Shown: positions 1 to 64,000 of the stretch, one piece after another
How positions within the stretch are numbered: the first letter of the stretch is position 1
Layout of the letters: every line of letters begins with the position of its first letter
Assembly: GCA_043810775.1 (NCBI GenBank)
Contig: JBDRNU010000025.1
Location: 59,153-123,152 of the forward strand
Direction: 5' to 3'
Source: an archaeon
Lineage (GTDB): Archaea > Nanobdellota > Nanobdellia > Pacearchaeales > GW2011-AR1
Length of the DNA stretch: 64,000 nt
Notes under the pieces: generated by a model
The model's database searches: none
What the model was told of the DNA's origin: nothing
Seen by the model: only the letters and a program-made list of their open reading frames with translations
Program-made: the position numbers and the translations under genes

Positions 1-1
1 T

Positions 2-121
2 CCTTTTAAGCAGGTTAAATTTCAAGCAATTAATTTCACTAAAAAAAGGGGAAATGCGAAGAAGTTAAGAATGGAATTGATGAACGCTAAAAACATTGAA
101 GATATTAGTAAAATCATATAA
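2..121 (+). CDS. 3' end of a gene entering from the left edge; possibly tRNA-dihydrouridine synthase C-terminus
   Basis: Frame 2 reads PFKQVKFQAINFTKKRGNAKKLRMELMNAKNIEDISKII* to TAA at 119-121; resembles the Dus C-terminal helical tail, but only 39 aa are visible. Confidence 0.35.
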   Translation, partial: PFKQVKFQAINFTKKRGNAKKLRMELMNAKNIEDISKII

Positions 122-247
122 CTTTGAAATTTGCAAATATTGCTTTAAAAATATTTAAATAGAATTTTAACTTTAGATATTAACATTAATAATTGAATAT
201 GAAAATAAAAGAATTAAAATTTAAAAAATAAAAAAAAAATTGAGAAA

Positions 248-982
248 TTACTCGTAACCTAGTTTAGCAATATCAATAGGCATGCTGACATTTTTTCTCT
301 CAAATCTAGCCCTGTAAGTTCCATCTCCGTTTTCAGTTAAAACTACATCAGCGTAGTCTTCCATTCCGAAAACTCCGCCAATATCTTCGCAACTTGTAAC
401 TGGAGTTTTTCTACCAGTATTTACAGCAACTACTGCCATTGCTTCTAAAGAACCAGATTGTCCGCCTAAAACTGCTAGCTTTAAGTCAGGATTTTGAACT
501 AGCTCGTAAATTACTTCTTTTAGCATTTGACCTCTGCTTTTACAGATTTCATTAAAAGGAGTTGTTTTTCCACCATGATATGAATTCATAGTTGGATTTG
601 CAACTAAATCTCTTACGTAAGTGTCAGTGTCTACTTTTCCGCTTTTTACAGCATCTTCATTGTATACAATTCCATCGTCCCCAAGTCTTTCATCTTCCAT
701 AAATGGTCTTTTTTCAACACCATTTTCAGAAGGGTCAATTCCTAGAGCACCTAAATAAATAGCATTTGCAGTATGGGCAGTTCTATTTAATTTATTAGCT
801 CTAAGTAAGACATTTTTTGGTCCAACTTGGTTTTGTTTGCAGTATCCACCTAGAGTTTTTCTTGAAGTGTCATAGATTCTTTTAGAAGAATCCCACTGCA
901 CTGTATCTTCTATTGTTACTCCATTTGCGTCTTTAGGAACAATTCCGTGCCTTGATATTCTTATTCTTTTTTCTTTAATCAT
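248..982 (-). CDS. Divergent histidine phosphatase (phosphoglycerate mutase-like) superfamily protein
   Basis: N-terminal IRISRHG, LNRTAHTA (cf. L.RA.QTA), EDERLGD (cf. D.RL.E); second His position appears to be Q. ATG at 982 is preceded by AAGGAG (ORF track start 1009). Confidence 0.55.
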   Translation of the reverse strand: MIKEKRIRISRHGIVPKDANGVTIEDTVQWDSSKRIYDTSRKTLGGYCKQNQVGPKNVLLRANKLNRTAHTANAIYLGALGIDPSENGVEKRPFMEDERLGDDGIVYNEDAVKSGKVDTDTYVRDLVANPTMNSYHGGKTTPFNEICKSRGQMLKEVIYELVQNPDLKLAVLGGQSGSLEAMAVVAVNTGRKTPVTSCEDIGGVFGMEDYADVVLTENGDGTYRARFERKNVSMPIDIAKLGYE

Positions 983-1033
983 TTTACTTCTCCTTAATTT
1001 ATTTAACATAATAGAGTATTTAAATCTTTCTAT

Positions 1034-1059
1034 TTGTCACTATTATTTAATGGTGACAA
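1034..1059. promoter_or_regulatory. 11-bp imperfect inverted repeat (operator or terminator hairpin)
   Basis: TTGTCACTATT-attt-AATGGTGACAA (10/11), between the stop at 1060 and the BRE/TATA of the 248-982 gene. Confidence 0.4.
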
Positions 1060-2805
1060 TTACTTGTTTTTTCCTTTAATCTTTCTTACAGTGCCATGAT
1101 TCATTCTTAGCTCGAGTTCATCTCCGTTTTTCAGTACTTTTGTGGCTATTTTTGTGCCTATTATGCAAGGTTTATTCATTTCTCGAGAGACTATAGCTGC
1201 ATGGCTTGTAATCCCCCCTATATCAGTTATTACTGCTCTTGCTTTTCTCATTAGTTGGACAAAATCTGGACGAGTCATTGGAGTAATTAGAATTTCATCT
1301 TCTGAAATTGTTTCTTTATAGGGATTTAAAATTACTTTAGCTTTTCCTAAAATAATTGGATTTTCACCTCTACAAGCTATGATTCCTTGGAAATTTTCTG
1401 TTTCAGAATGTGAATTTTCTTTTAAGAGTATATTTTTAATTGGAATTACATCATTTCCTGTAAAAAAGCTAATCTTATTTTTATTTTGAGATACTATAAA
1501 AATACCTTCTCTTCTTTCATTCAGTATATTTATATCAAGGTTTTTTTCAAGTAAATCTGGGAGTTCACTTATTTTTGCGTAAGATGTTAGTTTTGGTTCT
1601 AGTCCTGTTCTTTTTCCAAATTCTTCAAAAAATCTGAACATATGATGCAGCATCATTAGAACTATCTTTTTTCTTTCGTCTTTTATCCATGTTACATTTT
1701 GAATGTGCTGTAGTTCTTGGTCTATTTCTGAAGGTATTTTAAATTGTTTTATTATATTATTTCTTTTTTCTTTAATTGCTTCTGTATCTTCAAGTTCATT
1801 AAGTTCTTTTTTTAAATCAGTTAGGGTAAATTCTTTTAGTGCTCCTTTTATAAATTCAGTGAATTCTATTATTGAGAGTATTGTCCATTGCCCATATGAA
1901 TTCTGCACCCAATAATAATTTTGCTGATGCTCTTGTATTGCTCTGAATATTTCTGGATAATTCATTTTTAGTTCTGCTAGATAATCTGCATAAGGTAGAT
2001 TTTTTATAAGATTTCTTTGACGAGGGCTTTGAAAGTATTTTAAAATTAATCTTAGGAAGTCTCTTCTTTCTCTTGCTACAAATGATAATTCAAATGGAAG
2101 TGTTAGAGTTGCAAATGATTCTTTTGCTTTTTTTTCATCACCAATTAGCTTTGTAATTTTTGGCATGTAATAATCATCTAAATAATGATTATATGGTTCA
2201 ACTACTAGGCCTACTTCCCAGAATTTTCCTAGAACTTTGTTAAATTTATTAAATTCTTCAACTAGTGCTTCATTTGATAAAGAATCAATTTTAATGAATT
2301 CTAGTCTTTTTAGGAATTTTTCTGTTTTTTCATAAATCTCTTCATATTCTTTTAAGAAGATTTCAATTTTTTCTGGATCTTCTTTTACTGCTTTTATTTG
2401 CGCTTTACAGCTTTCTAGTGATTCTTGGATACTTAGAATTTGTTTCATGTAGTCTTTTTCTGTGTAAAATATTGAGTGTGATAAGCAGGGTTTGAAGTAT
2501 TTTTCAGTGTCTGACATTTTTAAGATTCCTATTTCAAGAGTTAAAGGAAGGCCTGGAGCTTCGTCTGTCCAGAATTTTTCTGTTTTTATATAATTCATAA
2601 ACTGGTCTTTATTAATTTCTTCTATTTCTTGTTTTTTATTTAGGAATTTATCAAGGTCTTGTTTTTTATAACGTCTATCTCCACGATTACCTATTCTAAT
2701 TGCTTTTAAAATTCCAGAATTATCCCAGTTTCTTAGGGTTATTTTACTAACTCCAAGTAGTTTAGCTGCTGAACTTATATCAATTAAATCTGTATTTTTA
2801 ACCAT
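1060..2805 (-). CDS. HTH_17/MerR-like DNA-binding domain + variable helical domain + PEP-utilizer phospho-His swivel domain
   Basis: N-term AAKLLGVSKITLRNWDNSGILKAIRIGNRGDRRY; C-term MTRPDF..TDIGGITSHAAIVSREMNKPCIIGT. Confidence 0.85.
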   Translation of the reverse strand: MVKNTDLIDISSAAKLLGVSKITLRNWDNSGILKAIRIGNRGDRRYKKQDLDKFLNKKQEIEEINKDQFMNYIKTEKFWTDEAPGLPLTLEIGILKMSDTEKYFKPCLSHSIFYTEKDYMKQILSIQESLESCKAQIKAVKEDPEKIEIFLKEYEEIYEKTEKFLKRLEFIKIDSLSNEALVEEFNKFNKVLGKFWEVGLVVEPYNHYLDDYYMPKITKLIGDEKKAKESFATLTLPFELSFVARERRDFLRLILKYFQSPRQRNLIKNLPYADYLAELKMNYPEIFRAIQEHQQNYYWVQNSYGQWTILSIIEFTEFIKGALKEFTLTDLKKELNELEDTEAIKEKRNNIIKQFKIPSEIDQELQHIQNVTWIKDERKKIVLMMLHHMFRFFEEFGKRTGLEPKLTSYAKISELPDLLEKNLDINILNERREGIFIVSQNKNKISFFTGNDVIPIKNILLKENSHSETENFQGIIACRGENPIILGKAKVILNPYKETISEDEILITPMTRPDFVQLMRKARAVITDIGGITSHAAIVSREMNKPCIIGTKIATKVLKNGDELELRMNHGTVRKIKGKNK

Positions 2806-2854
2806 TTTTAGCTAATTTTGTATATTTAAGTTGATATATATTTATAATTAATTA

Positions 2855-2869
2855 TTTATAAATGTTTCG
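2855..2869 (-). promoter_or_regulatory. Archaeal BRE-TATA promoter
   Basis: Minus strand CGAAACATTTATAAA; near-identical boxes at 7828-7843, 26352-26365 and about 41085-41098. Confidence 0.6.
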
Positions 2870-2883
2870 ATTTATACGAACTT

Positions 2884-4212
2884 TTAAAGAATCTTTATTA
2901 CACCAGTATTAGCATCTACTTCAACTTCTTGGCCGTCCTTTAAGACTTGTGTAGCTATTTTAGTTCCTATAATACAAGGCTTTCTTAGTTCACGAGCTAC
3001 TATAGCAGCGTGGCAAGTAATTCCACCTTCATCTGTTATTATAGCAGAAGCTTTTTTACAAGCTGTTATGATATTTGGACGTGTCATTTCACTAACTAAG
3101 ACGTCTCCTTCTTGCATATTTTTTATTTTTTCCAAGTGATTGTCAGCGTTTCTATAGGAAAGCACTATAACCTTACCTTTTACTTTTCCTTTGTTTGCTA
3201 TAGCTCCTTTTAATTCTTTTAAATCTAATTTTACAGATAAACTTTCTTTAATCTCTTTAGCTTTATTTCCTTCAAGTATATTTATTTCATTATTTTTTAA
3301 AATAAATATTGAGCTTTCTTTTCTTTCCTGTAATATGCTTTTTTCAATTTTCTTTCCTGTTTCAAGCATTTTAGCTATTTCTTGATAATTGCAAAGTCTA
3401 AGCTCTTCTTTTGATATCTTAAGCCTGGTTTTTATTTCTTCTAGGATCAATTCATTATAATATAGGGCTTGCATCCAGATAAGCCTCATTCTAAATCTTT
3501 GCTCAGTTATATTTCTTAAGATATCTGAAATTAATACAGCTTCTCCTGGAATTTCAGAATTTTGAATTAAGCTCATTCTTTCTTTTTGATCTGCATCCTC
3601 TTCTTTGAATAAGACTTTTTTATTAAGATTTTTGTCTATTTTAGCTTCTTCTGACTTAATTGATTCTGCAAATGATTTTAAGAAAGGATTATTTTTTTCA
3701 TTAATGATGAATCTCTTTTTAGGAGTAGTCAAAGCAATTATTATTCCATCTATATCTTTTATTCCTTGACTGGTTAATAAATCTCTTAATTTTTTTTCTA
3801 TTTTACTTATATTATGTGGTTGAGTTGCAATGTAGCTTATAAAACACTCTTTTATTCCCCTTCCAAAAGTATCTAGTAAGTTACTTAACTCTTCATTGCT
3901 TATTTCTTTGAAATCTTGTTCAGCTAGTTTTTGCATTTGGGTCACTATCGAACTGTAAGCAGTTTTTACTTCTTTTTCAAATTTCTTGAATTTAGTAGTA
4001 CTTCTGAAAAATTCATATCCTTCATTTTCAGCTTTTTTAAGTTCTTCTTCTTGAACATAAAATTCAGCATTAAATCCATTACCCCATACTAGTGCTTGGC
4101 TTATTCCAAATCCAAATCTTTCTTTTAGTCTTGGACCGTAATTTAGCAAGATACCATTTAAGTCATAGTAATTCTGATTTTCATCTGCCCACATTAAAAT
4201 ATATTTATTCAT
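2884..4212 (-). CDS. Variable helical domain + PEP-utilizer phospho-His swivel domain
   Basis: C-term TDEGGITCHAAIVARELRKPCIIGT..VEVDANTG; no ATP-grasp; start overlaps upstream gene by 8 nt. Confidence 0.85.
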   Translation of the reverse strand: MNKYILMWADENQNYYDLNGILLNYGPRLKERFGFGISQALVWGNGFNAEFYVQEEELKKAENEGYEFFRSTTKFKKFEKEVKTAYSSIVTQMQKLAEQDFKEISNEELSNLLDTFGRGIKECFISYIATQPHNISKIEKKLRDLLTSQGIKDIDGIIIALTTPKKRFIINEKNNPFLKSFAESIKSEEAKIDKNLNKKVLFKEEDADQKERMSLIQNSEIPGEAVLISDILRNITEQRFRMRLIWMQALYYNELILEEIKTRLKISKEELRLCNYQEIAKMLETGKKIEKSILQERKESSIFILKNNEINILEGNKAKEIKESLSVKLDLKELKGAIANKGKVKGKVIVLSYRNADNHLEKIKNMQEGDVLVSEMTRPNIITACKKASAIITDEGGITCHAAIVARELRKPCIIGTKIATQVLKDGQEVEVDANTGVIKIL

Positions 4213-4960
4213 TTTGTCCTCTTTCTGTATATTCTCTGCATCTAGCTCTTACTTTATTATCGCTTTCTTGCACATATGCACTCCATTTTTCATAATTTAG
4301 ATACTTCAGTCTTCTTATACCTGAATAAGCATCTGCCCAGATTCTTTCACCCAATTTTCTTCCTTGAACTATAAGTTCGTGAGCTTCTTGATCTCTAGCT
4401 GCTTTATCTCCAGCACGGTATTCCCATCCATTCATTGAATAGTATCTTGCATCTGCAGGTTTAAGGTCTTCTGGAGTTTTTCCTTGTTTTTTAGGAATAA
4501 CTACTCTATTTACAAAGTCATTAGGGACTTCTGTGTCATCCATATCTTTTCCATAAACTTTATGTGTGAATTTTGTTCCTTCAAGAACTGTTTTGTATTT
4601 TCTTCCTTTTCTTTGACCTGCTTGTTTTTGATATTCTCCAAGAATATGTGTGTCTACTGCATAAACTTTATCAGCTTGTCTTAATTTTTCTCTTGTTGAA
4701 GCTTTTCTACCAGTATTCCTAAGGGCCTCTATGTCTAAGTTATATCTACCTATACTTTCTTCTAAAGCTTGAATATGCTTATCTTCAATAGGATGGTTTT
4801 CTTTATTTCCTATATAGTCTGGATGACCCATGCCTTCGGCTGTAATCTCTAATTCACCTAAATGTGCTAGTTCATCTATTCTAGTCTGAGCTATAGCAGC
4901 AAGAGTTGTCCCTCTCCTACCCCCATAACATCCGACCAGAGCTTTGTATTTGTTTTTCAT
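4205..4960 (-). CDS. Divergent low-molecular-weight phosphatase (LMW-PTP/ArsC/PTS EIIB) fold protein
   Basis: KALVGCYGGRRGTTLAAI (P-loop-like, CX4R), ITAEG, LDI, KLRQADKVYAVD, GKDMDD align by eye with LMW-PTP motifs; GAGGT SD upstream. Confidence 0.5.
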   Translation of the reverse strand: MKNKYKALVGCYGGRRGTTLAAIAQTRIDELAHLGELEITAEGMGHPDYIGNKENHPIEDKHIQALEESIGRYNLDIEALRNTGRKASTREKLRQADKVYAVDTHILGEYQKQAGQRKGRKYKTVLEGTKFTHKVYGKDMDDTEVPNDFVNRVVIPKKQGKTPEDLKPADARYYSMNGWEYRAGDKAARDQEAHELIVQGRKLGERIWADAYSGIRRLKYLNYEKWSAYVQESDNKVRARCREYTERGQNE

Positions 4961-5071
4961 TTTATTTTTATACCTCTTAATAATAGTAACATCTTTATAT
5001 ATTTAAAAGCTTTTCCTTGTTTTTTGTGAATTATAGGGAAAGTTTATATAGTATTCCATATTTTAACAATT

Positions 5072-6052
5072 ATGATAGATATTGATGTAAAAGATAGGAA
5101 AATATTGTATTATCTTTCCCAAGATGGAAGAGCTAGTAATACTCATCTTTCAAAGAAAGTTGGGTTGAGTAAAAATGCTGTTGCATATAGAATTGAGAGA
5201 CTGAAAAAATTAAAAGTTATAAAACACTTTGCTTCAATTGTAAATCTTGGAAGCTTAAATTTCACTACTTTTACTGTTTTGTTAAAGTTTAATGAGGATA
5301 TATATGAAAATAGTTCTATTATTGAGTATTTTAAAAGCCATGATTATGTTGATTGGATGGTCAGCTTGTCTGGGCAGTGGGACCTTTTTATTGAGTTTGT
5401 TTCCAGGGATTTTAACCATTTGACTGAGATAATAGAGGAAATTATAAGTTATTTTAAAGATACGCTTGAAACTTATGAGTTATCTTATTCTAGGGTGACT
5501 TTAAGAGTTGAGCATCTTGTAAAGGATTTTTACCAGGACTTAAAACTCAGTCCTATTAAGACTAGTGAGAGAACTAAGCAGATCTTTAAGCTAGATAAGA
5601 TTGATAAGCAGATACTAGAAGTTCTAAATAAAGATTCTTCTCTTCCTTATCTTAGTATTGCTGAGAAATTAAAGACCAGTATTGATGTTGTGAGATATAG
5701 GATTAGTAATTTAGTTAGTAAAGGAGTGATAGTTAAATTTTTCCCAGAAATATCCCTTCCCAAGTTAGGTTATACTGAGTATTTGTATAGTTTAAGATTA
5801 AAGAACTTATCTTCTGAAAAATTTAGGGATATTCAGAATGATATAAAAAATAATAACAATATAACTTATGCGTTTGTAGATAGTGTTAGTTTAAGGATTA
5901 TTTTTGTCTGTGCATTTAAATCTCCAGAAGCTATAGATCATTTATCCAGAGGCTTAAGAAAAAAGTATATGGGCAGTATAGATAAACAGGAGTATCTTAT
6001 AATTAAGGAACAGATGCTGTTTAATTTATTTCCCAGGGGATTAACTAAATAA
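5072..6052 (+). CDS. Tandem (double) Lrp/AsnC family transcriptional regulator
   Basis: Two repeats of D.KD.KIL..L..D.R.S...LS.K.G.S...V.YRI..L...GVI, each followed by a RAM-like domain. Confidence 0.9.
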   Translation: MIDIDVKDRKILYYLSQDGRASNTHLSKKVGLSKNAVAYRIERLKKLKVIKHFASIVNLGSLNFTTFTVLLKFNEDIYENSSIIEYFKSHDYVDWMVSLSGQWDLFIEFVSRDFNHLTEIIEEIISYFKDTLETYELSYSRVTLRVEHLVKDFYQDLKLSPIKTSERTKQIFKLDKIDKQILEVLNKDSSLPYLSIAEKLKTSIDVVRYRISNLVSKGVIVKFFPEISLPKLGYTEYLYSLRLKNLSSEKFRDIQNDIKNNNNITYAFVDSVSLRIIFVCAFKSPEAIDHLSRGLRKKYMGSIDKQEYLIIKEQMLFNLFPRGLTK

Positions 6053-7780
6053 TTATTTTATGACTTTTATTAGCCCGTGATGCATTCTTATTTCAATTTC
6101 TTGACCTGATTGAAGAACTTTTGTAGCATTTTTAGTGCCTATAATGCATGGTTTGTTCATTTCTCTTGAAACTATAGCTGCATGACAAGTTATTCCACCT
6201 TCATCTGTAATTACTGCTCTTGCTTTTCTCATTAGTGGGACGAAATCAGGACGAGTCATACTAGTAACTAGTATTTCATCTTCTGAAATTGTTTCTTTGT
6301 TAGGGTTGAGAATTACTTTTACTTTCCCCCGTATAATTGGTTCGCTGCCCCTACATGCGACGTTTCCCTCTATTTCATATACAGTCTTAGTCTCAATATT
6401 TTTTGAGACTAGTTTTTTAAATTCTAGAAATTCATTTCCTACTAGTATGCTGAATTTGTTTGGTTTTTGAGATATAAACGAGCAGCCATTACGCCTTTGC
6501 TGTAAAGTGGAAATTGGCATTGAATTTTGGAGTATAAGGGGGATTTCTTCTGTTTTTGCATATCCTATTAGTTTTTCATTAATTCCTGTTCTTCTTGCAA
6601 ATTCTTCTATAAATCCGTGTATATTATGTAGATATATTAAAATAACTCTTTTTCTATCATCTTTAATCCATGTAATATTTTTTATATATTCTAACTCCTT
6701 TACTACTTTTTCAGGGATTTTTAATTCTTTAATTAGCTCTTCTTGTTCTTTTTTAAGAGCATCAAAATTTGTTATTTTGTCTAGTTCTTGTCTAGCTTGT
6801 TCAATTGTAGATTCTTTTATAGAGTCCCTTAAAATATTCAGAAAATCAGTTACTTGCAAAATTGTTCTATCTAGATAATTGTTTTGAACCCAAAAAAATT
6901 CTCTTTGGTGTTTTAAAAGAGCTTCAAAGAATTTGGGTTCGTTAATTTTTATATATGTTAAGAAATCTTCGTTTGAATCATTCATAATTTTTTTTCTTTT
7001 TTTATTATTGTTTAGATATTTTATAATCATATTTAGAAGGCTTTTTCTTTCTTCAGCTGTGAATGAGGACTTTGTTGGAAGAGTCAGCAATGAAAAAGCA
7101 TGTCTTGCTTTTTTCTTGTCACTTGCTTTTTTCTCAAAATCTAGGTAATAAAGGTCTGTAAATGGGTCGTGTGATTCAACAAGTAAATTAATATTCCAAA
7201 ATTCAATTAAAGGCTTGTTAAATAAATTAAATTCTTTTAATAGTTCTTCTGTTGAAAGTTCTTTGAGTCTAATAAATTCTAAACGAGTCATTGCTGTTTC
7301 AAATTTTTTAGATCGCTTAGCCCATTCTTTAAAGAAATTTTCTATTTTTTTTGGATTTTTATTTACTGCTTCAAACTGGGCCCTACAATTTTCAATAGAT
7401 TCTGATAAACTTAAAGATTGGATTATAAAATCATTTTCTGATAAATGTGGGTAGAAGGTTACTCCTGGTTTAAACCAATTTTCCATTTTAGCGCCCTCTT
7501 TAATTCCTAGTTCTGCTGTAATAGGGAGTCCTGGAAGTTCTTGAAACCAGAAATCATTGTGTTTTACCCAGTTCCAGAAGAATTCTTTGTCAATTTCTGG
7601 ACATTTTTCCTTATTTAAAAGCTTGTTTATATCCTCTTTTTTATAACGTCTATCTCCACGATTACCTATTCTTACTGCTTTTAAAGTCCCAGAATTATCC
7701 CAGTTTCTAAGGGTTTTCTTACTAATCCCTAGCTGTTCTGCAGCTGTATTTATTCCAACTAATTCTTCATTTTTAGCCAT
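6053..7780 (-). CDS. HTH_17/MerR-like + variable helical domain + phospho-His swivel domain (paralog of 1060-2805)
   Basis: AAEQLGISKKTLRNWDNSGTLKAVRIGNRGDRRY; TDEGGITCHAAIVSRE; ends near-identical to the 581-aa protein. Confidence 0.85.
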   Translation of the reverse strand: MAKNEELVGINTAAEQLGISKKTLRNWDNSGTLKAVRIGNRGDRRYKKEDINKLLNKEKCPEIDKEFFWNWVKHNDFWFQELPGLPITAELGIKEGAKMENWFKPGVTFYPHLSENDFIIQSLSLSESIENCRAQFEAVNKNPKKIENFFKEWAKRSKKFETAMTRLEFIRLKELSTEELLKEFNLFNKPLIEFWNINLLVESHDPFTDLYYLDFEKKASDKKKARHAFSLLTLPTKSSFTAEERKSLLNMIIKYLNNNKKRKKIMNDSNEDFLTYIKINEPKFFEALLKHQREFFWVQNNYLDRTILQVTDFLNILRDSIKESTIEQARQELDKITNFDALKKEQEELIKELKIPEKVVKELEYIKNITWIKDDRKRVILIYLHNIHGFIEEFARRTGINEKLIGYAKTEEIPLILQNSMPISTLQQRRNGCSFISQKPNKFSILVGNEFLEFKKLVSKNIETKTVYEIEGNVACRGSEPIIRGKVKVILNPNKETISEDEILVTSMTRPDFVPLMRKARAVITDEGGITCHAAIVSREMNKPCIIGTKNATKVLQSGQEIEIRMHHGLIKVIK

Positions 7781-7827
7781 TTTTTAATAATTTTAGCTTT
7801 TTTAGTTGGAATTAGTTGACCTTTGCA

Positions 7828-7857
7828 TTTATAAATGTTTCGGTTAAAGGGTATTTA
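7828..7857 (-). promoter_or_regulatory. BRE-TATA promoter plus a 16-bp box shared with 9577-9592
   Basis: TTTATAAATGTTTC-GGTTAAAGGGTATTTA versus TATATAAATCTTTT-GGTTAAAGGGTATTTA. Confidence 0.55.
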
Positions 7858-7872
7858 AAAAGAAGTTAGGGA

Positions 7873-9534
7873 CTACTTTTCTAGAATCCTAATTACTCCG
7901 TGATTTGCATCTACTTCAACTAAGTCACCTGTTTTTATTGTCCTAGTAGCAGATTTTGTACCTACTATGCATGGAACTCCAAGCTCGCGAGAAACAATAG
8001 CAGCATGGCAAGTAATTCCTCCTTCATCTGTGACTAGGGCAGAGGCTTTTTTCATAGCTGGTAGAAAGTCAGGAGTAGTCATACCTGTAATTAGTATCTG
8101 GCCTGGTTTTATTTTATGAGTATTAGCTAGAGTAATAGCTACAAAAGCTTCTCCAACTACTTTTCCAGGTGAAGCACTAATACCTTGCAGATCTTTTACA
8201 TCTCCAATATGATCTCCCAAGATTTTTTCATGCTCTTTTGAGGCATGAATTCCACTCCAGGTGGAGATTTTTCCATTGTTGTTAAAATAAAGAAAGTGTT
8301 CTTTTCTCTGGTTTATTTCGTTTTCATTTAACTCACCTTTTTGCAGTATTGAAATTATTTCTTCAGGGAGACACCAATCTAGTAGTGATGCATGAACTTT
8401 TGAGCGTTTTGAGATTTCATCAAGAATCTGAAATTCATAATAATTGTACTTCATCTGAACTTCTTTTCTAAAATCATGATAAATAAACAGCCTATCTAGG
8501 ATTCTTAGGTATTCTGCAAGCTCTTTATCTTTTGATAAGTTATACTCCTTTTCAACAGCATTTTTTTCCTTTTTTGCTTTTTCTTTGTATTTTTGAATTT
8601 CATCAAGCTCATTTTGCACTTCTTTTTCTGATTTTTTATTACTTTTAATTTCTGAGTCAAAGTATGAAAAATCTTTTCCTTTTTCTCTAGGCCAACCTAA
8701 ATTTGTCCACCAGAATAGTTCAACTAGTTTTTGTATTCTTGCTTTAAATTCTTGTGAACTATTAATAATTCTCCCAGATTTTAAATCTTTAATAGTTTCT
8801 AAAACCATTTTTCTTTCATCATTTAGATAAGAAAGCTGGCTTGGCATTGTAGATATATTATAAATTCTGATAAATTCTCTTTCAGTGTATTTCTCTTTTA
8901 GTTTGTTTTTTAAGATGTTCTTAATTTTTTCATTTATATCAATTGCCAGACTTTCATCAGTTCCATCAATTGCCATAACTATGCTATAAAATTCATAAAT
9001 AATTTGAGCGAATTTTTTATAATGTAAAGCTAGTTCTGAGGTTTTCATTTTTTCAACTTTTTCTTTAGGAGTGTTTTTAATAAATGCTAGAAGCTCTGCT
9101 GATTTTTCATCCCATGATTTGAAGAAATTGTTTTCAAAATCTTTTGAGCTTAGGAATTTTTCAATTACTTTTTTACCTATTTCATACAAATTATTTTTAT
9201 CATAGTACCAGAACAAGGTGCTATTTTCAAAGTAATTCATTAAATATTTAGCATTAATATCAAAATATTTTTTAATCCCACTTCTTAACGCTTCTAGTGG
9301 GTGTATTGATTGATGATAGCTTGTACCGCTTCGAATATATTCTAGCCATTCTATCTTCTTTTGTTTTGATTTTTCTAAGAATTCTAGGAGGTCTTGTTCT
9401 CTGTACTTTCTATCTCCTCTTGCACCTACTCTTACTGCTTTAAGCTTTCCCTCTCGATCCCATTTTCTTAAAGTTATGGGTTTGATGCCTAGCTTTTTAG
9501 CTGCTTCTTGTAAATTTAGTAGATTTTCAGCCAT
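7873..9534 (-). CDS. HTH_17/MerR-like + variable helical domain + phospho-His swivel domain
   Basis: LLNLQEAAKKLGIKPITLRKWDREGKLKAVRVGARGDRKY; TDEGGITCHAAIVSRELGVPCIVGT. Confidence 0.85.
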   Translation of the reverse strand: MAENLLNLQEAAKKLGIKPITLRKWDREGKLKAVRVGARGDRKYREQDLLEFLEKSKQKKIEWLEYIRSGTSYHQSIHPLEALRSGIKKYFDINAKYLMNYFENSTLFWYYDKNNLYEIGKKVIEKFLSSKDFENNFFKSWDEKSAELLAFIKNTPKEKVEKMKTSELALHYKKFAQIIYEFYSIVMAIDGTDESLAIDINEKIKNILKNKLKEKYTEREFIRIYNISTMPSQLSYLNDERKMVLETIKDLKSGRIINSSQEFKARIQKLVELFWWTNLGWPREKGKDFSYFDSEIKSNKKSEKEVQNELDEIQKYKEKAKKEKNAVEKEYNLSKDKELAEYLRILDRLFIYHDFRKEVQMKYNYYEFQILDEISKRSKVHASLLDWCLPEEIISILQKGELNENEINQRKEHFLYFNNNGKISTWSGIHASKEHEKILGDHIGDVKDLQGISASPGKVVGEAFVAITLANTHKIKPGQILITGMTTPDFLPAMKKASALVTDEGGITCHAAIVSRELGVPCIVGTKSATRTIKTGDLVEVDANHGVIRILEK

Positions 9535-9589
9535 TTTAACTTGTTATAAGTTATTATAAGTATATATAAATCTTTTGGTTAAAGGGTAT

Positions 9590-10186
9590 TTACATTGATG
9601 AAATTATTTCATCAGAATTAGAGATAATACAAATATTTGGAAAGATATTTTTTATAACAAAGTCGTGCAGTTCCTGGCTCATACTTGCGCAGCAGTCTTC
9701 TACAACTATGACTTGATGGTTTTCATCTGCAGCTCTTCGTGCAACTGCTTCAACTACCCAGTTTGTTGCTACTCCTGTTAAAAGTAGTGTTTGTATGCCT
9801 TGAATTTGCTTTTCAAAATCAGGGTTTGTGTATGGGCTTATTCTTGATTTTGAGATTACTGGTTCATTATCAAGAGGTTTTAGCTCTTCGTGGATTTCAG
9901 CTCCCCAGGTCCCTTTTAACATAGCTTTGAATTGGGGAGTCATTTTTTGAAGTGGCTCAAAGCTGGATTCAACTTCTGGGTAGCCTTCAGTGTATTCTAC
10001 TTTTACAAAAACTACTTTTACTCCTAAAGAGCGAGCTTTTTCAAGTAGTTTCTTTGTGTTTTGTATGGCATTCTGCTTTTTTGCGTGTTCCATAATGCCC
10101 ATTCCAGCTACTTTGCCTTTTTCGTGGATCATGTCATTTTGCATATCTAGAACCAATAGAGCTGTATTTTCTTTATTTACTTCCAT
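9590..10186 (-). CDS. Isochorismatase/cysteine hydrolase family protein (catalytic Cys absent)
   Basis: TALLVLDMQND, GTWGAEI, K.R.S, TGVATNWVVE, VVEDCCAS. Confidence 0.85.
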   Translation of the reverse strand: MEVNKENTALLVLDMQNDMIHEKGKVAGMGIMEHAKKQNAIQNTKKLLEKARSLGVKVVFVKVEYTEGYPEVESSFEPLQKMTPQFKAMLKGTWGAEIHEELKPLDNEPVISKSRISPYTNPDFEKQIQGIQTLLLTGVATNWVVEAVARRAADENHQVIVVEDCCASMSQELHDFVIKNIFPNICIISNSDEIISSM

Positions 10187-10223
10187 AAATTTTAAATAGA
10201 TTTAGATTATTTAAGTTTTTCGA

Positions 10224-11654
10224 TTAGAGAATTCTTACTATACCTTTATCTGCGTCTATTTCAACTAGGTCGCCTGTTTTTAGGATTTGAGAAGCTATTT
10301 TAGTGCCGACTATGCATGGAATTTTTAGTTCACGAGAGACAATGGCTGCATGACAGGTGACTCCTCCTTCATCTGTGATTATAGCTCCTGCAAACCTCAT
10401 TAGTGGTGCAAATTCTGGACGAGTCATTCCAGTGACTAGGATTGTCCCTTGCTTAAAATCAGTTGCTTTAAATGGGTCTCTTACGATTCTTACTATTCCT
10501 TGAACTTTGCCTGGATAAGCTGACTGTCCTGTAATTAACTTATCTGATGATTTTTGTTTTTCTTGGGAAAGGTAGATTCTATCTATTTGTTGTTTTATTG
10601 TGTCAAAGGTATTATATTCTTCTTCTATTTGCCCGTTATAATATGCTATTATAGAGTATCCTTTTAGTCTTTTCTTAATATAATTTTTATTTTCTTTTAA
10701 GTAGCTTATTCCTTGAATTAGCTCTTCAAAATTATAATAATATATTAAGTCTTTTTCTAAACCAGCTTCATTAAACATTTTTTGAGCTACTCTAAACTGA
10801 ATTGTGATTCCTTTGGAAATTGGGTCTTTTCTTGAGTCTCTTATATTAATTATCTCTTGTATGTAATGGACAAGTTTTTTTTCATCCTGGTTTAATTTAT
10901 TTAAGAATTCTTGAAATTGATTTAGTTTTTCTTCTGATGCTTCTGGAATTTCTGAGTCTTCATATTTTTCTTTTAATAGGTCTTGGACTATTTCTGGGCT
11001 TTCAACGTTTTTATAATCTGCAAACTGGTATTGGAGTTTTTCTGAGACTATTTGCCAGTTTTTGTGTTTTTTTGTAATTTCCATAGCAGCTAATTGCCTT
11101 TTTTTGTCAAATGAATCACTTATTGGAGTGGTAGCTTGGTCCCAGATTTGATTTAGCCTTTGTTTTGTAATTGGTATTTTAAGTTCTTTTATTAGTTTAA
11201 TACACATTGACTTGTCAAATTGAGTTGCAAACCAGGCTAGGCAGTTTAAGTGACGTACAGAATCAATTATTTCTTTAAGATAGTTTAGAATTGTATCATA
11301 ATTATTTTTTTGGATAAAGTCATAAGTAAGTTTATTGTATATTTTATCTATTTTATCACTAAATTCTTTGAAAATTTTCTTTCTTTCTTGTAATTTATTT
11401 GGATTTTTCCAGTATTGCCTGAAAAAATCTTCAGCCATATTATTATAAGTTGTTTCTGACATGAATACAATTCCTTCGTCTTGTTTCATTGTTATTAGAA
11501 AAGTCATGTTTAAAGGCAGTGTGTAATATAATTCATGAAAATTAGGGGCAAATCCTCCTGCTCCGTTTGCTAGCATTGTTACATTATGTACAGGTGGGTA
11601 GAATCTATGGCCTCTCATTATTTCTAGAAACTTATCCATTAGTGTAGGCTTCAT
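10224..11654 (-). CDS. Variable helical domain + phospho-His swivel domain
   Basis: MTRPEF..TDEGGVTCHAAIVSRELKIPCIVGT; ATGA overlap with upstream gene. Confidence 0.85.
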   Translation of the reverse strand: MKPTLMDKFLEIMRGHRFYPPVHNVTMLANGAGGFAPNFHELYYTLPLNMTFLITMKQDEGIVFMSETTYNNMAEDFFRQYWKNPNKLQERKKIFKEFSDKIDKIYNKLTYDFIQKNNYDTILNYLKEIIDSVRHLNCLAWFATQFDKSMCIKLIKELKIPITKQRLNQIWDQATTPISDSFDKKRQLAAMEITKKHKNWQIVSEKLQYQFADYKNVESPEIVQDLLKEKYEDSEIPEASEEKLNQFQEFLNKLNQDEKKLVHYIQEIINIRDSRKDPISKGITIQFRVAQKMFNEAGLEKDLIYYYNFEELIQGISYLKENKNYIKKRLKGYSIIAYYNGQIEEEYNTFDTIKQQIDRIYLSQEKQKSSDKLITGQSAYPGKVQGIVRIVRDPFKATDFKQGTILVTGMTRPEFAPLMRFAGAIITDEGGVTCHAAIVSRELKIPCIVGTKIASQILKTGDLVEIDADKGIVRIL

Positions 11655-13189
11655 TTTTTCATACCTATTTTTCTAATTATTCCAGTTGAACCGTGAATTT
11701 CAACTATTTCACCGTTTTTAAGCACTTTTGTACCAATCTTAGTGCCTACAACACAAGGAACTCCAAGCTCGCGAGAAACAATAGCAGCATGGCAAGTAAT
11801 TCCCCCCTCGTCTGTTATGATTGCTGAAGCCAGCCTCATAGCTGGAACAAAATCAGGAGTAGTCATTGTAGCCACTAGAATTTCACCTTTTTGCATTTCA
11901 TTGACTTTGCTAGGATCTAGCAAGACTCTCACATTACCTAGAGCATTTCCAGGGTTGGCTGTTGTTCCTTTAATTTCTGTTACAGTTTGGTCTATTTTTT
12001 CTACAAATGCATCAAATATCTTGTCTGCTTCTTGTCCAGAATATGCTGAAAACTTTCCTTGGATGCAGTAGAAAAATCCTTTTTCATTTCTTCTTTCAAG
12101 CTCTTTTTTATCAATTTTGTTTTTAAGCAGAGCTTCTTTTAGTTCATTAAATAAGAGCATGTTAAGTAATTGCCTTGGAATGTTAAGTCTTTTTGCTGTT
12201 TCTTTTCTCCAATTAATCATGTGATAATGAGATATAGTGTATTTCTCTTTTTTAAAGTCAAGAAGATAGCCTGAATCAGCGATTTCTTGGAATAATCTAA
12301 CTATTTCTTTATGGAGTTTAAGTTCTGTTATAATTTGATTCTTTTTTGCTTTAATATTTTCAGAGTATTTTTCAAGTTCGCTTATCTTATCTTGCACTTT
12401 AATTTTGCTTTTTAATCTGTCTTTTATAACAGTTAGAAAATAATCCAAATCCCATATTGCACTTCCATAATCATATGGTACCCACGAGAATTTTTTTTCA
12501 TGCTCTAAGAGTTTTTTGTAAAATGGTTGAAAATTTTTTAAAGATTCTTTAATTTTCTTTATTTCTTTAATATCAAATACCTTTTCTAGGGCTTTATTTC
12601 CTTTGACTTCTTTTATTAGCTTAAATAATTCTAGTTCTTCTTTATTGACAAAGCTTGGAGTATCAGGTGTTATCAGTGTTGTTATATATGAGTCTAGTAT
12701 TTTTTTATCATTTATTTTATCTTGGATTTCTTTTTTCAGCTCTTCTACAAATCCAAACCTTAGTCCCCAACTAACCATTTCACTATATGGGTATGCTTCA
12801 AGGTATAACTTATAGTATTCCCTGTATATTTCAAATAGTTCTTCATTACTCTTCTTTGTCAAATCTTTATTTGAAATTTCAAGCGTAAACTTATTCAGTG
12901 TTCCCACTTTTTCTTTGAAGTTTTTTATAAGATTTTTTACTGAAAGTTTATTGCTCTTTGCATTTTTGATTACTGTGTTTTCAAATTTACTAAAGAAATC
13001 TTCACGAAAAACCCAGTACATTCTTCCTTTTTTAAATGCTACTACTAAGTCTCTTAAACTTTCTCCTAAGACTTCTGCTACGTTTGAGGTTGCTCCTTCC
13101 ATTATTGGTAGAGCTAGTATCATATTAACATCATTATTGCTTCTTTCTTGGGCTATTACTAATCCTTTTGGGCTTATTTTTATTTTCAT
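11651..13189 (-). CDS. Variable helical domain + phospho-His swivel domain
   Basis: MTTPDF..TDEGGITCHAAIVSRELGVPCVVGT; ATGA overlaps on both sides. Confidence 0.85.
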   Translation of the reverse strand: MKIKISPKGLVIAQERSNNDVNMILALPIMEGATSNVAEVLGESLRDLVVAFKKGRMYWVFREDFFSKFENTVIKNAKSNKLSVKNLIKNFKEKVGTLNKFTLEISNKDLTKKSNEELFEIYREYYKLYLEAYPYSEMVSWGLRFGFVEELKKEIQDKINDKKILDSYITTLITPDTPSFVNKEELELFKLIKEVKGNKALEKVFDIKEIKKIKESLKNFQPFYKKLLEHEKKFSWVPYDYGSAIWDLDYFLTVIKDRLKSKIKVQDKISELEKYSENIKAKKNQIITELKLHKEIVRLFQEIADSGYLLDFKKEKYTISHYHMINWRKETAKRLNIPRQLLNMLLFNELKEALLKNKIDKKELERRNEKGFFYCIQGKFSAYSGQEADKIFDAFVEKIDQTVTEIKGTTANPGNALGNVRVLLDPSKVNEMQKGEILVATMTTPDFVPAMRLASAIITDEGGITCHAAIVSRELGVPCVVGTKIGTKVLKNGEIVEIHGSTGIIRKIGMKK

Positions 13190-14238
13190 TTTGCTTTTTT
13201 TAGTATTTTAATTATACCTTTATCTGCATCTACTTCTACTATATCATTATCATTTAAAACTTTTGTGGCTATCTTAGTTCCTATAATGCATGGTATTTTC
13301 ATCTCTCGGGCTACAATTGAGGCATGACAAGTTATACCTCCTTCATCTGTTACTATTGCAGCAGCTTTTTTTAAATATTTGACTATTTCAGGACGAGTCA
13401 TTGGTGCTACTAAGATAAAATCTTTTTTGTTTTTGAAGATTTTTTTGTAATTTCCATAATCTTTTTCTGTTATTTTTATTACTTGGCCTTTTGCGAATCC
13501 AGTGTAAGCTGAATTTCCTGATATTTGGTTCTTTTCACTAAGTTTTGGTTCTTGATTTACTAAGAAATTTTCAATTTCTTCTGCTTCTTTATTCAAGTAA
13601 ATATTGAATTGATTATTAATAATTGTAATTGCTAGGGGTCTATTTTCTGTTATTTTTATTTTATTTCCTTTTAATATATTAATAATTTCTTCTGAGGTAG
13701 CTCTTTCAAGTTGTTTAATCTTATATTCTAATTTTTTTTGTATATACTTTATTATTTTATTATATGCTCTCCATATTAGGTCTACAAATTTGGAAAGTTT
13801 TATTCTTATTTCTGGTAGCTCTTTTAATAATTTGGAGTCATTTGTGTCAAAATATTCTTCTGTGTAAAATAAGTATGTTTTATAAAGTTCAAGGCATTGG
13901 TTATTTAGAAAGTTCATTCCTTTAATTGCTTTATCTTTATCTAGTTTTGAATTAATGAAACTCTTTACTTTCTGCTTGTTATTTTTTATATATTTCAAGC
14001 TATCTGAATTTATTTTATTTATTAGTTTTTCATCAGAAAGCTTTATTTTTGAAGCTTGTTCATCCCAGACTTGAAAATTTTTATTTTGAAAAACTACCAA
14101 ATTAGGTGTTTTGTTTGCAATAATCTTGTAATATGGATTATTAATATGTGCATGGCAGGCATATTCCCATGATATGACTGGAGTTATTGAAAACACTTCA
14201 TATTTACTGAATTTATGTGTTTTTAGAAGGGTTATCAT
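13186..14238 (-). CDS. Short variable domain + phospho-His swivel domain
   Basis: TDEGGITCHASIVAREMKIPCIIGT..VEVDADKG. Confidence 0.85.
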   Translation of the reverse strand: MITLLKTHKFSKYEVFSITPVISWEYACHAHINNPYYKIIANKTPNLVVFQNKNFQVWDEQASKIKLSDEKLINKINSDSLKYIKNNKQKVKSFINSKLDKDKAIKGMNFLNNQCLELYKTYLFYTEEYFDTNDSKLLKELPEIRIKLSKFVDLIWRAYNKIIKYIQKKLEYKIKQLERATSEEIINILKGNKIKITENRPLAITIINNQFNIYLNKEAEEIENFLVNQEPKLSEKNQISGNSAYTGFAKGQVIKITEKDYGNYKKIFKNKKDFILVAPMTRPEIVKYLKKAAAIVTDEGGITCHASIVAREMKIPCIIGTKIATKVLNDNDIVEVDADKGIIKILKKAK

Positions 14239-15302
14239 TTTATAATTCTCACTATACCTTTATCTGCATCTACTTCAACCAAGTCTCCATCTTTTAATAG
14301 CTGAGTGGCTATTTTTGTGCCGATTACACAAGGAACTCCAAGCTCGCGAGAAACAATAGCAGCGTGTGATAGTAGGCCCCCCTCATCTGTTATAATAGCT
14401 GCTGCTTTTTTGCAGGCTAGAATAGTATCTGGGCGAGTCATTTCTGTAACTAGAATTTCACCTTTTTTAAATTTAAATACTTCTTTAAGGATGTTCTTTT
14501 TATTATGAAGAAGAATTCTTACTTTGCCGCTAGCTTTTCCTTTCATTGCTGTTTTACCTATAAGTTTATTTACTTTTTTAACAGATAGCATTTCCTTGTA
14601 TATTTTTTTAAATTTTTTGCCAGTTATTAAGGACGGCTTGCCTTTTAGAGTGTAAAATAAGTATCCTCTTGATCTTTCTTCAAGAATCTTGTGAGAAACT
14701 TTCTTACCATTGAAAATTTTTATGATCTCTTGATTATTATAAAAAAATAAATCTTTTACTTTAACTTGAAATCTTCTTGAAATTTCTTTAAGCACTACAC
14801 CTAGAAGAAAATAGAATAAAACCTCCCCTTCTTTTCTCAAAATAAATCTTAATTTGCTTAAATCTATAATTAAACTTTCATGTTTTGACGCTTCTTTTTC
14901 CAGGTTAAACAGGAAAAAATCCTCTGTTTTCATATAAATATTAGAATAATTAACTAAAGTTTTTAGAATATTATTAAAAAATAAACTTTTTAATTGGGAA
15001 TTAGACAGATTTTTAATTTTTATATTATTAAAATATTGCTTTGTTTTTTCAATTTCCTTAAGTATTTGTTGGACCTGCTTCTTGTAATTTTTAATATTTC
15101 CATTATTTGTGAAGAATTTATAGCCATATCCTGCTGTTTTCTTGTCTCTGTCATTTAAATAATAAACGTGAATGACTGAATTTTTGTAAAGAATGAGCAT
15201 GTCATTTGCAAAAAGCTCTATGCTCTTATTGGATAGGAAAAATAGGGGTAGCCTAAGCTCCCTTGCCCAGAATGTTATTTTGTATATTCCTTTTGGCAAC
15301 AT
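14235..15302 (-). CDS. Short variable domain + phospho-His swivel domain
   Basis: TDEGGLLSHAAIVSRELGVPCVIGT..VEVDADKG. Confidence 0.85.
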   Translation of the reverse strand: MLPKGIYKITFWARELRLPLFFLSNKSIELFANDMLILYKNSVIHVYYLNDRDKKTAGYGYKFFTNNGNIKNYKKQVQQILKEIEKTKQYFNNIKIKNLSNSQLKSLFFNNILKTLVNYSNIYMKTEDFFLFNLEKEASKHESLIIDLSKLRFILRKEGEVLFYFLLGVVLKEISRRFQVKVKDLFFYNNQEIIKIFNGKKVSHKILEERSRGYLFYTLKGKPSLITGKKFKKIYKEMLSVKKVNKLIGKTAMKGKASGKVRILLHNKKNILKEVFKFKKGEILVTEMTRPDTILACKKAAAIITDEGGLLSHAAIVSRELGVPCVIGTKIATQLLKDGDLVEVDADKGIVRIIK

Positions 15303-15303
15303 T

Positions 15304-18300
15304 TTATTTAGCTTTCTTTTTAGATAGGACTTTTACTACACCAATATCTGCATCTACTTCCACAACTTCTCCTTCACCCAAAATATCTGTTGCATTTACT
15401 GTTCCTACTATTGTTGGTTTTTTTAGTTTCTCAGCAACAATTGCAGCATGACAGCTTCTTACTATTCCTTCATCAGCGTCAACTTCAACTCTTTTTCCTT
15501 CTTGCAAAAATTCTGTTGCTATTTTAGTGCCTATTATTGTAGGTTTTTTAAGCTCACGGGCTACTATAGCTGCATGGCAGGTAATTCCCCCTTCATCTGT
15601 TACAATTCCTCCTGCCAGTTTCATGGCTGGTACGTATCTTGGATCAGTCATACTTGTAACTAGAATATCTCCTTTTTCAATTTTTTTTGCATCTTCTATT
15701 TTTCTTATAATTCTGACTCTTCCTATAGCTTTTCCTTTATATGCTGAGACGCCTTTAATTTCTTGGTTTTCTTTTTTTTCATTAAGTTCATCCCATAAAG
15801 ATTCTTTGTAAAATATTTCTTGACCTTTCGAGGTATATTTTATGATGCAAAATTTTTTTCTTTTTTCAATATCTGGAATTTTCTTGGTTTTAAGGAATTC
15901 TTCAAATTCATCTATTGTGAGGTATTTTAAAGAGCCTTTTTTAGTATTGTACTTTTTTTCAAGTTTTGTTAGTATTTTTTCCTCGATTATGAAACTTCTT
16001 TTATGCACATCTTCATATGCTCTTCTTATTTCTAGGGCTATATCATTAATTTCTTTTGGAATATCTTCTCCATAGTACATTGGAACTTCATATCCTGAAA
16101 GAATAACATTTGTAAAGTCAACAAATGTTTTGTAGAGTTTTACTGCTGCTTTTTCTGGGTTTTTGTAGCTATCTTTGTAAAATTTGTTAAATTCAGTGAG
16201 TTTTTTGTCATATTGCTTTTTTATTTTTCTAAAATCCTCTAAAGTATTTCTTTGGATAAGGCTTTTACTTCTTTTTCTTCCATCTTCTTTTGATGTATAG
16301 TGGTAGAGGATGTCATCTCTCATTGTTATATAACATGGACTTGATCCTACTCCAAAAAATTCCTTATTTTCATTAAATAAACCTTTAAAGACACAAGTTG
16401 TTCCTAAAATAGAATAGTCTCTTTGATGTCTGTCATAATCAAGAGACTTGTCAAATTCTAAAAGAGTTGTTTTTTTATCATGTCTGTGCTGGCTTTTTTC
16501 TAATATTATTACTTGGGCGTGATTTGCTTTTACTTCAACTAAATCCCTGTCTTTAAGGATTTTTGTTCCAACTTTTGTGCCAATTATACAAGGTATTCCA
16601 AGTTCACGAGAGACAATTGCAGCATGGCAAGTCATTCCTCCTTCATCTGTAACTATTGCTGATGCTCGTTTCATAGCTGGAAGATATTCTGGGCGAGTCA
16701 TTCCAGTTACAAGTATCTTCCCTTGTTCAAAGTTCTTAATGTCCTCTAGTGTTTTGCAGATTGAAACCTCCCCTATTGCCTGTCCTGTAGATGCACATGT
16801 TCCACTTATTGTTGTTGACTCGATAATTTTTTCTTGATCTGAAATTTTCTCATATATTTCTTTTGCTTTATCCCCGCTAAAAATTATTATATTATTTGGA
16901 AGAGAGGGATTCATAATCCATATGAACATTTCTTCTCTATTTTTGATTTCTTTCTGAAATTCTTTATCTAAAAACTTCTTGCTTTCAATTTCCCGAGGCA
17001 TTAGATAATAGAGTTTTTTAACAGGAATTTTATATTTTTCTGCTATTTTGTGCAAGACTTTATCATGCTCGCATACAGCTTTCATAATATTTTCTTTTCT
17101 TTCATCTTGCCAGAGTGTACAAAATGAGAGAAGATTAGCAAGATTTTGAGTTTTTCGATCTATATTGTATTTTTTAATTATTTGTTTTTTTGCAACTCTT
17201 ATTTTAATAAAGTGATCTTTTGGTAGCAATTTAATTGAATCTTTTTGCTCAAGTAGCTCCTTTATTGTTAGAGGATCAGTTCCAGCATAACTGCTTTTAA
17301 TCCATTCAAATTTTTCAAGGTGTTTTTCAAGAAGTTTTTTTTGCTTATTCTTATCTTTAGATTTAAATGCTTTTAATAGACTTTCATCATGGCGATTGTT
17401 AAATGATTCTTCTTCTGGCATGGTTAATACATTTAACGCTTCATTAAGCTGTTTTAAATCTTTTATTTTTTTATCAAGCAAATGTTTTAATACATGGCTT
17501 TGAGTTAAGGAAAATGCTTCAATTACATGACCTGTTCCTACTCCATAACCAATTAGGTCAAAAGTTATCTTAAATACCTCTAACAATTCTTTCTCTGAAT
17601 AATCTGTTTTAGCTTTTGATTTTAGCTTGTTGTATTGCTTTGAAAATTGGTTGCTGTAGATTATTCTGGTTTTTTGAAAATATTTTTCATCTTTTTTTAA
17701 TTTATTAAGTATAATCTCTCCAACTCTCTCTAAGTCAGATTTTATGTAAGACATGTCCCCAAAGTCTTTTTCTGACTTGAACATAAATTTCTCATAGCTA
17801 TATCCTAAAGGATCCTTCATTTTATCTGTTGAGTCTACAGCTGCATTAAAGAATACTGGATATGCAGAGCCTTGTTGAGTTATTCTCTCTTCTTTTAGTA
17901 TTTTTTCGATAATTTCGCTACTTGGGTTCTGGTCATTAAGTATTTTTACTATACCTTTATCTGCATCCACTTCGACTTCCTGGCCGTCTTTAAGTACCTT
18001 TGTAGCTATATTAGTGCCAATTATACAGGGTTTTTTTAGCTCACGAGAAATAATAGCTGCATGACATAAAATTCCCCCCATATCTGTTATAATAGCAGCT
18101 GCTTTTTTCATCAATGGAACATAATTTGGATCTGTCATACTACACACAAGAATCTCCCCTTCTTTAAATTTTAAAAAGTCATGACTTCCAAGCACTATTT
18201 TAATATTTCCTTTAACAACTCCTTTATAGGTTGGTGTGCCTGTGAAATCTTTTGTTTCTTTTAGTATGGTATCAAGATAATCCTTTTTTAGCTTGTCTAA

Positions 18301-20307
18301 ATCTTTTTTGCATAATAAATAGTTATTATTTATAGAAATCATAGCCACATCATTTCCTAGACAAGAATCTTCTAAAGTGAGTTTCTTTCTTTCCAATAAC
18401 TTATAAAATTGATCAAGTGGCAGAGATAACAATTTTTCGTAAGATATTTTATTCGCTGATGCAATTTTTTTAAAAACAGGTTTTAAATTGTATACTGCTT
18501 TGTTAGTCACTTCATTATTAAGAATTCTTCCTACTGAAAAGATGTTTAGGATTTTAATTAATTCATTTAATTTTTTATCTTTAAAATTATGTTTTTCAAA
18601 TCCTCTTTTTTCATTATCTGCTCTCTTAATCTGTTCTAGAATATCTTGTTTAGTGTAACCTTCTCCAGATAGAAAGTATTGGTTTAAATAACTGTATTCT
18701 TCAATCACTTTATCTATATCTTTTGAACTAAATTTTCCTTTTTCTCTTAATCTTGCTATTTCAGTCTCAAGTTTAAATGCATCTGATTCTTCATCTTTAT
18801 CTAATAATTCTGGCACTGTAATTTGTTTTATTTTTAGTTCATCAAATCTTTTCAATATTGATTCTTCAAGATAATTACTCATATCCCTTAATATTTCAAA
18901 TACAACAAGAATTGTTAATACTTTCTCTAGGATATTTGATACTGATTTTTCATTATAGTTTTTCTTTTTAGATATTTCCCCTATTTCTTTCTCAAGTTCT
19001 TTTCTGAATTTCTCTTGATTTTTATTAAAATTATAAATAAAACTAAAGTCTCCTGAATCTATTCTTCCAACTACTTTTTTTTCAATTATTTCAAGTTCTT
19101 TTTCTGCGACGTAAACATCATAACCTGCTGATAAATATTTAATAGGAGGAATATCTTGAATTCCATATTTTTTTAAATAAAATCTAGATTGTGAACTATT
19201 GAATATATCAAACATTAATCTTGGAACTCTCCAACTACCTACTTTTTTCCAATTATCTTTTTTGTATTTATCAATAAATTCTTTGTATGAAATTTGTTCA
19301 CTTTCTTTAAATGGAGTTTCAGAATAAGTCACTTCATCTTTTTTTTTAGGCTCTTCCTCTTCTAAGGAAGTTAGAGTAGTAATTGGGCGAGATTGAGTTA
19401 TGTATAGCTTACCTTTTTCCATTGCCCATTCAACATCTACTGGGAATCCATAATGGTTTTCTATCTTAGCTATTAGTTTTGAAAGTTCAATTATTTCTTT
19501 ATCTGTTAAAATCTGTTTGTTTCCTTCTTCTCCTAGCTCTCGCCACTCATTTCCCCCACCCTTTACTCTGAATAAACCTCTTGATTGTTCTGAGATATTT
19601 TTATCAATAATATGCCAGTCCTGCTTGTCTATAACATAGCTATCTGGAGTTATCTGGCCTGAGACTATTGCTTCTCCTAAGCCTAGACCTGCTTCAATTA
19701 TTAGCTGGTTTCTGTCTTGAGTTACAGGATGAACTGAGAATGCTATTCCAGATTCTTCACTAGCAACCATTTTTTGAACTACTACTGCTACTGATATTTT
19801 TTGATTGTGGAGTTTTTGCTCAAATCTATAGAATATTGCTCTTGGAGTGAAAAGTGAGGCCCAGCATTTTTTTACGTTTTCAAGCAAGCTGGATTTTGTA
19901 GTGTTTAGATAAGATTCAAGCTGGCCTGCCCAGGCTGCTGAAGCTGAATCTTCTGCAGTTGCGCTGGAACGGACTGCTACATATTCTGCACCTAGTTTTT
20001 TAAATTCTACTAGAATCTCGGTTTCAATATCTTTAGGCATTTCTGCATTAAGAATTAGAGCTTTTATTGTTTCTGAAGCTTCTTCTGATGTATGCACTTC
20101 TTCTGTATTGACAGTGTCCATGGCTGCGTCAATTTCTGTTATGAGATCCGCTTCTTCAATGAATTTTTCAAAAGCATCTGATAATATAACAAATCCTTCT
20201 GGAACAGGAATTCCTGCCTGAGTCATTTCACCTAAACTAGCTCCCTTACCACCAGCTATATTTGCATCATTTTTACTAATTTTGGAAAAATTGAGTGTAA
20301 ATTGCAT
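15304..20307 (-). CDS. PPDK_N ATP-grasp domain + three [variable domain + phospho-His swivel] modules + partial fourth swivel; rifampin phosphotransferase-like architecture
   Basis: GGKGASLGEM, VAVRSSATAED, GLGEAIVSG, DVEWA, QSRPIT (about 19372-20307); His motifs at 18061, 16624, 15574 and 15448; no C-terminal PEP/pyruvate TIM barrel. Confidence 0.9.
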   Translation of the reverse strand: MQFTLNFSKISKNDANIAGGKGASLGEMTQAGIPVPEGFVILSDAFEKFIEEADLITEIDAAMDTVNTEEVHTSEEASETIKALILNAEMPKDIETEILVEFKKLGAEYVAVRSSATAEDSASAAWAGQLESYLNTTKSSLLENVKKCWASLFTPRAIFYRFEQKLHNQKISVAVVVQKMVASEESGIAFSVHPVTQDRNQLIIEAGLGLGEAIVSGQITPDSYVIDKQDWHIIDKNISEQSRGLFRVKGGGNEWRELGEEGNKQILTDKEIIELSKLIAKIENHYGFPVDVEWAMEKGKLYITQSRPITTLTSLEEEEPKKKDEVTYSETPFKESEQISYKEFIDKYKKDNWKKVGSWRVPRLMFDIFNSSQSRFYLKKYGIQDIPPIKYLSAGYDVYVAEKELEIIEKKVVGRIDSGDFSFIYNFNKNQEKFRKELEKEIGEISKKKNYNEKSVSNILEKVLTILVVFEILRDMSNYLEESILKRFDELKIKQITVPELLDKDEESDAFKLETEIARLREKGKFSSKDIDKVIEEYSYLNQYFLSGEGYTKQDILEQIKRADNEKRGFEKHNFKDKKLNELIKILNIFSVGRILNNEVTNKAVYNLKPVFKKIASANKISYEKLLSLPLDQFYKLLERKKLTLEDSCLGNDVAMISINNNYLLCKKDLDKLKKDYLDTILKETKDFTGTPTYKGVVKGNIKIVLGSHDFLKFKEGEILVCSMTDPNYVPLMKKAAAIITDMGGILCHAAIISRELKKPCIIGTNIATKVLKDGQEVEVDADKGIVKILNDQNPSSEIIEKILKEERITQQGSAYPVFFNAAVDSTDKMKDPLGYSYEKFMFKSEKDFGDMSYIKSDLERVGEIILNKLKKDEKYFQKTRIIYSNQFSKQYNKLKSKAKTDYSEKELLEVFKITFDLIGYGVGTGHVIEAFSLTQSHVLKHLLDKKIKDLKQLNEALNVLTMPEEESFNNRHDESLLKAFKSKDKNKQKKLLEKHLEKFEWIKSSYAGTDPLTIKELLEQKDSIKLLPKDHFIKIRVAKKQIIKKYNIDRKTQNLANLLSFCTLWQDERKENIMKAVCEHDKVLHKIAEKYKIPVKKLYYLMPREIESKKFLDKEFQKEIKNREEMFIWIMNPSLPNNIIIFSGDKAKEIYEKISDQEKIIESTTISGTCASTGQAIGEVSICKTLEDIKNFEQGKILVTGMTRPEYLPAMKRASAIVTDEGGMTCHAAIVSRELGIPCIIGTKVGTKILKDRDLVEVKANHAQVIILEKSQHRHDKKTTLLEFDKSLDYDRHQRDYSILGTTCVFKGLFNENKEFFGVGSSPCYITMRDDILYHYTSKEDGRKRSKSLIQRNTLEDFRKIKKQYDKKLTEFNKFYKDSYKNPEKAAVKLYKTFVDFTNVILSGYEVPMYYGEDIPKEINDIALEIRRAYEDVHKRSFIIEEKILTKLEKKYNTKKGSLKYLTIDEFEEFLKTKKIPDIEKRKKFCIIKYTSKGQEIFYKESLWDELNEKKENQEIKGVSAYKGKAIGRVRIIRKIEDAKKIEKGDILVTSMTDPRYVPAMKLAGGIVTDEGGITCHAAIVARELKKPTIIGTKIATEFLQEGKRVEVDADEGIVRSCHAAIVAEKLKKPTIVGTVNATDILGEGEVVEVDADIGVVKVLSKKKAK

Positions 20308-20347
20308 ATAGGAATAATGAAAAAAGGCATTAAATAGCTTTCGTTAA

Positions 20348-20426
20348 ATGAATGCTCCTGCCAGCTCGCTTTCCCACTCGTTATTTAATTAATAAGATTG
20401 CCTCGTGAAAAAGCTCGGGATTCGAA
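20348..20426 (-). repeat. Duplicated tRNA-Glu 3' end interrupted by a 54-nt insert (att-like remnant)
   Basis: 20348-20362 = 20495-20509 (15/15); 20417-20426 = 20510-20519 (10/10). Confidence 0.7.
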
Positions 20427-20499
20427 ACCATCACTTTCAAAATACTCTCCCCAAAACCAGTAAGGGTCATATAGGATTTCGCAAGCTTAATCCTATGAA

Positions 20500-20572
20500 T
20501 GCTCCTGCCGGGATTCGAACCCGGATTTCAAGCGCGAGAGGCTCGCGTCCTTAGCCGTTAGACTACAGGAGC
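20500..20572 (-). tRNA. tRNA-Glu(CTC)
   Basis: GCTCCTG/CAGGAGC acceptor stem, CGAGC-ct-CTC-gc-GCTTG anticodon arm, GGTTCGAATCC T-arm. Confidence 0.95.
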
Positions 20573-20604
20573 TTTCTAAAATATAGAAAAAATGGTTTTT
20601 AAAA

Positions 20605-20859
20605 TTATGCTACTAAAAATACTTTGTCATTTGGGCGCACTTTATCAGGGACTTTTATTCCAATGTGGTCTCCTTTTTTTGCTTTTTGCACGTCTTTTCT
20701 TTCAATTTGCATGCTGTCTACTCCAATTTCAAAGTCAGTTGTATTTCCCTTGATATGGACTTTATCCCCTACTTTTAAGCCCGCCTTAAGCTTTATTGCA
20801 GCTACGCCTACATGACTAAAGTATGTTGAAATTTCTCCAATTTCTTTTTCTTTTGCCAT
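20605..20859 (-). CDS. Small translation elongation factor-like (EF-Tu domain II / U32 C-terminal-like) beta-barrel protein
   Basis: IGEISTYFSHVGVAAIKL..LKVGD..HIKGNTTDF..VDSMQIE..AKKGD.IGIKV..VRPND.VF. Confidence 0.75.
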   Translation of the reverse strand: MAKEKEIGEISTYFSHVGVAAIKLKAGLKVGDKVHIKGNTTDFEIGVDSMQIERKDVQKAKKGDHIGIKVPDKVRPNDKVFLVA

Positions 20860-20985
20860 ATTTTATTAAAGAATAAGGTATATTTAAGCTTAGCGTACTA
20901 AGAAGTTTATTATTTCTTTAATTTATGTTACTAAGAAGTAGTTACAATTAGGAAGGTTTATATACTCTTAAAACTGCTAAATTTT

Positions 20986-22029
20986 ATGGTAAATATAGAG
21001 GATATAAAGGATGTTTTAAGAGGGGAATTAGGCGAAGATATAGAGATAACTGGATTTCAAAAAATAGGAGAAGGATATCATTCAGACGGATTTAAAATTT
21101 CTACAAATAAAGGAGAATTTTTTCTTAAAAAAGTAAAATCAGAAGACCTTGGTTTTGAGCTTCCAGAAAGAAAGATTTACTCTTTATTAGTAAGTGATGG
21201 AATGCAAAAAAGAGCAAAATCTAGTCCCAAGGCTGTAGGAGTTTTTATTTCTAATAATGGAAAAATTTCAAAGATTCCTAGAATAGACAATCAAACAGAA
21301 ATTTTTCATATTCAAGAATTTGGCGGGAATGGAAAAAACTATTGGGATATTTTACAAGAAAAAAAATACAAAAAACAAATAGATAAAAAAGATATTGAAG
21401 AAATTGAAAAACTTACTGATTTTATTAGTAAAATACATTTAATAAAATACCCTTCTAATGATAAAAAAAAGCTTAATGCAGTTTATAATGACTGTTTAAG
21501 AAATACCATAATCAATCCTGAATTAACTATGGTCTTACTGCAAGATTTTCCAAATGATCATGTTGTTTTTCCTCTTGAAGCTCAGAAAAAATATCTTGCT
21601 TTAATGTATGATTTAATTACCAGATTTAAAGACAGATCAGAAAGGTTGAATGCTCTTCATGGGGATTTTTGGGGGAGTAACTGTATTTTTAATGAGCAGG
21701 GAGAGTTATGGGTAATTGATTATTCTAGAATGCCTTGGGGAGATCCGGGAATTGATATTGGATGGTTTATTTGCCAGTATTTATGGCTTTATCATGAAAC
21801 TAAGAATGATTATTTTAAAGAGTTGGGAGAATTATTTTTAAAAAAGTATGAAGAAAAAACAGAAGATAAGCAAATAAGAGAAGGAATAAGCTTAATAGTT
21901 GGTTTTCAGGGAATTGTTTATCTTTTTCCTAAATTTTATCCAGATAGAGATAAAAAAACAAGTGAAAGATTTTTGCAAAATATAATTGATATCATGAAAG
22001 AGGGGAGGTTCAAATGGAATCAAATTTAA
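20986..22029 (+). CDS. Aminoglycoside phosphotransferase/choline kinase-like (APH) kinase
   Basis: IGEGYHS, FLKK, LHGDFWGSN, VIDYS, GDPGIDIG. Confidence 0.85.
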   Translation: MVNIEDIKDVLRGELGEDIEITGFQKIGEGYHSDGFKISTNKGEFFLKKVKSEDLGFELPERKIYSLLVSDGMQKRAKSSPKAVGVFISNNGKISKIPRIDNQTEIFHIQEFGGNGKNYWDILQEKKYKKQIDKKDIEEIEKLTDFISKIHLIKYPSNDKKKLNAVYNDCLRNTIINPELTMVLLQDFPNDHVVFPLEAQKKYLALMYDLITRFKDRSERLNALHGDFWGSNCIFNEQGELWVIDYSRMPWGDPGIDIGWFICQYLWLYHETKNDYFKELGELFLKKYEEKTEDKQIREGISLIVGFQGIVYLFPKFYPDRDKKTSERFLQNIIDIMKEGRFKWNQI

Positions 22030-22715
22030 AGTTAGAAGAGGCTGATGGTGTTTTAGTTAGGCATGGGGAGGCTAAATATGAGCAGGGAATTGTAAGTAGC
22101 TTAGGATTAGCTTATGACTTGACTTTTAATGGTTCTATAAAAGTGATGTTAGAGGCATATAACTTTTATAAAAGATTAGGAGAAGCAAAAAAGCCCTTTA
22201 AAGTATTTTATTCAGATTATGGGAGGACTGCAGAAACTGCCAGAATATGGAGAGACACTGCCAGAATTGAAGGTAAAGTACCTATTGGAGAAATGTTTTC
22301 TAGAAAAGGATTAAGAGAGGTTGAGAATTTTGATTTAGCTTTGACTTTAGCTTTGGTTAATGGAGGGGAATATGTCTTAAATGGAAAGAAGGTTATGATT
22401 AATAAGGAAAAAACTAATCCTTTTGATTTAGATATTGGAGATTTTTGGATTTCTGGAGCTTATTTAAGACTTCCAGATGACTTGCCTGAAGCAATTATTG
22501 GGAAGATGAGAATTTTGGAAAGTTATGAAGCAGTTAATACTAGATTTAATAGAGAGATTCAAGAATTAAGAGGACTATCTAAAGATTCAAGAGTTATTGT
22601 AGTAACTCATTTAGGTTTAATTGATAAATTAGCAAAAAAAGCAGGAATTTCTGAAACTTTGGGCTCTGGAGATTATTTACCATTTAAATGGGGAGAAAGG
22701 GATTTAATTGTTTAA
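22014..22715 (+). CDS. Histidine phosphatase superfamily protein
   Basis: LVRHGE, YSDYGRTAETA, GLREV, ESY..V..R, IVVTHLG. Confidence 0.8.
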   Translation: MESNLKLEEADGVLVRHGEAKYEQGIVSSLGLAYDLTFNGSIKVMLEAYNFYKRLGEAKKPFKVFYSDYGRTAETARIWRDTARIEGKVPIGEMFSRKGLREVENFDLALTLALVNGGEYVLNGKKVMINKEKTNPFDLDIGDFWISGAYLRLPDDLPEAIIGKMRILESYEAVNTRFNREIQELRGLSKDSRVIVVTHLGLIDKLAKKAGISETLGSGDYLPFKWGERDLIV

Positions 22716-22716
22716 G

Positions 22717-22847
22717 AATAGCCCTGCAAGGCACTCAACAATTTTCTGATAAAATTCTTGGTGATTTTAACTCTTACGAATTAAAGTATTCGAACCTGGG
22801 AATCCAGGTTTAATGATGCCTACGGCATCATAAATAGCCCCGCCAGG
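22717..22847 (-). repeat. Two degenerate copies of the tRNA-Gln 3' end with hairpins (att-like remnants)
   Basis: 22717-22731 vs 26404-26418 (12/15); 22788-22800 = 26419-26431 (13/13); 22830-22847 vs 26401-26418 (17/18). Confidence 0.7.
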
Positions 22848-22977
22848 GTCCTGTACCATCGTGACCATTTCTTGGGATGTTATTTATCAATGTTTCGGCA
22901 GTATGATGTCTTGAATCTGGCTTTATTTATAAATCTTGTCGAGAAGGAGTATATGGATAGATTTATTTCTTAGGATA

Positions 22978-23733
22978 TTAATGCCAAATTTTGTTGAAAA
23001 ACTCTCTGAACATTTTTGAAATTTGTTCTGATACTATTAAATAACCTACTGGCTTTTCCTCCCACGAAAAGATTGCCACTTTGTTATTATGTACACTTAT
23101 ATTTGAAGGTATTGGGTAATCAGTAAATTTCATCTTAAGATGCTTTCTATCTTTAAATAGTCCTTTAAGCTCTTTTGGCGCTAACCCCTTTACAATTAGT
23201 CCCTTAGCTTTTCTTTTTGAATCATACATTTGAAAAAAATCTTGGATTTCTTTATTTTTCTCATTTACATTTACAGTGAAGAATATGTACTCATCATTTT
23301 TTTTAGTATCTTCTATGAGGAGATTTAAAAGAGCCATTATTCCTTTTGTTCCTTCAAATATTTCTGCTTCCTGCTTTTCTTTTGAAGTTCTTTGCTTAGA
23401 TTCAAGCTCTGGTAGGATGTTAATTAATCTCTGTTTTTTGTCATCTAAGAAGGATACAAGCTGTTTTGGTGAAATTGCTTCATAATATTTGATTTTTCCT
23501 TTTTTTACATATGAAACAAGACCTTTTTCAATTAGTGAATTCAATGAATTATGTACAGCAGAACTTGCCATGCTTGATTTTTCAATTAAGGCTCCTACTT
23601 TACATTCCCCAATACTTAGCAAGGAAAGATAAACTTTTACTTCTCCTTTACTTAAACCTAATTCTTCAAGTATTGATGTATTCATGGACTGCATAATATT
23701 AAAGTGTTTATAAATCTTACTATAACTCTCCAA
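22978..23733 (-). CDS. TrmB family transcriptional regulator
   Basis: LEELGLSKGEVKVYLSLL..LIEKGLVSY..YYEAISP; C-terminal AEIFEG..NKVAIFSW. Confidence 0.85.
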   Translation of the reverse strand: MESYSKIYKHFNIMQSMNTSILEELGLSKGEVKVYLSLLSIGECKVGALIEKSSMASSAVHNSLNSLIEKGLVSYVKKGKIKYYEAISPKQLVSFLDDKKQRLINILPELESKQRTSKEKQEAEIFEGTKGIMALLNLLIEDTKKNDEYIFFTVNVNEKNKEIQDFFQMYDSKRKAKGLIVKGLAPKELKGLFKDRKHLKMKFTDYPIPSNISVHNNKVAIFSWEEKPVGYLIVSEQISKMFREFFNKIWH

Positions 23734-23767
23734 TTTTAGAGAGTTATCAATTAAATATAGAATTTTC

Positions 23768-24181
23768 TTGAGTTTATTAACTAAATATTATGGAGGAAAT
23801 AAAATGAAAGATGGATGGACAGAACGTGTAAGAAAAGAAGCTCTGAGAAACAGAGATAGTCTAGAAAGGACTTTTGAAGATGGCACCAAGAAATATACCT
23901 TTAGCTTTGCTGATATAGATGCCCATTCTTATGGACCATGCATGCCTGATTATAACTTAGTTGCAGATATAAAGATAGCAGATGAAGCTACATGTAAAAT
24001 TGAGCGTTTATGGAATCAAGCTCTTGGAAGTGGAGTTAAGCCACAAGCAAGAGAGTCAGTTCCATTTGGGCAGGAGTATTTTGATGGTGTAAAGCCAATC
24101 TTATCCAAAATTGTTGAAAGGGAGCTTAGAAGGAACAATGAAGAGTTAGTTGAAGCTATTGAGAGAATTAGACGAATCTAG
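23768..24181 (+). CDS. Hypothetical protein
   Basis: ORF divergent from TrmB; GGAGG SD before ATG 23804 (likely true start). Confidence 0.55.
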   Translation: MSLLTKYYGGNKMKDGWTERVRKEALRNRDSLERTFEDGTKKYTFSFADIDAHSYGPCMPDYNLVADIKIADEATCKIERLWNQALGSGVKPQARESVPFGQEYFDGVKPILSKIVERELRRNNEELVEAIERIRRI

Positions 24182-24635
24182 AAATAAATTTAATCTCTTT
24201 TCAAAAATGAAAGACAAAATAAAGAAAATAGCAGAAAAAGCTAAAGAATTGCTTTATTGGGATTTATTTTATACAATAGGATACAGCAGTTCAGCTGGAC
24301 TAGCAAATGGATTAGCTAATTCAAGGGGGGATGAAGATTTTAGTGAAGGATTTGGTCAAGCCTACTGTAACAATTTCCCATTAGGAATTGCCATGAATCT
24401 GGCTTATCCATTAGTATTTAATCAGCTTAAAAAAACAAAGCATTATAGATTATATTCTAATTTATTTACGATAGCTGTAAATACTGGATTTTTAGCTTGG
24501 CACCATTATGCTGGAACAGAGCATCCTATTGAAGCAATGGGTCTTAATACTGCTATTGGACTAGCTATGGCTAATAGAAATGTTTCTGAAACTAAGAATC
24601 TTGAAACTGAAGTTGTTGAAGATTTCAGAGATTAA
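24150..24635 (+). CDS. Hypothetical protein, probably membrane-associated
   Basis: Small-residue/hydrophobic helices; likely start ATG at about 24207. Confidence 0.55.
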   Translation: MKLLRELDESRNKFNLFSKMKDKIKKIAEKAKELLYWDLFYTIGYSSSAGLANGLANSRGDEDFSEGFGQAYCNNFPLGIAMNLAYPLVFNQLKKTKHYRLYSNLFTIAVNTGFLAWHHYAGTEHPIEAMGLNTAIGLAMANRNVSETKNLETEVVEDFRD

Positions 24636-24686
24636 TTTTCCTTATACATCCACATCAGCAACTCCGCCGCCCAAATCCCCTCAAAT

Positions 24687-24712
24687 AACAATTTTGTAAG
24701 AAAAATTAAGAT
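24687..24712. repeat. 26-bp direct repeat, copy 1
   Basis: AACAATTTTGTAAGAAAAATTAAGAT identical to 25795-25820. Confidence 0.8.
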
Positions 24713-25185
24713 GACATAATCTCTATTTGTTTTCTGATATTCAAAATATCCTTTTCATTAATCATTGATAAAACATCTTTGGATTTATTTAAGAAACTTT
24801 GTGCTTTGGAAAAAATAAACTCCATATCTTCTTTTGCAATAATTTTATCAACATAATACTGAGAGGTGTTTCTTATATCAAAAGCCTTACTTATAATTTT
24901 GTAATCTTCCTTTGAATAAAATTCCATTAAGAGCTTCTTCATAATTTCAAGAGTGCATGCATGAATTTCACACTTAATTCCTATCTTCATCAAAACTGAA
25001 TAAAGCGAATAATACATAGAATAATAACAGGCAGATATTGCAAATTGGTTGTTTAATGTTTTTTCACGATTCATAGTCCCAATCGCATTTTCAGCCATCT
25101 GAATATATCCTTTAGAAAGATTGTGATTTGACTCAATTAGCTTAATTCCCTCTTTCTTATTACAACACCATTTTAAACTTACCAT
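24706..25185 (-). CDS. HEPN domain protein (HEPN-MNT toxin-antitoxin)
   Basis: AISACYYSMYY..IGIKCEIHACT..RNTSQYY; paired with MNT. Confidence 0.8.
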   Translation of the reverse strand: MVSLKWCCNKKEGIKLIESNHNLSKGYIQMAENAIGTMNREKTLNNQFAISACYYSMYYSLYSVLMKIGIKCEIHACTLEIMKKLLMEFYSKEDYKIISKAFDIRNTSQYYVDKIIAKEDMEFIFSKAQSFLNKSKDVLSMINEKDILNIRKQIEIMSS

Positions 25186-25736
25186 ATTAAATCAATAAAT
25201 TCTTCAACTCCTTTTAAGACTATATGATTTTTCATGACTTCTTTTATAAAAATGTCTTCTTTATTAAATTTATCCTTACCTGATTTAACGAGATTTATTT
25301 TTATTCCATATTTTTCATCTAAATCCTCTAATTCTTTAATTTTTCCTATTAAAAAAACATCTAAATCTGATTTTTCATTGCTTGTAAAATTAGCATAACT
25401 TCCGAAAATAACAAGCATTCCAGAAGCTCTTTTTTCAAGTTCAATAAGCAATTCTTTAATCTTTGCATATCTTTTAATAAAATCATTTTTTCTTCCAATT
25501 TCTATAATTTTAAGTATATCTTGAATTTGTGGATCTAGTCTATTTAGAAAATAGTATTTATTTTTCCCCTCTGTAGAATATTTAAGGATATTCTGTTTTT
25601 CAAGAGAATTAAGTATATTTGAAACAGTTTTCTGGTTCATTTTTAGCTTTTTTGCAACTTGTCCACCATAAATCCTTTTAGAATAATCAGAGCTAAATTC
25701 TGCTAATATTTTGAATGCATTATCATTAAGTAACAT
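25179..25736 (-). CDS. HTH + minimal nucleotidyltransferase (MNT) antitoxin
   Basis: Winged HTH N-term; IFGSYA..SDLDVF. Confidence 0.85.
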   Translation of the reverse strand: MLLNDNAFKILAEFSSDYSKRIYGGQVAKKLKMNQKTVSNILNSLEKQNILKYSTEGKNKYYFLNRLDPQIQDILKIIEIGRKNDFIKRYAKIKELLIELEKRASGMLVIFGSYANFTSNEKSDLDVFLIGKIKELEDLDEKYGIKINLVKSGKDKFNKEDIFIKEVMKNHIVLKGVEEFIDLIW

Positions 25737-25794
25737 ATTACTTATGTAAGTAATAAGGTATTTAAATCTTCCTGTTTTCTAAATTTTTGCAAAG

Positions 25795-25820
25795 AACAAT
25801 TTTGTAAGAAAAATTAAGAT
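25795..25820. repeat. 26-bp direct repeat, copy 2
   Basis: Identical to 24687-24712. Confidence 0.8.
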
Positions 25821-25830
25821 CTTTTTTCTT

Positions 25831-26085
25831 TTAATCATTATAAACTTTCTTTCTGTGATCAAACTTCAAAAGAATAAGTTCATCTTCTTTTAATGTATAA
25901 ATTAATCTAAATGGTTTAATATAAAGCGACCTTTCTCCTCTTTTATATTTTAGTGGCTTCCCAACTTCGGGATTTTCAATTATCTTTTGTATTTGTTTTT
26001 TAATTTTTTCAAGAAGAAAGGAATCCAATTTTTTAGTATTTTTAATAAATTTTGGAGATCTTGTAACTTTTTGAATAGTCACCAT
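25831..26085 (-). CDS. RelE/ParE family toxin
   Basis: IIENPEVGKPL..RSLYIKPFRLIY..FDHRKKVY. Confidence 0.85.
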   Translation of the reverse strand: MVTIQKVTRSPKFIKNTKKLDSFLLEKIKKQIQKIIENPEVGKPLKYKRGERSLYIKPFRLIYTLKEDELILLKFDHRKKVYND

Positions 26086-26330
26086 TTTTTCATTTCATCT
26101 AAAAAATCTTCAACCTTTTGAGTAGTACCCTTACCTTCATCAATGTCTTTCCATATTTTATCAAGCTCTTTCATTTCTTTCATCTCTTTTTCTGTAAGTC
26201 CTTCTACTTTTTTTAATATTATTAAATCATTTTGTTTTGAAACAATAAATGCTGTACCTTCTGCCAATCCTTTTCTTATTCCTTCTGGAATAACTACTTG
26301 TCCTTTTGTGCTTATTTTTGTTATTTCCAT
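26079..26330 (-). CDS. AbrB/MazE family antitoxin
   Basis: TKISTKGQVVIPEGIR. Confidence 0.85.
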   Translation of the reverse strand: MEITKISTKGQVVIPEGIRKGLAEGTAFIVSKQNDLIILKKVEGLTEKEMKEMKELDKIWKDIDEGKGTTQKVEDFLDEMKKW

Positions 26331-26405
26331 GTTGTAAGATAATCTTACTTATTTATAAATGTTTCTGTTTTAGAAAATACTCTGCGAAAATGCCATAATG
26401 ATAAA

Positions 26406-26478
26406 TAGCCCCACCAGGATTCGAACCTGGGTCACAACCTCCAGAGGGTCGTATCTTTGACCACTAGACTATGGGGCT
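26406..26478 (-). tRNA. tRNA-Gln(CTG)
   Basis: AGCCCCA/TGGGGCT acceptor (archaeal A1-U72), CGACC-ct-CTG-ga-GGTTG, GGTTCGAATCC. Confidence 0.95.
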
Positions 26479-26554
26479 TCAAGAGGGATTTTCCTAGATA
26501 TACTAGCATGAAAAAAGTATTTAAATATTAGGTTCTTATAAAATATAGGAAAAG

Positions 26555-26881
26555 ATGGGATTATTATTTTGGCTTGTTGGAATAGGATTAATCTTAGTTA
26601 TATTCATGTTCTTGAAAGCTAAGGATATGAGGCATAAGATATATGCTATTACTATAGTTTTATTGATATTATTTTTTTATATAAGTGCTAGCAAGATTTT
26701 TACAGCAAGTCCGGTTGATGTTAAGAGTTTTGATGGGGTGGTGCAAGGTGGAAAGCTGTATTTTTCTTGGTTAGGGCATGCTTTTTCAATTGCAAAAGAT
26801 ATAACTGGGAAGGTTGTAAGTGCTGATTGGTCAGGCAATTCTACGAAAATTGATGATAAAGATACTAAAAAATCAAAATGA
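26555..26881 (+). CDS. Small membrane protein, hypothetical
   Basis: Two hydrophobic helices. Confidence 0.6.
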   Translation: MGLLFWLVGIGLILVIFMFLKAKDMRHKIYAITIVLLILFFYISASKIFTASPVDVKSFDGVVQGGKLYFSWLGHAFSIAKDITGKVVSADWSGNSTKIDDKDTKKSK

Positions 26882-27087
26882 AAATTATAATGTTTATAGT
26901 AATGTTCTTGATTATAGGAGGATTATTTATTATTTCTGAAAATAGACTGGCTTTAAGGAACCCAGAAAACTTTACTAAGTTTGGAGGCCTTTATTTTGAT
27001 TGGATGGGTGGTGTTTTTAACAATGGAATTGAGGCTACAGGATATGTTGTAAAAATGGATTGGCTACCTGATGAAACTGGCAGTTAA
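26878..27087 (+). CDS. Small membrane protein, hypothetical
   Basis: N-terminal hydrophobic helix; LYFDW..TG.VV..DW motif echoes the upstream gene; ATGA overlap. Confidence 0.6.
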   Translation: MKIIMFIVMFLIIGGLFIISENRLALRNPENFTKFGGLYFDWMGGVFNNGIEATGYVVKMDWLPDETGS

Positions 27088-27140
27088 GTTTTTATATTAA
27101 TTTTCTTGTTTAATTCTGTTAAAATTCAGTAAATTTTAAA

Positions 27141-27214
27141 GCCTCGATAGCTCAGTTGGTTAGAGCGCATGCTTGGTAAGCATGAGGTCCCGAGTTCAAC
27201 TCTCGGTCGAGGCT
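27141..27214 (+). tRNA. tRNA-Thr(GGT)
   Basis: GCCTCGA/TCGAGGC acceptor, CATGC-tt-GGT-aa-GCATG, CCGAG-TTCAACT-CTCGG. Confidence 0.95.
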
Positions 27215-28839
27215 TAAAAAATCTCATCAAGCCCCATTTCAAGAGCTGCAACTGGCATTTTAAGGTGAGAGTTTTTAAGAACTGTTGGGGAGATTTCACC
27301 CATAATTCCAATAGTCTTTCCGTTAAATATTATACTTCCAGTTCTTCCAGTAATAAATGACTGGTTTTCTGTTTCTTGGACTTCAAATTTAGTGTCAAGC
27401 ATATTTCCCAAATAATCTAGAATTCTTTTAATTTCAGTAAAATTTGAAGGAATCAGCGCAATTGAAATCTTATTTTTCTCGATAATTCCTGTTTCTTGCT
27501 TTTGGTCTAGACTGAAAACTTTTCCGATTTCAAATATTTTTTGAGGGTATTCAGCATCAACGTTTTCTGAAAGTACCTTAAGTGCTAGATGAAGCAAGTT
27601 TTGCCTTAGAATATTATAATCTGTTTTTGAACTTTCAACTTCTATAATATCCTGAGCTTTTTGCACCATTTTTTTAAACTGGTCTTCTTTTTTAGTTAGA
27701 TGGTAAGTTGAAATCTCAATAAGTCCAAGTCCAGTAAGTATGTCTGAAATCTTTCTTTTCATTATTTCTTTAGGGTCTTCTTGGCCAATTGTTGCAATTT
27801 CTGGAATTTCTGGCTGGAATTTTTCAAATCCATAACCTATTGCAATATCTTCGTAGATATCTACAGGATGCAAGATATCAACTCTCCATGCAGGTATTTG
27901 CACTATTGAGTTTTTGTAGTCATATCCCATTTTATCAAGACTTTCTTTAACTTTTTTTTCATTAAGTTCTATACCTAATAGTTTTTCAGCATCTTTAATA
28001 TTTATTTTAACTTTTTCAGGAGTAAGGTCTGGAGTTTTTTCTGGTTGTTTGTATTGAAGATTCATCTGGTATATTGAACCACCCATATCTGCCATCATAG
28101 TTACTATTATATTTAGCGTTTTTTTCAAGGAGTCTAGGTTAAATCCTGAGCATTCAATAAACACATCTCTTGTGTTTTCAGTGATTTTTCCTGTATTTTG
28201 CGAGTTTATTATTGGAGGCATGCTTAGTATTTTTCCTGCAGAGTCTACAAATACAGGATACTTGTCATATCCTCTTAAAAGGTGAGCATAATCTCTGCCT
28301 GTAGATGTTTTAGTAAGTATTTGAGGAGCTGTCATTTCTTTGGTTTCTTCTAATGGTATAAATTTAATTTCTTCTGGTTTCATAGCCAGGAATTTAATTG
28401 GAAGTTTAATTTTCTCAAGAGGATATATCCCTATAGCTATTTTTTTCCTATTTCTTCCAAATGTGGTATGTATTTTTTCCTGCACATCGACAATTTCCTT
28501 GATTTTTTCATTATCAAACTTTATTCCTTTCACTATTGCACATGCTGTAAATGGACGTATTTTTTCCAGATTTTTGTCAATAACTACTTCAAAGTCTTTT
28601 TGTGGAGGATTAATCTTATAGTTTCTCAGTCCTTTTTCTTTTCCTAAGAAAGCTTTTAGTGCACGAATATAACCTTGAAATGAGAGTAAATCTGGTCTAT
28701 TTGGGAAAATTTCAAGTTCAATTTCATTATCATTAAGATTTTCCAGGGGAGTGCCTAGGTAAGGTATTTTTTCCTGCACATCGCTAGATAGCTTTATATG
28801 CTTTTCAAATTCTTTTCGTGAAAATTTTACATTTGCGAT
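27214..28839 (-). CDS. pheT: Phenylalanine--tRNA ligase beta subunit (archaeal type)
   Basis: EIFPNRPDLLS, ILSMPPIINS, PAWRVDILHPVDIYEDIAIGYG; frame extends upstream of 28779 to an ATC at 28839. Confidence 0.93.
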   Translation of the reverse strand: MANVKFSRKEFEKHIKLSSDVQEKIPYLGTPLENLNDNEIELEIFPNRPDLLSFQGYIRALKAFLGKEKGLRNYKINPPQKDFEVVIDKNLEKIRPFTACAIVKGIKFDNEKIKEIVDVQEKIHTTFGRNRKKIAIGIYPLEKIKLPIKFLAMKPEEIKFIPLEETKEMTAPQILTKTSTGRDYAHLLRGYDKYPVFVDSAGKILSMPPIINSQNTGKITENTRDVFIECSGFNLDSLKKTLNIIVTMMADMGGSIYQMNLQYKQPEKTPDLTPEKVKINIKDAEKLLGIELNEKKVKESLDKMGYDYKNSIVQIPAWRVDILHPVDIYEDIAIGYGFEKFQPEIPEIATIGQEDPKEIMKRKISDILTGLGLIEISTYHLTKKEDQFKKMVQKAQDIIEVESSKTDYNILRQNLLHLALKVLSENVDAEYPQKIFEIGKVFSLDQKQETGIIEKNKISIALIPSNFTEIKRILDYLGNMLDTKFEVQETENQSFITGRTGSIIFNGKTIGIMGEISPTVLKNSHLKMPVAALEMGLDEIF

Positions 28840-28841
28840 TT

Positions 28842-29198
28842 TTATTTAGTCTCCTCGTTCCAGTCTATTTTTGTTCCTTTTCTTTGAGCATTTTCTAGGG
28901 AGAATCCTTGAGGATAGCGTTTCTTTAGTTTTTGCATATTTTCTTCAAGTATATTGGCAAAGTCCCATCCAAAAAAGTTGCAAATCATAGCTGAATACCA
29001 TAAAGTATCTCCTAAATTTTCTTTTATACCCTCTTCTGCTGCTTTATTTTCATGAGCAAAGGTTTTCTTAATGCAAGAAGCTACGTCTCCAGCTTCTCCC
29101 GCTATTCCAAGACCCCAAGTGGATATTTCTAGATCTTTGTTTTCAAATTTTTTTGCAGTTTCCTTGCAAAATTCCTGATATTCTTTTAAGCTAGTCAT
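28842..29198 (-). CDS. MazG-like all-alpha NTP pyrophosphatase
   Basis: LGIAGEAGDV..KENLGDTLWY..NMQKLKKRYP. Confidence 0.85.
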   Translation of the reverse strand: MTSLKEYQEFCKETAKKFENKDLEISTWGLGIAGEAGDVASCIKKTFAHENKAAEEGIKENLGDTLWYSAMICNFFGWDFANILEENMQKLKKRYPQGFSLENAQRKGTKIDWNEETK

Positions 29199-30718
29199 GT
29201 TTTTATCCAGTGCTTAATTTTTCTTAGCTGATTTATATCATTTTTATAGAGTTCGCGGATGTCCTGGATTTTATAGTAATCCATTAAAGCTCTGTCAAAT
29301 CCAGGCCCCCATGCAAGGACTGGGATGTATTCTCCTAATAAAGGTATAACTACTTCTGGGCGGAATATTCCTGAACCTCCAAGCTCTAACCAGACTTTTT
29401 TTTCAGGATGAAACCAGTTTATTTCTACACTAGGTTCGGTATATGGGAAATAAGCAGGTGTAAATCTTACTTTTTCAAAACCCATTTTTTTAAAGAATTC
29501 CTTTAGGTAGCCTAGCAGGTGGCGCAAATTTGCATTTGGGTCAATTACTATTCCATCTGTTTGATTAAACTCGAAAGCATGGCTCCAGTCAACTGTTTCG
29601 TTTCTAAAGCATTTTCCTATGGAAAAGTATTTTCCTTTTTTGTCTTTAATGTCTCTTAGACTAGCTAGAGTAGCTGCTGATAGGCAGGTAGTGTGGGTTC
29701 TTAAAACTGGTTTTTTAGCTTCATCTTCTTTCCAGGAATATTGCCATCCTTTACTTCCACTGACTCCGGTTTCGTGTGCTTGAGATACTGTTTTTAGTAT
29801 TTTCTTGTCTGGAAGCTTGGTTTTTAGGTCTTTAATATAGAATGTATCATGCATTTCCCTTACAGGATGGTCTTGAGCTGTGAAAAGGGCATCGAAGTTC
29901 CAGAAGCTTGTTTGTACTAAACTGCCAGACATTTCCTTAAATCCCATTTCTGTCCATATTTTTCTTCCATGATCTATTGCCAAGTTTACGAAGTGGCGTT
30001 TTCCACCGTAAATTGTTGGCACTTTGCTTTTAATGTCATATCTTCTAAATTTTTTACCTTTCCACGAGCTTGATTTAATCATTTCAGGTGTTAAAGACTC
30101 AATTAGCTTGTCAGTTTTGCTTAAGTCTATTTTTAGAAGATTTTCGCCAAGAGGGGTTACTTGAAATGTAATTTGTTTTTTATTTTCTATTCTTATTATG
30201 TCTTTTCTGTTTTCTAGTGATTTAAGGGCGTGCTGTTGTTCTGGTTTAAGCTTCTCCAAGTCTATAGGAAGAGCTTCAATTAGCTTTTCTTCCAGGCTTT
30301 TTTTAATGACTTCTTCCATTGATGATGCAAGGAATATGCGCTTTTCTTTCATTTCCACCATCGCTTTCTTTTTTAGAGCACCTAAAGCTGCCTTGAATTC
30401 ATTATCAGATAGTTTTGACTCTTTTTGCGCTGTTTCTAGAGTTAGGTTTTGTTTTTCTCCGATTATATTTAGGAGTTTTCTTTCAGGCAGGCCATTTTTT
30501 AGGTAGAGAACCCCATTAGTTCCTAAGTCTACTACTTTTTTTTCCTGGGTTTTTGTTATTATTATTCCCTTATTTTCAAGAAATTGCAGTGCTCGAAGCG
30601 CCGAAGTTTCATCTAGGCCAGATTTTTCAATTATAACTTTTAGATTACCTTCTTTTAGATAGGGAGTAATCTTTCTTTCAATTGGAGATAGGGATTCTAT
30701 TAGTTCATCTGTGCTCAT
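29195..30718 (-). CDS. pheS: Phenylalanine--tRNA ligase alpha subunit (archaeal type)
   Basis: FWNFDALF..QDHPVREMHDTF, LRTHTT, FRNE, YFPYTEPS, ELGGSGIFRPE. Confidence 0.97.
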   Translation of the reverse strand: MSTDELIESLSPIERKITPYLKEGNLKVIIEKSGLDETSALRALQFLENKGIIITKTQEKKVVDLGTNGVLYLKNGLPERKLLNIIGEKQNLTLETAQKESKLSDNEFKAALGALKKKAMVEMKEKRIFLASSMEEVIKKSLEEKLIEALPIDLEKLKPEQQHALKSLENRKDIIRIENKKQITFQVTPLGENLLKIDLSKTDKLIESLTPEMIKSSSWKGKKFRRYDIKSKVPTIYGGKRHFVNLAIDHGRKIWTEMGFKEMSGSLVQTSFWNFDALFTAQDHPVREMHDTFYIKDLKTKLPDKKILKTVSQAHETGVSGSKGWQYSWKEDEAKKPVLRTHTTCLSAATLASLRDIKDKKGKYFSIGKCFRNETVDWSHAFEFNQTDGIVIDPNANLRHLLGYLKEFFKKMGFEKVRFTPAYFPYTEPSVEINWFHPEKKVWLELGGSGIFRPEVVIPLLGEYIPVLAWGPGFDRALMDYYKIQDIRELYKNDINQLRKIKHWIKT

Positions 30719-30833
30719 TTTTCTTTGCTCTTTATATATGGATGATACTATGTTTTAAAAAGCTTGCTTCCCCCTAGCCCTTGTCAGGAATGGCATATAG
30801 TTAAATTTATATTGTCTTTTTCTGTTTAGTATT

Positions 30834-33800
30834 ATGCAAAAACGAGGGGTTAGTGAAAAGTTAGTTGTAATTGTAATTATTGGAATATGTCTTGTAGCTT
30901 TATACTTCTTAGTTAATAATCCTTATACTGCTCAAGTAATTTCTGGAAATGTTGTGAGTGATGGAGGGAGGAGTGGCGGGGTGGTGGAAAGGGGGATTTC
31001 TGGTTTTAGTATTTTTGAGTGGGTGAGTAGTTTATTTGGCGGCGGGGAGGAGGTGATGTTGCAACCAGCACCAATTTGCGAGGCAACAGGTCCTGGAGAA
31101 TGTTTTTATGTCGCAACAGATGGTTTAGATACAAATGCTGGAACATTTGATTTTCCATTTGGAACTTTGAAAAGAGCAATTCAGGGAATTGGACCAGGAG
31201 ATGTTGTATATTTAAGAGGTGGAGTTTACAATGCTACTCAGAGGATTGATGGATGTGGTGATTCTGGGGGGTGGGGTACTCATAATTGTTTTGCTTATAT
31301 AAATAATAAAGATGGGGCATTTCAAGATTGGATAAAAATTAAGTCTTATCCAGGAGAAAAAGCAATTTTAGATCAGGGAATGTATAATGAAGTCCCTACT
31401 AATCCAAATATACAAATTGATTATTCTTCTTATTTTATTATAGAAGATTTAGAATTGAAAAATGGATATGGTGCAAATTTAATGGATGACAGCAACCATG
31501 ATATGATATATAGGAACTTGGAGGTTCATGGGAAAAGAGGAGGTTATGAATTGTCAGGGGGATTTGTGGTTTCAGGTCCTTTGTATAATTATGTGATTGA
31601 AAATAATCTTATTTATGATAATCTTTGGGGTGCAGGAAATTCTATGTGCTCTATGAATATAGTTGAATTATTGCTTGGCGGAAGTGATATTGAGGGAAGG
31701 GGGGGAAGAAACATTACAGTTAGGAATAATTTAGTTAAAAATGGGTGTACTGGTATAAGAACCAAGCATTCTGACAGCGGTCCTCTTTATATTTATAATA
31801 ATACAATAATAAATATGACTGATAATCATGGGGGGGGATGGGGTATTGGAACTATTGACTGGCATAATGTTTATATTTCTAGAAATTTAATAAAAGATGT
31901 TACATTTGGACTTGGAAAAGCATTTTGGGGCTCCCCAATGTATACTAATCAGAATGTTACATATGAGTATAACACAGTTTATAATTGTGCACAGGCAGGA
32001 TTTGAATTTTATTCTGGAGGCAATGTAACATTAAGAAATAATATCTTTTATGAGTGCACTTCAAATTCGCCTGGACCTTTTTCTTTTTATAGTTACTTTA
32101 ATGACATCCCCACAAATCCAGATGATATTGATACAGACTATAATTGCATTTATCATACAACTTCTATACCTTATTTTGTTGGAGAGGGTTGGAATGCTCA
32201 AGTTTGGGATTATCCTTATGCAAGGGACAATTGGGGCTATGATGCTCATTCTGTAATGTGGCAGAATCCGCAAATACTTTCAACAACTTATGGAAGTCCT
32301 GATTTTTTAAGGCCGGCAAGTGGAAGTCCTTGCATAGATATGGGTTATTATGCAGGAGAGGCTCCTCCAGCACCAATTTGCGAAGCAACTGGAAGTGGGC
32401 AATGTTATTATATTGCAACAGATGGGTTAGATACAAATGCTGGAACATTTGATGAGCCCTTCTTAACCCTTGATCATGCAATAACATTGATTGGACCAGG
32501 AGATGTTGTATATTTAAGAGGAGGAACTTATGATGCAACTCAAAGAATTGGAGATTGTCTTGGAGGAGTTAATAATTGTTTTGCCGCAATTAATAATAAA
32601 CATGGAACTGAAACTGATTGGATAACAATTAAAAGTTATCCAGGAGAGTGGGCTATTTTAGATCAAGGGCATTATTGTTATAATGGGATGGCTATGAATC
32701 CTTGTATGGAGATACATTCTAGCTCATTTATGAAAATTGAGAGTTTTGAATTAAAAAACGGTCATGGGTCTACCTTAGGTGGTGGAGAAAATCATGATAT
32801 GATTTTCAGGGATTTGGAAATTCATGGAACTAGAAGTGTAGCTGGAAGTTTTGGAGAGCCGTGTGTTGCGGATATAAAAAGTGGATTTGTAATGGGTCTT
32901 AATGGTCCAAGCTCAGATAATTATCTTATTGAAAATAATAAGATTTATGATAATATTATGGGTATAGGCGGACCAGCTTGCGCAGTAAATGTTGCAGAAA
33001 TTCATTTAGGAAGTGATGATCAGGTAACAAGTGGGAATAATATTACTATAAGGAATAATTTAATTATGAATGGGTGTGAGGGAATAAGACAGAAACATTC
33101 TGGGGGAGGTCCTGTATATATTTATAATAATACTATAATTAATATGACTTGGGGTTGTGGAATATCTAATATTGGCTTTGATAATACTTATGTTTATAGG
33201 AATTTATTATATAATGTTAGAAGAGGAATGGAAAATGGATTTTTTTCTGGAAGAGGGCATTCCAAAAATAATTTATTTGAGTATAATACTATTTATTGCA
33301 GGCCTGACAGTACTGCAGGTTTTGATTTTTGGTCTGGAGATAATCTTACTGTAAGGAGGAATATTTTTGTTAATTGTAATGGTGGAGCTGAGGATATAAG
33401 ATTTTATACTGTTATGACTGGATATGTACCTGATAATACTTTTGTAAATTTATCTACTGATGAAAATTGCATTTACCATACCACTAATGTAAATGATTAT
33501 GTGTTTAAAGATTATGTTAAATATAATTATATTTATGCAAGAGATAACTGGGGCTATGATGTAAATTCTGTGATGTGGCAGAATCCCCAAATACTTTCTA
33601 CAACTTATGGAAGTCCTGATTTTTTAAGGCCTGCAAGTGGAAGTCCTTGCATAGATATGGGTTATTACGCAGGGGAAGCACCAATTCAAACATGCGATGA
33701 GCAATTAGGAAATACATGCACATCTACTCAGGAATGTGATGGAAGCTGGACAGCTGCAAGTGATACTTCTTATTGTTGTTTAGGAACATGTGTTGATTGT

Positions 33801-36800
33801 ACTGATATTGATGGAGATACTTATAATATTGAAGGAGGGGTTTGTGGTTTGGTTGATTGTAACGATACAAATGAGTATATTAATCCCGGGAGTTCTCAGC
33901 CAAATTGTGATTGTGTTGGAACCCCAGAAGTTAGTGAGGTTGGTTTATGTACAAATACAATAGATGATGATTGTGATGGTTTAACTGATTGTGTAGATGA
34001 TGATTGTTCTATTGATGCAAATTGTGTTTGCACTGATAATGATGGAGATAATTATGGGGTGGGAGGAGGTTGTTTAGGAACTGATTGTGATGATAATAAT
34101 ATAAATGTTTGGGGTTTAGTTAGTTGCAATTATGATGGTGCTTCATGTGGGAATTATAATTTATGTTTAATAGCTTGTCCAACTCCTCCTGCAGAAAATT
34201 GTTCAAATACAATAGATGATGATTGTGATGGTTTGGGTGATGCAAGTGATCCTGACTGTGGGGCATCAACTTTAACAACAGGACTTGAAGCATATTATAG
34301 TTTTGATGTTGATGCAAATGATGATACTGGAAACGGGCACAATGGAGTAGTAACCGGAGCAACCCACTTGATAAGTAGTGGAAAATTAAATGGGGCTTAT
34401 AGTTTTAATGGACCCTCATTAAGTAATTGTATTAATATTGCTGACTTTTATGTTCCTGAGATTACAATTTCAGCTTGGGTGTGGAAAGATTCATCATATA
34501 CTGCAACAGGTTATGCAGGAATTGTTAGTAAATGGGATAATGATTATTTTATGGGAATTACCAATGGAATGTATTCTTTTTGGTTAACACCTGGTGTTAC
34601 AATTGATACATCAATTACTTTTCCAAATGATGTCTGGACACATGTTGTAATGACTAAAAATGCAACTACATTTAGAGTGTACAGAAATGGTGTTGAATTT
34701 GGTGCTCCTTTTCCTGTTTTAAGTTCTGGTTCAATTGTTGATGGCAGTCATATAATTAATATTGGATGTAATGATTATGCATCTAGCTTTTTTGGAGGAG
34801 ATATAGATGAAGTTGGAATTTGGAATAGGGCTTTAGATGCTAGTGAGGTTTCACAATTATATAATGGAGGGGTTGGATTGAATCCTTTAGAAAGTGGGCC
34901 AGAGTGTGTTATTGATAGTCCTGATTGTGATTATTTAGATGGGAATAGTTGTTCTGGAACTGATTTTATGGATGATAATGGAGTTTGTAATGTTGGAGTA
35001 TGTGAAGTTAGTTCAACATTAAATCAAGCTTGTGATGATGGAGCATTTTGTAATGGTGCTGAAACCTGCGATTCTGTTGCAGGATGCTTGGCAGGAAGCA
35101 ATCCTTGTCTTGGCCAGTCTTGTGATGAGATTGGTGATTTTTGTTATTTTCCTTGCACCCTTGACACAGCAACATGGAATCCAACTGGCTTAGTTGATGA
35201 GGGAACTTTGATGACTTTAGAAGTTACTGGAACAAATTGCGATGGAGAGACAATTAACTTTGAAATTTGGGAAGATGATTTAATTAATGGTGAAGATGCG
35301 TCTGATGATCCTGTAATAAATAATCCATTAAGTGTAACTTTTTCAGGAACAACTGCAACAGGAACTTGGACTGCAGAATATCAAGACGATGTTGTTGGAA
35401 ATCCTGAATATTATTTTATTGCAGAAGTTGATTCAAATCCAAGTGAAACAATTACTTCAGCTAGTGATTTACAAGTTCAGGAAATTGTTGCTCCTTATTG
35501 TGGTGATTTAACTTGTAATGGTGATGAAATTTGTGGAGATACAGATAATGCTCCTGAATGCAATACTGATTGTGATGTTTGTGGAACTGAAGAAACCATT
35601 GAAAACCTAACATCAGATAACTTCAAGTTTAGATTATACCACAATACTCCTGGAGAATTTGGAGTAGAAGTTTATAATGGCACTGATTTATTATTTGATA
35701 ATCTTGTTATGGACTTGAGTGTTCCATTTGAGGAGTATTATTCAGATTATTCTGATGATTATATTGTTAAGAAATATAATGGAACTTATTTTCAGTATAA
35801 GTTTAATGTTACAATGAATATTAGTTTAGCTGGAGGAGATAAATTAACTATTTATTCAGATATTCGACAAGAAAATCCCTCTTTAAGTTCAATTGCTTTG
35901 CAGCCAACTTTATTTGATTTTATTATCCAAAGAGATGAAGATATGCCTTATAGATTTTCTCCTATTGATTTTACTGACATGATGGCAATGGGGCCTGTTG
36001 ATTATACTAGTGAGTGGATTGGAAACTGCAGGGAAATATATGCTCCTTCTATAGGAGCTTTTTCAGATAATTTAGGAATTGTTGCAACTCAGATTGCACC
36101 TGATTTTTTAAATTATGAGCAAGATATATGTTTAGGTTATAAGAGAAAGCTAGGAGATAATGATCTTGTAAAAATACATCACAGTTTTTATGATACCTCC
36201 ACTGATAATTTTGGTGTATTAAATTTAAGTTCTGGAATTCCTGAATATTTTGGATATATAATTGAACCTTTTTACTTAAATGAAGTTAGATTAAATCCAA
36301 GAATCCCAGATGCAGATGCAATGAAAGTAATGAGTATTTCTGCTGATCATGTAAAAGAGTATATTTTTACTAGTGAAAGTCAAAATACATATGATATTAA
36401 TGGAAATGTTGTTGGTTATATACAGCCATTTAATAATGATTCTGCAGATAAGTTTGTTGATATAGGGACTGTTGCAACAGAAAGCCAGTTTAGAGATAGT
36501 GTTTTTGAAGATTGTGGTCCTCATCCAGGAGGAATTTCTTGTGTAAGTGAGGATGGAGCAGGGGGATTAAGCCAGAATATGATTGAAAATGTTACAGGGT
36601 TTTCACAAAAAGGAATTGATATTTTTGCTTATGTTAATATAGGTGTTCTAAAGAATAGCTCAACTGAGCTGTTTGAGAAATATAATGGTTGTTTAGCTAA
36701 AAATTCAACAGGTGATTTTTATATAAATTCTTTCTTCCCAACTAGTCACGAAATTGATTATAGAAATTCTACATGTAGGGAGTGGATTAAAAATAAAATG

Positions 36801-38474
36801 GTGGATGAATATTTATATTATAATCAGGATGTGAATAGATTTGCAGGATATAGATTTGATGCGATTATGGGAGAAGCAGAAGTTGTTGATAATTTTGGTA
36901 ATGGGCAGAGGACTATAACTGAACCTGCATTCAAGACTTTTATTGATTATTATGTATATGATTTATTTCCTGCATTGAAATTAGCAGACCCTGAAATAAA
37001 ATTACTAGTCAACCCTCCATTTATCTTACAAACCGGTGATTTAGGAGATGGTTATGGTGTAGGGGATAGACAGGCAGCAAAAGAAGAATATCCTTATTTC
37101 CATCTATATGATAGAAATTTATTGCCTTACTTACAGATGTTGACTAATAAGACTTTATTAAACATATATGGTAGGCATCATGATGGTCAGAGGGCCATGG
37201 TTTATAGATTACCTCTACCTGTTTATGAATTTGGAAATATGATGTTTGATGATAGAGAAATTTTCTTAGAAAAAACTAATGAGATTGCTTTTGAAAAAGG
37301 TGGTTTTGATGTTGTTGAAGAAACAATCTTGTATCCTGGAGGGAATGAAATAATCCCTTATAATTCTTATGAATTAGTCTTGCTAGGAAAATTAAAAACA
37401 ACTGATGATGGAAGTGAGTATTTATTTATAGGGTCTTTTAACAAAAATTTGAATTTTACATATTCAAATATTTCTAGTATTTATTTTATGCAAGGCAAAA
37501 ATATCACAAATGCAGTTGATAATTCTGGAATTAAAGAAATAAGTGCAGAGATTCTTGCAGATGGTTTAATAATAGCAAGCCCTGTTCCTTTAAATGTAGT
37601 TAGTGACAATGAGGTTAATTTAAGAGTTTATAGTTATACTCAAGAAAAAGTTAATCTTAATATTGATGGAACAGGTAATCTAACACTAGAATTTAAGGAG
37701 CTTTTACCTAGCGCAAAATATAATGTAACTGCTACAACAAACTATTCTTCTAATACTAATGTAAATGGAGATTTATTATTTGATATTGAATTAACTGAGG
37801 AGGTATTTATTGAACTTGTTTTAGATTCAGAACTTCCTCAAGAAACATGCTCTGATGGAATTCAGAACCAGGGGGAGACAGGAGTTGATTGTGGAGGTCC
37901 TTGTATAGCCTGTTCTAGTGATGATGATTCTAGCGGAGATGATAGTAGTGGGGGTGGCGGAGGTCCTAGTTTTCCTCCTGGGAATGTAACTACTCCTACA
38001 AATCAGTCTCAGACTAATATTACTATACCTGAAGGAATTGAGTGCATTCCTGGAACTTGTAATTTTACTAGCAAGATGCACTGCTCTGATTTTGGGTACT
38101 GGGTTGAAGAAGAGTATTGCAGTTATTGTGAAGATGATGTATGCCAGAAGGATTATTGCGGTGATGGGATATGCCAAAAGTACTTAGATGAGGATTTTAG
38201 AAGCTGTATGGCAGACTGCAAAACAGACTTAATAGTTCCAATTATTTCTGCAATAATTATCTTTACTATAATATTGTTTAATGTAATCTCTATTGTAAGG
38301 TCTAAGCCAAAAACTAAATTTATTACTTCAAAAGACACTAAATATTTTAATGTATTAAAACCATTTTTAGAAAAAGCTATTCAAAAAGGGTATAAAAAAG
38401 AGCAGATTAGAAAATTACTGCTTGAAAAGAAGTGGCCTAAAGATATTGTTGATAAGGCGCTAAGGGTATTATAA
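30834..38474 (+). CDS. Giant cell-surface protein: two parallel beta-helix domains, Cys/Asp-rich repeats, LamG, putative glycoside hydrolase-like barrel, C-terminal TM anchor
   Basis: N-term TM; 2x Y.ATDGLDTNAGT..PGDVVYLRGG.Y; DNDGD and DDDCDG motifs; LamG (YSFD..GKLNGAYSFNG..GDIDEVGIWNRAL); AGYRFDAI; TM near C-term. Confidence 0.8.
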   Translation: MQKRGVSEKLVVIVIIGICLVALYFLVNNPYTAQVISGNVVSDGGRSGGVVERGISGFSIFEWVSSLFGGGEEVMLQPAPICEATGPGECFYVATDGLDTNAGTFDFPFGTLKRAIQGIGPGDVVYLRGGVYNATQRIDGCGDSGGWGTHNCFAYINNKDGAFQDWIKIKSYPGEKAILDQGMYNEVPTNPNIQIDYSSYFIIEDLELKNGYGANLMDDSNHDMIYRNLEVHGKRGGYELSGGFVVSGPLYNYVIENNLIYDNLWGAGNSMCSMNIVELLLGGSDIEGRGGRNITVRNNLVKNGCTGIRTKHSDSGPLYIYNNTIINMTDNHGGGWGIGTIDWHNVYISRNLIKDVTFGLGKAFWGSPMYTNQNVTYEYNTVYNCAQAGFEFYSGGNVTLRNNIFYECTSNSPGPFSFYSYFNDIPTNPDDIDTDYNCIYHTTSIPYFVGEGWNAQVWDYPYARDNWGYDAHSVMWQNPQILSTTYGSPDFLRPASGSPCIDMGYYAGEAPPAPICEATGSGQCYYIATDGLDTNAGTFDEPFLTLDHAITLIGPGDVVYLRGGTYDATQRIGDCLGGVNNCFAAINNKHGTETDWITIKSYPGEWAILDQGHYCYNGMAMNPCMEIHSSSFMKIESFELKNGHGSTLGGGENHDMIFRDLEIHGTRSVAGSFGEPCVADIKSGFVMGLNGPSSDNYLIENNKIYDNIMGIGGPACAVNVAEIHLGSDDQVTSGNNITIRNNLIMNGCEGIRQKHSGGGPVYIYNNTIINMTWGCGISNIGFDNTYVYRNLLYNVRRGMENGFFSGRGHSKNNLFEYNTIYCRPDSTAGFDFWSGDNLTVRRNIFVNCNGGAEDIRFYTVMTGYVPDNTFVNLSTDENCIYHTTNVNDYVFKDYVKYNYIYARDNWGYDVNSVMWQNPQILSTTYGSPDFLRPASGSPCIDMGYYAGEAPIQTCDEQLGNTCTSTQECDGSWTAASDTSYCCLGTCVDCTDIDGDTYNIEGGVCGLVDCNDTNEYINPGSSQPNCDCVGTPEVSEVGLCTNTIDDDCDGLTDCVDDDCSIDANCVCTDNDGDNYGVGGGCLGTDCDDNNINVWGLVSCNYDGASCGNYNLCLIACPTPPAENCSNTIDDDCDGLGDASDPDCGASTLTTGLEAYYSFDVDANDDTGNGHNGVVTGATHLISSGKLNGAYSFNGPSLSNCINIADFYVPEITISAWVWKDSSYTATGYAGIVSKWDNDYFMGITNGMYSFWLTPGVTIDTSITFPNDVWTHVVMTKNATTFRVYRNGVEFGAPFPVLSSGSIVDGSHIINIGCNDYASSFFGGDIDEVGIWNRALDASEVSQLYNGGVGLNPLESGPECVIDSPDCDYLDGNSCSGTDFMDDNGVCNVGVCEVSSTLNQACDDGAFCNGAETCDSVAGCLAGSNPCLGQSCDEIGDFCYFPCTLDTATWNPTGLVDEGTLMTLEVTGTNCDGETINFEIWEDDLINGEDASDDPVINNPLSVTFSGTTATGTWTAEYQDDVVGNPEYYFIAEVDSNPSETITSASDLQVQEIVAPYCGDLTCNGDEICGDTDNAPECNTDCDVCGTEETIENLTSDNFKFRLYHNTPGEFGVEVYNGTDLLFDNLVMDLSVPFEEYYSDYSDDYIVKKYNGTYFQYKFNVTMNISLAGGDKLTIYSDIRQENPSLSSIALQPTLFDFIIQRDEDMPYRFSPIDFTDMMAMGPVDYTSEWIGNCREIYAPSIGAFSDNLGIVATQIAPDFLNYEQDICLGYKRKLGDNDLVKIHHSFYDTSTDNFGVLNLSSGIPEYFGYIIEPFYLNEVRLNPRIPDADAMKVMSISADHVKEYIFTSESQNTYDINGNVVGYIQPFNNDSADKFVDIGTVATESQFRDSVFEDCGPHPGGISCVSEDGAGGLSQNMIENVTGFSQKGIDIFAYVNIGVLKNSSTELFEKYNGCLAKNSTGDFYINSFFPTSHEIDYRNSTCREWIKNKMVDEYLYYNQDVNRFAGYRFDAIMGEAEVVDNFGNGQRTITEPAFKTFIDYYVYDLFPALKLADPEIKLLVNPPFILQTGDLGDGYGVGDRQAAKEEYPYFHLYDRNLLPYLQMLTNKTLLNIYGRHHDGQRAMVYRLPLPVYEFGNMMFDDREIFLEKTNEIAFEKGGFDVVEETILYPGGNEIIPYNSYELVLLGKLKTTDDGSEYLFIGSFNKNLNFTYSNISSIYFMQGKNITNAVDNSGIKEISAEILADGLIIASPVPLNVVSDNEVNLRVYSYTQEKVNLNIDGTGNLTLEFKELLPSAKYNVTATTNYSSNTNVNGDLLFDIELTEEVFIELVLDSELPQETCSDGIQNQGETGVDCGGPCIACSSDDDSSGDDSSGGGGGPSFPPGNVTTPTNQSQTNITIPEGIECIPGTCNFTSKMHCSDFGYWVEEEYCSYCEDDVCQKDYCGDGICQKYLDEDFRSCMADCKTDLIVPIISAIIIFTIILFNVISIVRSKPKTKFITSKDTKYFNVLKPFLEKAIQKGYKKEQIRKLLLEKKWPKDIVDKALRVL
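31065..33683 (+). repeat. Tandem ~1.3 kb internal duplication (31065-32366 / 32367-33683)
   Basis: Both units start PAPICEATG and end WQNPQILSTTYGSPDFLRPASGSPCIDMGYYAGEAP with near-identical DNA. Confidence 0.85.
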
Positions 38475-39286
38475 TGAGAAAGTGTGTAGTAGCTGGCCAG
38501 TTTTATCCAAAAGACAAGGATGAGCTAATGGAAATTATTGATATTTTTCTTAGTGAGGTTCAAAGCGTTGAGAGACATAAGATAATTGGGGGAGTAGTAC
38601 CTCATGCAGGTTATATATTTTCAGGCAAGACTGCTGGTTACTTTTTTAAGAGTTTAATTGATAGTAATTTTGACACTTTTATTATTCTTGGGACTAATCA
38701 TTCTGGTTTAGGTGATAAAATTGCACTAAGTTTGGAAGATTTTGAAACTCCATTAGGAATAGTTAAAAATGATAAGAAGCTAAGTGAAGAGCTACTAAAG
38801 TATTTTAAGCTAAATGAACAGGCCCACAAGTCAGAACATAGTATTGAGGTTCAGCTTCCTTTTTTGCAAGTTGTCAAGAAAAAATTTACATTTGTTCCGA
38901 TTTTAGTAAAAGACTTGAATTTAGAAGATATAAAAGATTATTCTGAAAAAATAGCTAGCTCTATTGGAAGGCATAGTGGCAAGGTTTGCATAATTGCTAG
39001 CAGTGATTTTACTCATTATGGGCGAGTTTATGGATTTACTAGCAAGGAGGATATAAAAACTATTGATAAGAGGGTAATTGATAAGATTTTAGAGTATAGT
39101 GTTGGCGGTTTTTTAAAAGAAGCTGGCAAAACTAGTGTTTGTGGCAAGGATGCTATTGCTTTATGTATGGAAGTTTGCATGAGGCTTGGCTCGAAAAAGG
39201 CCAAGGAACTGAAGTATTCTACTTCTGCTGAAGTTTCTGGAGATAAAAATATAGAAGTGGGATATGCTAGTCTAGTGTTTGTATAG
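38474..39286 (+). CDS. amrB: MEMO1 family / AmmeMemoRadiSam system protein B
   Basis: VAGQFYP, PHAGYIFSG, EHSIEVQLPFLQ, ASSDFTHYG, VGYAS. Confidence 0.9.
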   Translation: MRKCVVAGQFYPKDKDELMEIIDIFLSEVQSVERHKIIGGVVPHAGYIFSGKTAGYFFKSLIDSNFDTFIILGTNHSGLGDKIALSLEDFETPLGIVKNDKKLSEELLKYFKLNEQAHKSEHSIEVQLPFLQVVKKKFTFVPILVKDLNLEDIKDYSEKIASSIGRHSGKVCIIASSDFTHYGRVYGFTSKEDIKTIDKRVIDKILEYSVGGFLKEAGKTSVCGKDAIALCMEVCMRLGSKKAKELKYSTSAEVSGDKNIEVGYASLVFV

Positions 39287-39719
39287 ATTTCTTAGCTAAG
39301 TCTGTGCCCAATCCAAGAGTTAAAAGCAAAGCTCGAGCATTATGTTCATCCTTATAATTAATAATTTTTAAACTAGCTTTATATTTTTTAATTAGCTTTA
39401 GATTTTGCATTACACGAGCGAGAATTTTTGCTCTTTCTTGATATTTATTTCTTAGTATTTCATTAAAGTCCAAGATAAGGGTGATGTTATTATCGCGAGC
39501 TATCTTGCATAGAACTTGGTTTAATCCAGAATCTCGCTGTTTTAGCTTATCGTGTTTATTTTCATGATTTAAGATTAAGGCTGAAACTTTCTTATTTTCA
39601 AGAATCTTGCGATTAAACTCTATATCTTTTCCTTGCACTATAACTTTTTCTTTTTTTGAAGAAATTTTATCAATTTGCTTTCTTGCTTGATTTATATTAG
39701 AAGAATCTATAATTTCCAT
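39267..39719 (-). CDS. rnp3: RNase P protein subunit Rpp30 (compact)
   Basis: FNRKILE, KQRDSGLNQVLCKIA, RAKILARVMQNLKL. Confidence 0.7.
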   Translation of the reverse strand: MEIIDSSNINQARKQIDKISSKKEKVIVQGKDIEFNRKILENKKVSALILNHENKHDKLKQRDSGLNQVLCKIARDNNITLILDFNEILRNKYQERAKILARVMQNLKLIKKYKASLKIINYKDEHNARALLLTLGLGTDLAKKSIQTLD

Positions 39720-40403
39720 TTATCTTGATATTGTTGTACCTTTAAATTTCTTATTATTTAGGAAATTATCTAAATTTTTAAGATCTAGTCCAAAAATATA
39801 AGCTGGAATTTTGTTATCGCGGATTATCTTAGCTGAAGTCTGGTCTAGGGGAAAATGCTGTCCCGGCTTGAATGCGAACTTGTTCACCATTTTATAAAAA
39901 TCCTCCCAGGATATTTCAGATATAAATTTTGCATTTTTGAATTTCTGAGGATTTTTATCATATAATCCCTGAACATTAGTTATATTTATAAAAATTGTAT
40001 TAAAATATGCAGCTATTTCGCAAGCAGTTGAATCAGTTGTCTGCTTAACTTTATAGCCAAGGGCGCCACAAATTGCAATATCTTGTTTTTTAATCAGTTT
40101 CTTTAGCTTCTTCATTGTAGTAGGAATAACCTGTTCTGGGTCTTGATTGAAGTAAACTGAGACAAATTTAGCATTTGCCCGAGTAGCAGCTATTCCTGCT
40201 GTACTTTGAATTTTATATGAGTTATTTTTTAAAGCTGAAATATATTTTCTTGCAAGGCTTCCTCCTCCAGTTACTAAAATGAACTTGTAATTTTTAGTGT
40301 TTTTATTTATTATTTTCTTAAATTTTTCCAGGAAGTTTGAATTAACTTCGTCTGGAATAATCATGCTTCCCCCAAGACTTATTACTATTATCCTCCTTTT
40401 CAT
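39720..40403 (-). CDS. pyrH: UMP kinase (archaeal type)
   Basis: VISLGGS, VTGGGSLARKY, GIAATRANA, TTDS, TNVQGLYDKNP; likely ATG 40403 (track start 40424). Confidence 0.92.
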   Translation of the reverse strand: MKRRIIVISLGGSMIIPDEVNSNFLEKFKKIINKNTKNYKFILVTGGGSLARKYISALKNNSYKIQSTAGIAATRANAKFVSVYFNQDPEQVIPTTMKKLKKLIKKQDIAICGALGYKVKQTTDSTACEIAAYFNTIFINITNVQGLYDKNPQKFKNAKFISEISWEDFYKMVNKFAFKPGQHFPLDQTSAKIIRDNKIPAYIFGLDLKNLDNFLNNKKFKGTTISR

Positions 40404-40404
40404 G

Positions 40405-40767
40405 TTATTTAGATTTGTAACCAAATATTCTATTATAATCTTTATGATTTGTGATATTTAGTATAAAGCAAATTACGTCAATTTCATCTCCTTTAATTGT
40501 ATAGATCATTCTCCAAAAATTTGTTAATTCAACTCGCCATAAATTTGAAACATTAAATTTTTTAGGTATTAGCTCTTTCTTAATATTATCCCCATAAAAT
40601 GGATTTTCTTTAATTAATTCTACTTTATTTTTAATTGATTTAAATAGTTGCATCTCTTGTGAATTTGTTTTTCCAGATTCTAATTGCTTTCCTACAATTT
40701 CATTTAATTTTATAAATGATTCTTTTGCATCGTCCAGTAAAATTACTTTTACTGGCTTGTTTATCAT
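40405..40767 (-). CDS. RelE-like toxin
   Basis: ENPFYGDNI..NLWRVEL..WRMIYTI..HKDYNRIFGY; paired with small upstream HTH gene. Confidence 0.6.
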   Translation of the reverse strand: MINKPVKVILLDDAKESFIKLNEIVGKQLESGKTNSQEMQLFKSIKNKVELIKENPFYGDNIKKELIPKKFNVSNLWRVELTNFWRMIYTIKGDEIDVICFILNITNHKDYNRIFGYKSK

Positions 40768-41036
40768 ATTTCCAAACCTCTTTTTATCAGTTTATTAAGC
40801 TCTTCTCTTGGTGTATAAATCCAGACAACCCCTTTTGTTGATATTAAAATTTTTCCACTTATTTGCAAATAATCAATAATTTTGAGCAGGGTTGAATGCA
40901 TTATCTTTTTTGGAAGCCTTCTTTTTAATTCTGCTATAGATATTACTTCTTTTGCATTTCTTAATTCTTTTTCAACCATTAAAACAGTGTTTAAAGTTGG
41001 GGAGTGTTCAATTTTGTTTATTATTTCTTGTTTCAT
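40764..41036 (-). CDS. Winged-helix putative antitoxin
   Basis: SPTLNTVLMVE..ELKRRLPKK..IIDYL..SGKI; ATGA overlap with the toxin-like gene. Confidence 0.55.
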   Translation of the reverse strand: MKQEIINKIEHSPTLNTVLMVEKELRNAKEVISIAELKRRLPKKIMHSTLLKIIDYLQISGKILISTKGVVWIYTPREELNKLIKRGLEI

Positions 41037-41131
41037 ACAGTGTATTATTTATATAATTTAGATATATTTATATACCTTTTAAATATATAAATGTTTCTGT
41101 TTCAAAACTTCAGTAGTAAAACATTTGTATC

Positions 41132-41422
41132 TCATTTAATTGTAAATAGCTTACTGTCTTGTACATTGAATATACCTAGCCTAGCTCCAGAGTCAAGCCA
41201 GCCGTGGGCGTAGTTAATAGAGGCAAAGGCATTAACGTAATGGCCTTGTTTTTCAAAATAGTGAGCGTCTTGCAAGTAATTAGATACCATTTCAATAATC
41301 TCACGAGCTTCACTTTCCTTTCCTTTAATTATTGATTTTTTAGCTATTTTAAGTGCTTCTTCAGTTACAGAAAAGTATTTCTTAAGCCTTCTATTACAGA
41401 TTAGATTTATTTTCCTTTCCAT
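41132..41422 (-). CDS. DUF357 domain protein
   Basis: YLQDAHYF..VNAFASINYAHGWLDSGARLG. Confidence 0.85.
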   Translation of the reverse strand: MERKINLICNRRLKKYFSVTEEALKIAKKSIIKGKESEAREIIEMVSNYLQDAHYFEKQGHYVNAFASINYAHGWLDSGARLGIFNVQDSKLFTIK

Positions 41423-41472
41423 ATATATTATATCTTAATAATATATATAAATCTCACTATATTTGCCTAAAC

Positions 41473-42567
41473 ATGCTAAAAAATAAGGTTAAAGTATCTG
41501 TTATACTGCCTGTTAGAGATGAAGAACAAGCTATTCAATCATGTGTTGAGCAGATAAAGCAAGTTTTTAAGGAGAGCAAGATTAGCGGGGAGATTATTGT
41601 TTCTGATTCTTCGAGAGATAGGAGCCATGAAATTGCTGAAAAACTGGGTGTTAAAATAGTAAAGCATAATAAAGAGGGCTATGGTGCTGCTTATCAAGAG
41701 GGTTTTAAGTCTGCTGATGGAAAGTATATATTTATGGCAGATGCAGATGGAAGTTATGATTTTAGGAATATTCCTAAGTTTTTAAGCTGTTTAGATGAGG
41801 GTTATGACTTAGTTATTGGAAATAGATTTAGGGGGCATATTCATAAGGGGGCAATGCCTTTTTTTAGAAGATATATTGGAAATCCTGTTCTTTCTTCTAT
41901 GTTTAGATTATTCTTTAGTTCAAATATTGGTGATGTTCACTGTGGAATGAGGGCTATGACTAGAGAGGCACTGGAAAAACTTAATTTAAGGACTATTGGA
42001 ATGGAATATGCTTCTGAGATGATTATTAGGTCTGTAAATATGAAGTTAAAAATTTGGGAAGTCCCTATTAATTATTATAAAAGGAAGGGAAAGTCAAAAT
42101 TAAGGATTTTTAGTGATGGTTGGAGGCACTTAAGATTTATGCTGATGTTTGCTCCAGCTTATTTATTTTTAGTTCCAGGATTAATGTTTTTTTTGTTAGG
42201 ATTATTGTTTTTTGAATTTTTATTTTTTGAGTATGGAAGACTGGTTATATTAGGAAGTTTTTTTGTTATATTAGGGTATCAGATAATTAGTTTGGGTTTG
42301 TATGCTAAGGCTTATATGAAATCAACTGGCTTTATTGAGTCTGATAGATTACTTGATTTTATTGCAAGGACTATTAGCTTTGAAATAGGTATATATTTAG
42401 GTTTGGTATTTTTAGGAGCTAGTTTTATATTAGCTTTAGGATTTGTTGTTTTTTCAGGGAATTTAGACAATAATACTATTTTGATAGTATTGACTTTAGC
42501 TGTATTGGGGGTTCAGACTATCTTTTCTGCGTTTTTGCTAAGTATAATGTTAGTTGAAAAAAAATAA
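41473..42567 (+). CDS. GT2 glycosyltransferase (DPM synthase-like) with C-terminal TM helices
   Basis: SVILPV.DEE, GYGAA, MADADGSYD, DGWRHLRF. Confidence 0.9.
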   Translation: MLKNKVKVSVILPVRDEEQAIQSCVEQIKQVFKESKISGEIIVSDSSRDRSHEIAEKLGVKIVKHNKEGYGAAYQEGFKSADGKYIFMADADGSYDFRNIPKFLSCLDEGYDLVIGNRFRGHIHKGAMPFFRRYIGNPVLSSMFRLFFSSNIGDVHCGMRAMTREALEKLNLRTIGMEYASEMIIRSVNMKLKIWEVPINYYKRKGKSKLRIFSDGWRHLRFMLMFAPAYLFLVPGLMFFLLGLLFFEFLFFEYGRLVILGSFFVILGYQIISLGLYAKAYMKSTGFIESDRLLDFIARTISFEIGIYLGLVFLGASFILALGFVVFSGNLDNNTILIVLTLAVLGVQTIFSAFLLSIMLVEKK

Positions 42568-43306
42568 AATGATATTAGATGAGAAAATAGCTGTGGTGAC
42601 TGGGGGGGGAGGGGGTATTGGAAGAATTATATGTTTAGATTTAGCCAGGCATGGAGCGAGTGTGATTATTTTGGCAAGAAGCAGAAATGAAATTGAAAGA
42701 ACCAAAGAGTTAATTTTAAAGAATGAGGGGGCTGCTATTTCTTACGTTTGTGATGTTTCCAATGAAAAGGATGTTAAAAAAACAGTTTTGAAAATTGTCA
42801 AGAAATACGGGAAGATTGATATTTTAATTAACAATGCTGGAGTTAAATTTAAAAAAAGCTTGGTTGAAACTTCTTTAGAAGATTATGAGAGAATTATGAA
42901 TACAAATCTGAAAGGCACTTTTTTATTAAGCAAATATATCTTGCCATATATTCCTAAAAATGACAAAGGAGTTATTATAAATATTTCATCTGGTGCAGGA
43001 AAACTTGGCATAAAAGATTTGTCTGTTTATTGTGCTTCAAAGTTTGCAGTAATTGGCTTAACTGAAGCCCTGGCTTTAGAGTTGATTAGTAAAGTTAAAG
43101 TATATACTGTATGTCCTGGTGATGTTGAGCCATCTCCTTATCATAGCTTATCAAAAAAAATAAATCCTCACGCTATTTCTGAGAAAGTTGTAGAGTTAGC
43201 TAGTGGAAAGAGCAGGTTTCCAAGTGGGTTTTCAGTTGGAGTGTATAATCGGAGAGACTTTTGGCTTTATTTCAGAAGTAAAATTGCCTTGTTTTTTAAC
43301 AGATAA
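42554..43306 (+). CDS. SDR family NAD(P)-dependent oxidoreductase
   Basis: TGGGGGIG, INNAG, NISS, YCASK. Confidence 0.9.
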   Translation: MKKNKMILDEKIAVVTGGGGGIGRIICLDLARHGASVIILARSRNEIERTKELILKNEGAAISYVCDVSNEKDVKKTVLKIVKKYGKIDILINNAGVKFKKSLVETSLEDYERIMNTNLKGTFLLSKYILPYIPKNDKGVIINISSGAGKLGIKDLSVYCASKFAVIGLTEALALELISKVKVYTVCPGDVEPSPYHSLSKKINPHAISEKVVELASGKSRFPSGFSVGVYNRRDFWLYFRSKIALFFNR

Positions 43307-43307
43307 A

Positions 43308-44390
43308 ATGAAAATAGCTATTTTTCATAATTTTATGGATAATATCGGCGGAGCTGAAAAAGTAGATTTAATTTTAGCAAGAGAGCTAAAAGCAGATATA
43401 TACACTACTAATATTGATGCAAATAAGATTAAGAAAATGGGCTTTTCTACAGAAAATATATTTAGTATTGGTAAGATTCCTGTAAATGCTCCATTTAAGC
43501 AGGAGATGGCTTACAGGAAGTTTAGGAAGCTTGATTTAAGAAATAAATATGATTTTTATATTATAGGGGGGGATTGGGCAATGTCTTCTTCTTTGAACAA
43601 TAAACCAAATTTATGGTATGTTTATTCACCAATAAGAGAAATTTGGGATTTGTACAGATATACTAGGAGAAACACAGTTCCTTTTTATTGCAGGCCTTTT
43701 TTTGATTTATGGGCAGATTATCACAGGAAAATGAATATAAATAATATAAATCATGTCGATAAGATTGTTGCAATATCTGAAAATGTCAGAGATAGAATTA
43801 AAAAATATTTGAACAGGCAGGCAAGCGTGGTTTATCCGCCGACTGACACTAAAAAATTTAGATATAAAAAAAATGGAGATTTTTGGCTTTCTGTGAATAG
43901 GCTAATTAGCCATAAGAGAGTTGATATGCAGATAAGGGCGTTTAAAAAAATTCCTGAAGAAAAATTAGTAATTATTGGAAGCTATGAGATGTCTCGGCAT
44001 TTTCAAAAATATGCCAGTTATATTAAAAGAATAAAGCCTGTTAATGTAGATATTATCAGTTGGGTTGATGATGAGAGTTTAAGAGAGCTTTATTCCAATT
44101 GCAAGGGTTTTATTACGACTTCATTAAATGAGGATTATGGTATGAATGCTGTTGAAGCCATGGCTAGTGGAAAGCCAGTAATTGCTCCGGATGAAGGTGG
44201 ATATAAAGAGACTATGATTGGAGGTAAGACTGGAAAACTAATTGAAGATATTAATGAAGATAAGATTGTTAGTGCAGTAAAAGAAATTAGAGAGCATCCA
44301 AGAAAATATAAAGAAGACTGCCTGAAGCAAGCTAAAAAATTTGATGTTAAGATATTTATCAATAAAATGAAAAGAGAAATTCAAGCATGA
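43308..44390 (+). CDS. GT4 glycosyltransferase
   Basis: MKIAIFH..GGAEKV, EDYGMNAVEAMASGKPVIA; ATG 43308 preferred to track start 43203. Confidence 0.9.
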   Translation: MKIAIFHNFMDNIGGAEKVDLILARELKADIYTTNIDANKIKKMGFSTENIFSIGKIPVNAPFKQEMAYRKFRKLDLRNKYDFYIIGGDWAMSSSLNNKPNLWYVYSPIREIWDLYRYTRRNTVPFYCRPFFDLWADYHRKMNINNINHVDKIVAISENVRDRIKKYLNRQASVVYPPTDTKKFRYKKNGDFWLSVNRLISHKRVDMQIRAFKKIPEEKLVIIGSYEMSRHFQKYASYIKRIKPVNVDIISWVDDESLRELYSNCKGFITTSLNEDYGMNAVEAMASGKPVIAPDEGGYKETMIGGKTGKLIEDINEDKIVSAVKEIREHPRKYKEDCLKQAKKFDVKIFINKMKREIQA

Positions 44391-45302
44391 AAATAGCAAT
44401 TATGGGGTATGGGCGTTCTGGCACACTTTTACTGAATAAAATTCTGTCTGCTCACCCTAAGATTTTTTTCCCAAGTGATGAATTTGATAATTTTCCTTTT
44501 TTTTTACAGACATCAAAACATGTATAATAAGTATGGAAAGAAAAAATATGGAATTATTTCAAAAGATATACATAAAGGGTTGTGGCAGAGTACTTATTCA
44601 ATTGAAGCCCGTAACTTTAGGGAGTTTGTTGATAAGTTATGTTCAATATACTGCAGTGAGTCTAAAGCTGAGGTAATTGGAGTAAAAATTGCAGGAAATA
44701 TGAAGGATAATGTCAGCTTAATTAAAAATATTTTTCCTGATGCTTATTGCATTCATATTATAAGAGACCCTAGAGATATACTTGTTTCATTAAGAAAAGT
44801 TCCGTTTGAAACAAAAAGTGCTTATATATTGGGAAAAAACTGGATACAAACAATTAATGCAATTAGGCAGTTGAGAAAACTGCCCAATTATTATGAAATT
44901 AGGTATGAGTCTCTTTTAACTGATCCTGTTAAGGAAATTAAAGGCATTTGCAAGTTTCTTAATCTAAAGTATAATAAGAAAATGCTTGATTTTCATAAAA
45001 ATATAACTGGGAAGCATAGTTTTAACACTTTAATTAGAAATAAAATTGCAAAGGATAATACTGGTAAGTGGAAAAAAGTGTTAAGTAAAAAAGACTTGAA
45101 ATTATTATATTCAGTAGCAAGCAAAGATATGTTCAGTGAGGGTTATTTAGACAGAGTTTATTATATTCATATAGGTATTTTTGATAATATAAGCGAGTAT
45201 TTGAAAGATTTTATCAGAAAGCTGAGATATTTTGATTATGATTTGCCAAACAGAATATACCTTAAAGAGCTGTTATTTTTAAGAGGAATTGGGGTAAAAT
45301 AA
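44387..45302 (+). pseudogene. Sulfotransferase, split by a frameshift in a T9 tract (44497-44505)
   Basis: 5' frame MKIAIMGYGRSGTLLL..HP (PAPS motif) stops soon after the T9; the +1 frame has IIRDPRD, IRYESL; deleting one T fuses them. Confidence 0.8.
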
Positions 45303-45313
45303 GGGAGTTTATA

Positions 45314-45925
45314 ATGGTTGAAGGATGGTTAAATAATAATGAGGCTGAATTGCTTTTTAATCTTGCTAAAAATGTAAAAAATGGAGTTATTGTAGAGATT
45401 GGCTCTTATAAGGGCAAGTCAGCACTAGCATTGGGGAGAGGAGCTAAAGTTAAAGTATATACTGTTGATTGTGATAAGTCTAATTTAAAAGAGCTTAATG
45501 ATAATATTAAAAAAGCCAAACTGAAAAATATAATTTCTATTAGTAAGTATTCTAAGGAAGCAGCTGAGAGTTTTAATGATAAGATTGGGATGTTATTTAT
45601 TGATGGCAACCATAGTTATGAATCTATAAGCGAGGATTTTTTGAGCTGGAAGGACAAGGTAATTTCTGGAGGAATAATTGCCTTTCATGATGTACACTAC
45701 TCTTGGAATGATGTGACAAAGTTTGTTAGAGAGATAATTTTTAGGAGAGATTTAGCTGATTTTGAGATATTTGAAACAATAGTTTATTGCAGGAGAAAAG
45801 ATAAGCTCAACTTAGCTGACAGGTTAATGAACAGGTTTTTTTACTTTAAATTTTTAATGCATACTACTTACTCGCTAAGATTTATTGACAGATTAGTGGG
45901 AAATATAGGGAAATTGATAAAATGA
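45314..45925 (+). CDS. Class I SAM-dependent methyltransferase (Methyltransf_24-like)
   Basis: IVEIGSYKGKS, LFIDGNHSYE, GGIIAFHD. Confidence 0.9.
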   Translation: MVEGWLNNNEAELLFNLAKNVKNGVIVEIGSYKGKSALALGRGAKVKVYTVDCDKSNLKELNDNIKKAKLKNIISISKYSKEAAESFNDKIGMLFIDGNHSYESISEDFLSWKDKVISGGIIAFHDVHYSWNDVTKFVREIIFRRDLADFEIFETIVYCRRKDKLNLADRLMNRFFYFKFLMHTTYSLRFIDRLVGNIGKLIK

Positions 45926-46779
45926 AAGTTTCAGTTGTAATTCCAGTTCATAATGGCGAAAAAACTCTTGAAAATTGTTTGAATTCTGTTTTAAACCAGA
46001 CATACAAGAATTATGAAATCATCGTGGTTGATAATAATTCAACAGATAATACTAAAAAAATAGTGGATAAATTTAAAAGAGATTCTAATAAAATCAAGTA
46101 TTTTTTTGAGAAAAAAATTGGGAGGGGTGCTACTCGAAATACAGGAATTAAAAATTCTAAAGGGAGCATTATAGTAATGATTGATTGTGACTGTGTTGCT
46201 CCCAGCCATTGGCTAAAGGAATTAACTAAACCAATTATAGATGGGGAGGAAGAAATTGTTATGGGTGGTGAAAAAGATTTAGTAGGCAATTTTTGGACTA
46301 AAAACATTCAGGAAGCAAACCTTAGATTTATTAAAAGAAATTTAAGAGGGAAGTATTCAGGGCATATTGATACTAAGAATTTTGCCATTAAATCCTCCAT
46401 TATTAAGAAATTTATGTTTGATTCTGAAATTGGAAATATGGAAGATTTAGACTTGTATTTAAGAATAAAAGACAGATATAATATTCTTTTCCTGAAAAAT
46501 GCTGATGTTGGCCATTATCACAGAAATTCTTTTTTAGATTTTATAAAAACTAATTTTGACAGATCTTATTGGGTTTTTAAAATTTATGAAAAACATAAAT
46601 CTAGAGAAAATCCTATAGCATATCCTATGTTTGACAGCCTTAATTTTAAGAATTTATTTTTAACTCCATTATGGGTAATGCTGCAATTTTTTAAAAAATC
46701 TTTTAAAGAGGCACTTTTTATTATTGTTTCTGAACTTTCTTGGAGAGTTGGACTACTTATAGCATATTTTAAGAAATAG
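45922..46779 (+). CDS. GT2 glycosyltransferase
   Basis: VSVVIPVHN, VVDNNSTD, IDCDC, ED. Confidence 0.9.
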   Translation: MKVSVVIPVHNGEKTLENCLNSVLNQTYKNYEIIVVDNNSTDNTKKIVDKFKRDSNKIKYFFEKKIGRGATRNTGIKNSKGSIIVMIDCDCVAPSHWLKELTKPIIDGEEEIVMGGEKDLVGNFWTKNIQEANLRFIKRNLRGKYSGHIDTKNFAIKSSIIKKFMFDSEIGNMEDLDLYLRIKDRYNILFLKNADVGHYHRNSFLDFIKTNFDRSYWVFKIYEKHKSRENPIAYPMFDSLNFKNLFLTPLWVMLQFFKKSFKEALFIIVSELSWRVGLLIAYFKK

Positions 46780-46784
46780 CCTAT

Positions 46785-47495
46785 TTAAGAATTTTTTTTA
46801 ATGTCTTTAAGATAAGATTTGACTATTTCCTTGTTTTCACCAATTGCTTTTATTTCTCCATTATCCATCCATAGGACTTTATGGCAGTGCTTTAATAAAT
46901 CAAGGTTGTGTGTCACTATTATTACTGTTGTTCCTTTTCTTGAAAGTTCAATATGCTTTTTTGTTGCTTTTTGCACAAATTTTTTATCCAGAATCATATC
47001 TACATCATCCAGGAGAATTATGTCCGAATTTGCGTGCAGGCTGATTGCACTTATTAGCCTGACTTTCATCCCATCAGAAAGCTGGTACAGCTTTGTATTT
47101 TCGTATCTTTCCAATTCAGCAAATTTGAGTATTGTCTTTAACTTTTGATTTATCTGGTTTTTTGTCAGTTTATAAAGAGTGCAAAATAAGAATATATTAT
47201 CTTTTACTGACAGTCTTTCCTGAAGGCCAATATTTAAGCCAAGTACTGATATTAGTTTTCCGTTTGTTTCTAGAGTACCAGAATCTTTTTGATAAATTCC
47301 TGCAATTATTCTTAGCAAGGTTGATTTGCCTGCTCCATTTTTTCCTATTATCCCTATTTTTTCACCTGTTTTAAGCTCTAGATTTATGTTTTTTAGGGCT
47401 AGAAATTCCTTTTTTTGCTCTTTTCCTAAAATTCTTGAGCTTTTTGTCCCAATGTAAAATTTTTTTGAAACATTTTTTATGATTATTGATTTCAT
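46785..47495 (-). CDS. Wzt/TagH-like polysaccharide ABC exporter ATPase
   Basis: GKNGAGKSTLL, LSDGMKVRL, ILLDD, VTH. Confidence 0.85.
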   Translation of the reverse strand: MKSIIIKNVSKKFYIGTKSSRILGKEQKKEFLALKNINLELKTGEKIGIIGKNGAGKSTLLRIIAGIYQKDSGTLETNGKLISVLGLNIGLQERLSVKDNIFLFCTLYKLTKNQINQKLKTILKFAELERYENTKLYQLSDGMKVRLISAISLHANSDIILLDDVDMILDKKFVQKATKKHIELSRKGTTVIIVTHNLDLLKHCHKVLWMDNGEIKAIGENKEIVKSYLKDIKKNS

Positions 47496-48250
47496 CTTAT
47501 TACCTCAGCGAATTTTTTATCCAGTTTTTTGAATATTAGTATTCCCAGTGCAAGAAATATTAGTGTATGCAAAAGAGCGCCTGTAAATAGCCACATTTCT
47601 GGCAGAGAATTATAAATTATAATTTCTCTTGTTATAGTGATAAAATAGTAAAGAGGATTTAATAAGTTAATTATAAATAGTTTTGAGTTATTAGAGATAG
47701 TATAGAAAATTGGGGTGGCAAACCATATAAGCTTAGATAAAAAAGCCCATATGTTATCTAAGTCTGTAAAAAATACATTCAGTGACGAGAGAATTAGAGA
47801 TATTCCAAAAATTAACATCATAAAAAATAAAATTATTATTGGGTAAAAAATTATTGTCAGTGTTAATTTACCCATTATTATAAGAATTAATATGAATATT
47901 ATTAATTCAAAAACATGGGTAAAAAGTGTTTTGAGGACTGCTGCTGCAACTAATGCTTGCCGAGGGAATTTTATTGACTTAATTATCCCCTTGTAAGAAC
48001 TAAGTATTTTTGTTGAGTCTATTGTTATTTGCTGGAAAATGTTTGCCATTATTATTCCCAATAACAAGTAAAGGGTGTAATTTTCAATATTAGTTCCGAT
48101 ATTTTTTGAAAATATAAATAATAAAAGCATAAAAACAAGGAGAGGATTTAGAATGTACCATAATATTCCAAGATATTTCCCTTCATTTTTAACTTTAAAC
48201 TCGGCTTTTGCTAAAGTATAGCTTAGCTTTACAAAGTATTTTAGTGTCAT
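47492..48250 (-). CDS. Wzm/TagG-like ABC-2 permease
   Basis: LGILWYILNPL, FATPIFY, LNPLYY; about six TM helices. Confidence 0.88.
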   Translation of the reverse strand: MTLKYFVKLSYTLAKAEFKVKNEGKYLGILWYILNPLLVFMLLLFIFSKNIGTNIENYTLYLLLGIIMANIFQQITIDSTKILSSYKGIIKSIKFPRQALVAAAVLKTLFTHVFELIIFILILIIMGKLTLTIIFYPIIILFFMMLIFGISLILSSLNVFFTDLDNIWAFLSKLIWFATPIFYTISNNSKLFIINLLNPLYYFITITREIIIYNSLPEMWLFTGALLHTLIFLALGILIFKKLDKKFAEVIR

Positions 48251-49428
48251 TTTTTTGTGTTTCTTATTTTTTCATCTTTCATTAGTGCGTCAAAAAAACA
48301 GCTTATATTATTATCTAGTGTGTAGTGGTCTAATTCACAAATATCGTGTTCAGATAAGTCTATATCATATTTGTCAGGCCATTTAAATAGATTTATTATT
48401 AGAAAGGGGCAGCTTTTTTTAGCTAGCTTGCTGTAGAGTATTCTGATTATATTTTTTAAGTAAAGGTGTTTAGCTAGGTAGATTAGATATAGGGGATATT
48501 TTAGAATTGAGCTTTTCAGTTTCCTTGCTTTTTTTGTATTAAATATAAAATCATAATAGTTTATACTATATCTATACTGATTTGCCGGCATTTTTGATTT
48601 TGGCCAGTAATCTATAAATTCCTTATAATCTATTCCTGTTGATTTTGCAAGTAGACTGGCAAAATCAGACAAAAACGGCTTTTCGTAGTTTTTGTGGCGG
48701 CCTATCATTGAGTAGGTTCTGCATCTTAGTTCGTGAACAAAATTGTTATTTTTTAGTGCAAGTTTAAAGACTTTTTTAAATTCTGAATCATTTATACCTT
48801 TTAGCCAGCTAAATGATAGTATGAGCTTTAGTTTTAGCTTTTCTGCGTTTTTGAATGCTTTTTTCTTCAGCATTAGCAGGGGTTTTCCCTCAATTTTTTC
48901 AAAAATTTTATCATCCAGGGCATTAAGTGAAAACAATGCATAATCAAGGCCAGCATTTTTCAAGCTTTTTGCATATTCGAGTGAAGAGAGTTTTATGCAG
49001 TTTGAAAGAATACAGGTTGATTTTCCTTGTAATTTAGCATATTCTATCAGCTCTTGAAGCTCTTTTCTTAGTGTTGGCTCTCCACCAGAAAAGCCGATTG
49101 TTTTGTGTTTTGAAGATTTTATTAGTGATTTTATTTTAGTTAATGGAATATCTTTTTGTTTTCTGTCAGGGAGATAGCAGTATCTGCAGTTAAGATTGCA
49201 TTTATATGTAACTGGTATTATTAGAGTTCTAGGCTGAATTTTCTGCTTTTTCCATATATTTTGGGAGCTTTTGTAAAAAATTGCATTTTTTTCAACTATG
49301 CTTGAGAAATAGCCATGATTTTTGCAGGATTTTTTCATAATTATCTTGTTATTATGTTCGTATAAATCAGCACTTATTTTTTTAAAGCATTTAGGGCAGA
49401 TTGATTTTGTTTTTTTTATCAGTTTCAT
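48247..49428 (-). CDS. Radical SAM protein with N-terminal CxxC...CxxH metal domain (COG1964/Tes-like)
   Basis: TKSICPKC..KSCKNHG; CNLNCRYC; SGGEPT. Confidence 0.85.
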   Translation of the reverse strand: MKLIKKTKSICPKCFKKISADLYEHNNKIIMKKSCKNHGYFSSIVEKNAIFYKSSQNIWKKQKIQPRTLIIPVTYKCNLNCRYCYLPDRKQKDIPLTKIKSLIKSSKHKTIGFSGGEPTLRKELQELIEYAKLQGKSTCILSNCIKLSSLEYAKSLKNAGLDYALFSLNALDDKIFEKIEGKPLLMLKKKAFKNAEKLKLKLILSFSWLKGINDSEFKKVFKLALKNNNFVHELRCRTYSMIGRHKNYEKPFLSDFASLLAKSTGIDYKEFIDYWPKSKMPANQYRYSINYYDFIFNTKKARKLKSSILKYPLYLIYLAKHLYLKNIIRILYSKLAKKSCPFLIINLFKWPDKYDIDLSEHDICELDHYTLDNNISCFFDALMKDEKIRNTKK

Positions 49429-49481
49429 GCATTTAATAAGATACAGTTAAATTTAAATAACTTTCATTTGGATTTATAGTT

Positions 49482-50522
49482 ATGCCAATGGACTTTTTAT
49501 TTAAACTGCCATTTTTAAGATATTACTATAATCGATATAAACTGGGTGTTCCTGAGACTTTTTTTATTCCTTTTAGATTGTTTATGTGGTTTGAGCTAAG
49601 AAGAGCTTTTGGTCAAAAAGTGATTCCTGGCATGTTTTTGTCTCCTTCTCAGACATGCAATTGTGATTGCAAGCACTGTTATGAGGTTTATGATGGGAAA
49701 AGAATAAAAGAGAGTTTAACATTAAAAGAGATTAAAAGTGTTATTGACCAGTTTAAGTCAATGGATGGGAGATATATTGTTTTTTGCAGTGGTGAGTTTT
49801 TGCTTAGGAAAGATGCTTTAGAAATTATAAATTATGCTTTTAATAAGGAAATATTTACTATTTTAGTCACTAATGGCCTGCTGATTAATGAAGCAAGTAT
49901 AAAAGAGCTAAAAAAAGCCGGTCTTAGAGAAGTGGTTGTATCAATTGACAGTATGAATGCTGAAAAACATGATGAATTAAGGGGTGTAAAGGGGTGCCAT
50001 AAAAAAGCAATTAATTCGTTGAAACTAGCTAAAAAGTGCGGTTTAGAAACTTCTATATGGACTTATATATCTAGAAGTAATATTCACGAACTTGAGGAAA
50101 TTGAGAAATTAGCTATTGAGCTAGATATTACAGATGTATTTTGTTATTTTCCCTTGCTTTCTGGGAAATTTTTCAATAAGCCAGATGAAAATCTTACTTT
50201 TGAAGAGAGAGAGGATATAAGGAAAAAATTCAAGAATTCAAAAAAATTCTTTTTGGAGTTTGCAACTGAAGATACTCTTTGTACTGCTGCTGCAGAGTAT
50301 CACTTAAATGTAAATCCTGCTGGCGAGGTTACTTTTTGCCCGCCTGTTCCATATTCTTATGGGAACATAAAAAATGAGCCTTTAAAGAAGATATATGCTA
50401 GGATGAGGAAGGATTTTAAAAGATTCAGGTATTTTAAAGGCCAGTGCCCTGTGAATAATCCAGATTATAGGAGAAGATGCAAAGCGAGAAAAATAGTTGA
50501 AGTTGATAATAAGTTAAAATGA
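49482..50522 (+). CDS. Radical SAM protein with SPASM/Twitch domain
   Basis: CNCDCKHC, SGEF, VTNG, SIDS; C-term CTAA..GEVTFC..GNI..CP. Confidence 0.88.
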   Translation: MPMDFLFKLPFLRYYYNRYKLGVPETFFIPFRLFMWFELRRAFGQKVIPGMFLSPSQTCNCDCKHCYEVYDGKRIKESLTLKEIKSVIDQFKSMDGRYIVFCSGEFLLRKDALEIINYAFNKEIFTILVTNGLLINEASIKELKKAGLREVVVSIDSMNAEKHDELRGVKGCHKKAINSLKLAKKCGLETSIWTYISRSNIHELEEIEKLAIELDITDVFCYFPLLSGKFFNKPDENLTFEEREDIRKKFKNSKKFFLEFATEDTLCTAAAEYHLNVNPAGEVTFCPPVPYSYGNIKNEPLKKIYARMRKDFKRFRYFKGQCPVNNPDYRRRCKARKIVEVDNKLK

Positions 50523-51079
50523 AATTTAAAAATAAAATTATTGAATGCATTTATACAAGGAGGTCTATTAGGGAATATAAAGATAAATCAGTTTCTAAGG
50601 AATTGATTGACGAATTGCTTAAATCTGCTGTAATGGCTCCAAGCGCAAAAAACAGACAGCCATTGCATTTTACAATTGTTGAAGGCAAGGATAAAGTTAG
50701 ATATTTTGGCGAAATTGCTTATAAAAATCTGATTATGCAAGAGTTAGAAAGAAAATCCGGATATGGACTAAAAAGTGCTGAACAGATTTTTTATAATGCT
50801 CCTTTGTTAATTATTATTTCTGGCAAAAAAGGCTACAATTGGCTTAAGGCAGATGCGAATTTAGCTGTGCAAAATATGTTTTTAGCTGCAAATTCCTTGG
50901 GTTTGGGAAGCTGCTGGATAGGATATGCAATGCCTTTAAATAATGATAAAAAAGTAATGAGGGAGCTGGGAGTTCCTGATGATTTTGAGATTGTTGCCCC
51001 CTTAATTTTTGGGTATCTTAAAAAGAAAATTATATCAATTCCTAAAAGAGAGCCAAAAATTTTAAAGTGGATTAGCTGA
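50519..51079 (+). CDS. Nitroreductase family protein
   Basis: RRSIREY, APSAKNRQP, NMFLAANSLGLGSCWIG. Confidence 0.92.
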   Translation: MKFKNKIIECIYTRRSIREYKDKSVSKELIDELLKSAVMAPSAKNRQPLHFTIVEGKDKVRYFGEIAYKNLIMQELERKSGYGLKSAEQIFYNAPLLIIISGKKGYNWLKADANLAVQNMFLAANSLGLGSCWIGYAMPLNNDKKVMRELGVPDDFEIVAPLIFGYLKKKIISIPKREPKILKWIS

Positions 51080-52637
51080 AATTGTATTCTATTATTTGAG
51101 TATCTGGCTGGTCTGCTGAGCTTCCAAATAGTTTTATTCTTGCATTAAGCATTAAGGCTCTGAAGATTAGTATTGGTGCGAGTAATTTCTGGTTTGCTGT
51201 TCTTTTTCCAAGATTTTTTTCAATTTCCTTTATCAGATTAGATATATTATTTTTTATTTTCTTATTTACAAATAGCTTTGAGGTGTATACTAATGGCAAT
51301 AAGTTATGGCATTCTAATCCTGCCTCTTTTGCATTTCTTGCAAGGAATTTATTTCCTGAATTTTTGTATTTTTTATAGCGTAAAAGTTTTGTTTCAATAA
51401 ATCTTATTAGTGAAGGGCCTGAATCTTTAAGCTCATTTTTTTTAATATTTATCTTTATTTTTTCAAGCTCTTTTTTTGAGAAATAAGGGTGTTTAAACAT
51501 GAGGTGAGATGCATCATACTCTTTCCAGGGCCTGTTAAGGAGCTTGTTTTGTTTTTTTAAACTGCTGTATAGTGGAGTTCCAGGGGGCGCGGTGTATATA
51601 TGATATTGTTTAAATTCTCCGCTTAGTGACAGAAAATAATTTATATCTTCTTTTAATTTTTCTTTATTATGGAATGGATAACCTATTATAAATGAAATAA
51701 TAAGATGAATCCCTGAGTTATGCAGGGAGCTTGTAAGTTTTTTTATGTCTATTTTGTGCAGTTTTGGATATTTTACAAATTTTGATTCAGCTGAAATCCA
51801 GATTTTATTTATCCCGATTTCCAGCAATTCTTCTGGAGTATATTCTGAAACTGCTTTTAGTGTTCCAAAACACATTAGATCAAATGAATCGTTGTTTTTC
51901 TTAATTATTTTTCCCAGACTTTTAACTAGTTTTTTATTTTCTAAAAAATTTTCATCAACAATCATTATATAATTTGTATTTTGATGTTTTAGTGCTTTGT
52001 AGATTTCTTCTGCTGTTTTTAGTATATAGATTTTCTTTTTATGAAAAAAGTAACTTGTATTACAGAATTCACAGCCTCCAGTGCATCCTAAAGCTACTAA
52101 AACTAGCCCTGGTTTTGTTTTTTTTGACATAAGTTTGGTTCCCATTATTGAGTACTTTGAGTTATATGGCTCCCAGGCTTGCTTTATTTCTGAAAATTTT
52201 TTTTCATTTAGCAGATTTTTCATGAAATTCACGCCCTCTTCCCTGCATACATAATCTGCTATTTCTGAAGCTTCTGGGATAACTGTTCCGTAGCCTCCAA
52301 GCACAATTTTAGAGCTTGGAGAGTATTTTCTGACTAGCTTGCACATATCCCTTACTTTTTCAAATGCAAGACTCATGAATCCTATACAAACATAATCATA
52401 ATTTTTCCTGATTTCTTTTATAAATTCTTTTCTTGTGGGAAAGTCAAGAACTGTTGAGGGAGTTTCTATGTTTTGAGCCAGGTACTGTAAGGAATAAGTT
52501 GGCTCTATTGCCCTTATTGTAAATAATCCTTCATCTCCTATATTTGACATAAAAAATTCCATGGGAGCAGAGGGGCAGTTGTAAAAGTCATTTGTGCCAA
52601 AAGGCTTGTAAACAGATGTAAATAATAACTTTGTCAT
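51072..52637 (-). CDS. Cobalamin-binding radical SAM protein
   Basis: IVLGGYG, EEGV, GCTGGCEFC, DENF, IIGYP, PGTPLY. Confidence 0.82.
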   Translation of the reverse strand: MTKLLFTSVYKPFGTNDFYNCPSAPMEFFMSNIGDEGLFTIRAIEPTYSLQYLAQNIETPSTVLDFPTRKEFIKEIRKNYDYVCIGFMSLAFEKVRDMCKLVRKYSPSSKIVLGGYGTVIPEASEIADYVCREEGVNFMKNLLNEKKFSEIKQAWEPYNSKYSIMGTKLMSKKTKPGLVLVALGCTGGCEFCNTSYFFHKKKIYILKTAEEIYKALKHQNTNYIMIVDENFLENKKLVKSLGKIIKKNNDSFDLMCFGTLKAVSEYTPEELLEIGINKIWISAESKFVKYPKLHKIDIKKLTSSLHNSGIHLIISFIIGYPFHNKEKLKEDINYFLSLSGEFKQYHIYTAPPGTPLYSSLKKQNKLLNRPWKEYDASHLMFKHPYFSKKELEKIKINIKKNELKDSGPSLIRFIETKLLRYKKYKNSGNKFLARNAKEAGLECHNLLPLVYTSKLFVNKKIKNNISNLIKEIEKNLGKRTANQKLLAPILIFRALMLNARIKLFGSSADQPDTQIIEYNFS

Positions 52638-52693
52638 AAATTGAGTTAATACATTTAACTTATAAAGATTATTGTGTTTAAAACCTTAAATTT

Positions 52694-54241
52694 TTAATTT
52701 TTGGCTATTATTTGACCAAGTATTTTAGCCTTTTGAATTAAAATTTTTGATTTTACAAAAGTTATGTTTTGAGAAATAAAGGCATAAATTTTATCTATAT
52801 TTAGAAGTAATTTATGGTGCTTTTGAATTTCATTAATTAGATTTGGATTAAGAAGATATTTTATCATAAATCCTGGAAGTGCCCCGTATTTTTTCTGTGT
52901 TGATTTTCCTTTCATAAGATATAAGATGCAGTTGAGATATAGATTATTTTTTTTAATTCTGAAATTTGAATATACTTCGGATAAATTTATATTATCTTTA
53001 CCAAGTATTTTTATATTAAGCAGATTATTTTTAAGTGCTTTATAGTATAGGGGCATTCCTGGATCAAATACTAAACTATAAACATACAAACAATATGGTT
53101 TAGGTATTTCTAACAGGAAATTAATTGTTTGAAGAATATCTTCTTTTGTTTCGTAAGGATTATTTATGATAATCTCATATATTAAGGGTTCTATATCTTC
53201 TTTATATTTATTTATTAGCTGAATAGCTTTTAGCGTCTGCTGTTTTGTAATTGGCCTTCCATAAACTTCTTTATTTACCCTGTCGCTTGCTGACTGGATG
53301 CCTAGACTGATTTTTATTAATCCAGCTTCAAGAAGAAGTTTTAGCTTTTCCTCATTTACTGTTGCAGGAGTCATGTAAACTTCAAATGGGAGTTTTATTT
53401 TTTTTCTATATAATTCCCTAAACTCTTTTAGTTCTTCAATAGTCCGTATATTAATATCATCTTCTATTATCCATATCCACTGAAGTTTTGGAAACTGCTT
53501 TTTCAGCTGTTCTAGGTCTTGGATTACCAGCTTAATGCTTCTTTTTCTAATGTAAATGCCCTTGTTTTTGTATAATCTTTTTAAGAGGCAGTTAGAACAA
53601 TAGGTGCAAGAAAAAGGACAGCCTCTTATTCCCCTATAGAATAGCCAGTTTCCAATGTGCTTTTGGCTTAGTTTTTTGAAGGTTTTATTTTTTTCCAGCA
53701 CATAGTTAGTTCTAGGTGAGTAATCATAGTTTGGAAGCTTGTCAAGGTCAGCGAAAAGGGGCCTGACTGGATTTTTAATTATTTTATTGCCTTTTTTGAA
53801 CCAGAAGTTTTTAGTTTTATAATAGTTTTTTCCCAACTCTATTTTTTTTAGCAACTCTTCCAGTGCAAGCTCTCCTTCCCCTATACAAACAATGTCTGCA
53901 TGCTTAATGCAGAATTCTGGGAAGGTTGTTGCAAAAATACCACCCCATATTATAGGCTTATTAAGCTTTTTTAGTGCTTTAATTAGTTGAAGGGCTTTTG
54001 GAGTGCTTACTCCTGTACTGCTTATTCCGATTACATCAGAGTCTTTTACAAGGTTAAGAAGATTTTTCAAGGCAGTGCTTGAGTATTTTTTAATGTTAGT
54101 ATTATCATACATAAAATTAGATATATTAGATGGTGGGGACATTGAAATTATTTTTGTTTCATAACCTTTGTTTTTAAGATAAGCAGAGATTGTTCTTGCT
54201 CCAATATCTACACAATCAGTTGTAATTAAAACTAGTTTCAT
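52694..54241 (-). CDS. Cobalamin-binding radical SAM protein
   Basis: WGGIFAT..GEGE, RGCPFSCTYC, GIQSAS. Confidence 0.88.
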   Translation of the reverse strand: MKLVLITTDCVDIGARTISAYLKNKGYETKIISMSPPSNISNFMYDNTNIKKYSSTALKNLLNLVKDSDVIGISSTGVSTPKALQLIKALKKLNKPIIWGGIFATTFPEFCIKHADIVCIGEGELALEELLKKIELGKNYYKTKNFWFKKGNKIIKNPVRPLFADLDKLPNYDYSPRTNYVLEKNKTFKKLSQKHIGNWLFYRGIRGCPFSCTYCSNCLLKRLYKNKGIYIRKRSIKLVIQDLEQLKKQFPKLQWIWIIEDDINIRTIEELKEFRELYRKKIKLPFEVYMTPATVNEEKLKLLLEAGLIKISLGIQSASDRVNKEVYGRPITKQQTLKAIQLINKYKEDIEPLIYEIIINNPYETKEDILQTINFLLEIPKPYCLYVYSLVFDPGMPLYYKALKNNLLNIKILGKDNINLSEVYSNFRIKKNNLYLNCILYLMKGKSTQKKYGALPGFMIKYLLNPNLINEIQKHHKLLLNIDKIYAFISQNITFVKSKILIQKAKILGQIIAKN

Positions 54242-55674
54242 GTTGAAAATCTTACTGGTTTTTGCCCTTCTAGTCCAAGAAAAGACTTGACAGGCTCTTT
54301 TACTTTTTTTGGAACTAGATTATATATAATTCCCTTTGCTTTATTAAGAGACCTTTTTAGTTTAATAGAAGGAACTGAACTTCTTACTAACAGATATCTT
54401 AGTTTACTTATTTTTAAGAGCAGTTGGGGATGTGTGTTGAAAAATTCTGTTGTTTTAGAGCTTAGTAAGGGCTTAATAATTATTTTAGGTATTGCCCCTT
54501 TTATAAATTTTGTATTTTGACCCCACATAAAATAAAGAAGTGTATTGTAATAGAGGTTTTTGCTCTTGATTTTAGTGTGTTCATATAAATTAATATAATC
54601 TAAATCATATGCTGAATCTTCAAATTTTTTAATAATTCCATCTTTTACTGCTTGATTATATAGTGGAGAGCCTGGAAAAAATACTATTCCAAAAGGAGCT
54701 AAATGAAAAGGTGTGGGCATTTTAAGCACAAATTTTATTGTTTCCAAGACTTCTTCTTTTTTCTCATACGGGTTTGTTATAATCAGCTGATAGCTAGTAG
54801 GACTTCTCATATATCTTAAGTATTTATGCAATAAGTTTATAGCTTTTAGCGTCTGCTGTTTTGTAATTGGCCTTCCATAAACTTCTTTATTTACCCTGTC
54901 GCTTGCTGTTTGAATTCCTACTTCTATTTGCCCTAGACCTGCTTCTAAAAGTAATTTTAACTTTTCTTCTGTTATTGTTACAGGAGTCATGTAGCATCTA
55001 AAAGGGAGTTTTATTTTTTTTCTATATAATTCCCTAAATTCTTTTAGTTCTTCAATAGTCCTCATATTAATATCATCATCTGTTATCCATATCCACTGGA
55101 GTTTTGGAAACTGCTTTTTCAGCTGTTCTAGGTCTTGGATTACCAGCTTAATGCTTCTTTTTCTAATGTAAATGCCCTTGTTTTTGTATAGCATCTTGAG
55201 GTGACAGTTACAGCAGTATTTACAAGAAAAAGGACAGCCTCTTATTCCGTGGTAGTATAGCCAGTTTCCAATGTGCTTTTGATTTAGTTTTTTGAAGGTT
55301 TTATTTTTTTCCAGCACATAGTTAGTTCTAGGTGAGTAATCATAGTTTGGAAGCTTGTCAAGGTCAGCGAAAAGGGGCCTGATTGGATTTTTAATTATTT
55401 TATTACCTTTTTTGAACCAGAAGTTTTTAGTTTTGTAATAGTTTTTTCCCAACTCTATTTTTTTTAGAAGTTCTTCCAATGCAAGCTCTCCTTCCCCTAT
55501 ACAGACAATGTCTGCATGCTTAATGCAGAATTCTGGGAAGGTTGTTGCAAAAATACCACCCCATATTATAGGCTTATTAAGCTTTTTTAGTGCTTTAATT
55601 AGCTGAAGGGCTTTTTTAGTGTTTGCAGCTAAACTGCTTATTCCGATTACATCAGAGTCTTTTACAAGGTTAAG
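53223..55674. repeat. ~0.84 kb near-identical duplication (53223-54058 / 54839-55674)
   Basis: Constant 1616-nt offset; long identical stretches. Confidence 0.85.
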
Positions 55675-55875
55675 CATTTGTAAAATAGCTTTTTTTGAGT
55701 ATTTATCTGTGCTGAAATTTAGTTTTCTCTGATTATCTTCATTTATTGCATAAGGAAGAGGCATTGACAGCAAGAGTGTTTTATGGCCCTTGCTTTTTAA
55801 GTAGGCAGAAATAGCCCTAACTCCGTGAGAATAAATGTATGAATCAGTGGAGATTAGCCCTATTTTCATGTCCAT
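54238..55875 (-). CDS. Cobalamin-binding radical SAM protein (paralog)
   Basis: WGGIFAT..GEGE, RGCPFSCKYC, GIQTAS, FPGSPLY. Confidence 0.88.
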   Translation of the reverse strand: MDMKIGLISTDSYIYSHGVRAISAYLKSKGHKTLLLSMPLPYAINEDNQRKLNFSTDKYSKKAILQMLNLVKDSDVIGISSLAANTKKALQLIKALKKLNKPIIWGGIFATTFPEFCIKHADIVCIGEGELALEELLKKIELGKNYYKTKNFWFKKGNKIIKNPIRPLFADLDKLPNYDYSPRTNYVLEKNKTFKKLNQKHIGNWLYYHGIRGCPFSCKYCCNCHLKMLYKNKGIYIRKRSIKLVIQDLEQLKKQFPKLQWIWITDDDINMRTIEELKEFRELYRKKIKLPFRCYMTPVTITEEKLKLLLEAGLGQIEVGIQTASDRVNKEVYGRPITKQQTLKAINLLHKYLRYMRSPTSYQLIITNPYEKKEEVLETIKFVLKMPTPFHLAPFGIVFFPGSPLYNQAVKDGIIKKFEDSAYDLDYINLYEHTKIKSKNLYYNTLLYFMWGQNTKFIKGAIPKIIIKPLLSSKTTEFFNTHPQLLLKISKLRYLLVRSSVPSIKLKRSLNKAKGIIYNLVPKKVKEPVKSFLGLEGQKPVRFST

Positions 55876-56075
55876 AAATTGAAACCATATCCTTTAGGAT
55901 GTGGTCTCTTTAAATTTAGTTGTTCCAATTTTGGATCATCCTAAAAACCCCACAATCAAACTAAAGGGTTTTTTTGATTTTCACTTTTATTTTTCTAAAT
56001 TTAGTGAATTAGCAGTATATATAAATATGTTTAGTATTGAGTTAGTTTTAAATATTTCAGTGTTTTTTAAACTCA

Positions 56076-57899
56076 ATGATAAAGACTTTGATAGGGATTG
56101 TACTTTTTTTATCACCTTTGCTGTTATTAGCTAGGTTTAATGGAAAGAAGATTGGTTTTGCCTATATTTTAAGCTTTATGATTTTTTTCCATTTGATTTT
56201 GGCGCTTATTACACAGCTTTTTGGAATTTTTAGCTATGCGGTTATTTTGATTGCTAATTTAGCTGTGTTTTTTATTGTATTAAGATTTTCAAACTTCAGG
56301 AATTTTAGAAAGATTAACCTTAAAAAAGTTGACTTTGTTATGATTGCAGTAATACTTATTTCTTTTGTAAGCCTTTTCTCAGTTCATTATAATTATACTG
56401 GGGAGTATACTGTTCTTACAACGACTGAATATCAGTATAGCGAGAATCTTACATATCAATATCCTTATTTTTCAGATGAATGGCAGTCTATTTCTTTTAT
56501 TAAATATTCTTTTGACACTGGAAAGCTACCTTTTGTCAATCCTTTTTTAGCGGATAAGCCTTTCAGACGGGTATTACAATTTGGAACTTTTTCGCTTAGT
56601 TCTGAAGTAATGATGATTTTATCACTAGACCCTTTAAATGATTTTGTAGTTGTCAGCGTGTTTGTAAATATACTGGTAATTCTCCTTATTTATTTGTTTT
56701 TAAGATTTAATAAAGTGGAAAAACTGCCAGCTAGTCTTGCTTGTTTGACTGGGTTATATATTGCTAATGGAGTAAGCTTTCCAACTATTTGGAATTTACT
56801 CCCATTTAGTTATGCTTTAATAGTTTTTATTCTAAGCTTGTTTTTTATTTCCATAAATAATGAAAAGATGCTTTTATTATTGGCTACTCTTATGCTGGTA
56901 TTTTATCCACCTATATTTATTTTTTATATACTTGGGTATTTTATAAGAAAAAAATCTTTTAAGGATGTGGCTTTACACATTGTTTATATTGGAATTATTG
57001 AGTTGGCTTCGCTTTTTATTTTTCATTCATTAAGCTACTTGTTTGTTTTTTTTGGGGATAATTTATTTGCTTTTGTGAAAGGTGTTTTTCTTTATTATTT
57101 TGATAAGTTATTTTTTGTTTCTAGTTCAGGAGAGTATTTTGTTCCTTATTTAGGGGATTATAAAATTAAACTTCCTATTTTTATGGTTTTGCCATGGATT
57201 GTTTTGGTTTTTTCAGCTTTAGGCATTTTCAGCACTATAAAGAGAAAGTTTTGGCTTTTTTCAACGCTTGCCCTGGCCTTGTTTTCCTGGATTTTATATT
57301 CTTTTATTAGTTTTAGGATTATTATGAGCTATCAAAGAGTTGTTTATCTTGCTTGTGTATTACTAGTGATTTATGCTGGTTTTGGGCTAGATTTTGCTTT
57401 TAGAAGCCTGAAAAAAAATAAATTCTTCATTAATAGTAAAATAATGGAACTGGCAATGATTTTTGCTTTAATTTTGTTGTTTATCTCACCTTTTATCGGA
57501 TATTATACTTCAAGAGACAACTGGAAAGAGTTTAAAGCTGTTCTGAAAACTGATTTTGGCGAAATTGCTTATTTGCCTGCTGCTCCTGCAAATATATATC
57601 TGAAAGAAGATGATTTGAGATTGTTTAAAGATATTCATAATGTGAATTTCTTAAGTCATCCCTGGAAAGGATTGGTTATTGGAACTGCTAGTGATAACTA
57701 TCCTGTTTGCTCAAAATCAGGAATTTTTAATATTAATGAGGGATTATATTCTGAATTTATGGAACAGGATTGCAATAAGAAGAGTGAGATTGCTAGAAAT
57801 TATAATGTGACTTATGTTTATTCATCAGAGTTTGCATGCCCTGGCTTTGAGGAAGTTGGCAGGAGTGAGGAGGGTTTTGTGCTGTATAAAGTTAGTTAA
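56076..57899 (+). CDS. Polytopic membrane protein, probable GT-C-type glycosyltransferase
   Basis: More than 10 TM helices, SDEW motif in the first large loop, soluble C-terminal domain; next to glycan genes. Confidence 0.55.
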   Translation: MIKTLIGIVLFLSPLLLLARFNGKKIGFAYILSFMIFFHLILALITQLFGIFSYAVILIANLAVFFIVLRFSNFRNFRKINLKKVDFVMIAVILISFVSLFSVHYNYTGEYTVLTTTEYQYSENLTYQYPYFSDEWQSISFIKYSFDTGKLPFVNPFLADKPFRRVLQFGTFSLSSEVMMILSLDPLNDFVVVSVFVNILVILLIYLFLRFNKVEKLPASLACLTGLYIANGVSFPTIWNLLPFSYALIVFILSLFFISINNEKMLLLLATLMLVFYPPIFIFYILGYFIRKKSFKDVALHIVYIGIIELASLFIFHSLSYLFVFFGDNLFAFVKGVFLYYFDKLFFVSSSGEYFVPYLGDYKIKLPIFMVLPWIVLVFSALGIFSTIKRKFWLFSTLALALFSWILYSFISFRIIMSYQRVVYLACVLLVIYAGFGLDFAFRSLKKNKFFINSKIMELAMIFALILLFISPFIGYYTSRDNWKEFKAVLKTDFGEIAYLPAAPANIYLKEDDLRLFKDIHNVNFLSHPWKGLVIGTASDNYPVCSKSGIFNINEGLYSEFMEQDCNKKSEIARNYNVTYVYSSEFACPGFEEVGRSEEGFVLYKVS

Positions 57900-57901
57900 A
57901 A

Positions 57902-58282
57902 ATGGAAATTGACATTAAAACTAGCAAAAGAGAAGAAATTATAGATATAACTGGAGAAATTGAGAGAGTTGCTGAAGGCAGAAAAGGGAGTATTTGCTTA
58001 GTTTATTGCCAGCATACTAGTGCAGGAGTTATGTTAAATGAGGCTTATGACCCTGGAGTTGTTGAGGATTTGCTTGATTTTCTAGGGAAAATATCTCCTA
58101 AGAGCAGTAATTTTAGGCATAAGGAAGGGAATTCTGATGCTCATATTAAGGCAATGCTTGTTGGAAGTTCAGTTAGTATTCCTTTAAGTGACGGAAAGCT
58201 AGGAATTGGGAAGTGGCAGAGGGTCTTGTTTGGAGAGTTTGACGGGCCTAGAGGGAGAAAAATTATAGTTAAAATTATTTAA
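57902..58282 (+). CDS. yjbQ: YjbQ/UPF0047 family protein
   Basis: HTSAG..NE..DP, HKEGNSDAHIKA, GKWQ..EFDGPR. Confidence 0.9.
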   Translation: MEIDIKTSKREEIIDITGEIERVAEGRKGSICLVYCQHTSAGVMLNEAYDPGVVEDLLDFLGKISPKSSNFRHKEGNSDAHIKAMLVGSSVSIPLSDGKLGIGKWQRVLFGEFDGPRGRKIIVKII

Positions 58283-58931
58283 AAATTTCGCCTGTTTCCA
58301 GACTCCATAAAAGAAGGTCAAGCTCGTCAAGCGGAATCTTAATTTTTTTAGAGAAATTTTTCATTAGTTTTTCAATTAAAAGGTAGTTATTTTTATTTAA
58401 ATCAGGGATATTTTGAATAACTTTTAGTGCAATTAGGTTTTTTAGTATGTGCCTGTCAAGAATTGCAAGTTGATTTTTGCTTTTTCCTATGTTGCGAATA
58501 AAATGAGATGCTTCTTTCATGCCTAACCCTTTGATATTTTTAGCTAGAAACTCGCGTAAATATATGGGATTTTTTTCCATATATATTATTTTTTCAGTGT
58601 TTTTCCAATTTTTTGCCAGTTCAAGGATATAGGCTGTCTTATTTTTATAGAATCGTGTATTTCTTTTAAGGCAGGATTTTATTTTTATCGACGGTGTTAT
58701 TAAAATTGCCTGATGATACTCTTTATCTTGGATATTTCTAGAGCATTTCTTTAGTTCTTGCACTGCATCCCAGCACTTTTTGGCATTACTTTGGGGAGTG
58801 AGAAGACAAAATATCAACTCATAGAAGTATTCTTCCTGTCTAATAGCTGAGAATTCTTTAAGCCTTGATTTTATTGCATGCGACTTTTTTTTATACTCTT
58901 TTCTTAAAGTAAATTCAGTCAGTGTTTCCAT
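58275..58931 (-). CDS. ogg: 8-oxoguanine N-glycosylase/DNA lyase
   Basis: ELIFCLLTPQS, RFYKNK, IKGLGMKEASHFIRNIG, AILDRHIL, LDLLLW. Confidence 0.9.
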   Translation of the reverse strand: METLTEFTLRKEYKKKSHAIKSRLKEFSAIRQEEYFYELIFCLLTPQSNAKKCWDAVQELKKCSRNIQDKEYHQAILITPSIKIKSCLKRNTRFYKNKTAYILELAKNWKNTEKIIYMEKNPIYLREFLAKNIKGLGMKEASHFIRNIGKSKNQLAILDRHILKNLIALKVIQNIPDLNKNNYLLIEKLMKNFSKKIKIPLDELDLLLWSLETGEIFK

Positions 58932-59124
58932 CTTAAGATATTATGAGACATTTCTTGTATTTAATACTTTATACTTATATATTTTATACTTTTAGTATAA
59001 CTTTTAGCTATACTAAATAACATAAAAGTTTAAATAGATGTTTTTTATTATTTTTAAAAGGCTCTGTAACATAAAAGAGGAAATTTTTGTTACGCTACAT
59101 TAGAATTTATAGTCTATACTTCAA

Positions 59125-62100
59125 ATGGCTTATAAAAGGTATATAAAAAGAGGTGATAAGGTCTACGGACCTTATGTTTATGAAAGCAAGCGTGTTGGTG
59201 ACAAAGTTCTAGGAAGCTATGTTGGAAATGCCAGTGCTAACAGGAATAACAAAGTCAAGAAAATAAACAAATTCAATTTTTCTTTTAACAGGAAGGCTAT
59301 AAAGCTAGTCTTTATACTTCCCTTTTTATTTCTTCTTATTTTTTCGATGAGTTTTCTTAATAATCAGTATCATATTTTTTCAACAGGCAGAGTTACGCTA
59401 CAATCTCAACCAGTTTATAGCATTAATGAAACTATTTCTGGGAGCTTGAAAATTAATTTGAAGCCTGGTGAATTAATTCCTGCTGATTCTTTAGTTTATG
59501 TTAGGCTAGGAAGCCAAGAAAAAATTTTACTTTTAAGCCAGCTTTTATCTATTTCTACTGTTAGTGATGATTTTTTTGTTGAAAATGTTGAGATTGGGGG
59601 GAGTGGGGAGGGTTATGGATTTGAGGGTGAGAGAAAAATTTATCCTAATGTTTCTTTTGAATTTTATGTTTATCAGGCAGGGGGGGAAGTTGCAGAGTCA
59701 GAAAACGTTACAGAGCCTTTGAACGAATCTGTTTCTGAAGAAGTTCCTCCCTCTGTTCCTGAAGATTATGATAGTGAAGCTCCAGCTGAAGAAATTCCTG
59801 CTGAAGAAATTCCAAGTGAGGAAGCTCCAGCTGAAGAGCCTGCTGAAGAAGTTCCTGCTGAAGAAACTAAAGAAGCTGAAAAACAGGCTAAAGAAGAGGA
59901 AAAGTCAGAAGCAAAAGCTGAGAAAAATGAAGTCAAAGATGAAAAGAAAAGTAAAGATGTTAGTGATGAGGGTGCTTCTGAAAGTGGAAGCGAGAGTGGT
60001 GGTGAAGAGACAAGTGAATCTAGCGGAGATTCTGGAACTAGTGAAAGCAACAGTGATGGCGGAGAAGCTAGTATTACTGGCGGTGTAATTAGAGGCTTTA
60101 GGTCTTTTACTGGGAAAGTTATTGGATTGTTAATCAGGCCATTGATTTCTGAAAGTCAGATTAGTGGCAGGACTATTAGTGAAACTCAGATTATTAGTGC
60201 TGTTGTTTCTTTTGAAAATAATTATGAGTATGAGCTGCAAGAGGGGCAGACAGTTGAAATTGTTGATGGAAGCATTGAGTCTGGATTAGGGAGTTTAGGT
60301 TCTGATGCAGTTATTTTGGAGATTTCTAGTAGTAGGGCTGTTTTTAGCACTGAGTATTATGAATCTTTGTATGGTTTTGGTGAAGAGTATCTTGTTGATG
60401 AAACTGAAACTTTGAGCATTCCTCTTGAAAACTTTGGCATTGTTGCTGAAGTTGGAAAGTTGCATATTTCTCTTGATTATAATAATAAGAGCATTGTTTA
60501 TTCTGAAACTGAGATTACAGCTGTAGGAGCTAGTTCTGAGGATTATGCTAGTGAAGTAGCTGGGAGTGCAAATATTACTACTAATTTAACTTTTTCAGAT
60601 ATAACTGAAATTAATATTACTAGTAATATCAGTATTAAGCATTTAACAAATATTCCTGATTTAAATATTATGAAAAATAGTTTTGCTAGTTTGAATCTTT
60701 CTAATTATTTCAGTTCGCAATATGATATTAGTTATTCTGCTTTAGAAACTGAAAATATAAGTATTGTTATAGTTGATGATACTGCTACTATTACTCCTGA
60801 TACTGATTTTAGTGGCAGTGCTGTATCTAGGTTTAGTGTTAGTGTGGGGAATGAGAGCTTGGATAGCAATATTTTTAGCATTATTGTGTCAGAAGGCAAT
60901 ATTTCCATTATTACTTTGCAGTTTGATGCTGTAATTGGGCAGCAAGTTAGGTGGAAAAAATCTATTATTCTTGAGAATCCTGAAAATATCAGCATTCAGT
61001 TGCCTAAAATAGCTGCAAATGTAAGTGTGAAAAAGGTTATTGAGGGAGTATCTGAAGAGGCTGTTTCTTCTACTAATTTAACTGCTATTACTGGGATGGT
61101 TTCTTTGGAAATTGAGACTAAGAAAAAGGGATTAATTCCCAGATTTTTTAGCTTTTTGAATGGAGCTATTACTGGAAGGGTGGTTGAAGAAGTTTCTGAA
61201 GCTGAAATTAGTGATAGTGCGGAAGTAGTTGAGGTTTCAATTGAAGATAATGCTACTGAATATGAGATTGAGTATTATACTGAAGCGCCTGTTGCTTTTG
61301 TTGAAAATTTAAGCAATTATCATAAGATTGTAACTGTTTCTGGTCCTGATGAATTAGTGTATGAAAATGTTCTTACTTTTACTGAAGTTCCTGAGATTAT
61401 CAGGGCTGGAAATGAGGCTGTTATTAAAGTTTATTGGCTTTATGACAGTAATGGAAGTGTTGCTAGATTAGAGCATAATTTTTCTGCTTATGATAGGGAT
61501 AGTAACGGATTTATTGATTATGTATACTGGATTGCACCTCATTTAAGCAATGAGAGTTTCGAGGTGAGTATTTCTATTTTGAATATTCAGAGTTATCCTA
61601 TGGTTGGTGGAAACTGGAGTGTGATGTTTAATACTACTGGGGAAGCTGACTTGAAAATTTATGCAAGCAATGGGACAACCTGGACTAATTATTCTGATAT
61701 TGGATATGACTTAAGGTTTTTAGAGGTAAAATGCGGGCCTGAAATTTTAAATTATACTTGGGTTAGTGAAACTCCTGAATGCTTGAGTGATAGCTGTTAT
61801 GTATTGGTTAGCAATTATAGCTGTAATGAGACTGGCAATGAAACTAGTTTTGTTATAAGTGGTGGGAAGCATACTAAAAAGTTTGATTTTGGTGGGCAGG
61901 TGGCTTATGCTTATAATGCTGCAGGAGGAATTCCTGATTTGCTTTTGGTCAGCCCAACTCTTGCTGATAATACTAACACTTCTGGGACTATTTATATTAA
62001 TATTAGTATTACTAAGGGGACTAATAGTATTGAGGATATTAATTATACCTGGAATAATGCTAATTATAGCTTTTATAGTGATTCGCTGATTAGAATGTAT

Positions 62101-64000
62101 ACTATGTATTCTAGCCTTCTTGCTACGGTTGATGACAGCCAGTTAGGGCAAAATTTAAGCTGTACTCATATTAATTACTGCCCTACTTTTACAACTGGAA
62201 AGTATAATGGGGCTCTTGATTTTCAGCAAGATACTAGCAATGATTTTCTAGCTATTCCTCAAATTACACTAGCTGATAATACTCCCTGGACTATTCAATA
62301 CTGGTTTTATCAGGATACTGATAATGGGATGCCTATTGGAGATAGGAGTGATAATAATAATAGATTTTATCATGTTTTAAGTGGTGATTCTTATCTTCTT
62401 AATTTTCATAGCAATAGTGGGCTTTCTGCTTCTTTTAATTTTGGAGCTGACCCTAAAGGAGCTTGGAAACATGTTATTGTCACTTGCAATGGAGCTACTA
62501 CTGCTACTTGTTATTTTTATTTAAATGGGGCTCTTATAAATTCTACAATGGGAATAGTAGACACTAGTTTCTTGATTGATGGCTTGGGAAAGGCATATAC
62601 TAATGATAATTATAATTGGGATGGAAAGCTGGATGAGGTCCGAATATATACTAGATATATGGGTGCTACTGAAGCTTTGAAGAATTATAGGTTTAGTTTA
62701 GCTAAGTTAAGTGCTACTTCCTGGAATTTATATGCTTATGAAGGTACAGCTACTACTAATACTTATACTTTTCAGGGATGTGCTTCTGATAATTTAGGCA
62801 ATATTAATTGTTCTGGTATAAGAACTATTAATCCGGTTTATGTTAGCTGGGACAGTCCGGTTAGTAATAAGGTTTATTTTAATAATACTGTTGAAATTGA
62901 GATTACTAATGCCTCTAATTCAAGGTATGTTTGGTGGTATAATGGGACTAGTAATTTAAGCTATGTTAATCCAACTTTGCTTACTTTAGATGATGGAAGC
63001 TATACTTTATTTGCCTATGCTAATGATTCATTGAGGCTGGATTATAGTAATAGTATTAGTTTTAGCATTGCCAATGACAGTAGTATTCCTGGAATTAATA
63101 TCAGCTCTCCATTTAATACCACTTATTCTGTTTCAAAAATTAATTTTAATGTAAGTGGAAGTGAAAATCTAAGCTTTTGCAAGTTTAGCTTAGATAATTT
63201 TTTAAATAATTTTACAATGGCTAAATTGAATGCAACTTATTTTAGTTATACTAATGAAAGTATGCTTGGGGCACAGTATATTGCTAGTTTCTGGTGCAAT
63301 GATAGTGCTGGAAATATTAACAGCACTGAGGGTGTAACTTTTTTTGTTGGTGCTTCTGATGTAAATCCTCAGGTTGCATTTATCTCACCTACTCCTGCTG
63401 ATGAGATTATAACTAGTTCTGCTAGCCAGGATATGAGGTCTGGAATTACTAAGGCTACTTATGGCATTGCAAATATTAACTGGAGTTGGGATGGGGGTGG
63501 TTATAGCTTTTATGATGATAGCTTGGTTTTAATGCTAAATTTGGATAATAATACTGAAATTGGAGATAATTCAACTAAAGCTGTTGATAGCAGTAAGTAT
63601 GGTAATAATGGGAATATAAATGGGGCAAGCTGGAATGCAAGCGGAAAGTATTCCAAGGCAATGAGTTTTGATGGTATTGATGATTCTGTTAATTTCAGCG
63701 ACTCAAATTCATTAAGATTTAAAAGTTCATTTAGCATTGAGGTTTGGATAAAGCCTTTTACTGAATTGGACAGTCAACCTTCTTGGTTTAGTATTGTTTC
63801 TAAAGTTAATAGTACTACACCAAGAAGTGGGTATTTTTTGGGAGGGGATGGCATTGCTAGTGGAAATGGAAAACTTGCTTGTGGGTTTTATAATATAAGT
63901 GGAGATGTTAGAAATATTTGGCCTGTTAATTTAAATCCTGCAGCTAAAAATGAGTGGTCTCATGTTGTTTGTACGTATGACTATGATACTGGATTTATAG
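59125..64000 (+). CDS. Giant surface protein with LamG domains (runs off window; absent from ORF track)
   Basis: ATG 59125 MAYKRYIKRGDKVYGPYVYESKRVG, TM helix, PAEE repeats (about 59780-59870), LamG motifs GKYNGALDF, WDGKLDEVRIY, GKYSKAMSFDG; no stop seen in spot-checked in-frame segments up to 64000. Confidence 0.85.
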   Translation, partial: MAYKRYIKRGDKVYGPYVYESKRVGDKVLGSYVGNASANRNNKVKKINKFNFSFNRKAIKLVFILPFLFLLIFSMSFLNNQYHIFSTGRVTLQSQPVYSINETISGSLKINLKPGELIPADSLVYVRLGSQEKILLLSQLLSISTVSDDFFVENVEIGGSGEGYGFEGERKIYPNVSFEFYVYQAGGEVAESENVTEPLNESVSEEVPPSVPEDYDSEAPAEEIPAEEIPSEEAPAEEPAEEVPAEETKEAEKQAKEEEKSEAKAEKNEVKDEKKSKDVSDEGASESGSESGGEETSESSGDSGTSESNSDGGEASITGGVIRGFRSFTGKVIGLLIRPLISESQISGRTISETQIISAVVSFENNYEYELQEGQTVEIVDGSIESGLGSLGSDAVILEISSSRAVFSTEYYESLYGFGEEYLVDETETLSIPLENFGIVAEVGKLHISLDYNNKSIVYSETEITAVGASSEDYASEVAGSANITTNLTFSDITEINITSNISIKHLTNIPDLNIMKNSFASLNLSNYFSSQYDISYSALETENISIVIVDDTATITPDTDFSGSAVSRFSVSVGNESLDSNIFSIIVSEGNISIITLQFDAVIGQQVRWKKSIILENPENISIQLPKIAANVSVKKVIEGVSEEAVSSTNLTAITGMVSLEIETKKKGLIPRFFSFLNGAITGRVVEEVSEAEISDSAEVVEVSIEDNATEYEIEYYTEAPVAFVENLSNYHKIVTVSGPDELVYENVLTFTEVPEIIRAGNEAVIKVYWLYDSNGSVARLEHNFSAYDRDSNGFIDYVYWIAPHLSNESFEVSISILNIQSYPMVGGNWSVMFNTTGEADLKIYASNGTTWTNYSDIGYDLRFLEVKCGPEILNYTWVSETPECLSDSCYVLVSNYSCNETGNETSFVISGGKHTKKFDFGGQVAYAYNAAGGIPDLLLVSPTLADNTNTSGTIYINISITKGTNSIEDINYTWNNANYSFYSDSLIRMYTMYSSLLATVDDSQLGQNLSCTHINYCPTFTTGKYNGALDFQQDTSNDFLAIPQITLADNTPWTIQYWFYQDTDNGMPIGDRSDNNNRFYHVLSGDSYLLNFHSNSGLSASFNFGADPKGAWKHVIVTCNGATTATCYFYLNGALINSTMGIVDTSFLIDGLGKAYTNDNYNWDGKLDEVRIYTRYMGATEALKNYRFSLAKLSATSWNLYAYEGTATTNTYTFQGCASDNLGNINCSGIRTINPVYVSWDSPVSNKVYFNNTVEIEITNASNSRYVWWYNGTSNLSYVNPTLLTLDDGSYTLFAYANDSLRLDYSNSISFSIANDSSIPGINISSPFNTTYSVSKINFNVSGSENLSFCKFSLDNFLNNFTMAKLNATYFSYTNESMLGAQYIASFWCNDSAGNINSTEGVTFFVGASDVNPQVAFISPTPADEIITSSASQDMRSGITKATYGIANINWSWDGGGYSFYDDSLVLMLNLDNNTEIGDNSTKAVDSSKYGNNGNINGASWNASGKYSKAMSFDGIDDSVNFSDSNSLRFKSSFSIEVWIKPFTELDSQPSWFSIVSKVNSTTPRSGYFLGGDGIASGNGKLACGFYNISGDVRNIWPVNLNPAAKNEWSHVVCTYDYDTGFI

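Follow-up and report, generated by a model that had tools for sequence, protein, structure and literature searches.

A single ATP-grasp domain among many rifampin phosphotransferase-like modules: a candidate one-to-many dikinase array in a groundwater archaeon

The genome of a tiny groundwater archaeon contains a 20-kb gene array within the window, the whole 64,000-nucleotide stretch of DNA analyzed here. A Pfam scan of the ORFs in the window identified the swivel domain PF00391 above cut-off in nine genes, all on the minus strand. Eight of these genes, the orphan modules, carry a single swivel, and the ninth, the hub gene (15304..20307, minus strand; 1667 aa), matches PF00391 in four stretches. 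All 11 swivel motifs recovered by the motif scan are intact, with His codons at 1201, 3010, 6182, 8005, 10350, 11789, 13324, 14364, 15574, 16624, and 18061, exactly where an earlier note on this DNA had placed them, although that note missed a partial 12th copy. It had also been correct that the window holds a sole ATP-grasp domain (PPDK_N; 326.7 bits, aa 16-324 of the hub, about 19336..20262, minus strand), for a module-to-ATP-grasp ratio of 11:1 at the locus, and that the pyruvate barrel is missing: the PEP/pyruvate TIM barrel PF02896 was not found by Pfam in the 47 window ORFs scanned, and contig C7 has the sole match genome-wide. The tight coupling claimed for the first five genes can be read directly from the sequence as three ATGA overlaps and one 1-nt gap, which link four orphan genes to the hub gene in operon fashion. 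Outside of the window the genome has a 12th full module on contig C3 and two further PPDK_N proteins, a classic PEP synthase (C7) and a divergent 489-aa protein (C22). The genome is 80% complete.

The hub protein consists of the ATP-grasp, three modules that each resemble the RIF-binding domain (RIF-BD) plus swivel of rifampin phosphotransferase (RPH), and a truncated swivel, all encoded on the minus strand. Cis module 1 (17923..19335, boundaries approximate; aa about 325-795, His749) does not have the [DE]x[RK]K second-site motif, cis module 2 (16489..17922; aa about 796-1273, His1228) is of the long type and carries QDERK, and cis module 3 (15448..16488; aa about 1274-1620, His1578) is of the short type. 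Swivel 3 is followed by a truncated tandem duplicate of its second half (15307..15447; aa about 1621-1667), which matches PF00391 profile positions 34-72 with 34.5 bits and carries a 12th 'CHAAIVA' His, and thus the locus has a partial 12th swivel copy; its DNA self-similarity to swivel 3 is weak (81% over 48 nt). Only one stop occurs in the coding frame of the hub gene, while the other two frames have 166 and 199. Base composition (stop probability 0.087 per codon) predicts 350 open codons with a probability of 1.7e-14, so the reading frame is not the product of chance. Similarity of the hub to PEP synthase and RPH chains is confined to the ATP-grasp and the swivels. Residues K21 and R113 are invariant across the ATP-grasp alignment (A3); in RPH, Lys22 and Arg117 are catalytic (PMC4844700). 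The hub ATP-grasp shares 56-62% identity with nine of 14 stand-alone ATP-grasps from related arrays, 38-45% with four, and 39% across half its length with the one remaining, as compared to 45% with the PEP synthase of the same genome. With a mean column identity of 58%, versus 31% for the modules, the array-type ATP-grasp is a conserved orthologue group.

The orphan genes, all on the minus strand, begin with two short modules, one of 355 aa (14235..15302, His313) located after the 1-nt gap from the hub gene and one of 350 aa (13186..14238, His305) joined by an ATGA overlap. Two long modules joined by the other ATGA overlaps follow, one of 512 aa with LDFKK (11651..13189, His467) and one of 476 aa with RDSRK (10224..11654, His435). 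Further along are three long modules preceded by a helix-turn-helix (HTH) domain (7873..9534, 553 aa, His510, HDFRK; 6053..7780, 575 aa, His533, KDDRK; 1060..2805, 581 aa, His535, KDERK) and an orphan module of 442 aa (2884..4212, His401). For the eight orphans Pfam finds PF00391 alone, plus the HTH in these three (HTH_17 at 38-39 bits, cut-off 27; MerR_1 at 29-33 bits, cut-off 21.6). Residues 1-57 of the AF2 model of 7873-9534 align to BldC (6ama_P, Z 9.0, 56 residues), and the three N-terminal domains are predicted to be MerR/excisionase-type, BldC-like HTHs. The family that combines HTH and module is kept full-length in other metagenomes and in Parcubacteria, with full-length homologues of 7873-9534 at 34-60% identity. 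A promoter-like element upstream of gene 6053-7780 (7827..7856, minus strand) consists of the 15-mer AAATACCCTTTAACC abutting a BRE/TATA-like CGAAACATTTATAAAT, and the identical 15-mer occurs at 9577-9591, upstream of gene 7873-9534.

The earlier note held that each swivel sits behind a different helical domain; instead, a single fold is shared by the middle domains, which are divergent paralogues with 27-49% identity over 200-600 aa (49% between 6053-7780 and 1060-2805). The AF2 model of the long module 7873-9534 (pLDDT 89.8) aligns over residues 59-552 to residues 327-867 of RPH-Lm (5fbt; Z 19.6, 437 residues), and the model of the short module 13186-14238 (pLDDT 84.3) aligns over residues 1-347 to RPH 5fbu residues 323-867 (Z 18.9, 293 aligned, rmsd 5.2). 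Identity of the modules to RPH is about 15-17% in structural alignment, and hhalign matches the HTH family to an RPH orthologue with 99% probability over 279 columns. The likeness to RPH that had been proposed is thus borne out, as each modelled module matches over its full length the RIF-BD and swivel of RPH together, and each orphan corresponds to an H component of the two-component dikinases discussed below.

A catalytic block of RPH, Arg666-Glu667-x-x-Lys670 (PMC4844700), aligns, at 15-26% identity, with [x]-D-x-[RK]-K in six of the 12 modules of the genome. The full R-[DE]-x-x-K of RPH occurs in 10224-11654 (R-D-S-R-K), and the first Arg is replaced in the five other motif-bearing modules. 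D-x-[RK]-K is absent from the remaining six (both short orphans, cis modules 1 and 3, 2884-4212, and the C3 orphan). Across related loci, 159 of 211 long modules have the motif 120-210 aa before the His, versus 45/192 in a control window, and the second-site Arg reaches at least 90% conservation across 32 long modules. The short modules of the related loci carry the motif at about the background rate (11/31), and it is therefore possible that they do not pass phosphate to a substrate as RPH does.

Several neighboring genes have counterparts at other arrays. The notion of adjacent phosphatases holds to the extent that phosphatase-like genes lie in the array and recur in others. A 253-aa protein (248..1009, minus strand) with an RHG motif near its N-terminus has no Pfam match, and is histidine-phosphatase-like by Atlas (features 0.95; His_Phos_1 clusters in 21/30 matches; structure TM 0.63-0.75), with a BLAST homologue in array L025. 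For a 251-aa protein (4205..4960, minus strand), whose gene has an 8-nt overlap with the next module gene, Pfam and NCBIfam gave no match, and a possible LMW phosphatase/arsenate-reductase-like fold is a lead only (Atlas features 0.87; structure TM 0.51-0.54 to LMWPc clusters). Beyond the hub gene, a His_Phos_1 phosphatase (22014..22715, plus strand; Pfam 35.6 bits) lies beside an APH-like kinase (20986-22029); BLAST found no homologue of this phosphatase at other arrays, although members of the His_Phos_1 family are also present in arrays L003, L007, L013, and L020. Among 21 large arrays, four have HAD genes and four have His_Phos_1 genes. The regulators comprise a tandem double AsnC/Lrp-type protein (5072..6052, plus strand; Pfam), with BLAST homologues adjoining arrays L025 (two copies) and L015, and a TrmB-like protein (22978..23733, minus strand; Pfam TrmB 47.8 bits), with homologues in 8/66 related loci. 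Directly upstream of the hub gene, an 84-aa protein (20605..20859, minus strand) with weak Pfam matches has homologues of 42-47% identity no more than 10 kb from modules in L027, L053, and L038. The isochorismatase-family hydrolase inside the array (9590..10186, minus strand; Pfam 151 bits) was not found near other arrays by BLAST, making its array membership doubtful.

A survey of the kind that the earlier note had suggested shows that DPANN archaea and CPR bacteria repeatedly harbor arrays in which 3-13 modules go with one ATP-grasp or none. In a census of 33 related loci with at least three swivels, the ATP-grasp is one stand-alone gene in 12 and one domain fused to a module protein in five; 16 loci have none in the DNA covered, many of them being cut by contig ends, and not one has more than one, in keeping with the proposed rule of one ATP-grasp and many modules. 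The ATP-grasp may be stand-alone, fused to one module, or part of a protein in which everything is fused (up to about 2,900 aa); the stand-alone genes encode about 280-350 aa (476 aa in L001). In genome G235, 13 orphan modules and one 314-aa ATP-grasp occupy about 32 kb of the same strand. Exactly one strong PPDK_N besides PEP synthase is present in 12 of 15 swivel-rich genomes, and genome G214 has two. Two other swivel-rich genomes, G081 (100% complete) and G208 (96% complete, 4 contigs), have the PEP-synthase PPDK_N alone at E<=1e-10, and thus a dedicated ATP-grasp is not universal.

Comparison between genomes also links orphan modules with fused ones. At 38% identity, the middle domain of 10224-11654 resembles the module that P0159 joins straight onto its ATP-grasp, and it has further matches at the first to fourth module positions of other megaproteins. 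The middle domain of cis module 2 reaches 34-39% identity with module 1 of P0060, P0068, P0044, and P0071, and the C3 orphan as well as cis modules 2 and 3 likewise match fused modules of megaproteins. These matches constitute a Rosetta stone relationship, where a module type that stands alone in one genome is found fused to an ATP-grasp in another. Among the matches listed for the hub, 119 of 120 homologues have 2-6 swivel motifs, and the middle-domain profile alone retrieves 6,738 cluster representatives at an E-value of 1e-3 or below, and 2,057 when the limit is 1e-30. The one-to-many layout is widespread yet unstudied in ultra-small archaea and bacteria. Module pockets are 11-38% identical across genomes. 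Same-family genomes (36 and 27 in two surveys) have 0-3 swivel matches each, and with the array missing from close relatives it is accessory.

The closest known systems are the two-component small-molecule dikinases HpeHI, CreHI, and PpsAB (phenylphosphate synthase), in which an H component is charged in trans by a separate ATP-grasp I component (PMC12167813). The orphans share the H anatomy (a RIF-BD-like domain and swivel His, with no ATP-grasp), and a separate I gene has its equivalent in the 12 arrays with a stand-alone ATP-grasp. The differences are that the published systems pair one H with each I and act on phenolics in the aromatic catabolism of free-living bacteria, whereas here one I, fused to three H modules (and fused in 5/33 related arrays), accompanies 3-13 or more H paralogues in DPANN/CPR hosts, with some H carrying an HTH and a short H class that does not have the second-site motif. 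PRK08296 models match the modules only at the swivel end and far below cut-off (e.g., 100 vs 578 bits). On the models, the orphans are best described as predicted H components of the two-component small-molecule dikinase kind, and the hub as an I component fused to three H. The earlier note had offered its scheme, trans charging included, as a candidate undescribed system; trans charging as a principle is not undescribed, since these two-component dikinases have been published (PMC12167813). What is new is the 1:many layout, and the earlier interpretation as a whole is partly supported, with its phosphorelay, its ligand sensing, and the resetting by phosphatases still conjectural.

RPH (5FBS/5FBT/5FBU) provides the other main point of reference. 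Its ATP-grasp, helical substrate domain, and C-terminal swivel correspond to the first ~795 aa of the hub, and to the whole-module structural match is added the partial conservation of the Arg-Glu-x-x-Lys block; unlike the array, RPH has just one module, within a single chain (PMC4844700). Against the NCBIfam RPH equivalog NF041857 the hub scores 489.8 bits, below the cut-off of 999, and the orphans score 32-81 bits; nothing suggests rifampin as a module substrate. PEP synthase and pyruvate phosphate dikinase have homologous ATP-grasp and swivel His, but the TIM barrel PF02896 is absent from the locus, and the swivel is central in those enzymes and C-terminal to the helical domain here. Enzyme I and HPr of the PTS offer a functional analogy only, with a mobile phospho-His carrier and one enzyme that feeds many substrate-specific units, but the PTS donor is PEP via the barrel, while the array would draw on ATP via the ATP-grasp.

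We favor, with moderate confidence, the reading of the locus as a two-component small-molecule dikinase system of the RPH superfamily in one-to-many form. This reading builds on the observed domain anatomy, fold, conserved catalytic residues of ATP-grasp and swivel, one-ATP-grasp-per-array rule, and fusion/fission links. We infer a dikinase stoichiometry and trans charging, where the hub ATP-grasp would take the beta-phosphate of ATP (yielding AMP + Pi) and load the swivel His of many H modules, three in cis, eight from neighboring genes, and probably one on contig C3. The phospho-His of each module would then swing to its own RIF-BD-like helical pocket and the phosphate would be passed to a module-specific small-molecule acceptor. 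The three HTH modules would probably link phosphotransfer or ligand binding to transcription, and the phosphatase-like genes of the cluster would probably act on the phosphorylated products.

The acceptor step could alternatively serve chemistry, a possible but unlikely reading in which the modules phosphorylate a carbonyl or carboxylate (e.g., to acyl-phosphates) and neighbors such as phosphotransacylase, hexapeptide acyltransferases, methyltransferases, and PLP enzymes convert the product along biosynthetic or salvage lines. The precedent is the prodigiosin ligases PigC and RedH, which have the RPH-superfamily architecture with a single module and in which phosphorylation activates the substrate for condensation. 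Both are among the NCBIfam matches of the modules, all far below cut-offs (54-88 bits for the orphan modules scanned and 449, mostly from the ATP-grasp, for the hub, against 1300). Candidate converters do occur elsewhere: PTA_PTB genes are inside four arrays (G235, L001, L016, and a fragment in L041) and a PTA_PTB domain is in-line between the modules of P0078 (aa 512-814, 237 bits), hexapeptide-repeat transferases are in five arrays, SAM methyltransferases number nine genes in two arrays, and Cys/Met PLP enzymes are in two. However, these partners vary between arrays, the window has no such partner, PTA_PTB was not found in the 80%-complete genome, and four of the five megaproteins scanned have no condensation-type domain fused to modules.

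The HTH domains raise the prospect of a regulatory phosphorelay or sensor set, in which phospho-His set by the ATP-grasp and discharged by ligand controls transcription or partners, as in PTS-controlled regulators. That three of eight orphans carry an HTH above Pfam cut-offs with a BldC-like model, in a family conserved full-length, would fit, as would the TrmB-like and AsnC-type regulators that recur beside arrays and the exact 15-mer common to two HTH-module genes just upstream of promoter-like elements. Yet the 15-mer has just two exact copies and at up to 3 mismatches is no commoner than in shuffled sequence, eight of the 11 locus modules and nearly all of those in related loci have no output domain, the HTH matching 1/66 related loci by BLAST, and a pure sensor would not need the RPH-type motif so frequent in long modules, all of which renders this reading decidedly unlikely.

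A slender chance can be given to modules that are independent of the ATP-grasp, acting as exchangers of phosphate from phosphorylated to unphosphorylated small molecules or charged by PEP synthase or another donor, with the ATP-grasp serving the cis modules alone. HpeH alone transfers phosphate between small molecules, from 4-phosphoacetophenone to acetovanillone (PMC12167813), and G081 and G208, where PEP synthase supplies the sole PPDK_N at E<=1e-10, contain 10 or more swivel matches each. Against this are the tight operon linkage between the hub gene and four orphans, the presence of exactly one ATP-grasp in 17/33 arrays and of more than one in none, and the fusion of orphan types to ATP-grasps elsewhere.

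A decaying or selfish paralogue expansion with no present function is very hard to credit, for while the array is absent from same-family relatives, the hub gene ends in a truncated swivel duplicate, and the modules come in a different order from genome to genome, every one of the 11 swivel motifs is intact, the frames are open, conserved relatives number in the thousands, and dN/dS among paralogue comparisons, computed at saturated dS, is 0.34-0.56 (0.34 for the closest pair, with dS near saturation) and not near 1 as in the pseudogene-like decay that the earlier note had named among its refuting outcomes, so that the array genes are, at the sequence level, maintained.

The core idea for this locus, one ATP-grasp with many modules, survives every test run, and the array is better classed as a partly fused, one-to-many form of two-component small-molecule dikinases already published, not as a categorically new system. 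The earlier note had called it a candidate undescribed system; its anatomy is right, but module (H) components have already been published in HpeHI, CreHI and PpsAB, the two-component dikinases treated in Dexter et al. 2025 (PMC12167813). The accompanying wording of phosphorelay, sensing and reset is unproven. Searches of a library of open-access and bioRxiv papers turned up no account of multi-swivel arrays or megaproteins from CPR or DPANN.

The ORF listing and Pfam give nine swivel genes, all on the minus strand, eight of which carry a single swivel (the orphans), while the ninth (15304-20307) encodes a 1667-aa hub with the ATP-grasp domain (PPDK_N) at aa 16-324 and four PF00391 stretches. 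The motif GG..[CS]HA.I..RE is kept in 11 of 11 swivels, and the motif scan found the 11 claimed catalytic His codons at their exact positions; the gene coupling described, with three ATGA overlaps and one 1-nt gap, is also real. A Pfam scan bore out the further claim that the array holds a single ATP-grasp and no PF02896 barrel, the sole PF02896 of the source genome being in a classic 859-aa PEP synthase on contig C7. Reading frames are maintained: the hub gene has one stop in its coding frame versus 166 and 199 in the other two, at a composition-derived stop probability of 0.087 per codon. The 3' end of the hub gene (15307-15447, minus strand) is a partial 12th swivel copy, a tandem duplicate cut down to the second half of the last swivel (swivel 3) with its own 'CHAAIVA' but without the N-terminal half, and it looks like a scar of inter-module recombination. 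The His of this copy sits in a degraded motif (…SCHAAIVAEK…).

The window covers C25:59153-123152 of a source genome that comprises 995 kb in 26 contigs at 80% completeness, and a script count assigns 1.66% of its DNA to genes of this system. Among the window's other genes are those for an RNase P p30-like protein and for PheRS subunits of archaeal type, and close homologues of the PheRS alpha subunit that carry a name are labelled 'archaeon', 'Nanoarchaeota archaeon' and 'Candidatus Pacearchaeota archaeon'. GC is ~0.30 across the whole window with no compositional break at the array locus. The stretch is partly present in only two DNA runs, both from one groundwater-metagenome study (shares of 0.27 and 0.15), and no RNA sequencing run containing it is listed. 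The archaeal-type genes, the homologue names and the groundwater source are the grounds for taking the host as a DPANN archaeon. Away from the array, a 12th full long-type module of 491 aa (C3:73887-74099, plus strand) belongs to a type fused into megaproteins elsewhere. In a 489-aa protein (C22:25708-26595, minus strand) a divergent PPDK_N (95 bits) is joined to a degenerate swivel-like C-terminus, and this protein may represent a separate small kinase family; a similar weak match lies in a 558-aa ORF of genome G427.

The earlier description of a different helical domain behind each swivel was wrong, as all-against-all BLAST links the middle domains at 27-49% identity over 200-600 aa. The expected kinship of these domains with the substrate domain of rifampin phosphotransferase (RPH) was borne out by structure prediction. 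An AlphaFold2 model of the HTH-fused module family (19-sequence alignment, pLDDT 89.8, pTM 0.82) had RPH-Lm entries as its best six Foldseek matches (E 1e-12 to 6e-11), and in VIA-align its residues 59-552 superposed on RPH 327-867 (Z 19.6, rmsd 5.5 Å, 437 residues, 16% identity) and residues 1-57 on the MerR-like regulator BldC (Z 9.0). The model of short module 13186-14238 (21-sequence alignment, pLDDT 84.3) aligned over residues 1-347 to RPH 323-867 (Z 18.9, 293 residues), and the short module is thus predicted to be a reduced version of the RPH-type domain. Sequence comparison agrees, with P0039, a true RPH orthologue that matches 5FBS over its full length, aligning to residues 301-553 of module 7873-9534 at E 2e-18, and by hhalign at 99% probability over 279 columns. 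Every module is thus a RIF-binding-domain-like region plus swivel, the make-up of the H component in the HpeHI/CreHI/PpsAB type.

Three other identities were weighed for the locus. True RPH membership fits the first ~795 residues of the hub, which follow the RPH domain order, and was rejected because the hub scores 489.8 bits versus an equivalog cut-off of 999. A PEP synthase or PPDK identity was rejected because the locus has no PF02896 barrel, and PTS Enzyme I was also rejected, with this barrel as the one PTS element covered.

ATP-grasp residues K21 and R113 are invariant in an alignment of 14 array-type ATP-grasps, and the RPH study (PMC4844700) gives Lys22 and Arg117 as catalytic in RPH, along with a second site, Arg666-Glu667-x-x-Lys670, kept even in distant clades. 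Aligned equivalents of this second site occur in six long modules (KDERK, KDDRK, HDFRK, RDSRK, LDFKK and QDERK), and the motif is missing from 2884-4212, both short orphans, cis modules 1 and 3 of the hub, and the C3 orphan. Across related loci, [DE]x[RK]K precedes the His by 120-210 aa in 159 of 211 long modules, compared to 45 of 192 in a control window, so that the long modules look catalytically RPH-like; with the motif in 11 of 31, short modules may be carriers or work differently.

Relatives of the system are widespread among ultra-small lineages. The non-ATP-grasp part of the hub has 321 homologues at E<=1e-5 (916-2918 aa), with sources naming Woesearchaeota, Nanoarchaeota, Paceibacterota, Parcubacteria, Buchananbacteria and Moraniibacteria, and 119 of the 120 hub homologues among the matches listed carry 2-6 swivel motifs. 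A middle-domain profile with the swivel excluded matched 6,738 cluster representatives at E<=1e-3, 5,097 at 1e-10 and 2,057 at 1e-30; the matches listed are mostly 470-520 aa, and public names for such proteins are generic ('PEP-utilizing enzyme', 'rifampicin phosphotransferase'). A related-locus search with a single orphan protein as query found no relative, whereas scanning species-representative genomes with the alignment of the HTH family succeeded, yielding 626 confirmed relatives and 66 loci kept (by title 30 archaeal and 36 bacterial, though a few automated labels such as 'Gammaproteobacteria' or 'Methanosarcinales' may be unreliable). With swivels called by motif and ATP-grasps by BLAST at E<=1e-10, 33 of these loci have at least three swivels and 20 at least five. 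The proposed survey of DPANN and CPR neighbourhoods thus gave 33 comparable loci, none with two ATP-grasps: 12 have a stand-alone ATP-grasp, five have one fused to a module protein, and 16 have none in the DNA examined. All 33 are co-oriented throughout, bar one gene in L066, and the fully fused extreme, L064, is a 2969-aa ORF with an ATP-grasp and six swivels.

A phylum-level sample of 401 genomes was counted by eye, and scored matches per genome are lower bounds (at least 14 where highest); the tallies take in six genomes flagged unpublished, none of which is named here. At least 10 swivel matches occur in 26 genomes, the source genome included, and 5-9 in 19 more; first-look candidates reach 49. 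Same-family relatives have only 0-3 matches, and the array is therefore accessory. Besides the PEP synthase, exactly one strong PPDK_N match was found in 12 of 15 swivel-rich genomes and two in one, while G081 and G208 had none at E<=1e-10. The 1.0-Mb genome G235 places 13 orphan modules and one 314-aa ATP-grasp on one strand within ~32 kb, and in G427 a 331-aa ATP-grasp is flanked by seven modules. PPDK_N matches also lie in ORFs of 6471 aa (G107:C1 ~29728-30399) and 4201 aa (G233:C37 ~82103-82915), which may be even larger multi-module proteins.

Between genomes, the types of module persist, but where they stand and whether they are fused is shuffled. For orphan 10224-11654, the middle domain has 38% identity to the module directly after the ATP-grasp in P0159, and also matches module 1 of P0095, the fourth of four in P0074, the fourth of five in P0046 and the third of four in P0058. 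Four other proteins have a first module that matches cis module 2, and the C3 orphan has matches among the fused modules of P0146, P0155 and P0098. Stand-alone ATP-grasps of other arrays share 56-62% identity with the hub ATP-grasp in 9 of 14 cases, versus only 45% for the source genome's own PEP synthase. From the fusion and fission pattern, the one-ATP-grasp rule and translational coupling, we infer that the hub ATP-grasp charges the orphans in trans. A predicted complex of the array-type ATP-grasp (alignment A3), orphan 10224-11654 (alignment A4) and ATP scored 0.02 versus a mark of 0.32, was run without controls, and counts neither way.

DPANN archaea and CPR bacteria have ~1-Mb genomes with very little annotated metabolism. 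A broader and rather improbable reading is a hub-and-spoke phosphoryl distribution specific to these ultra-small symbionts, in which an ATP-driven hub would charge a library of phospho-His modules, interchangeable and up to dozens in number, each trapping or activating a different scavenged host metabolite; HTH-fused modules would signal the phosphate flux to transcription, and the range of substrates would be tuned by module shuffling, fusion and cross-domain transfer. Such a system would in effect be an ATP-powered analogue of the PTS. Should one ATP-grasp truly serve many substrate-specific modules, this would be a compact, evolvable route to phosphorylating many molecules, with bearing on compound salvage or detoxification by ultra-small symbionts, on 'PEP synthase' and 'rifampicin resistance' labels wrongly given in metagenomes, and on the engineering of enzymes whose kinase specificity sits in exchangeable modules.

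Among the neighboring genes, the 253-aa protein at 248-1009 (minus strand) looks like a phosphatase from its RHG motif, Atlas features (0.95) and matches to His_Phos_1 clusters (21 of 30, TM 0.63-0.75), with no Pfam match; hhalign of a His_Phos_1-like neighbour cluster (A6) against it showed no homology (probability 1.5%). The 251-aa protein at 4205-4960 (minus strand; Atlas 0.87, TM ~0.5, no Pfam match) is only a lead for an LMWPc-like phosphatase. BLAST found no homologues in the 66 loci for this 251-aa protein, the isochorismatase, the APH-like kinase or the Pfam-assigned His_Phos_1 gene (22014-22715, plus strand), and these are therefore not counted as conserved parts. Homologues of the TrmB-like gene (22978-23733) occur in 8 of these 66 loci, and those of the double-AsnC regulator in 2. 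Among 21 arrays with at least five swivels, recurrent inserts were hexapeptide-repeat transferases (5 loci), PTA_PTB (4), HAD hydrolases (4), His_Phos_1 (4), TrmB-like regulators (3), SAM methyltransferases (2 loci, 9 genes) and a PLP enzyme (2). The 1836-aa protein P0078 carries a phosphate acetyl/butyryl transferase domain (PTA_PTB, aa 512-814) in-line between swivel modules, while the four arrays have it as a stand-alone gene. The fusion points to acyl-phosphate chemistry in some of the modules; the source genome (80% complete) gave no PTA_PTB match. In the CPR loci L003, L013 and L014, a conserved trio places a HAD hydrolase and then an unannotated ~320-340-aa protein between modules.

An exact 15-mer, AAATACCCTTTAACC, occurs at 7842-7856 and 9577-9591 (minus strand), in both cases directly upstream of the BRE/TATA-like element of an HTH-module gene; at three mismatches its count shows no excess over shuffled sequence, and it could be an operator or merely a duplicated promoter. 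At 24706-25736 (minus strand) a HEPN protein overlaps a nucleotidyltransferase-domain protein, as in a toxin-antitoxin pair, and a similar nucleotidyltransferase recurs near arrays in L028 and L041. Two giant plus-strand ORFs, 30834-38474 (2546 aa) and 59125-63999 (open end, at least 1625 aa), with beta-helix and Laminin_G_3 domains, are probably surface proteins. The cluster at 41473-55875, with glycosyltransferases, a sulfotransferase, a methyltransferase, an ABC-2 exporter and five radical-SAM genes (three with B12-binding domains), resembles a locus for modifying glycans or lipids.

Follow-up and report, generated by a model that had tools for sequence, protein, structure and literature searches.

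Trigger enzymes with DNA-binding domains include PutA, BirA and NadR, and the PRD regulators, such as LicT/BglG and LevR, are controlled by the PTS. An archaeal kinase with a DNA-binding domain, RbkR, regulates its own gene (PMC5397151). Split dikinases are also known, namely HpeHI, PpsAB and CreHI of aromatic-degrading bacteria (PMC12167813). As described there, the acceptor consists of a substrate-binding domain of the rifampin phosphotransferase (RPH) type followed by a C-terminal swivel with the catalytic histidine motif GGxT[SC]HAAI, while the ATP-grasp is on a separate polypeptide encoded nearby. RPH has the same order of binding domain and C-terminal swivel (5FBS), and in RPH-Lm the substitutions R666A and E667A abolish the second phosphotransfer (PMC4844700). 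Finally BldC, like Xis, has a MerR-like helix-turn-helix (HTH) that lacks the coiled coil of MerR, and its binding sites are direct repeats occupied head-to-tail (PMC5859096). Here we present three archaeal genes whose products look like complete HpeH-type enzyme components to which a DNA-binding head has been added.

The window analysed is a single stretch of 64,000 nucleotides from an archaeal genome of ~1 Mb. Three genes on its minus strand, g581 (1060..2805, 581 aa), g575 (6053..7780, 575 aa) and g553 (7873..9534, 553 aa), had been singled out in a sequence-only reading as fusions of an N-terminal HTH to an intact C-terminal swivel. These open reading frames (ORFs) are real and both domains score above the Pfam cut-offs in all three proteins. 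HTH_17 (PF12728) reaches 38.3-39.4 bits against a cut-off of 27 (E 7e-10 to 2e-9) over residues ~5-58, and the PEP-utilizers domain (PF00391) reaches 77-91.5 bits against 23.1 at the C-terminus, with the histidine motif GGIT[CS]HAAIVSRE intact. What that reading overlooked is an apparently RPH-like domain of ~400 residues that separates the HTH from the swivel and starts directly C-terminal of the HTH in each protein. In g581, g575 and g553, respectively, the heads lie at ~2632-2781, ~7610-7753 and ~9367-9522, the middle domains at ~1393-2628, ~6374-7603 and ~8197-9363, and the swivels at 1102-1305, 6083-6286 and 7897-8112.

Judged by their profile matches, the heads are genuine DNA-binding domains of the HTH_17/MerR type. 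The Xis/MerR-like class assigned to them earlier holds, with matches to Xis gp37 (4j2n, 2e-5), MerR-family regulators (6e-5) and 6ama/6amk (0.008), and they are the only HTH_17 matches above cut-off in the genome. The classical MerR layout, with a coiled-coil dimerisation helix and a C-terminal effector domain, is not found, and the PF13411 match spans only profile positions 3-46 of 69. BldC and Xis are stand-alone proteins of 60-70 aa, whereas the HTH here heads an enzyme-like protein of 550-580 aa. In PADLOC the head matches the small HTH protein Mad1 (5e-14) and nothing besides the HTH is matched, which gives no hint of a known defence system.

The middle domain appears distantly related to the substrate-binding domain of RPH. 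A profile of our alignment of the fusion family (A2, 12 rows) aligns to residues 628-866 of RPH-Lm (5fbs), reaching ~130 residues past the swivel, and the NCBIfam RPH, PRK06241 and PigC models likewise extend into the middle domain (g553 residues 290-551 against RIF_Ptrans_rph 617-864, 5.5e-23). With the swivel removed from both sides, hhalign of a profile of 46 modules against the middle of RPH-like proteins gave a score of 43.2 and an E of 7e-5 over 268 collinear columns, with a probability of only 63%; among 22 controls, reversed or block-shuffled, the highest score was 19.9 (E at least 0.11). A middle-only profile built from the 11 modules of the window alone found nothing significant in PDB. 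For the middle domain itself, PF27448 Rph_4th, listed in the Atlas, is no more than a lead.

The best-conserved motif of the family is K-D-x-R-K. In g575 it reads K373-D374-D-R376-K377, with D374, R376 and K377 invariant in all 12 rows of A2, and in one distant alignment K373, D374 and K377 align with R666, E667 and K670 of RPH-Lm, a similar arrangement of basic-acidic and downstream basic residues. The RPH-like proteins used in hhalign (P0025 group) themselves lack R-E at the aligned position. The NCBIfam equivalog for RPH, NF041857, gives at most 81 bits against a cut-off of 999, and no ATP-grasp is found in the same chain; g581, g575 and g553 are therefore not RPH proper, and nothing points to an antibiotic as substrate. 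Relatives of 840-1000 aa were considered as proteins of RPH architecture and ruled out, since all 13 of those scanned consist of two modules in tandem and lack PPDK_N, and P0136 resembles RPH in the swivel only.

The fusion genes account for three of the 11 middle-plus-swivel modules of a 20-kb array that continues up to position 20307. The span first proposed, 1060-9534, thus contains the three fusions and only part of the paralogue array. Eight modules are separate and three are fused in one protein. Besides the fusions, the separate modules comprise g442 (2884..4212), which overlaps a 251-aa ORF (4205-4960) by 8 nt, and g476, g512, g350 and g355 (10224..15302), whose stops and starts overlap; all five are head-less and on the minus strand. 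The array ends with a 1667-aa protein (15304..20307, minus strand) that carries a PPDK_N ATP-grasp (residues 16-324), three middle-plus-swivel modules and a partial fourth swivel. Two ORFs, at 248-1009 and 4205-4960, have no family in NCBIfam or Pfam.

Neither PPDK_N nor the PEP/pyruvate TIM-barrel PF02896 was found by Pfam in g581, g575 or g553, which sets them apart from PEP synthase and PPDK. As they have no ATP-grasp, their phosphoryl donor must act in trans. The candidates are the 1667-aa neighbour, which has the only ATP-grasp domain near the array, and a stand-alone PPDK_N protein on contig C22 of the same genome; the 1667-aa protein is likely to be the donor of the array. Compared to HpeHI, PpsAB and CreHI, the locus has many acceptor modules per ATP-grasp (the eight separate and three fused), three of them with a DNA-binding head. 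Its hosts are small archaeal genomes rather than aromatic-degrading bacteria, and the sequence relation is distant.

Each head-bearing gene has its own putative promoter, as had been claimed: every one is preceded by a BRE/TATA-like string (GAAACATTTATAAAT or AAAAGATTTATATAT) whose end is 27-48 nt from the ATG, at 2854..2868 for g581, 7827..7841 for g575 and 9562..9576 for g553, all on the minus strand. The pattern RAAANRTTTATAWAT occurs five times in the window against 0.15 expected, a statistic that is biased because the pattern was drawn up after seeing the three sites. Directly upstream of the strings of g575 and g553 stands ATACCCTTTAACC (7842..7854 and 9577..9589, minus strand), which has no further exact copy in the genome.

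The DNA that separates each TATA box from its ATG carries direct repeats with a 10-bp period, a distinct set for each type of head. Before g553 (9536..9561, minus strand), ACTTATAA occurs at 9561 and 9551, 10 bp apart, within a region that holds TAACTT-N5-AAGTTA. Before g575 (7790..7818, minus strand), CAACTAA occurs at 7818 and 7808 with AGCTAAAA one turn further. Before g581 (2808..2833, minus strand), CAACTTA stands at 2833, with the palindrome TTAGCTAA some two helical turns away at 2808-2815. In the first 23 kb of the window, intergenic ACTTATAA and CAACTWA are found only at these genes' own promoters. A second exact genome copy of TAACTTATAAC, at C3:68983, is intergenic but without the repeat arrangement, and was judged a chance match.

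The g553-type repeats recur in relatives. Immediately ahead of the ATG, g553 and a 48%-identical relative (L084) have an identical 24-nt string, in which the two g553 repeats lie, and a relative with 33-35% identity (L081) has the g553-type half-site three times; the repeats of the g575/g581 clade are not clearly common to L001 or L163. Conservation was assessed on three loci for the g553 type and two for the other head, in AT-rich DNA where short A/T-rich repeats easily arise. In a sister clade another N-terminal domain takes the place of the head, and the repeat is a different one, TGTAAAC, in two of two loci. The idea that this domain is a ribbon-helix-helix is a guess from its strand-helix-helix pattern and found no support in Pfam, PDB profiles or PHROGs. 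As with BldC and Xis, the candidate sites are direct repeats with helical periodicity, and their conservation fits DNA binding by the proteins at their own promoters.

The same type of HTH is fused to HsdM DNA methyltransferases in three of three scanned (L088, L090, L135), where it might direct the enzyme to its substrate as well as regulate. Together with the existence of dikinases that phosphorylate a polymer, such as glucan, water dikinase, this speaks for DNA-tethered enzymes whose acceptor is DNA or something bound to it and whose HTH has no part in transcription control. We consider this quite improbable: the conserved repeats sit precisely at the promoters of these genes and change with the type of head, which is the signature of an operator, and many modules without a head have this very middle domain.

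The sequence-only reading took the proteins for transcription factors controlled by histidine phosphorylation or by a ligand. The HTH, the intact swivel and the conserved upstream repeats all agree with that part of it, as does the fact that the three head-bearing genes are monocistronic with promoters of their own whereas modules without a head are arranged in operons in which stops and starts overlap. Taken strictly, it makes them pure one-component regulators in which a catalytically dead RPH-like module only senses a ligand or phospho-histidine and so sets DNA binding. This seems unlikely to us. The middle domain has a conserved phosphotransfer-site motif, and the proteins do not look like dedicated signal receivers; the K-D-x-R-K and histidine motifs are the same as in head-less modules, with no mark of degeneracy, and head-bearing modules nest among head-less ones in the tree.

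The reading that we favour, with a confidence of about one half, is that of self-regulating phosphotransfer modules of the HpeH/RPH-like kind, that is, trigger enzymes. Each protein would be the swivel-carrying acceptor component of a split dikinase of RPH/HpeH type, without ATP-grasp, that has additionally acquired an N-terminal Xis/BldC-like HTH. An ATP-grasp in trans, most likely the N-terminus of the 1667-aa neighbour, would charge the swivel histidine, and the swivel would then pass the phosphate on to an acceptor that occupies the K-D-x-R-K site of the middle domain. The HTH would bind the 10-bp-periodic repeats between its own TATA box and start codon, over the expected transcription start, with an affinity that depends on whether the enzyme part is occupied or phosphorylated. 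Seated there, the protein would repress or otherwise tune its own synthesis, and such control of its own gene by the state of the enzyme would make it a trigger enzyme like RbkR.

With RbkR, PutA, BirA and NadR the proteins share the combination of an enzyme and a DNA-binding domain and, as inferred here, control of their own gene by substrate or product; they differ in enzyme class, which here is a phospho-histidine swivel dikinase module. As in PRD regulators, a nucleic-acid-binding regulator could be under a phospho-histidine relay of PEP-utilizer parts. Unlike in those regulators, no PRD, EIIA or EIIB domain, nor any receiver domain, was found by Pfam in the three proteins, and the phosphorylated histidine would sit on the regulator's own swivel.

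The fusion architecture is not an artefact of gene calling. It is present in 10 further full-length proteins with 45-58% identity, in five of 38 scanned relatives of g553, and at the loci L001, L079, L081, L084/L085 and L163. Head-bearing genes lie within the same kind of array at L079, L081, L084, L014 and L067, and stand-alone ATP-grasp (PPDK_N) ORFs terminate the arrays of L084 and L014. On a tree of 73 modules the head state changes at least five times; heads have therefore been gained or exchanged repeatedly. The HTH fusion is rare, found in one of 400 other genomes of the same class, and the N-terminus of an IS607 transposase model matches the head weakly (~1e-6, far below cut-off). Both would agree with a head that is a leftover, for example from an IS607-type transposase, or a protein-contact domain with no role at DNA. 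We regard this as highly improbable, because A2, whose 12 rows share 28-58% identity overall, has 15 invariant HTH positions, and the head is retained in three module clades with another domain replacing it in a fourth.

The sequence-only reading knew of no characterised fusion of an HTH with a PEP-utilizer His domain, and our literature searches found none either, with no publication joining the swiveling domain with DPANN or PF00391 with helix-turn-helix. Among the matches listed for PEP-utilizing, Patescibacteria and DPANN literature, none concerns the module family by its title or the start of its abstract. Among records named as DPANN archaea or Patescibacteria the arrays themselves occur frequently: at least two swivel ORFs are present in 57 of 78 loci examined and at least four in 38 of 78.

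We tentatively suggest, as a possibility and with considerable doubt, that the arrays make up an undescribed system, widespread among ultra-small archaea and bacteria, in which one ATP-grasp charges many swivel acceptors and head-bearing modules close a phospho-histidine-dependent transcriptional feedback loop. If true, this would be a third route from histidine phosphorylation to gene expression, beside two-component systems and PTS/PRD, made of dikinase parts only; if the state of the histidine controls DNA binding, archaea would have a signal-responsive regulator of new design. The head-bearing members offer an experimental entry point through their predicted operators and their presumed dependence on ligand or phosphorylation, and a ligand that releases them from DNA would indicate the substrate class of the whole module family. 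A paper on the CPR resistome counts rph-like hits (PMC8651080), which may include members of this family. In the present genome, one family of phosphotransfer modules occupies ~20 kb of ~1 Mb (2%).

Three minus-strand genes near the start of the window encode proteins of 581, 575 and 553 amino acids (g581, 1060-2805; g575, 6053-7780; g553, 7873-9534). The sequence-only reading had described them as fusions of an HTH_17 head to a swivel domain, and both ends are borne out. The HTH_17 heads lie above the Pfam cut-off in all three (38-39 bits versus 27, residues ~5-58), with overlapping MerR and MerR_1 matches that span the HTH part of those models only. The C-terminal swivels are intact, with PEP-utilizers scores of 77-91 bits against a cut-off of 23.1 and an unbroken His motif, GGIT[CS]HAAIVSRE. 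PMC12167813 gives a motif of the GGIT[CS]HAAI type for PEP synthase, RPH and HpeH. These are the only HTH_17 matches above cut-off in the own genome (995 kb in 26 contigs, 80% complete). What that reading overlooked is a middle domain of ~400 residues between head and swivel, to which no Pfam family is assigned, and the surrounding array of paralogues. We refer to middle domain plus swivel as a module.

Sequence comparison indicates that the middle domain is probably homologous to the RIF-binding domain of RPH, although this is not proven. A profile of 12 head-bearing proteins aligns to Listeria RPH (5fbs, chain residues 628-866) and the alignment extends ~130 residues past the swivel into the RIF-binding domain, placing K373, D374 and K377 of g575 opposite R666, E667 and K670 of RPH-Lm; D374, R376 and K377 are invariant among the 12. 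In RPH-Lm the second phosphotransfer is lost with R666A and with E667A, and K670 takes part in the same hydrogen-bond network (PMC4844700). Because swivel carry-over had to be excluded, swivels were cut off before hhalign was applied. The resulting profile covered 46 modules, of which 11 are in the window and 35 are single-module relatives. Against the middle region of RPH-like proteins (19 sequences, P0025 and P0180-P0197; fewer if short rows are dropped) it gave a score of 43.2, E of 7e-5 and probability of 63% over 268 collinear columns, versus scores of at most 19.9 and E of at least 0.11 for two reversed and 20 block-shuffled controls. In several modules, alignments to the NCBIfam RPH, PRK06241 and PigC models extend well into the middle domain, with scores far under the respective cut-offs in every case. 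As a lead only, Atlas has PF27448 (Rph_4th) among its closest named sets. When the profile was limited to the 11 modules of the window, nothing was found in the PDB.

The three genes belong to a series of paralogues that share the minus strand, with head-less modules at 2884-4212 (g442), 10224-11654, 11651-13189, 13186-14238 and 14235-15302, and a 1667-aa protein (15304-20307) combining a PPDK_N ATP-grasp with three modules and a partial fourth swivel. This last copy restarts at the CHAAIV motif after the third swivel (15304-15450, -) and owes its presence either to partial duplication in tandem or to misassembly. Of 14 swivel matches genome-wide, the array holds 12; a ninth single module, head-less and of 491 aa, lies outside it on contig C3 (L159:10652-12127). 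PPDK_N occurs three times: in the 1667-aa protein, in an open frame of 866 aa on contig C7 with a swivel match directly adjoining, and in a ~494-aa protein without swivel on contig C22. Stops and starts overlap among the head-less genes downstream of the 1667-aa protein, and each head-bearing gene stands on its own behind its own promoter-like string.

In the two-component dikinases HpeHI, PpsAB and CreHI (PMC12167813), the ATP-grasp is on one protein and the RIF-binding-like and swivel domains are on the other. The array likewise splits ATP-grasp from acceptor modules but, unlike these systems, has many acceptor modules per ATP-grasp. The most likely reading, to which we give an even chance, is that each head-bearing protein is a complete acceptor component of a dikinase of the split RPH/HpeH type and would also bind its own promoter. 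A literature search, with the supplements of the CPR resistome survey PMC8651080 outside its reach, found no paper on the HTH-module fusion or on the arrays, in agreement with the earlier statement that no characterised fusion was known; that survey lists rph-like genes. The parts are known, and the combination and the layout of many modules per ATP-grasp appear undescribed.

The promoters carry candidate operators. As the sequence-only reading had proposed, each gene has its own BRE/TATA-like string, ending 27-48 nt before the ATG (pattern count 5 versus 0.15 expected, with the pattern written after the sites were seen). Repeats occupy the gap that separates this string from the ATG, a position from which a repressor in archaea would block transcription start: ACTTATAA at 9561 and 9551 (-) before g553, CAACTAA at 7818 and 7808 followed by AGCTAAAA (-) before g575, and CAACTTA at 2833 with TTAGCTAA at 2808-2815 (-) before g581. 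Within the first 23 kb of the window, intergenic ACTTATAA and CAACTWA occur at these three promoters only. Conservation is seen in few loci and in AT-rich DNA: immediately ahead of their ATGs, g553 and its relative in L084 (48% identical) have the same 24-nt string, TTATAATAACTTATAACAAGTTAA, without a mismatch; three copies of the half-site TAACTTATA, two of them as 10-bp direct repeats, are present in L081 (33-35% identical); and L001 and L163 do not clearly have the repeats seen in the g575/g581 clade. The profile of head-bearing proteins matches 6ama/6amk, which we take to be BldC entries (E 0.008-0.011). BldC, a MerR-like HTH protein without coiled coil, binds direct repeats with helical spacing (PMC5859096). 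An acceptor component whose HTH binds its own promoter would be a trigger enzyme. An archaeal example is RbkR, a riboflavin kinase-regulator with DNA binding that is sensitive to its nucleotide ligands (PMC5397151). A pure sensor-regulator without catalysis is a less likely reading. The ~1-Mb genome has exactly two copies of a further string, ATACCCTTTAACC, at 7842-7854 and 9577-9589 (-); one adjoins the BRE/TATA-like string of g575 and the other that of g553. The proteins of these two genes have only 33% identity, and a different regulator may use the string as a common upstream site.

Modules are widespread and HTH heads on them are rare. With g553 as query, 27,362 cluster representatives were found at E <= 1e-3 and 2,810 at E <= 1e-30, comprising proteins of ~470-505 aa with one module and tandem proteins with 2-6; all 13 scanned relatives of 825-996 aa are two-swivel tandems without PPDK_N. 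A relative is encoded in at least 574 stretches (one genome per species). The best 78 of these are from records named Woesearchaeota, Pacearchaeota, Nanoarchaeota, Micrarchaeota, Iainarchaeum, many Patescibacteria and some other labels, and their fetched flanks hold at least two swivel ORFs in 57, at least four in 38 and an ATP-grasp ORF in 27. The HTH head is present in one of the 78 (L001), in 5 of 38 short relatives scanned and in 10 more proteins (45-58% identity). Queried alone, it was joined to a swivel in four of 80 metagenome loci (L079, L081 and L084, identical to L085). Among other genomes, the fusion was found in one of 400 from the same class (L163, confirmed) and in none of 76 from the same family. 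The same head occurs on type I HsdM / N6 DNA methyltransferases in all three metagenome ORFs scanned (L088:1693-3435, L090:613-2322, L135:2786-4918), and for this reason we considered an enzyme tethered to DNA, which we judge improbable. About a dozen further ORFs of 702-744 aa have the same head type.

The head is exchangeable. Four relatives (P0074, P0078, P0084, P0134) and sister-clade ORFs in L014 (5191-6882) and L067 (13966-15309) carry an unrelated ~55-aa N-terminal domain (KRxLVQIP..SKxVHILLQE) where the HTH sits, followed by the W-x-EYIR junction as in g553. This domain found nothing in Pfam, a PDB profile search or PHROGs; its strand-helix-helix pattern is reminiscent of ribbon-helix-helix, as a guess only. 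The L014 and L067 genes are instead preceded by direct repeats of TGTAAAC, spaced 10 and 20 bp. A quick IQ-TREE of 73 modules with heads removed (rows hand-chosen, long rows flagged) places HTH-bearing rows in three clades: 14 rows including g575 and g581 (support 100), g553 with five others and one head-less row (99), and P0162 with L081 (100). Rows with the other head form a fourth group (88), and at least five changes of head state are needed. That the head has no function seems highly improbable, and the remaining probability falls to something outside these four readings. An x-H-G motif (mostly NHG) near the swivel end occurs in 27/27 head-bearing versus 13/46 head-less modules, an association that is not significant over five independent pairs on the tree (median p 0.25).

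Other genes lie in or near the array. An isochorismatase-family gene (9590-10186, -) and two ORFs without a Pfam or NCBIfam family (4205-4960 and 248-1009, both -) are inside it or at its edge, the former ORF overlapping g442 by 8 nt. A 326-aa protein with two tandem AsnC/Lrp-type HTH units (5072-6052, +) is convergent with g575, its end lying one base before that gene. Beyond tRNA-Glu(CTC) (20500-20572, -), APH/fructosamine-kinase-like and histidine-phosphatase-superfamily genes with a 16-nt overlap run in the opposite direction to the array (20986-22715, +). The same contig has two very long ORFs of 2546 and 2524 aa (window 30834-38474, +, and L160:3673-11247, +).
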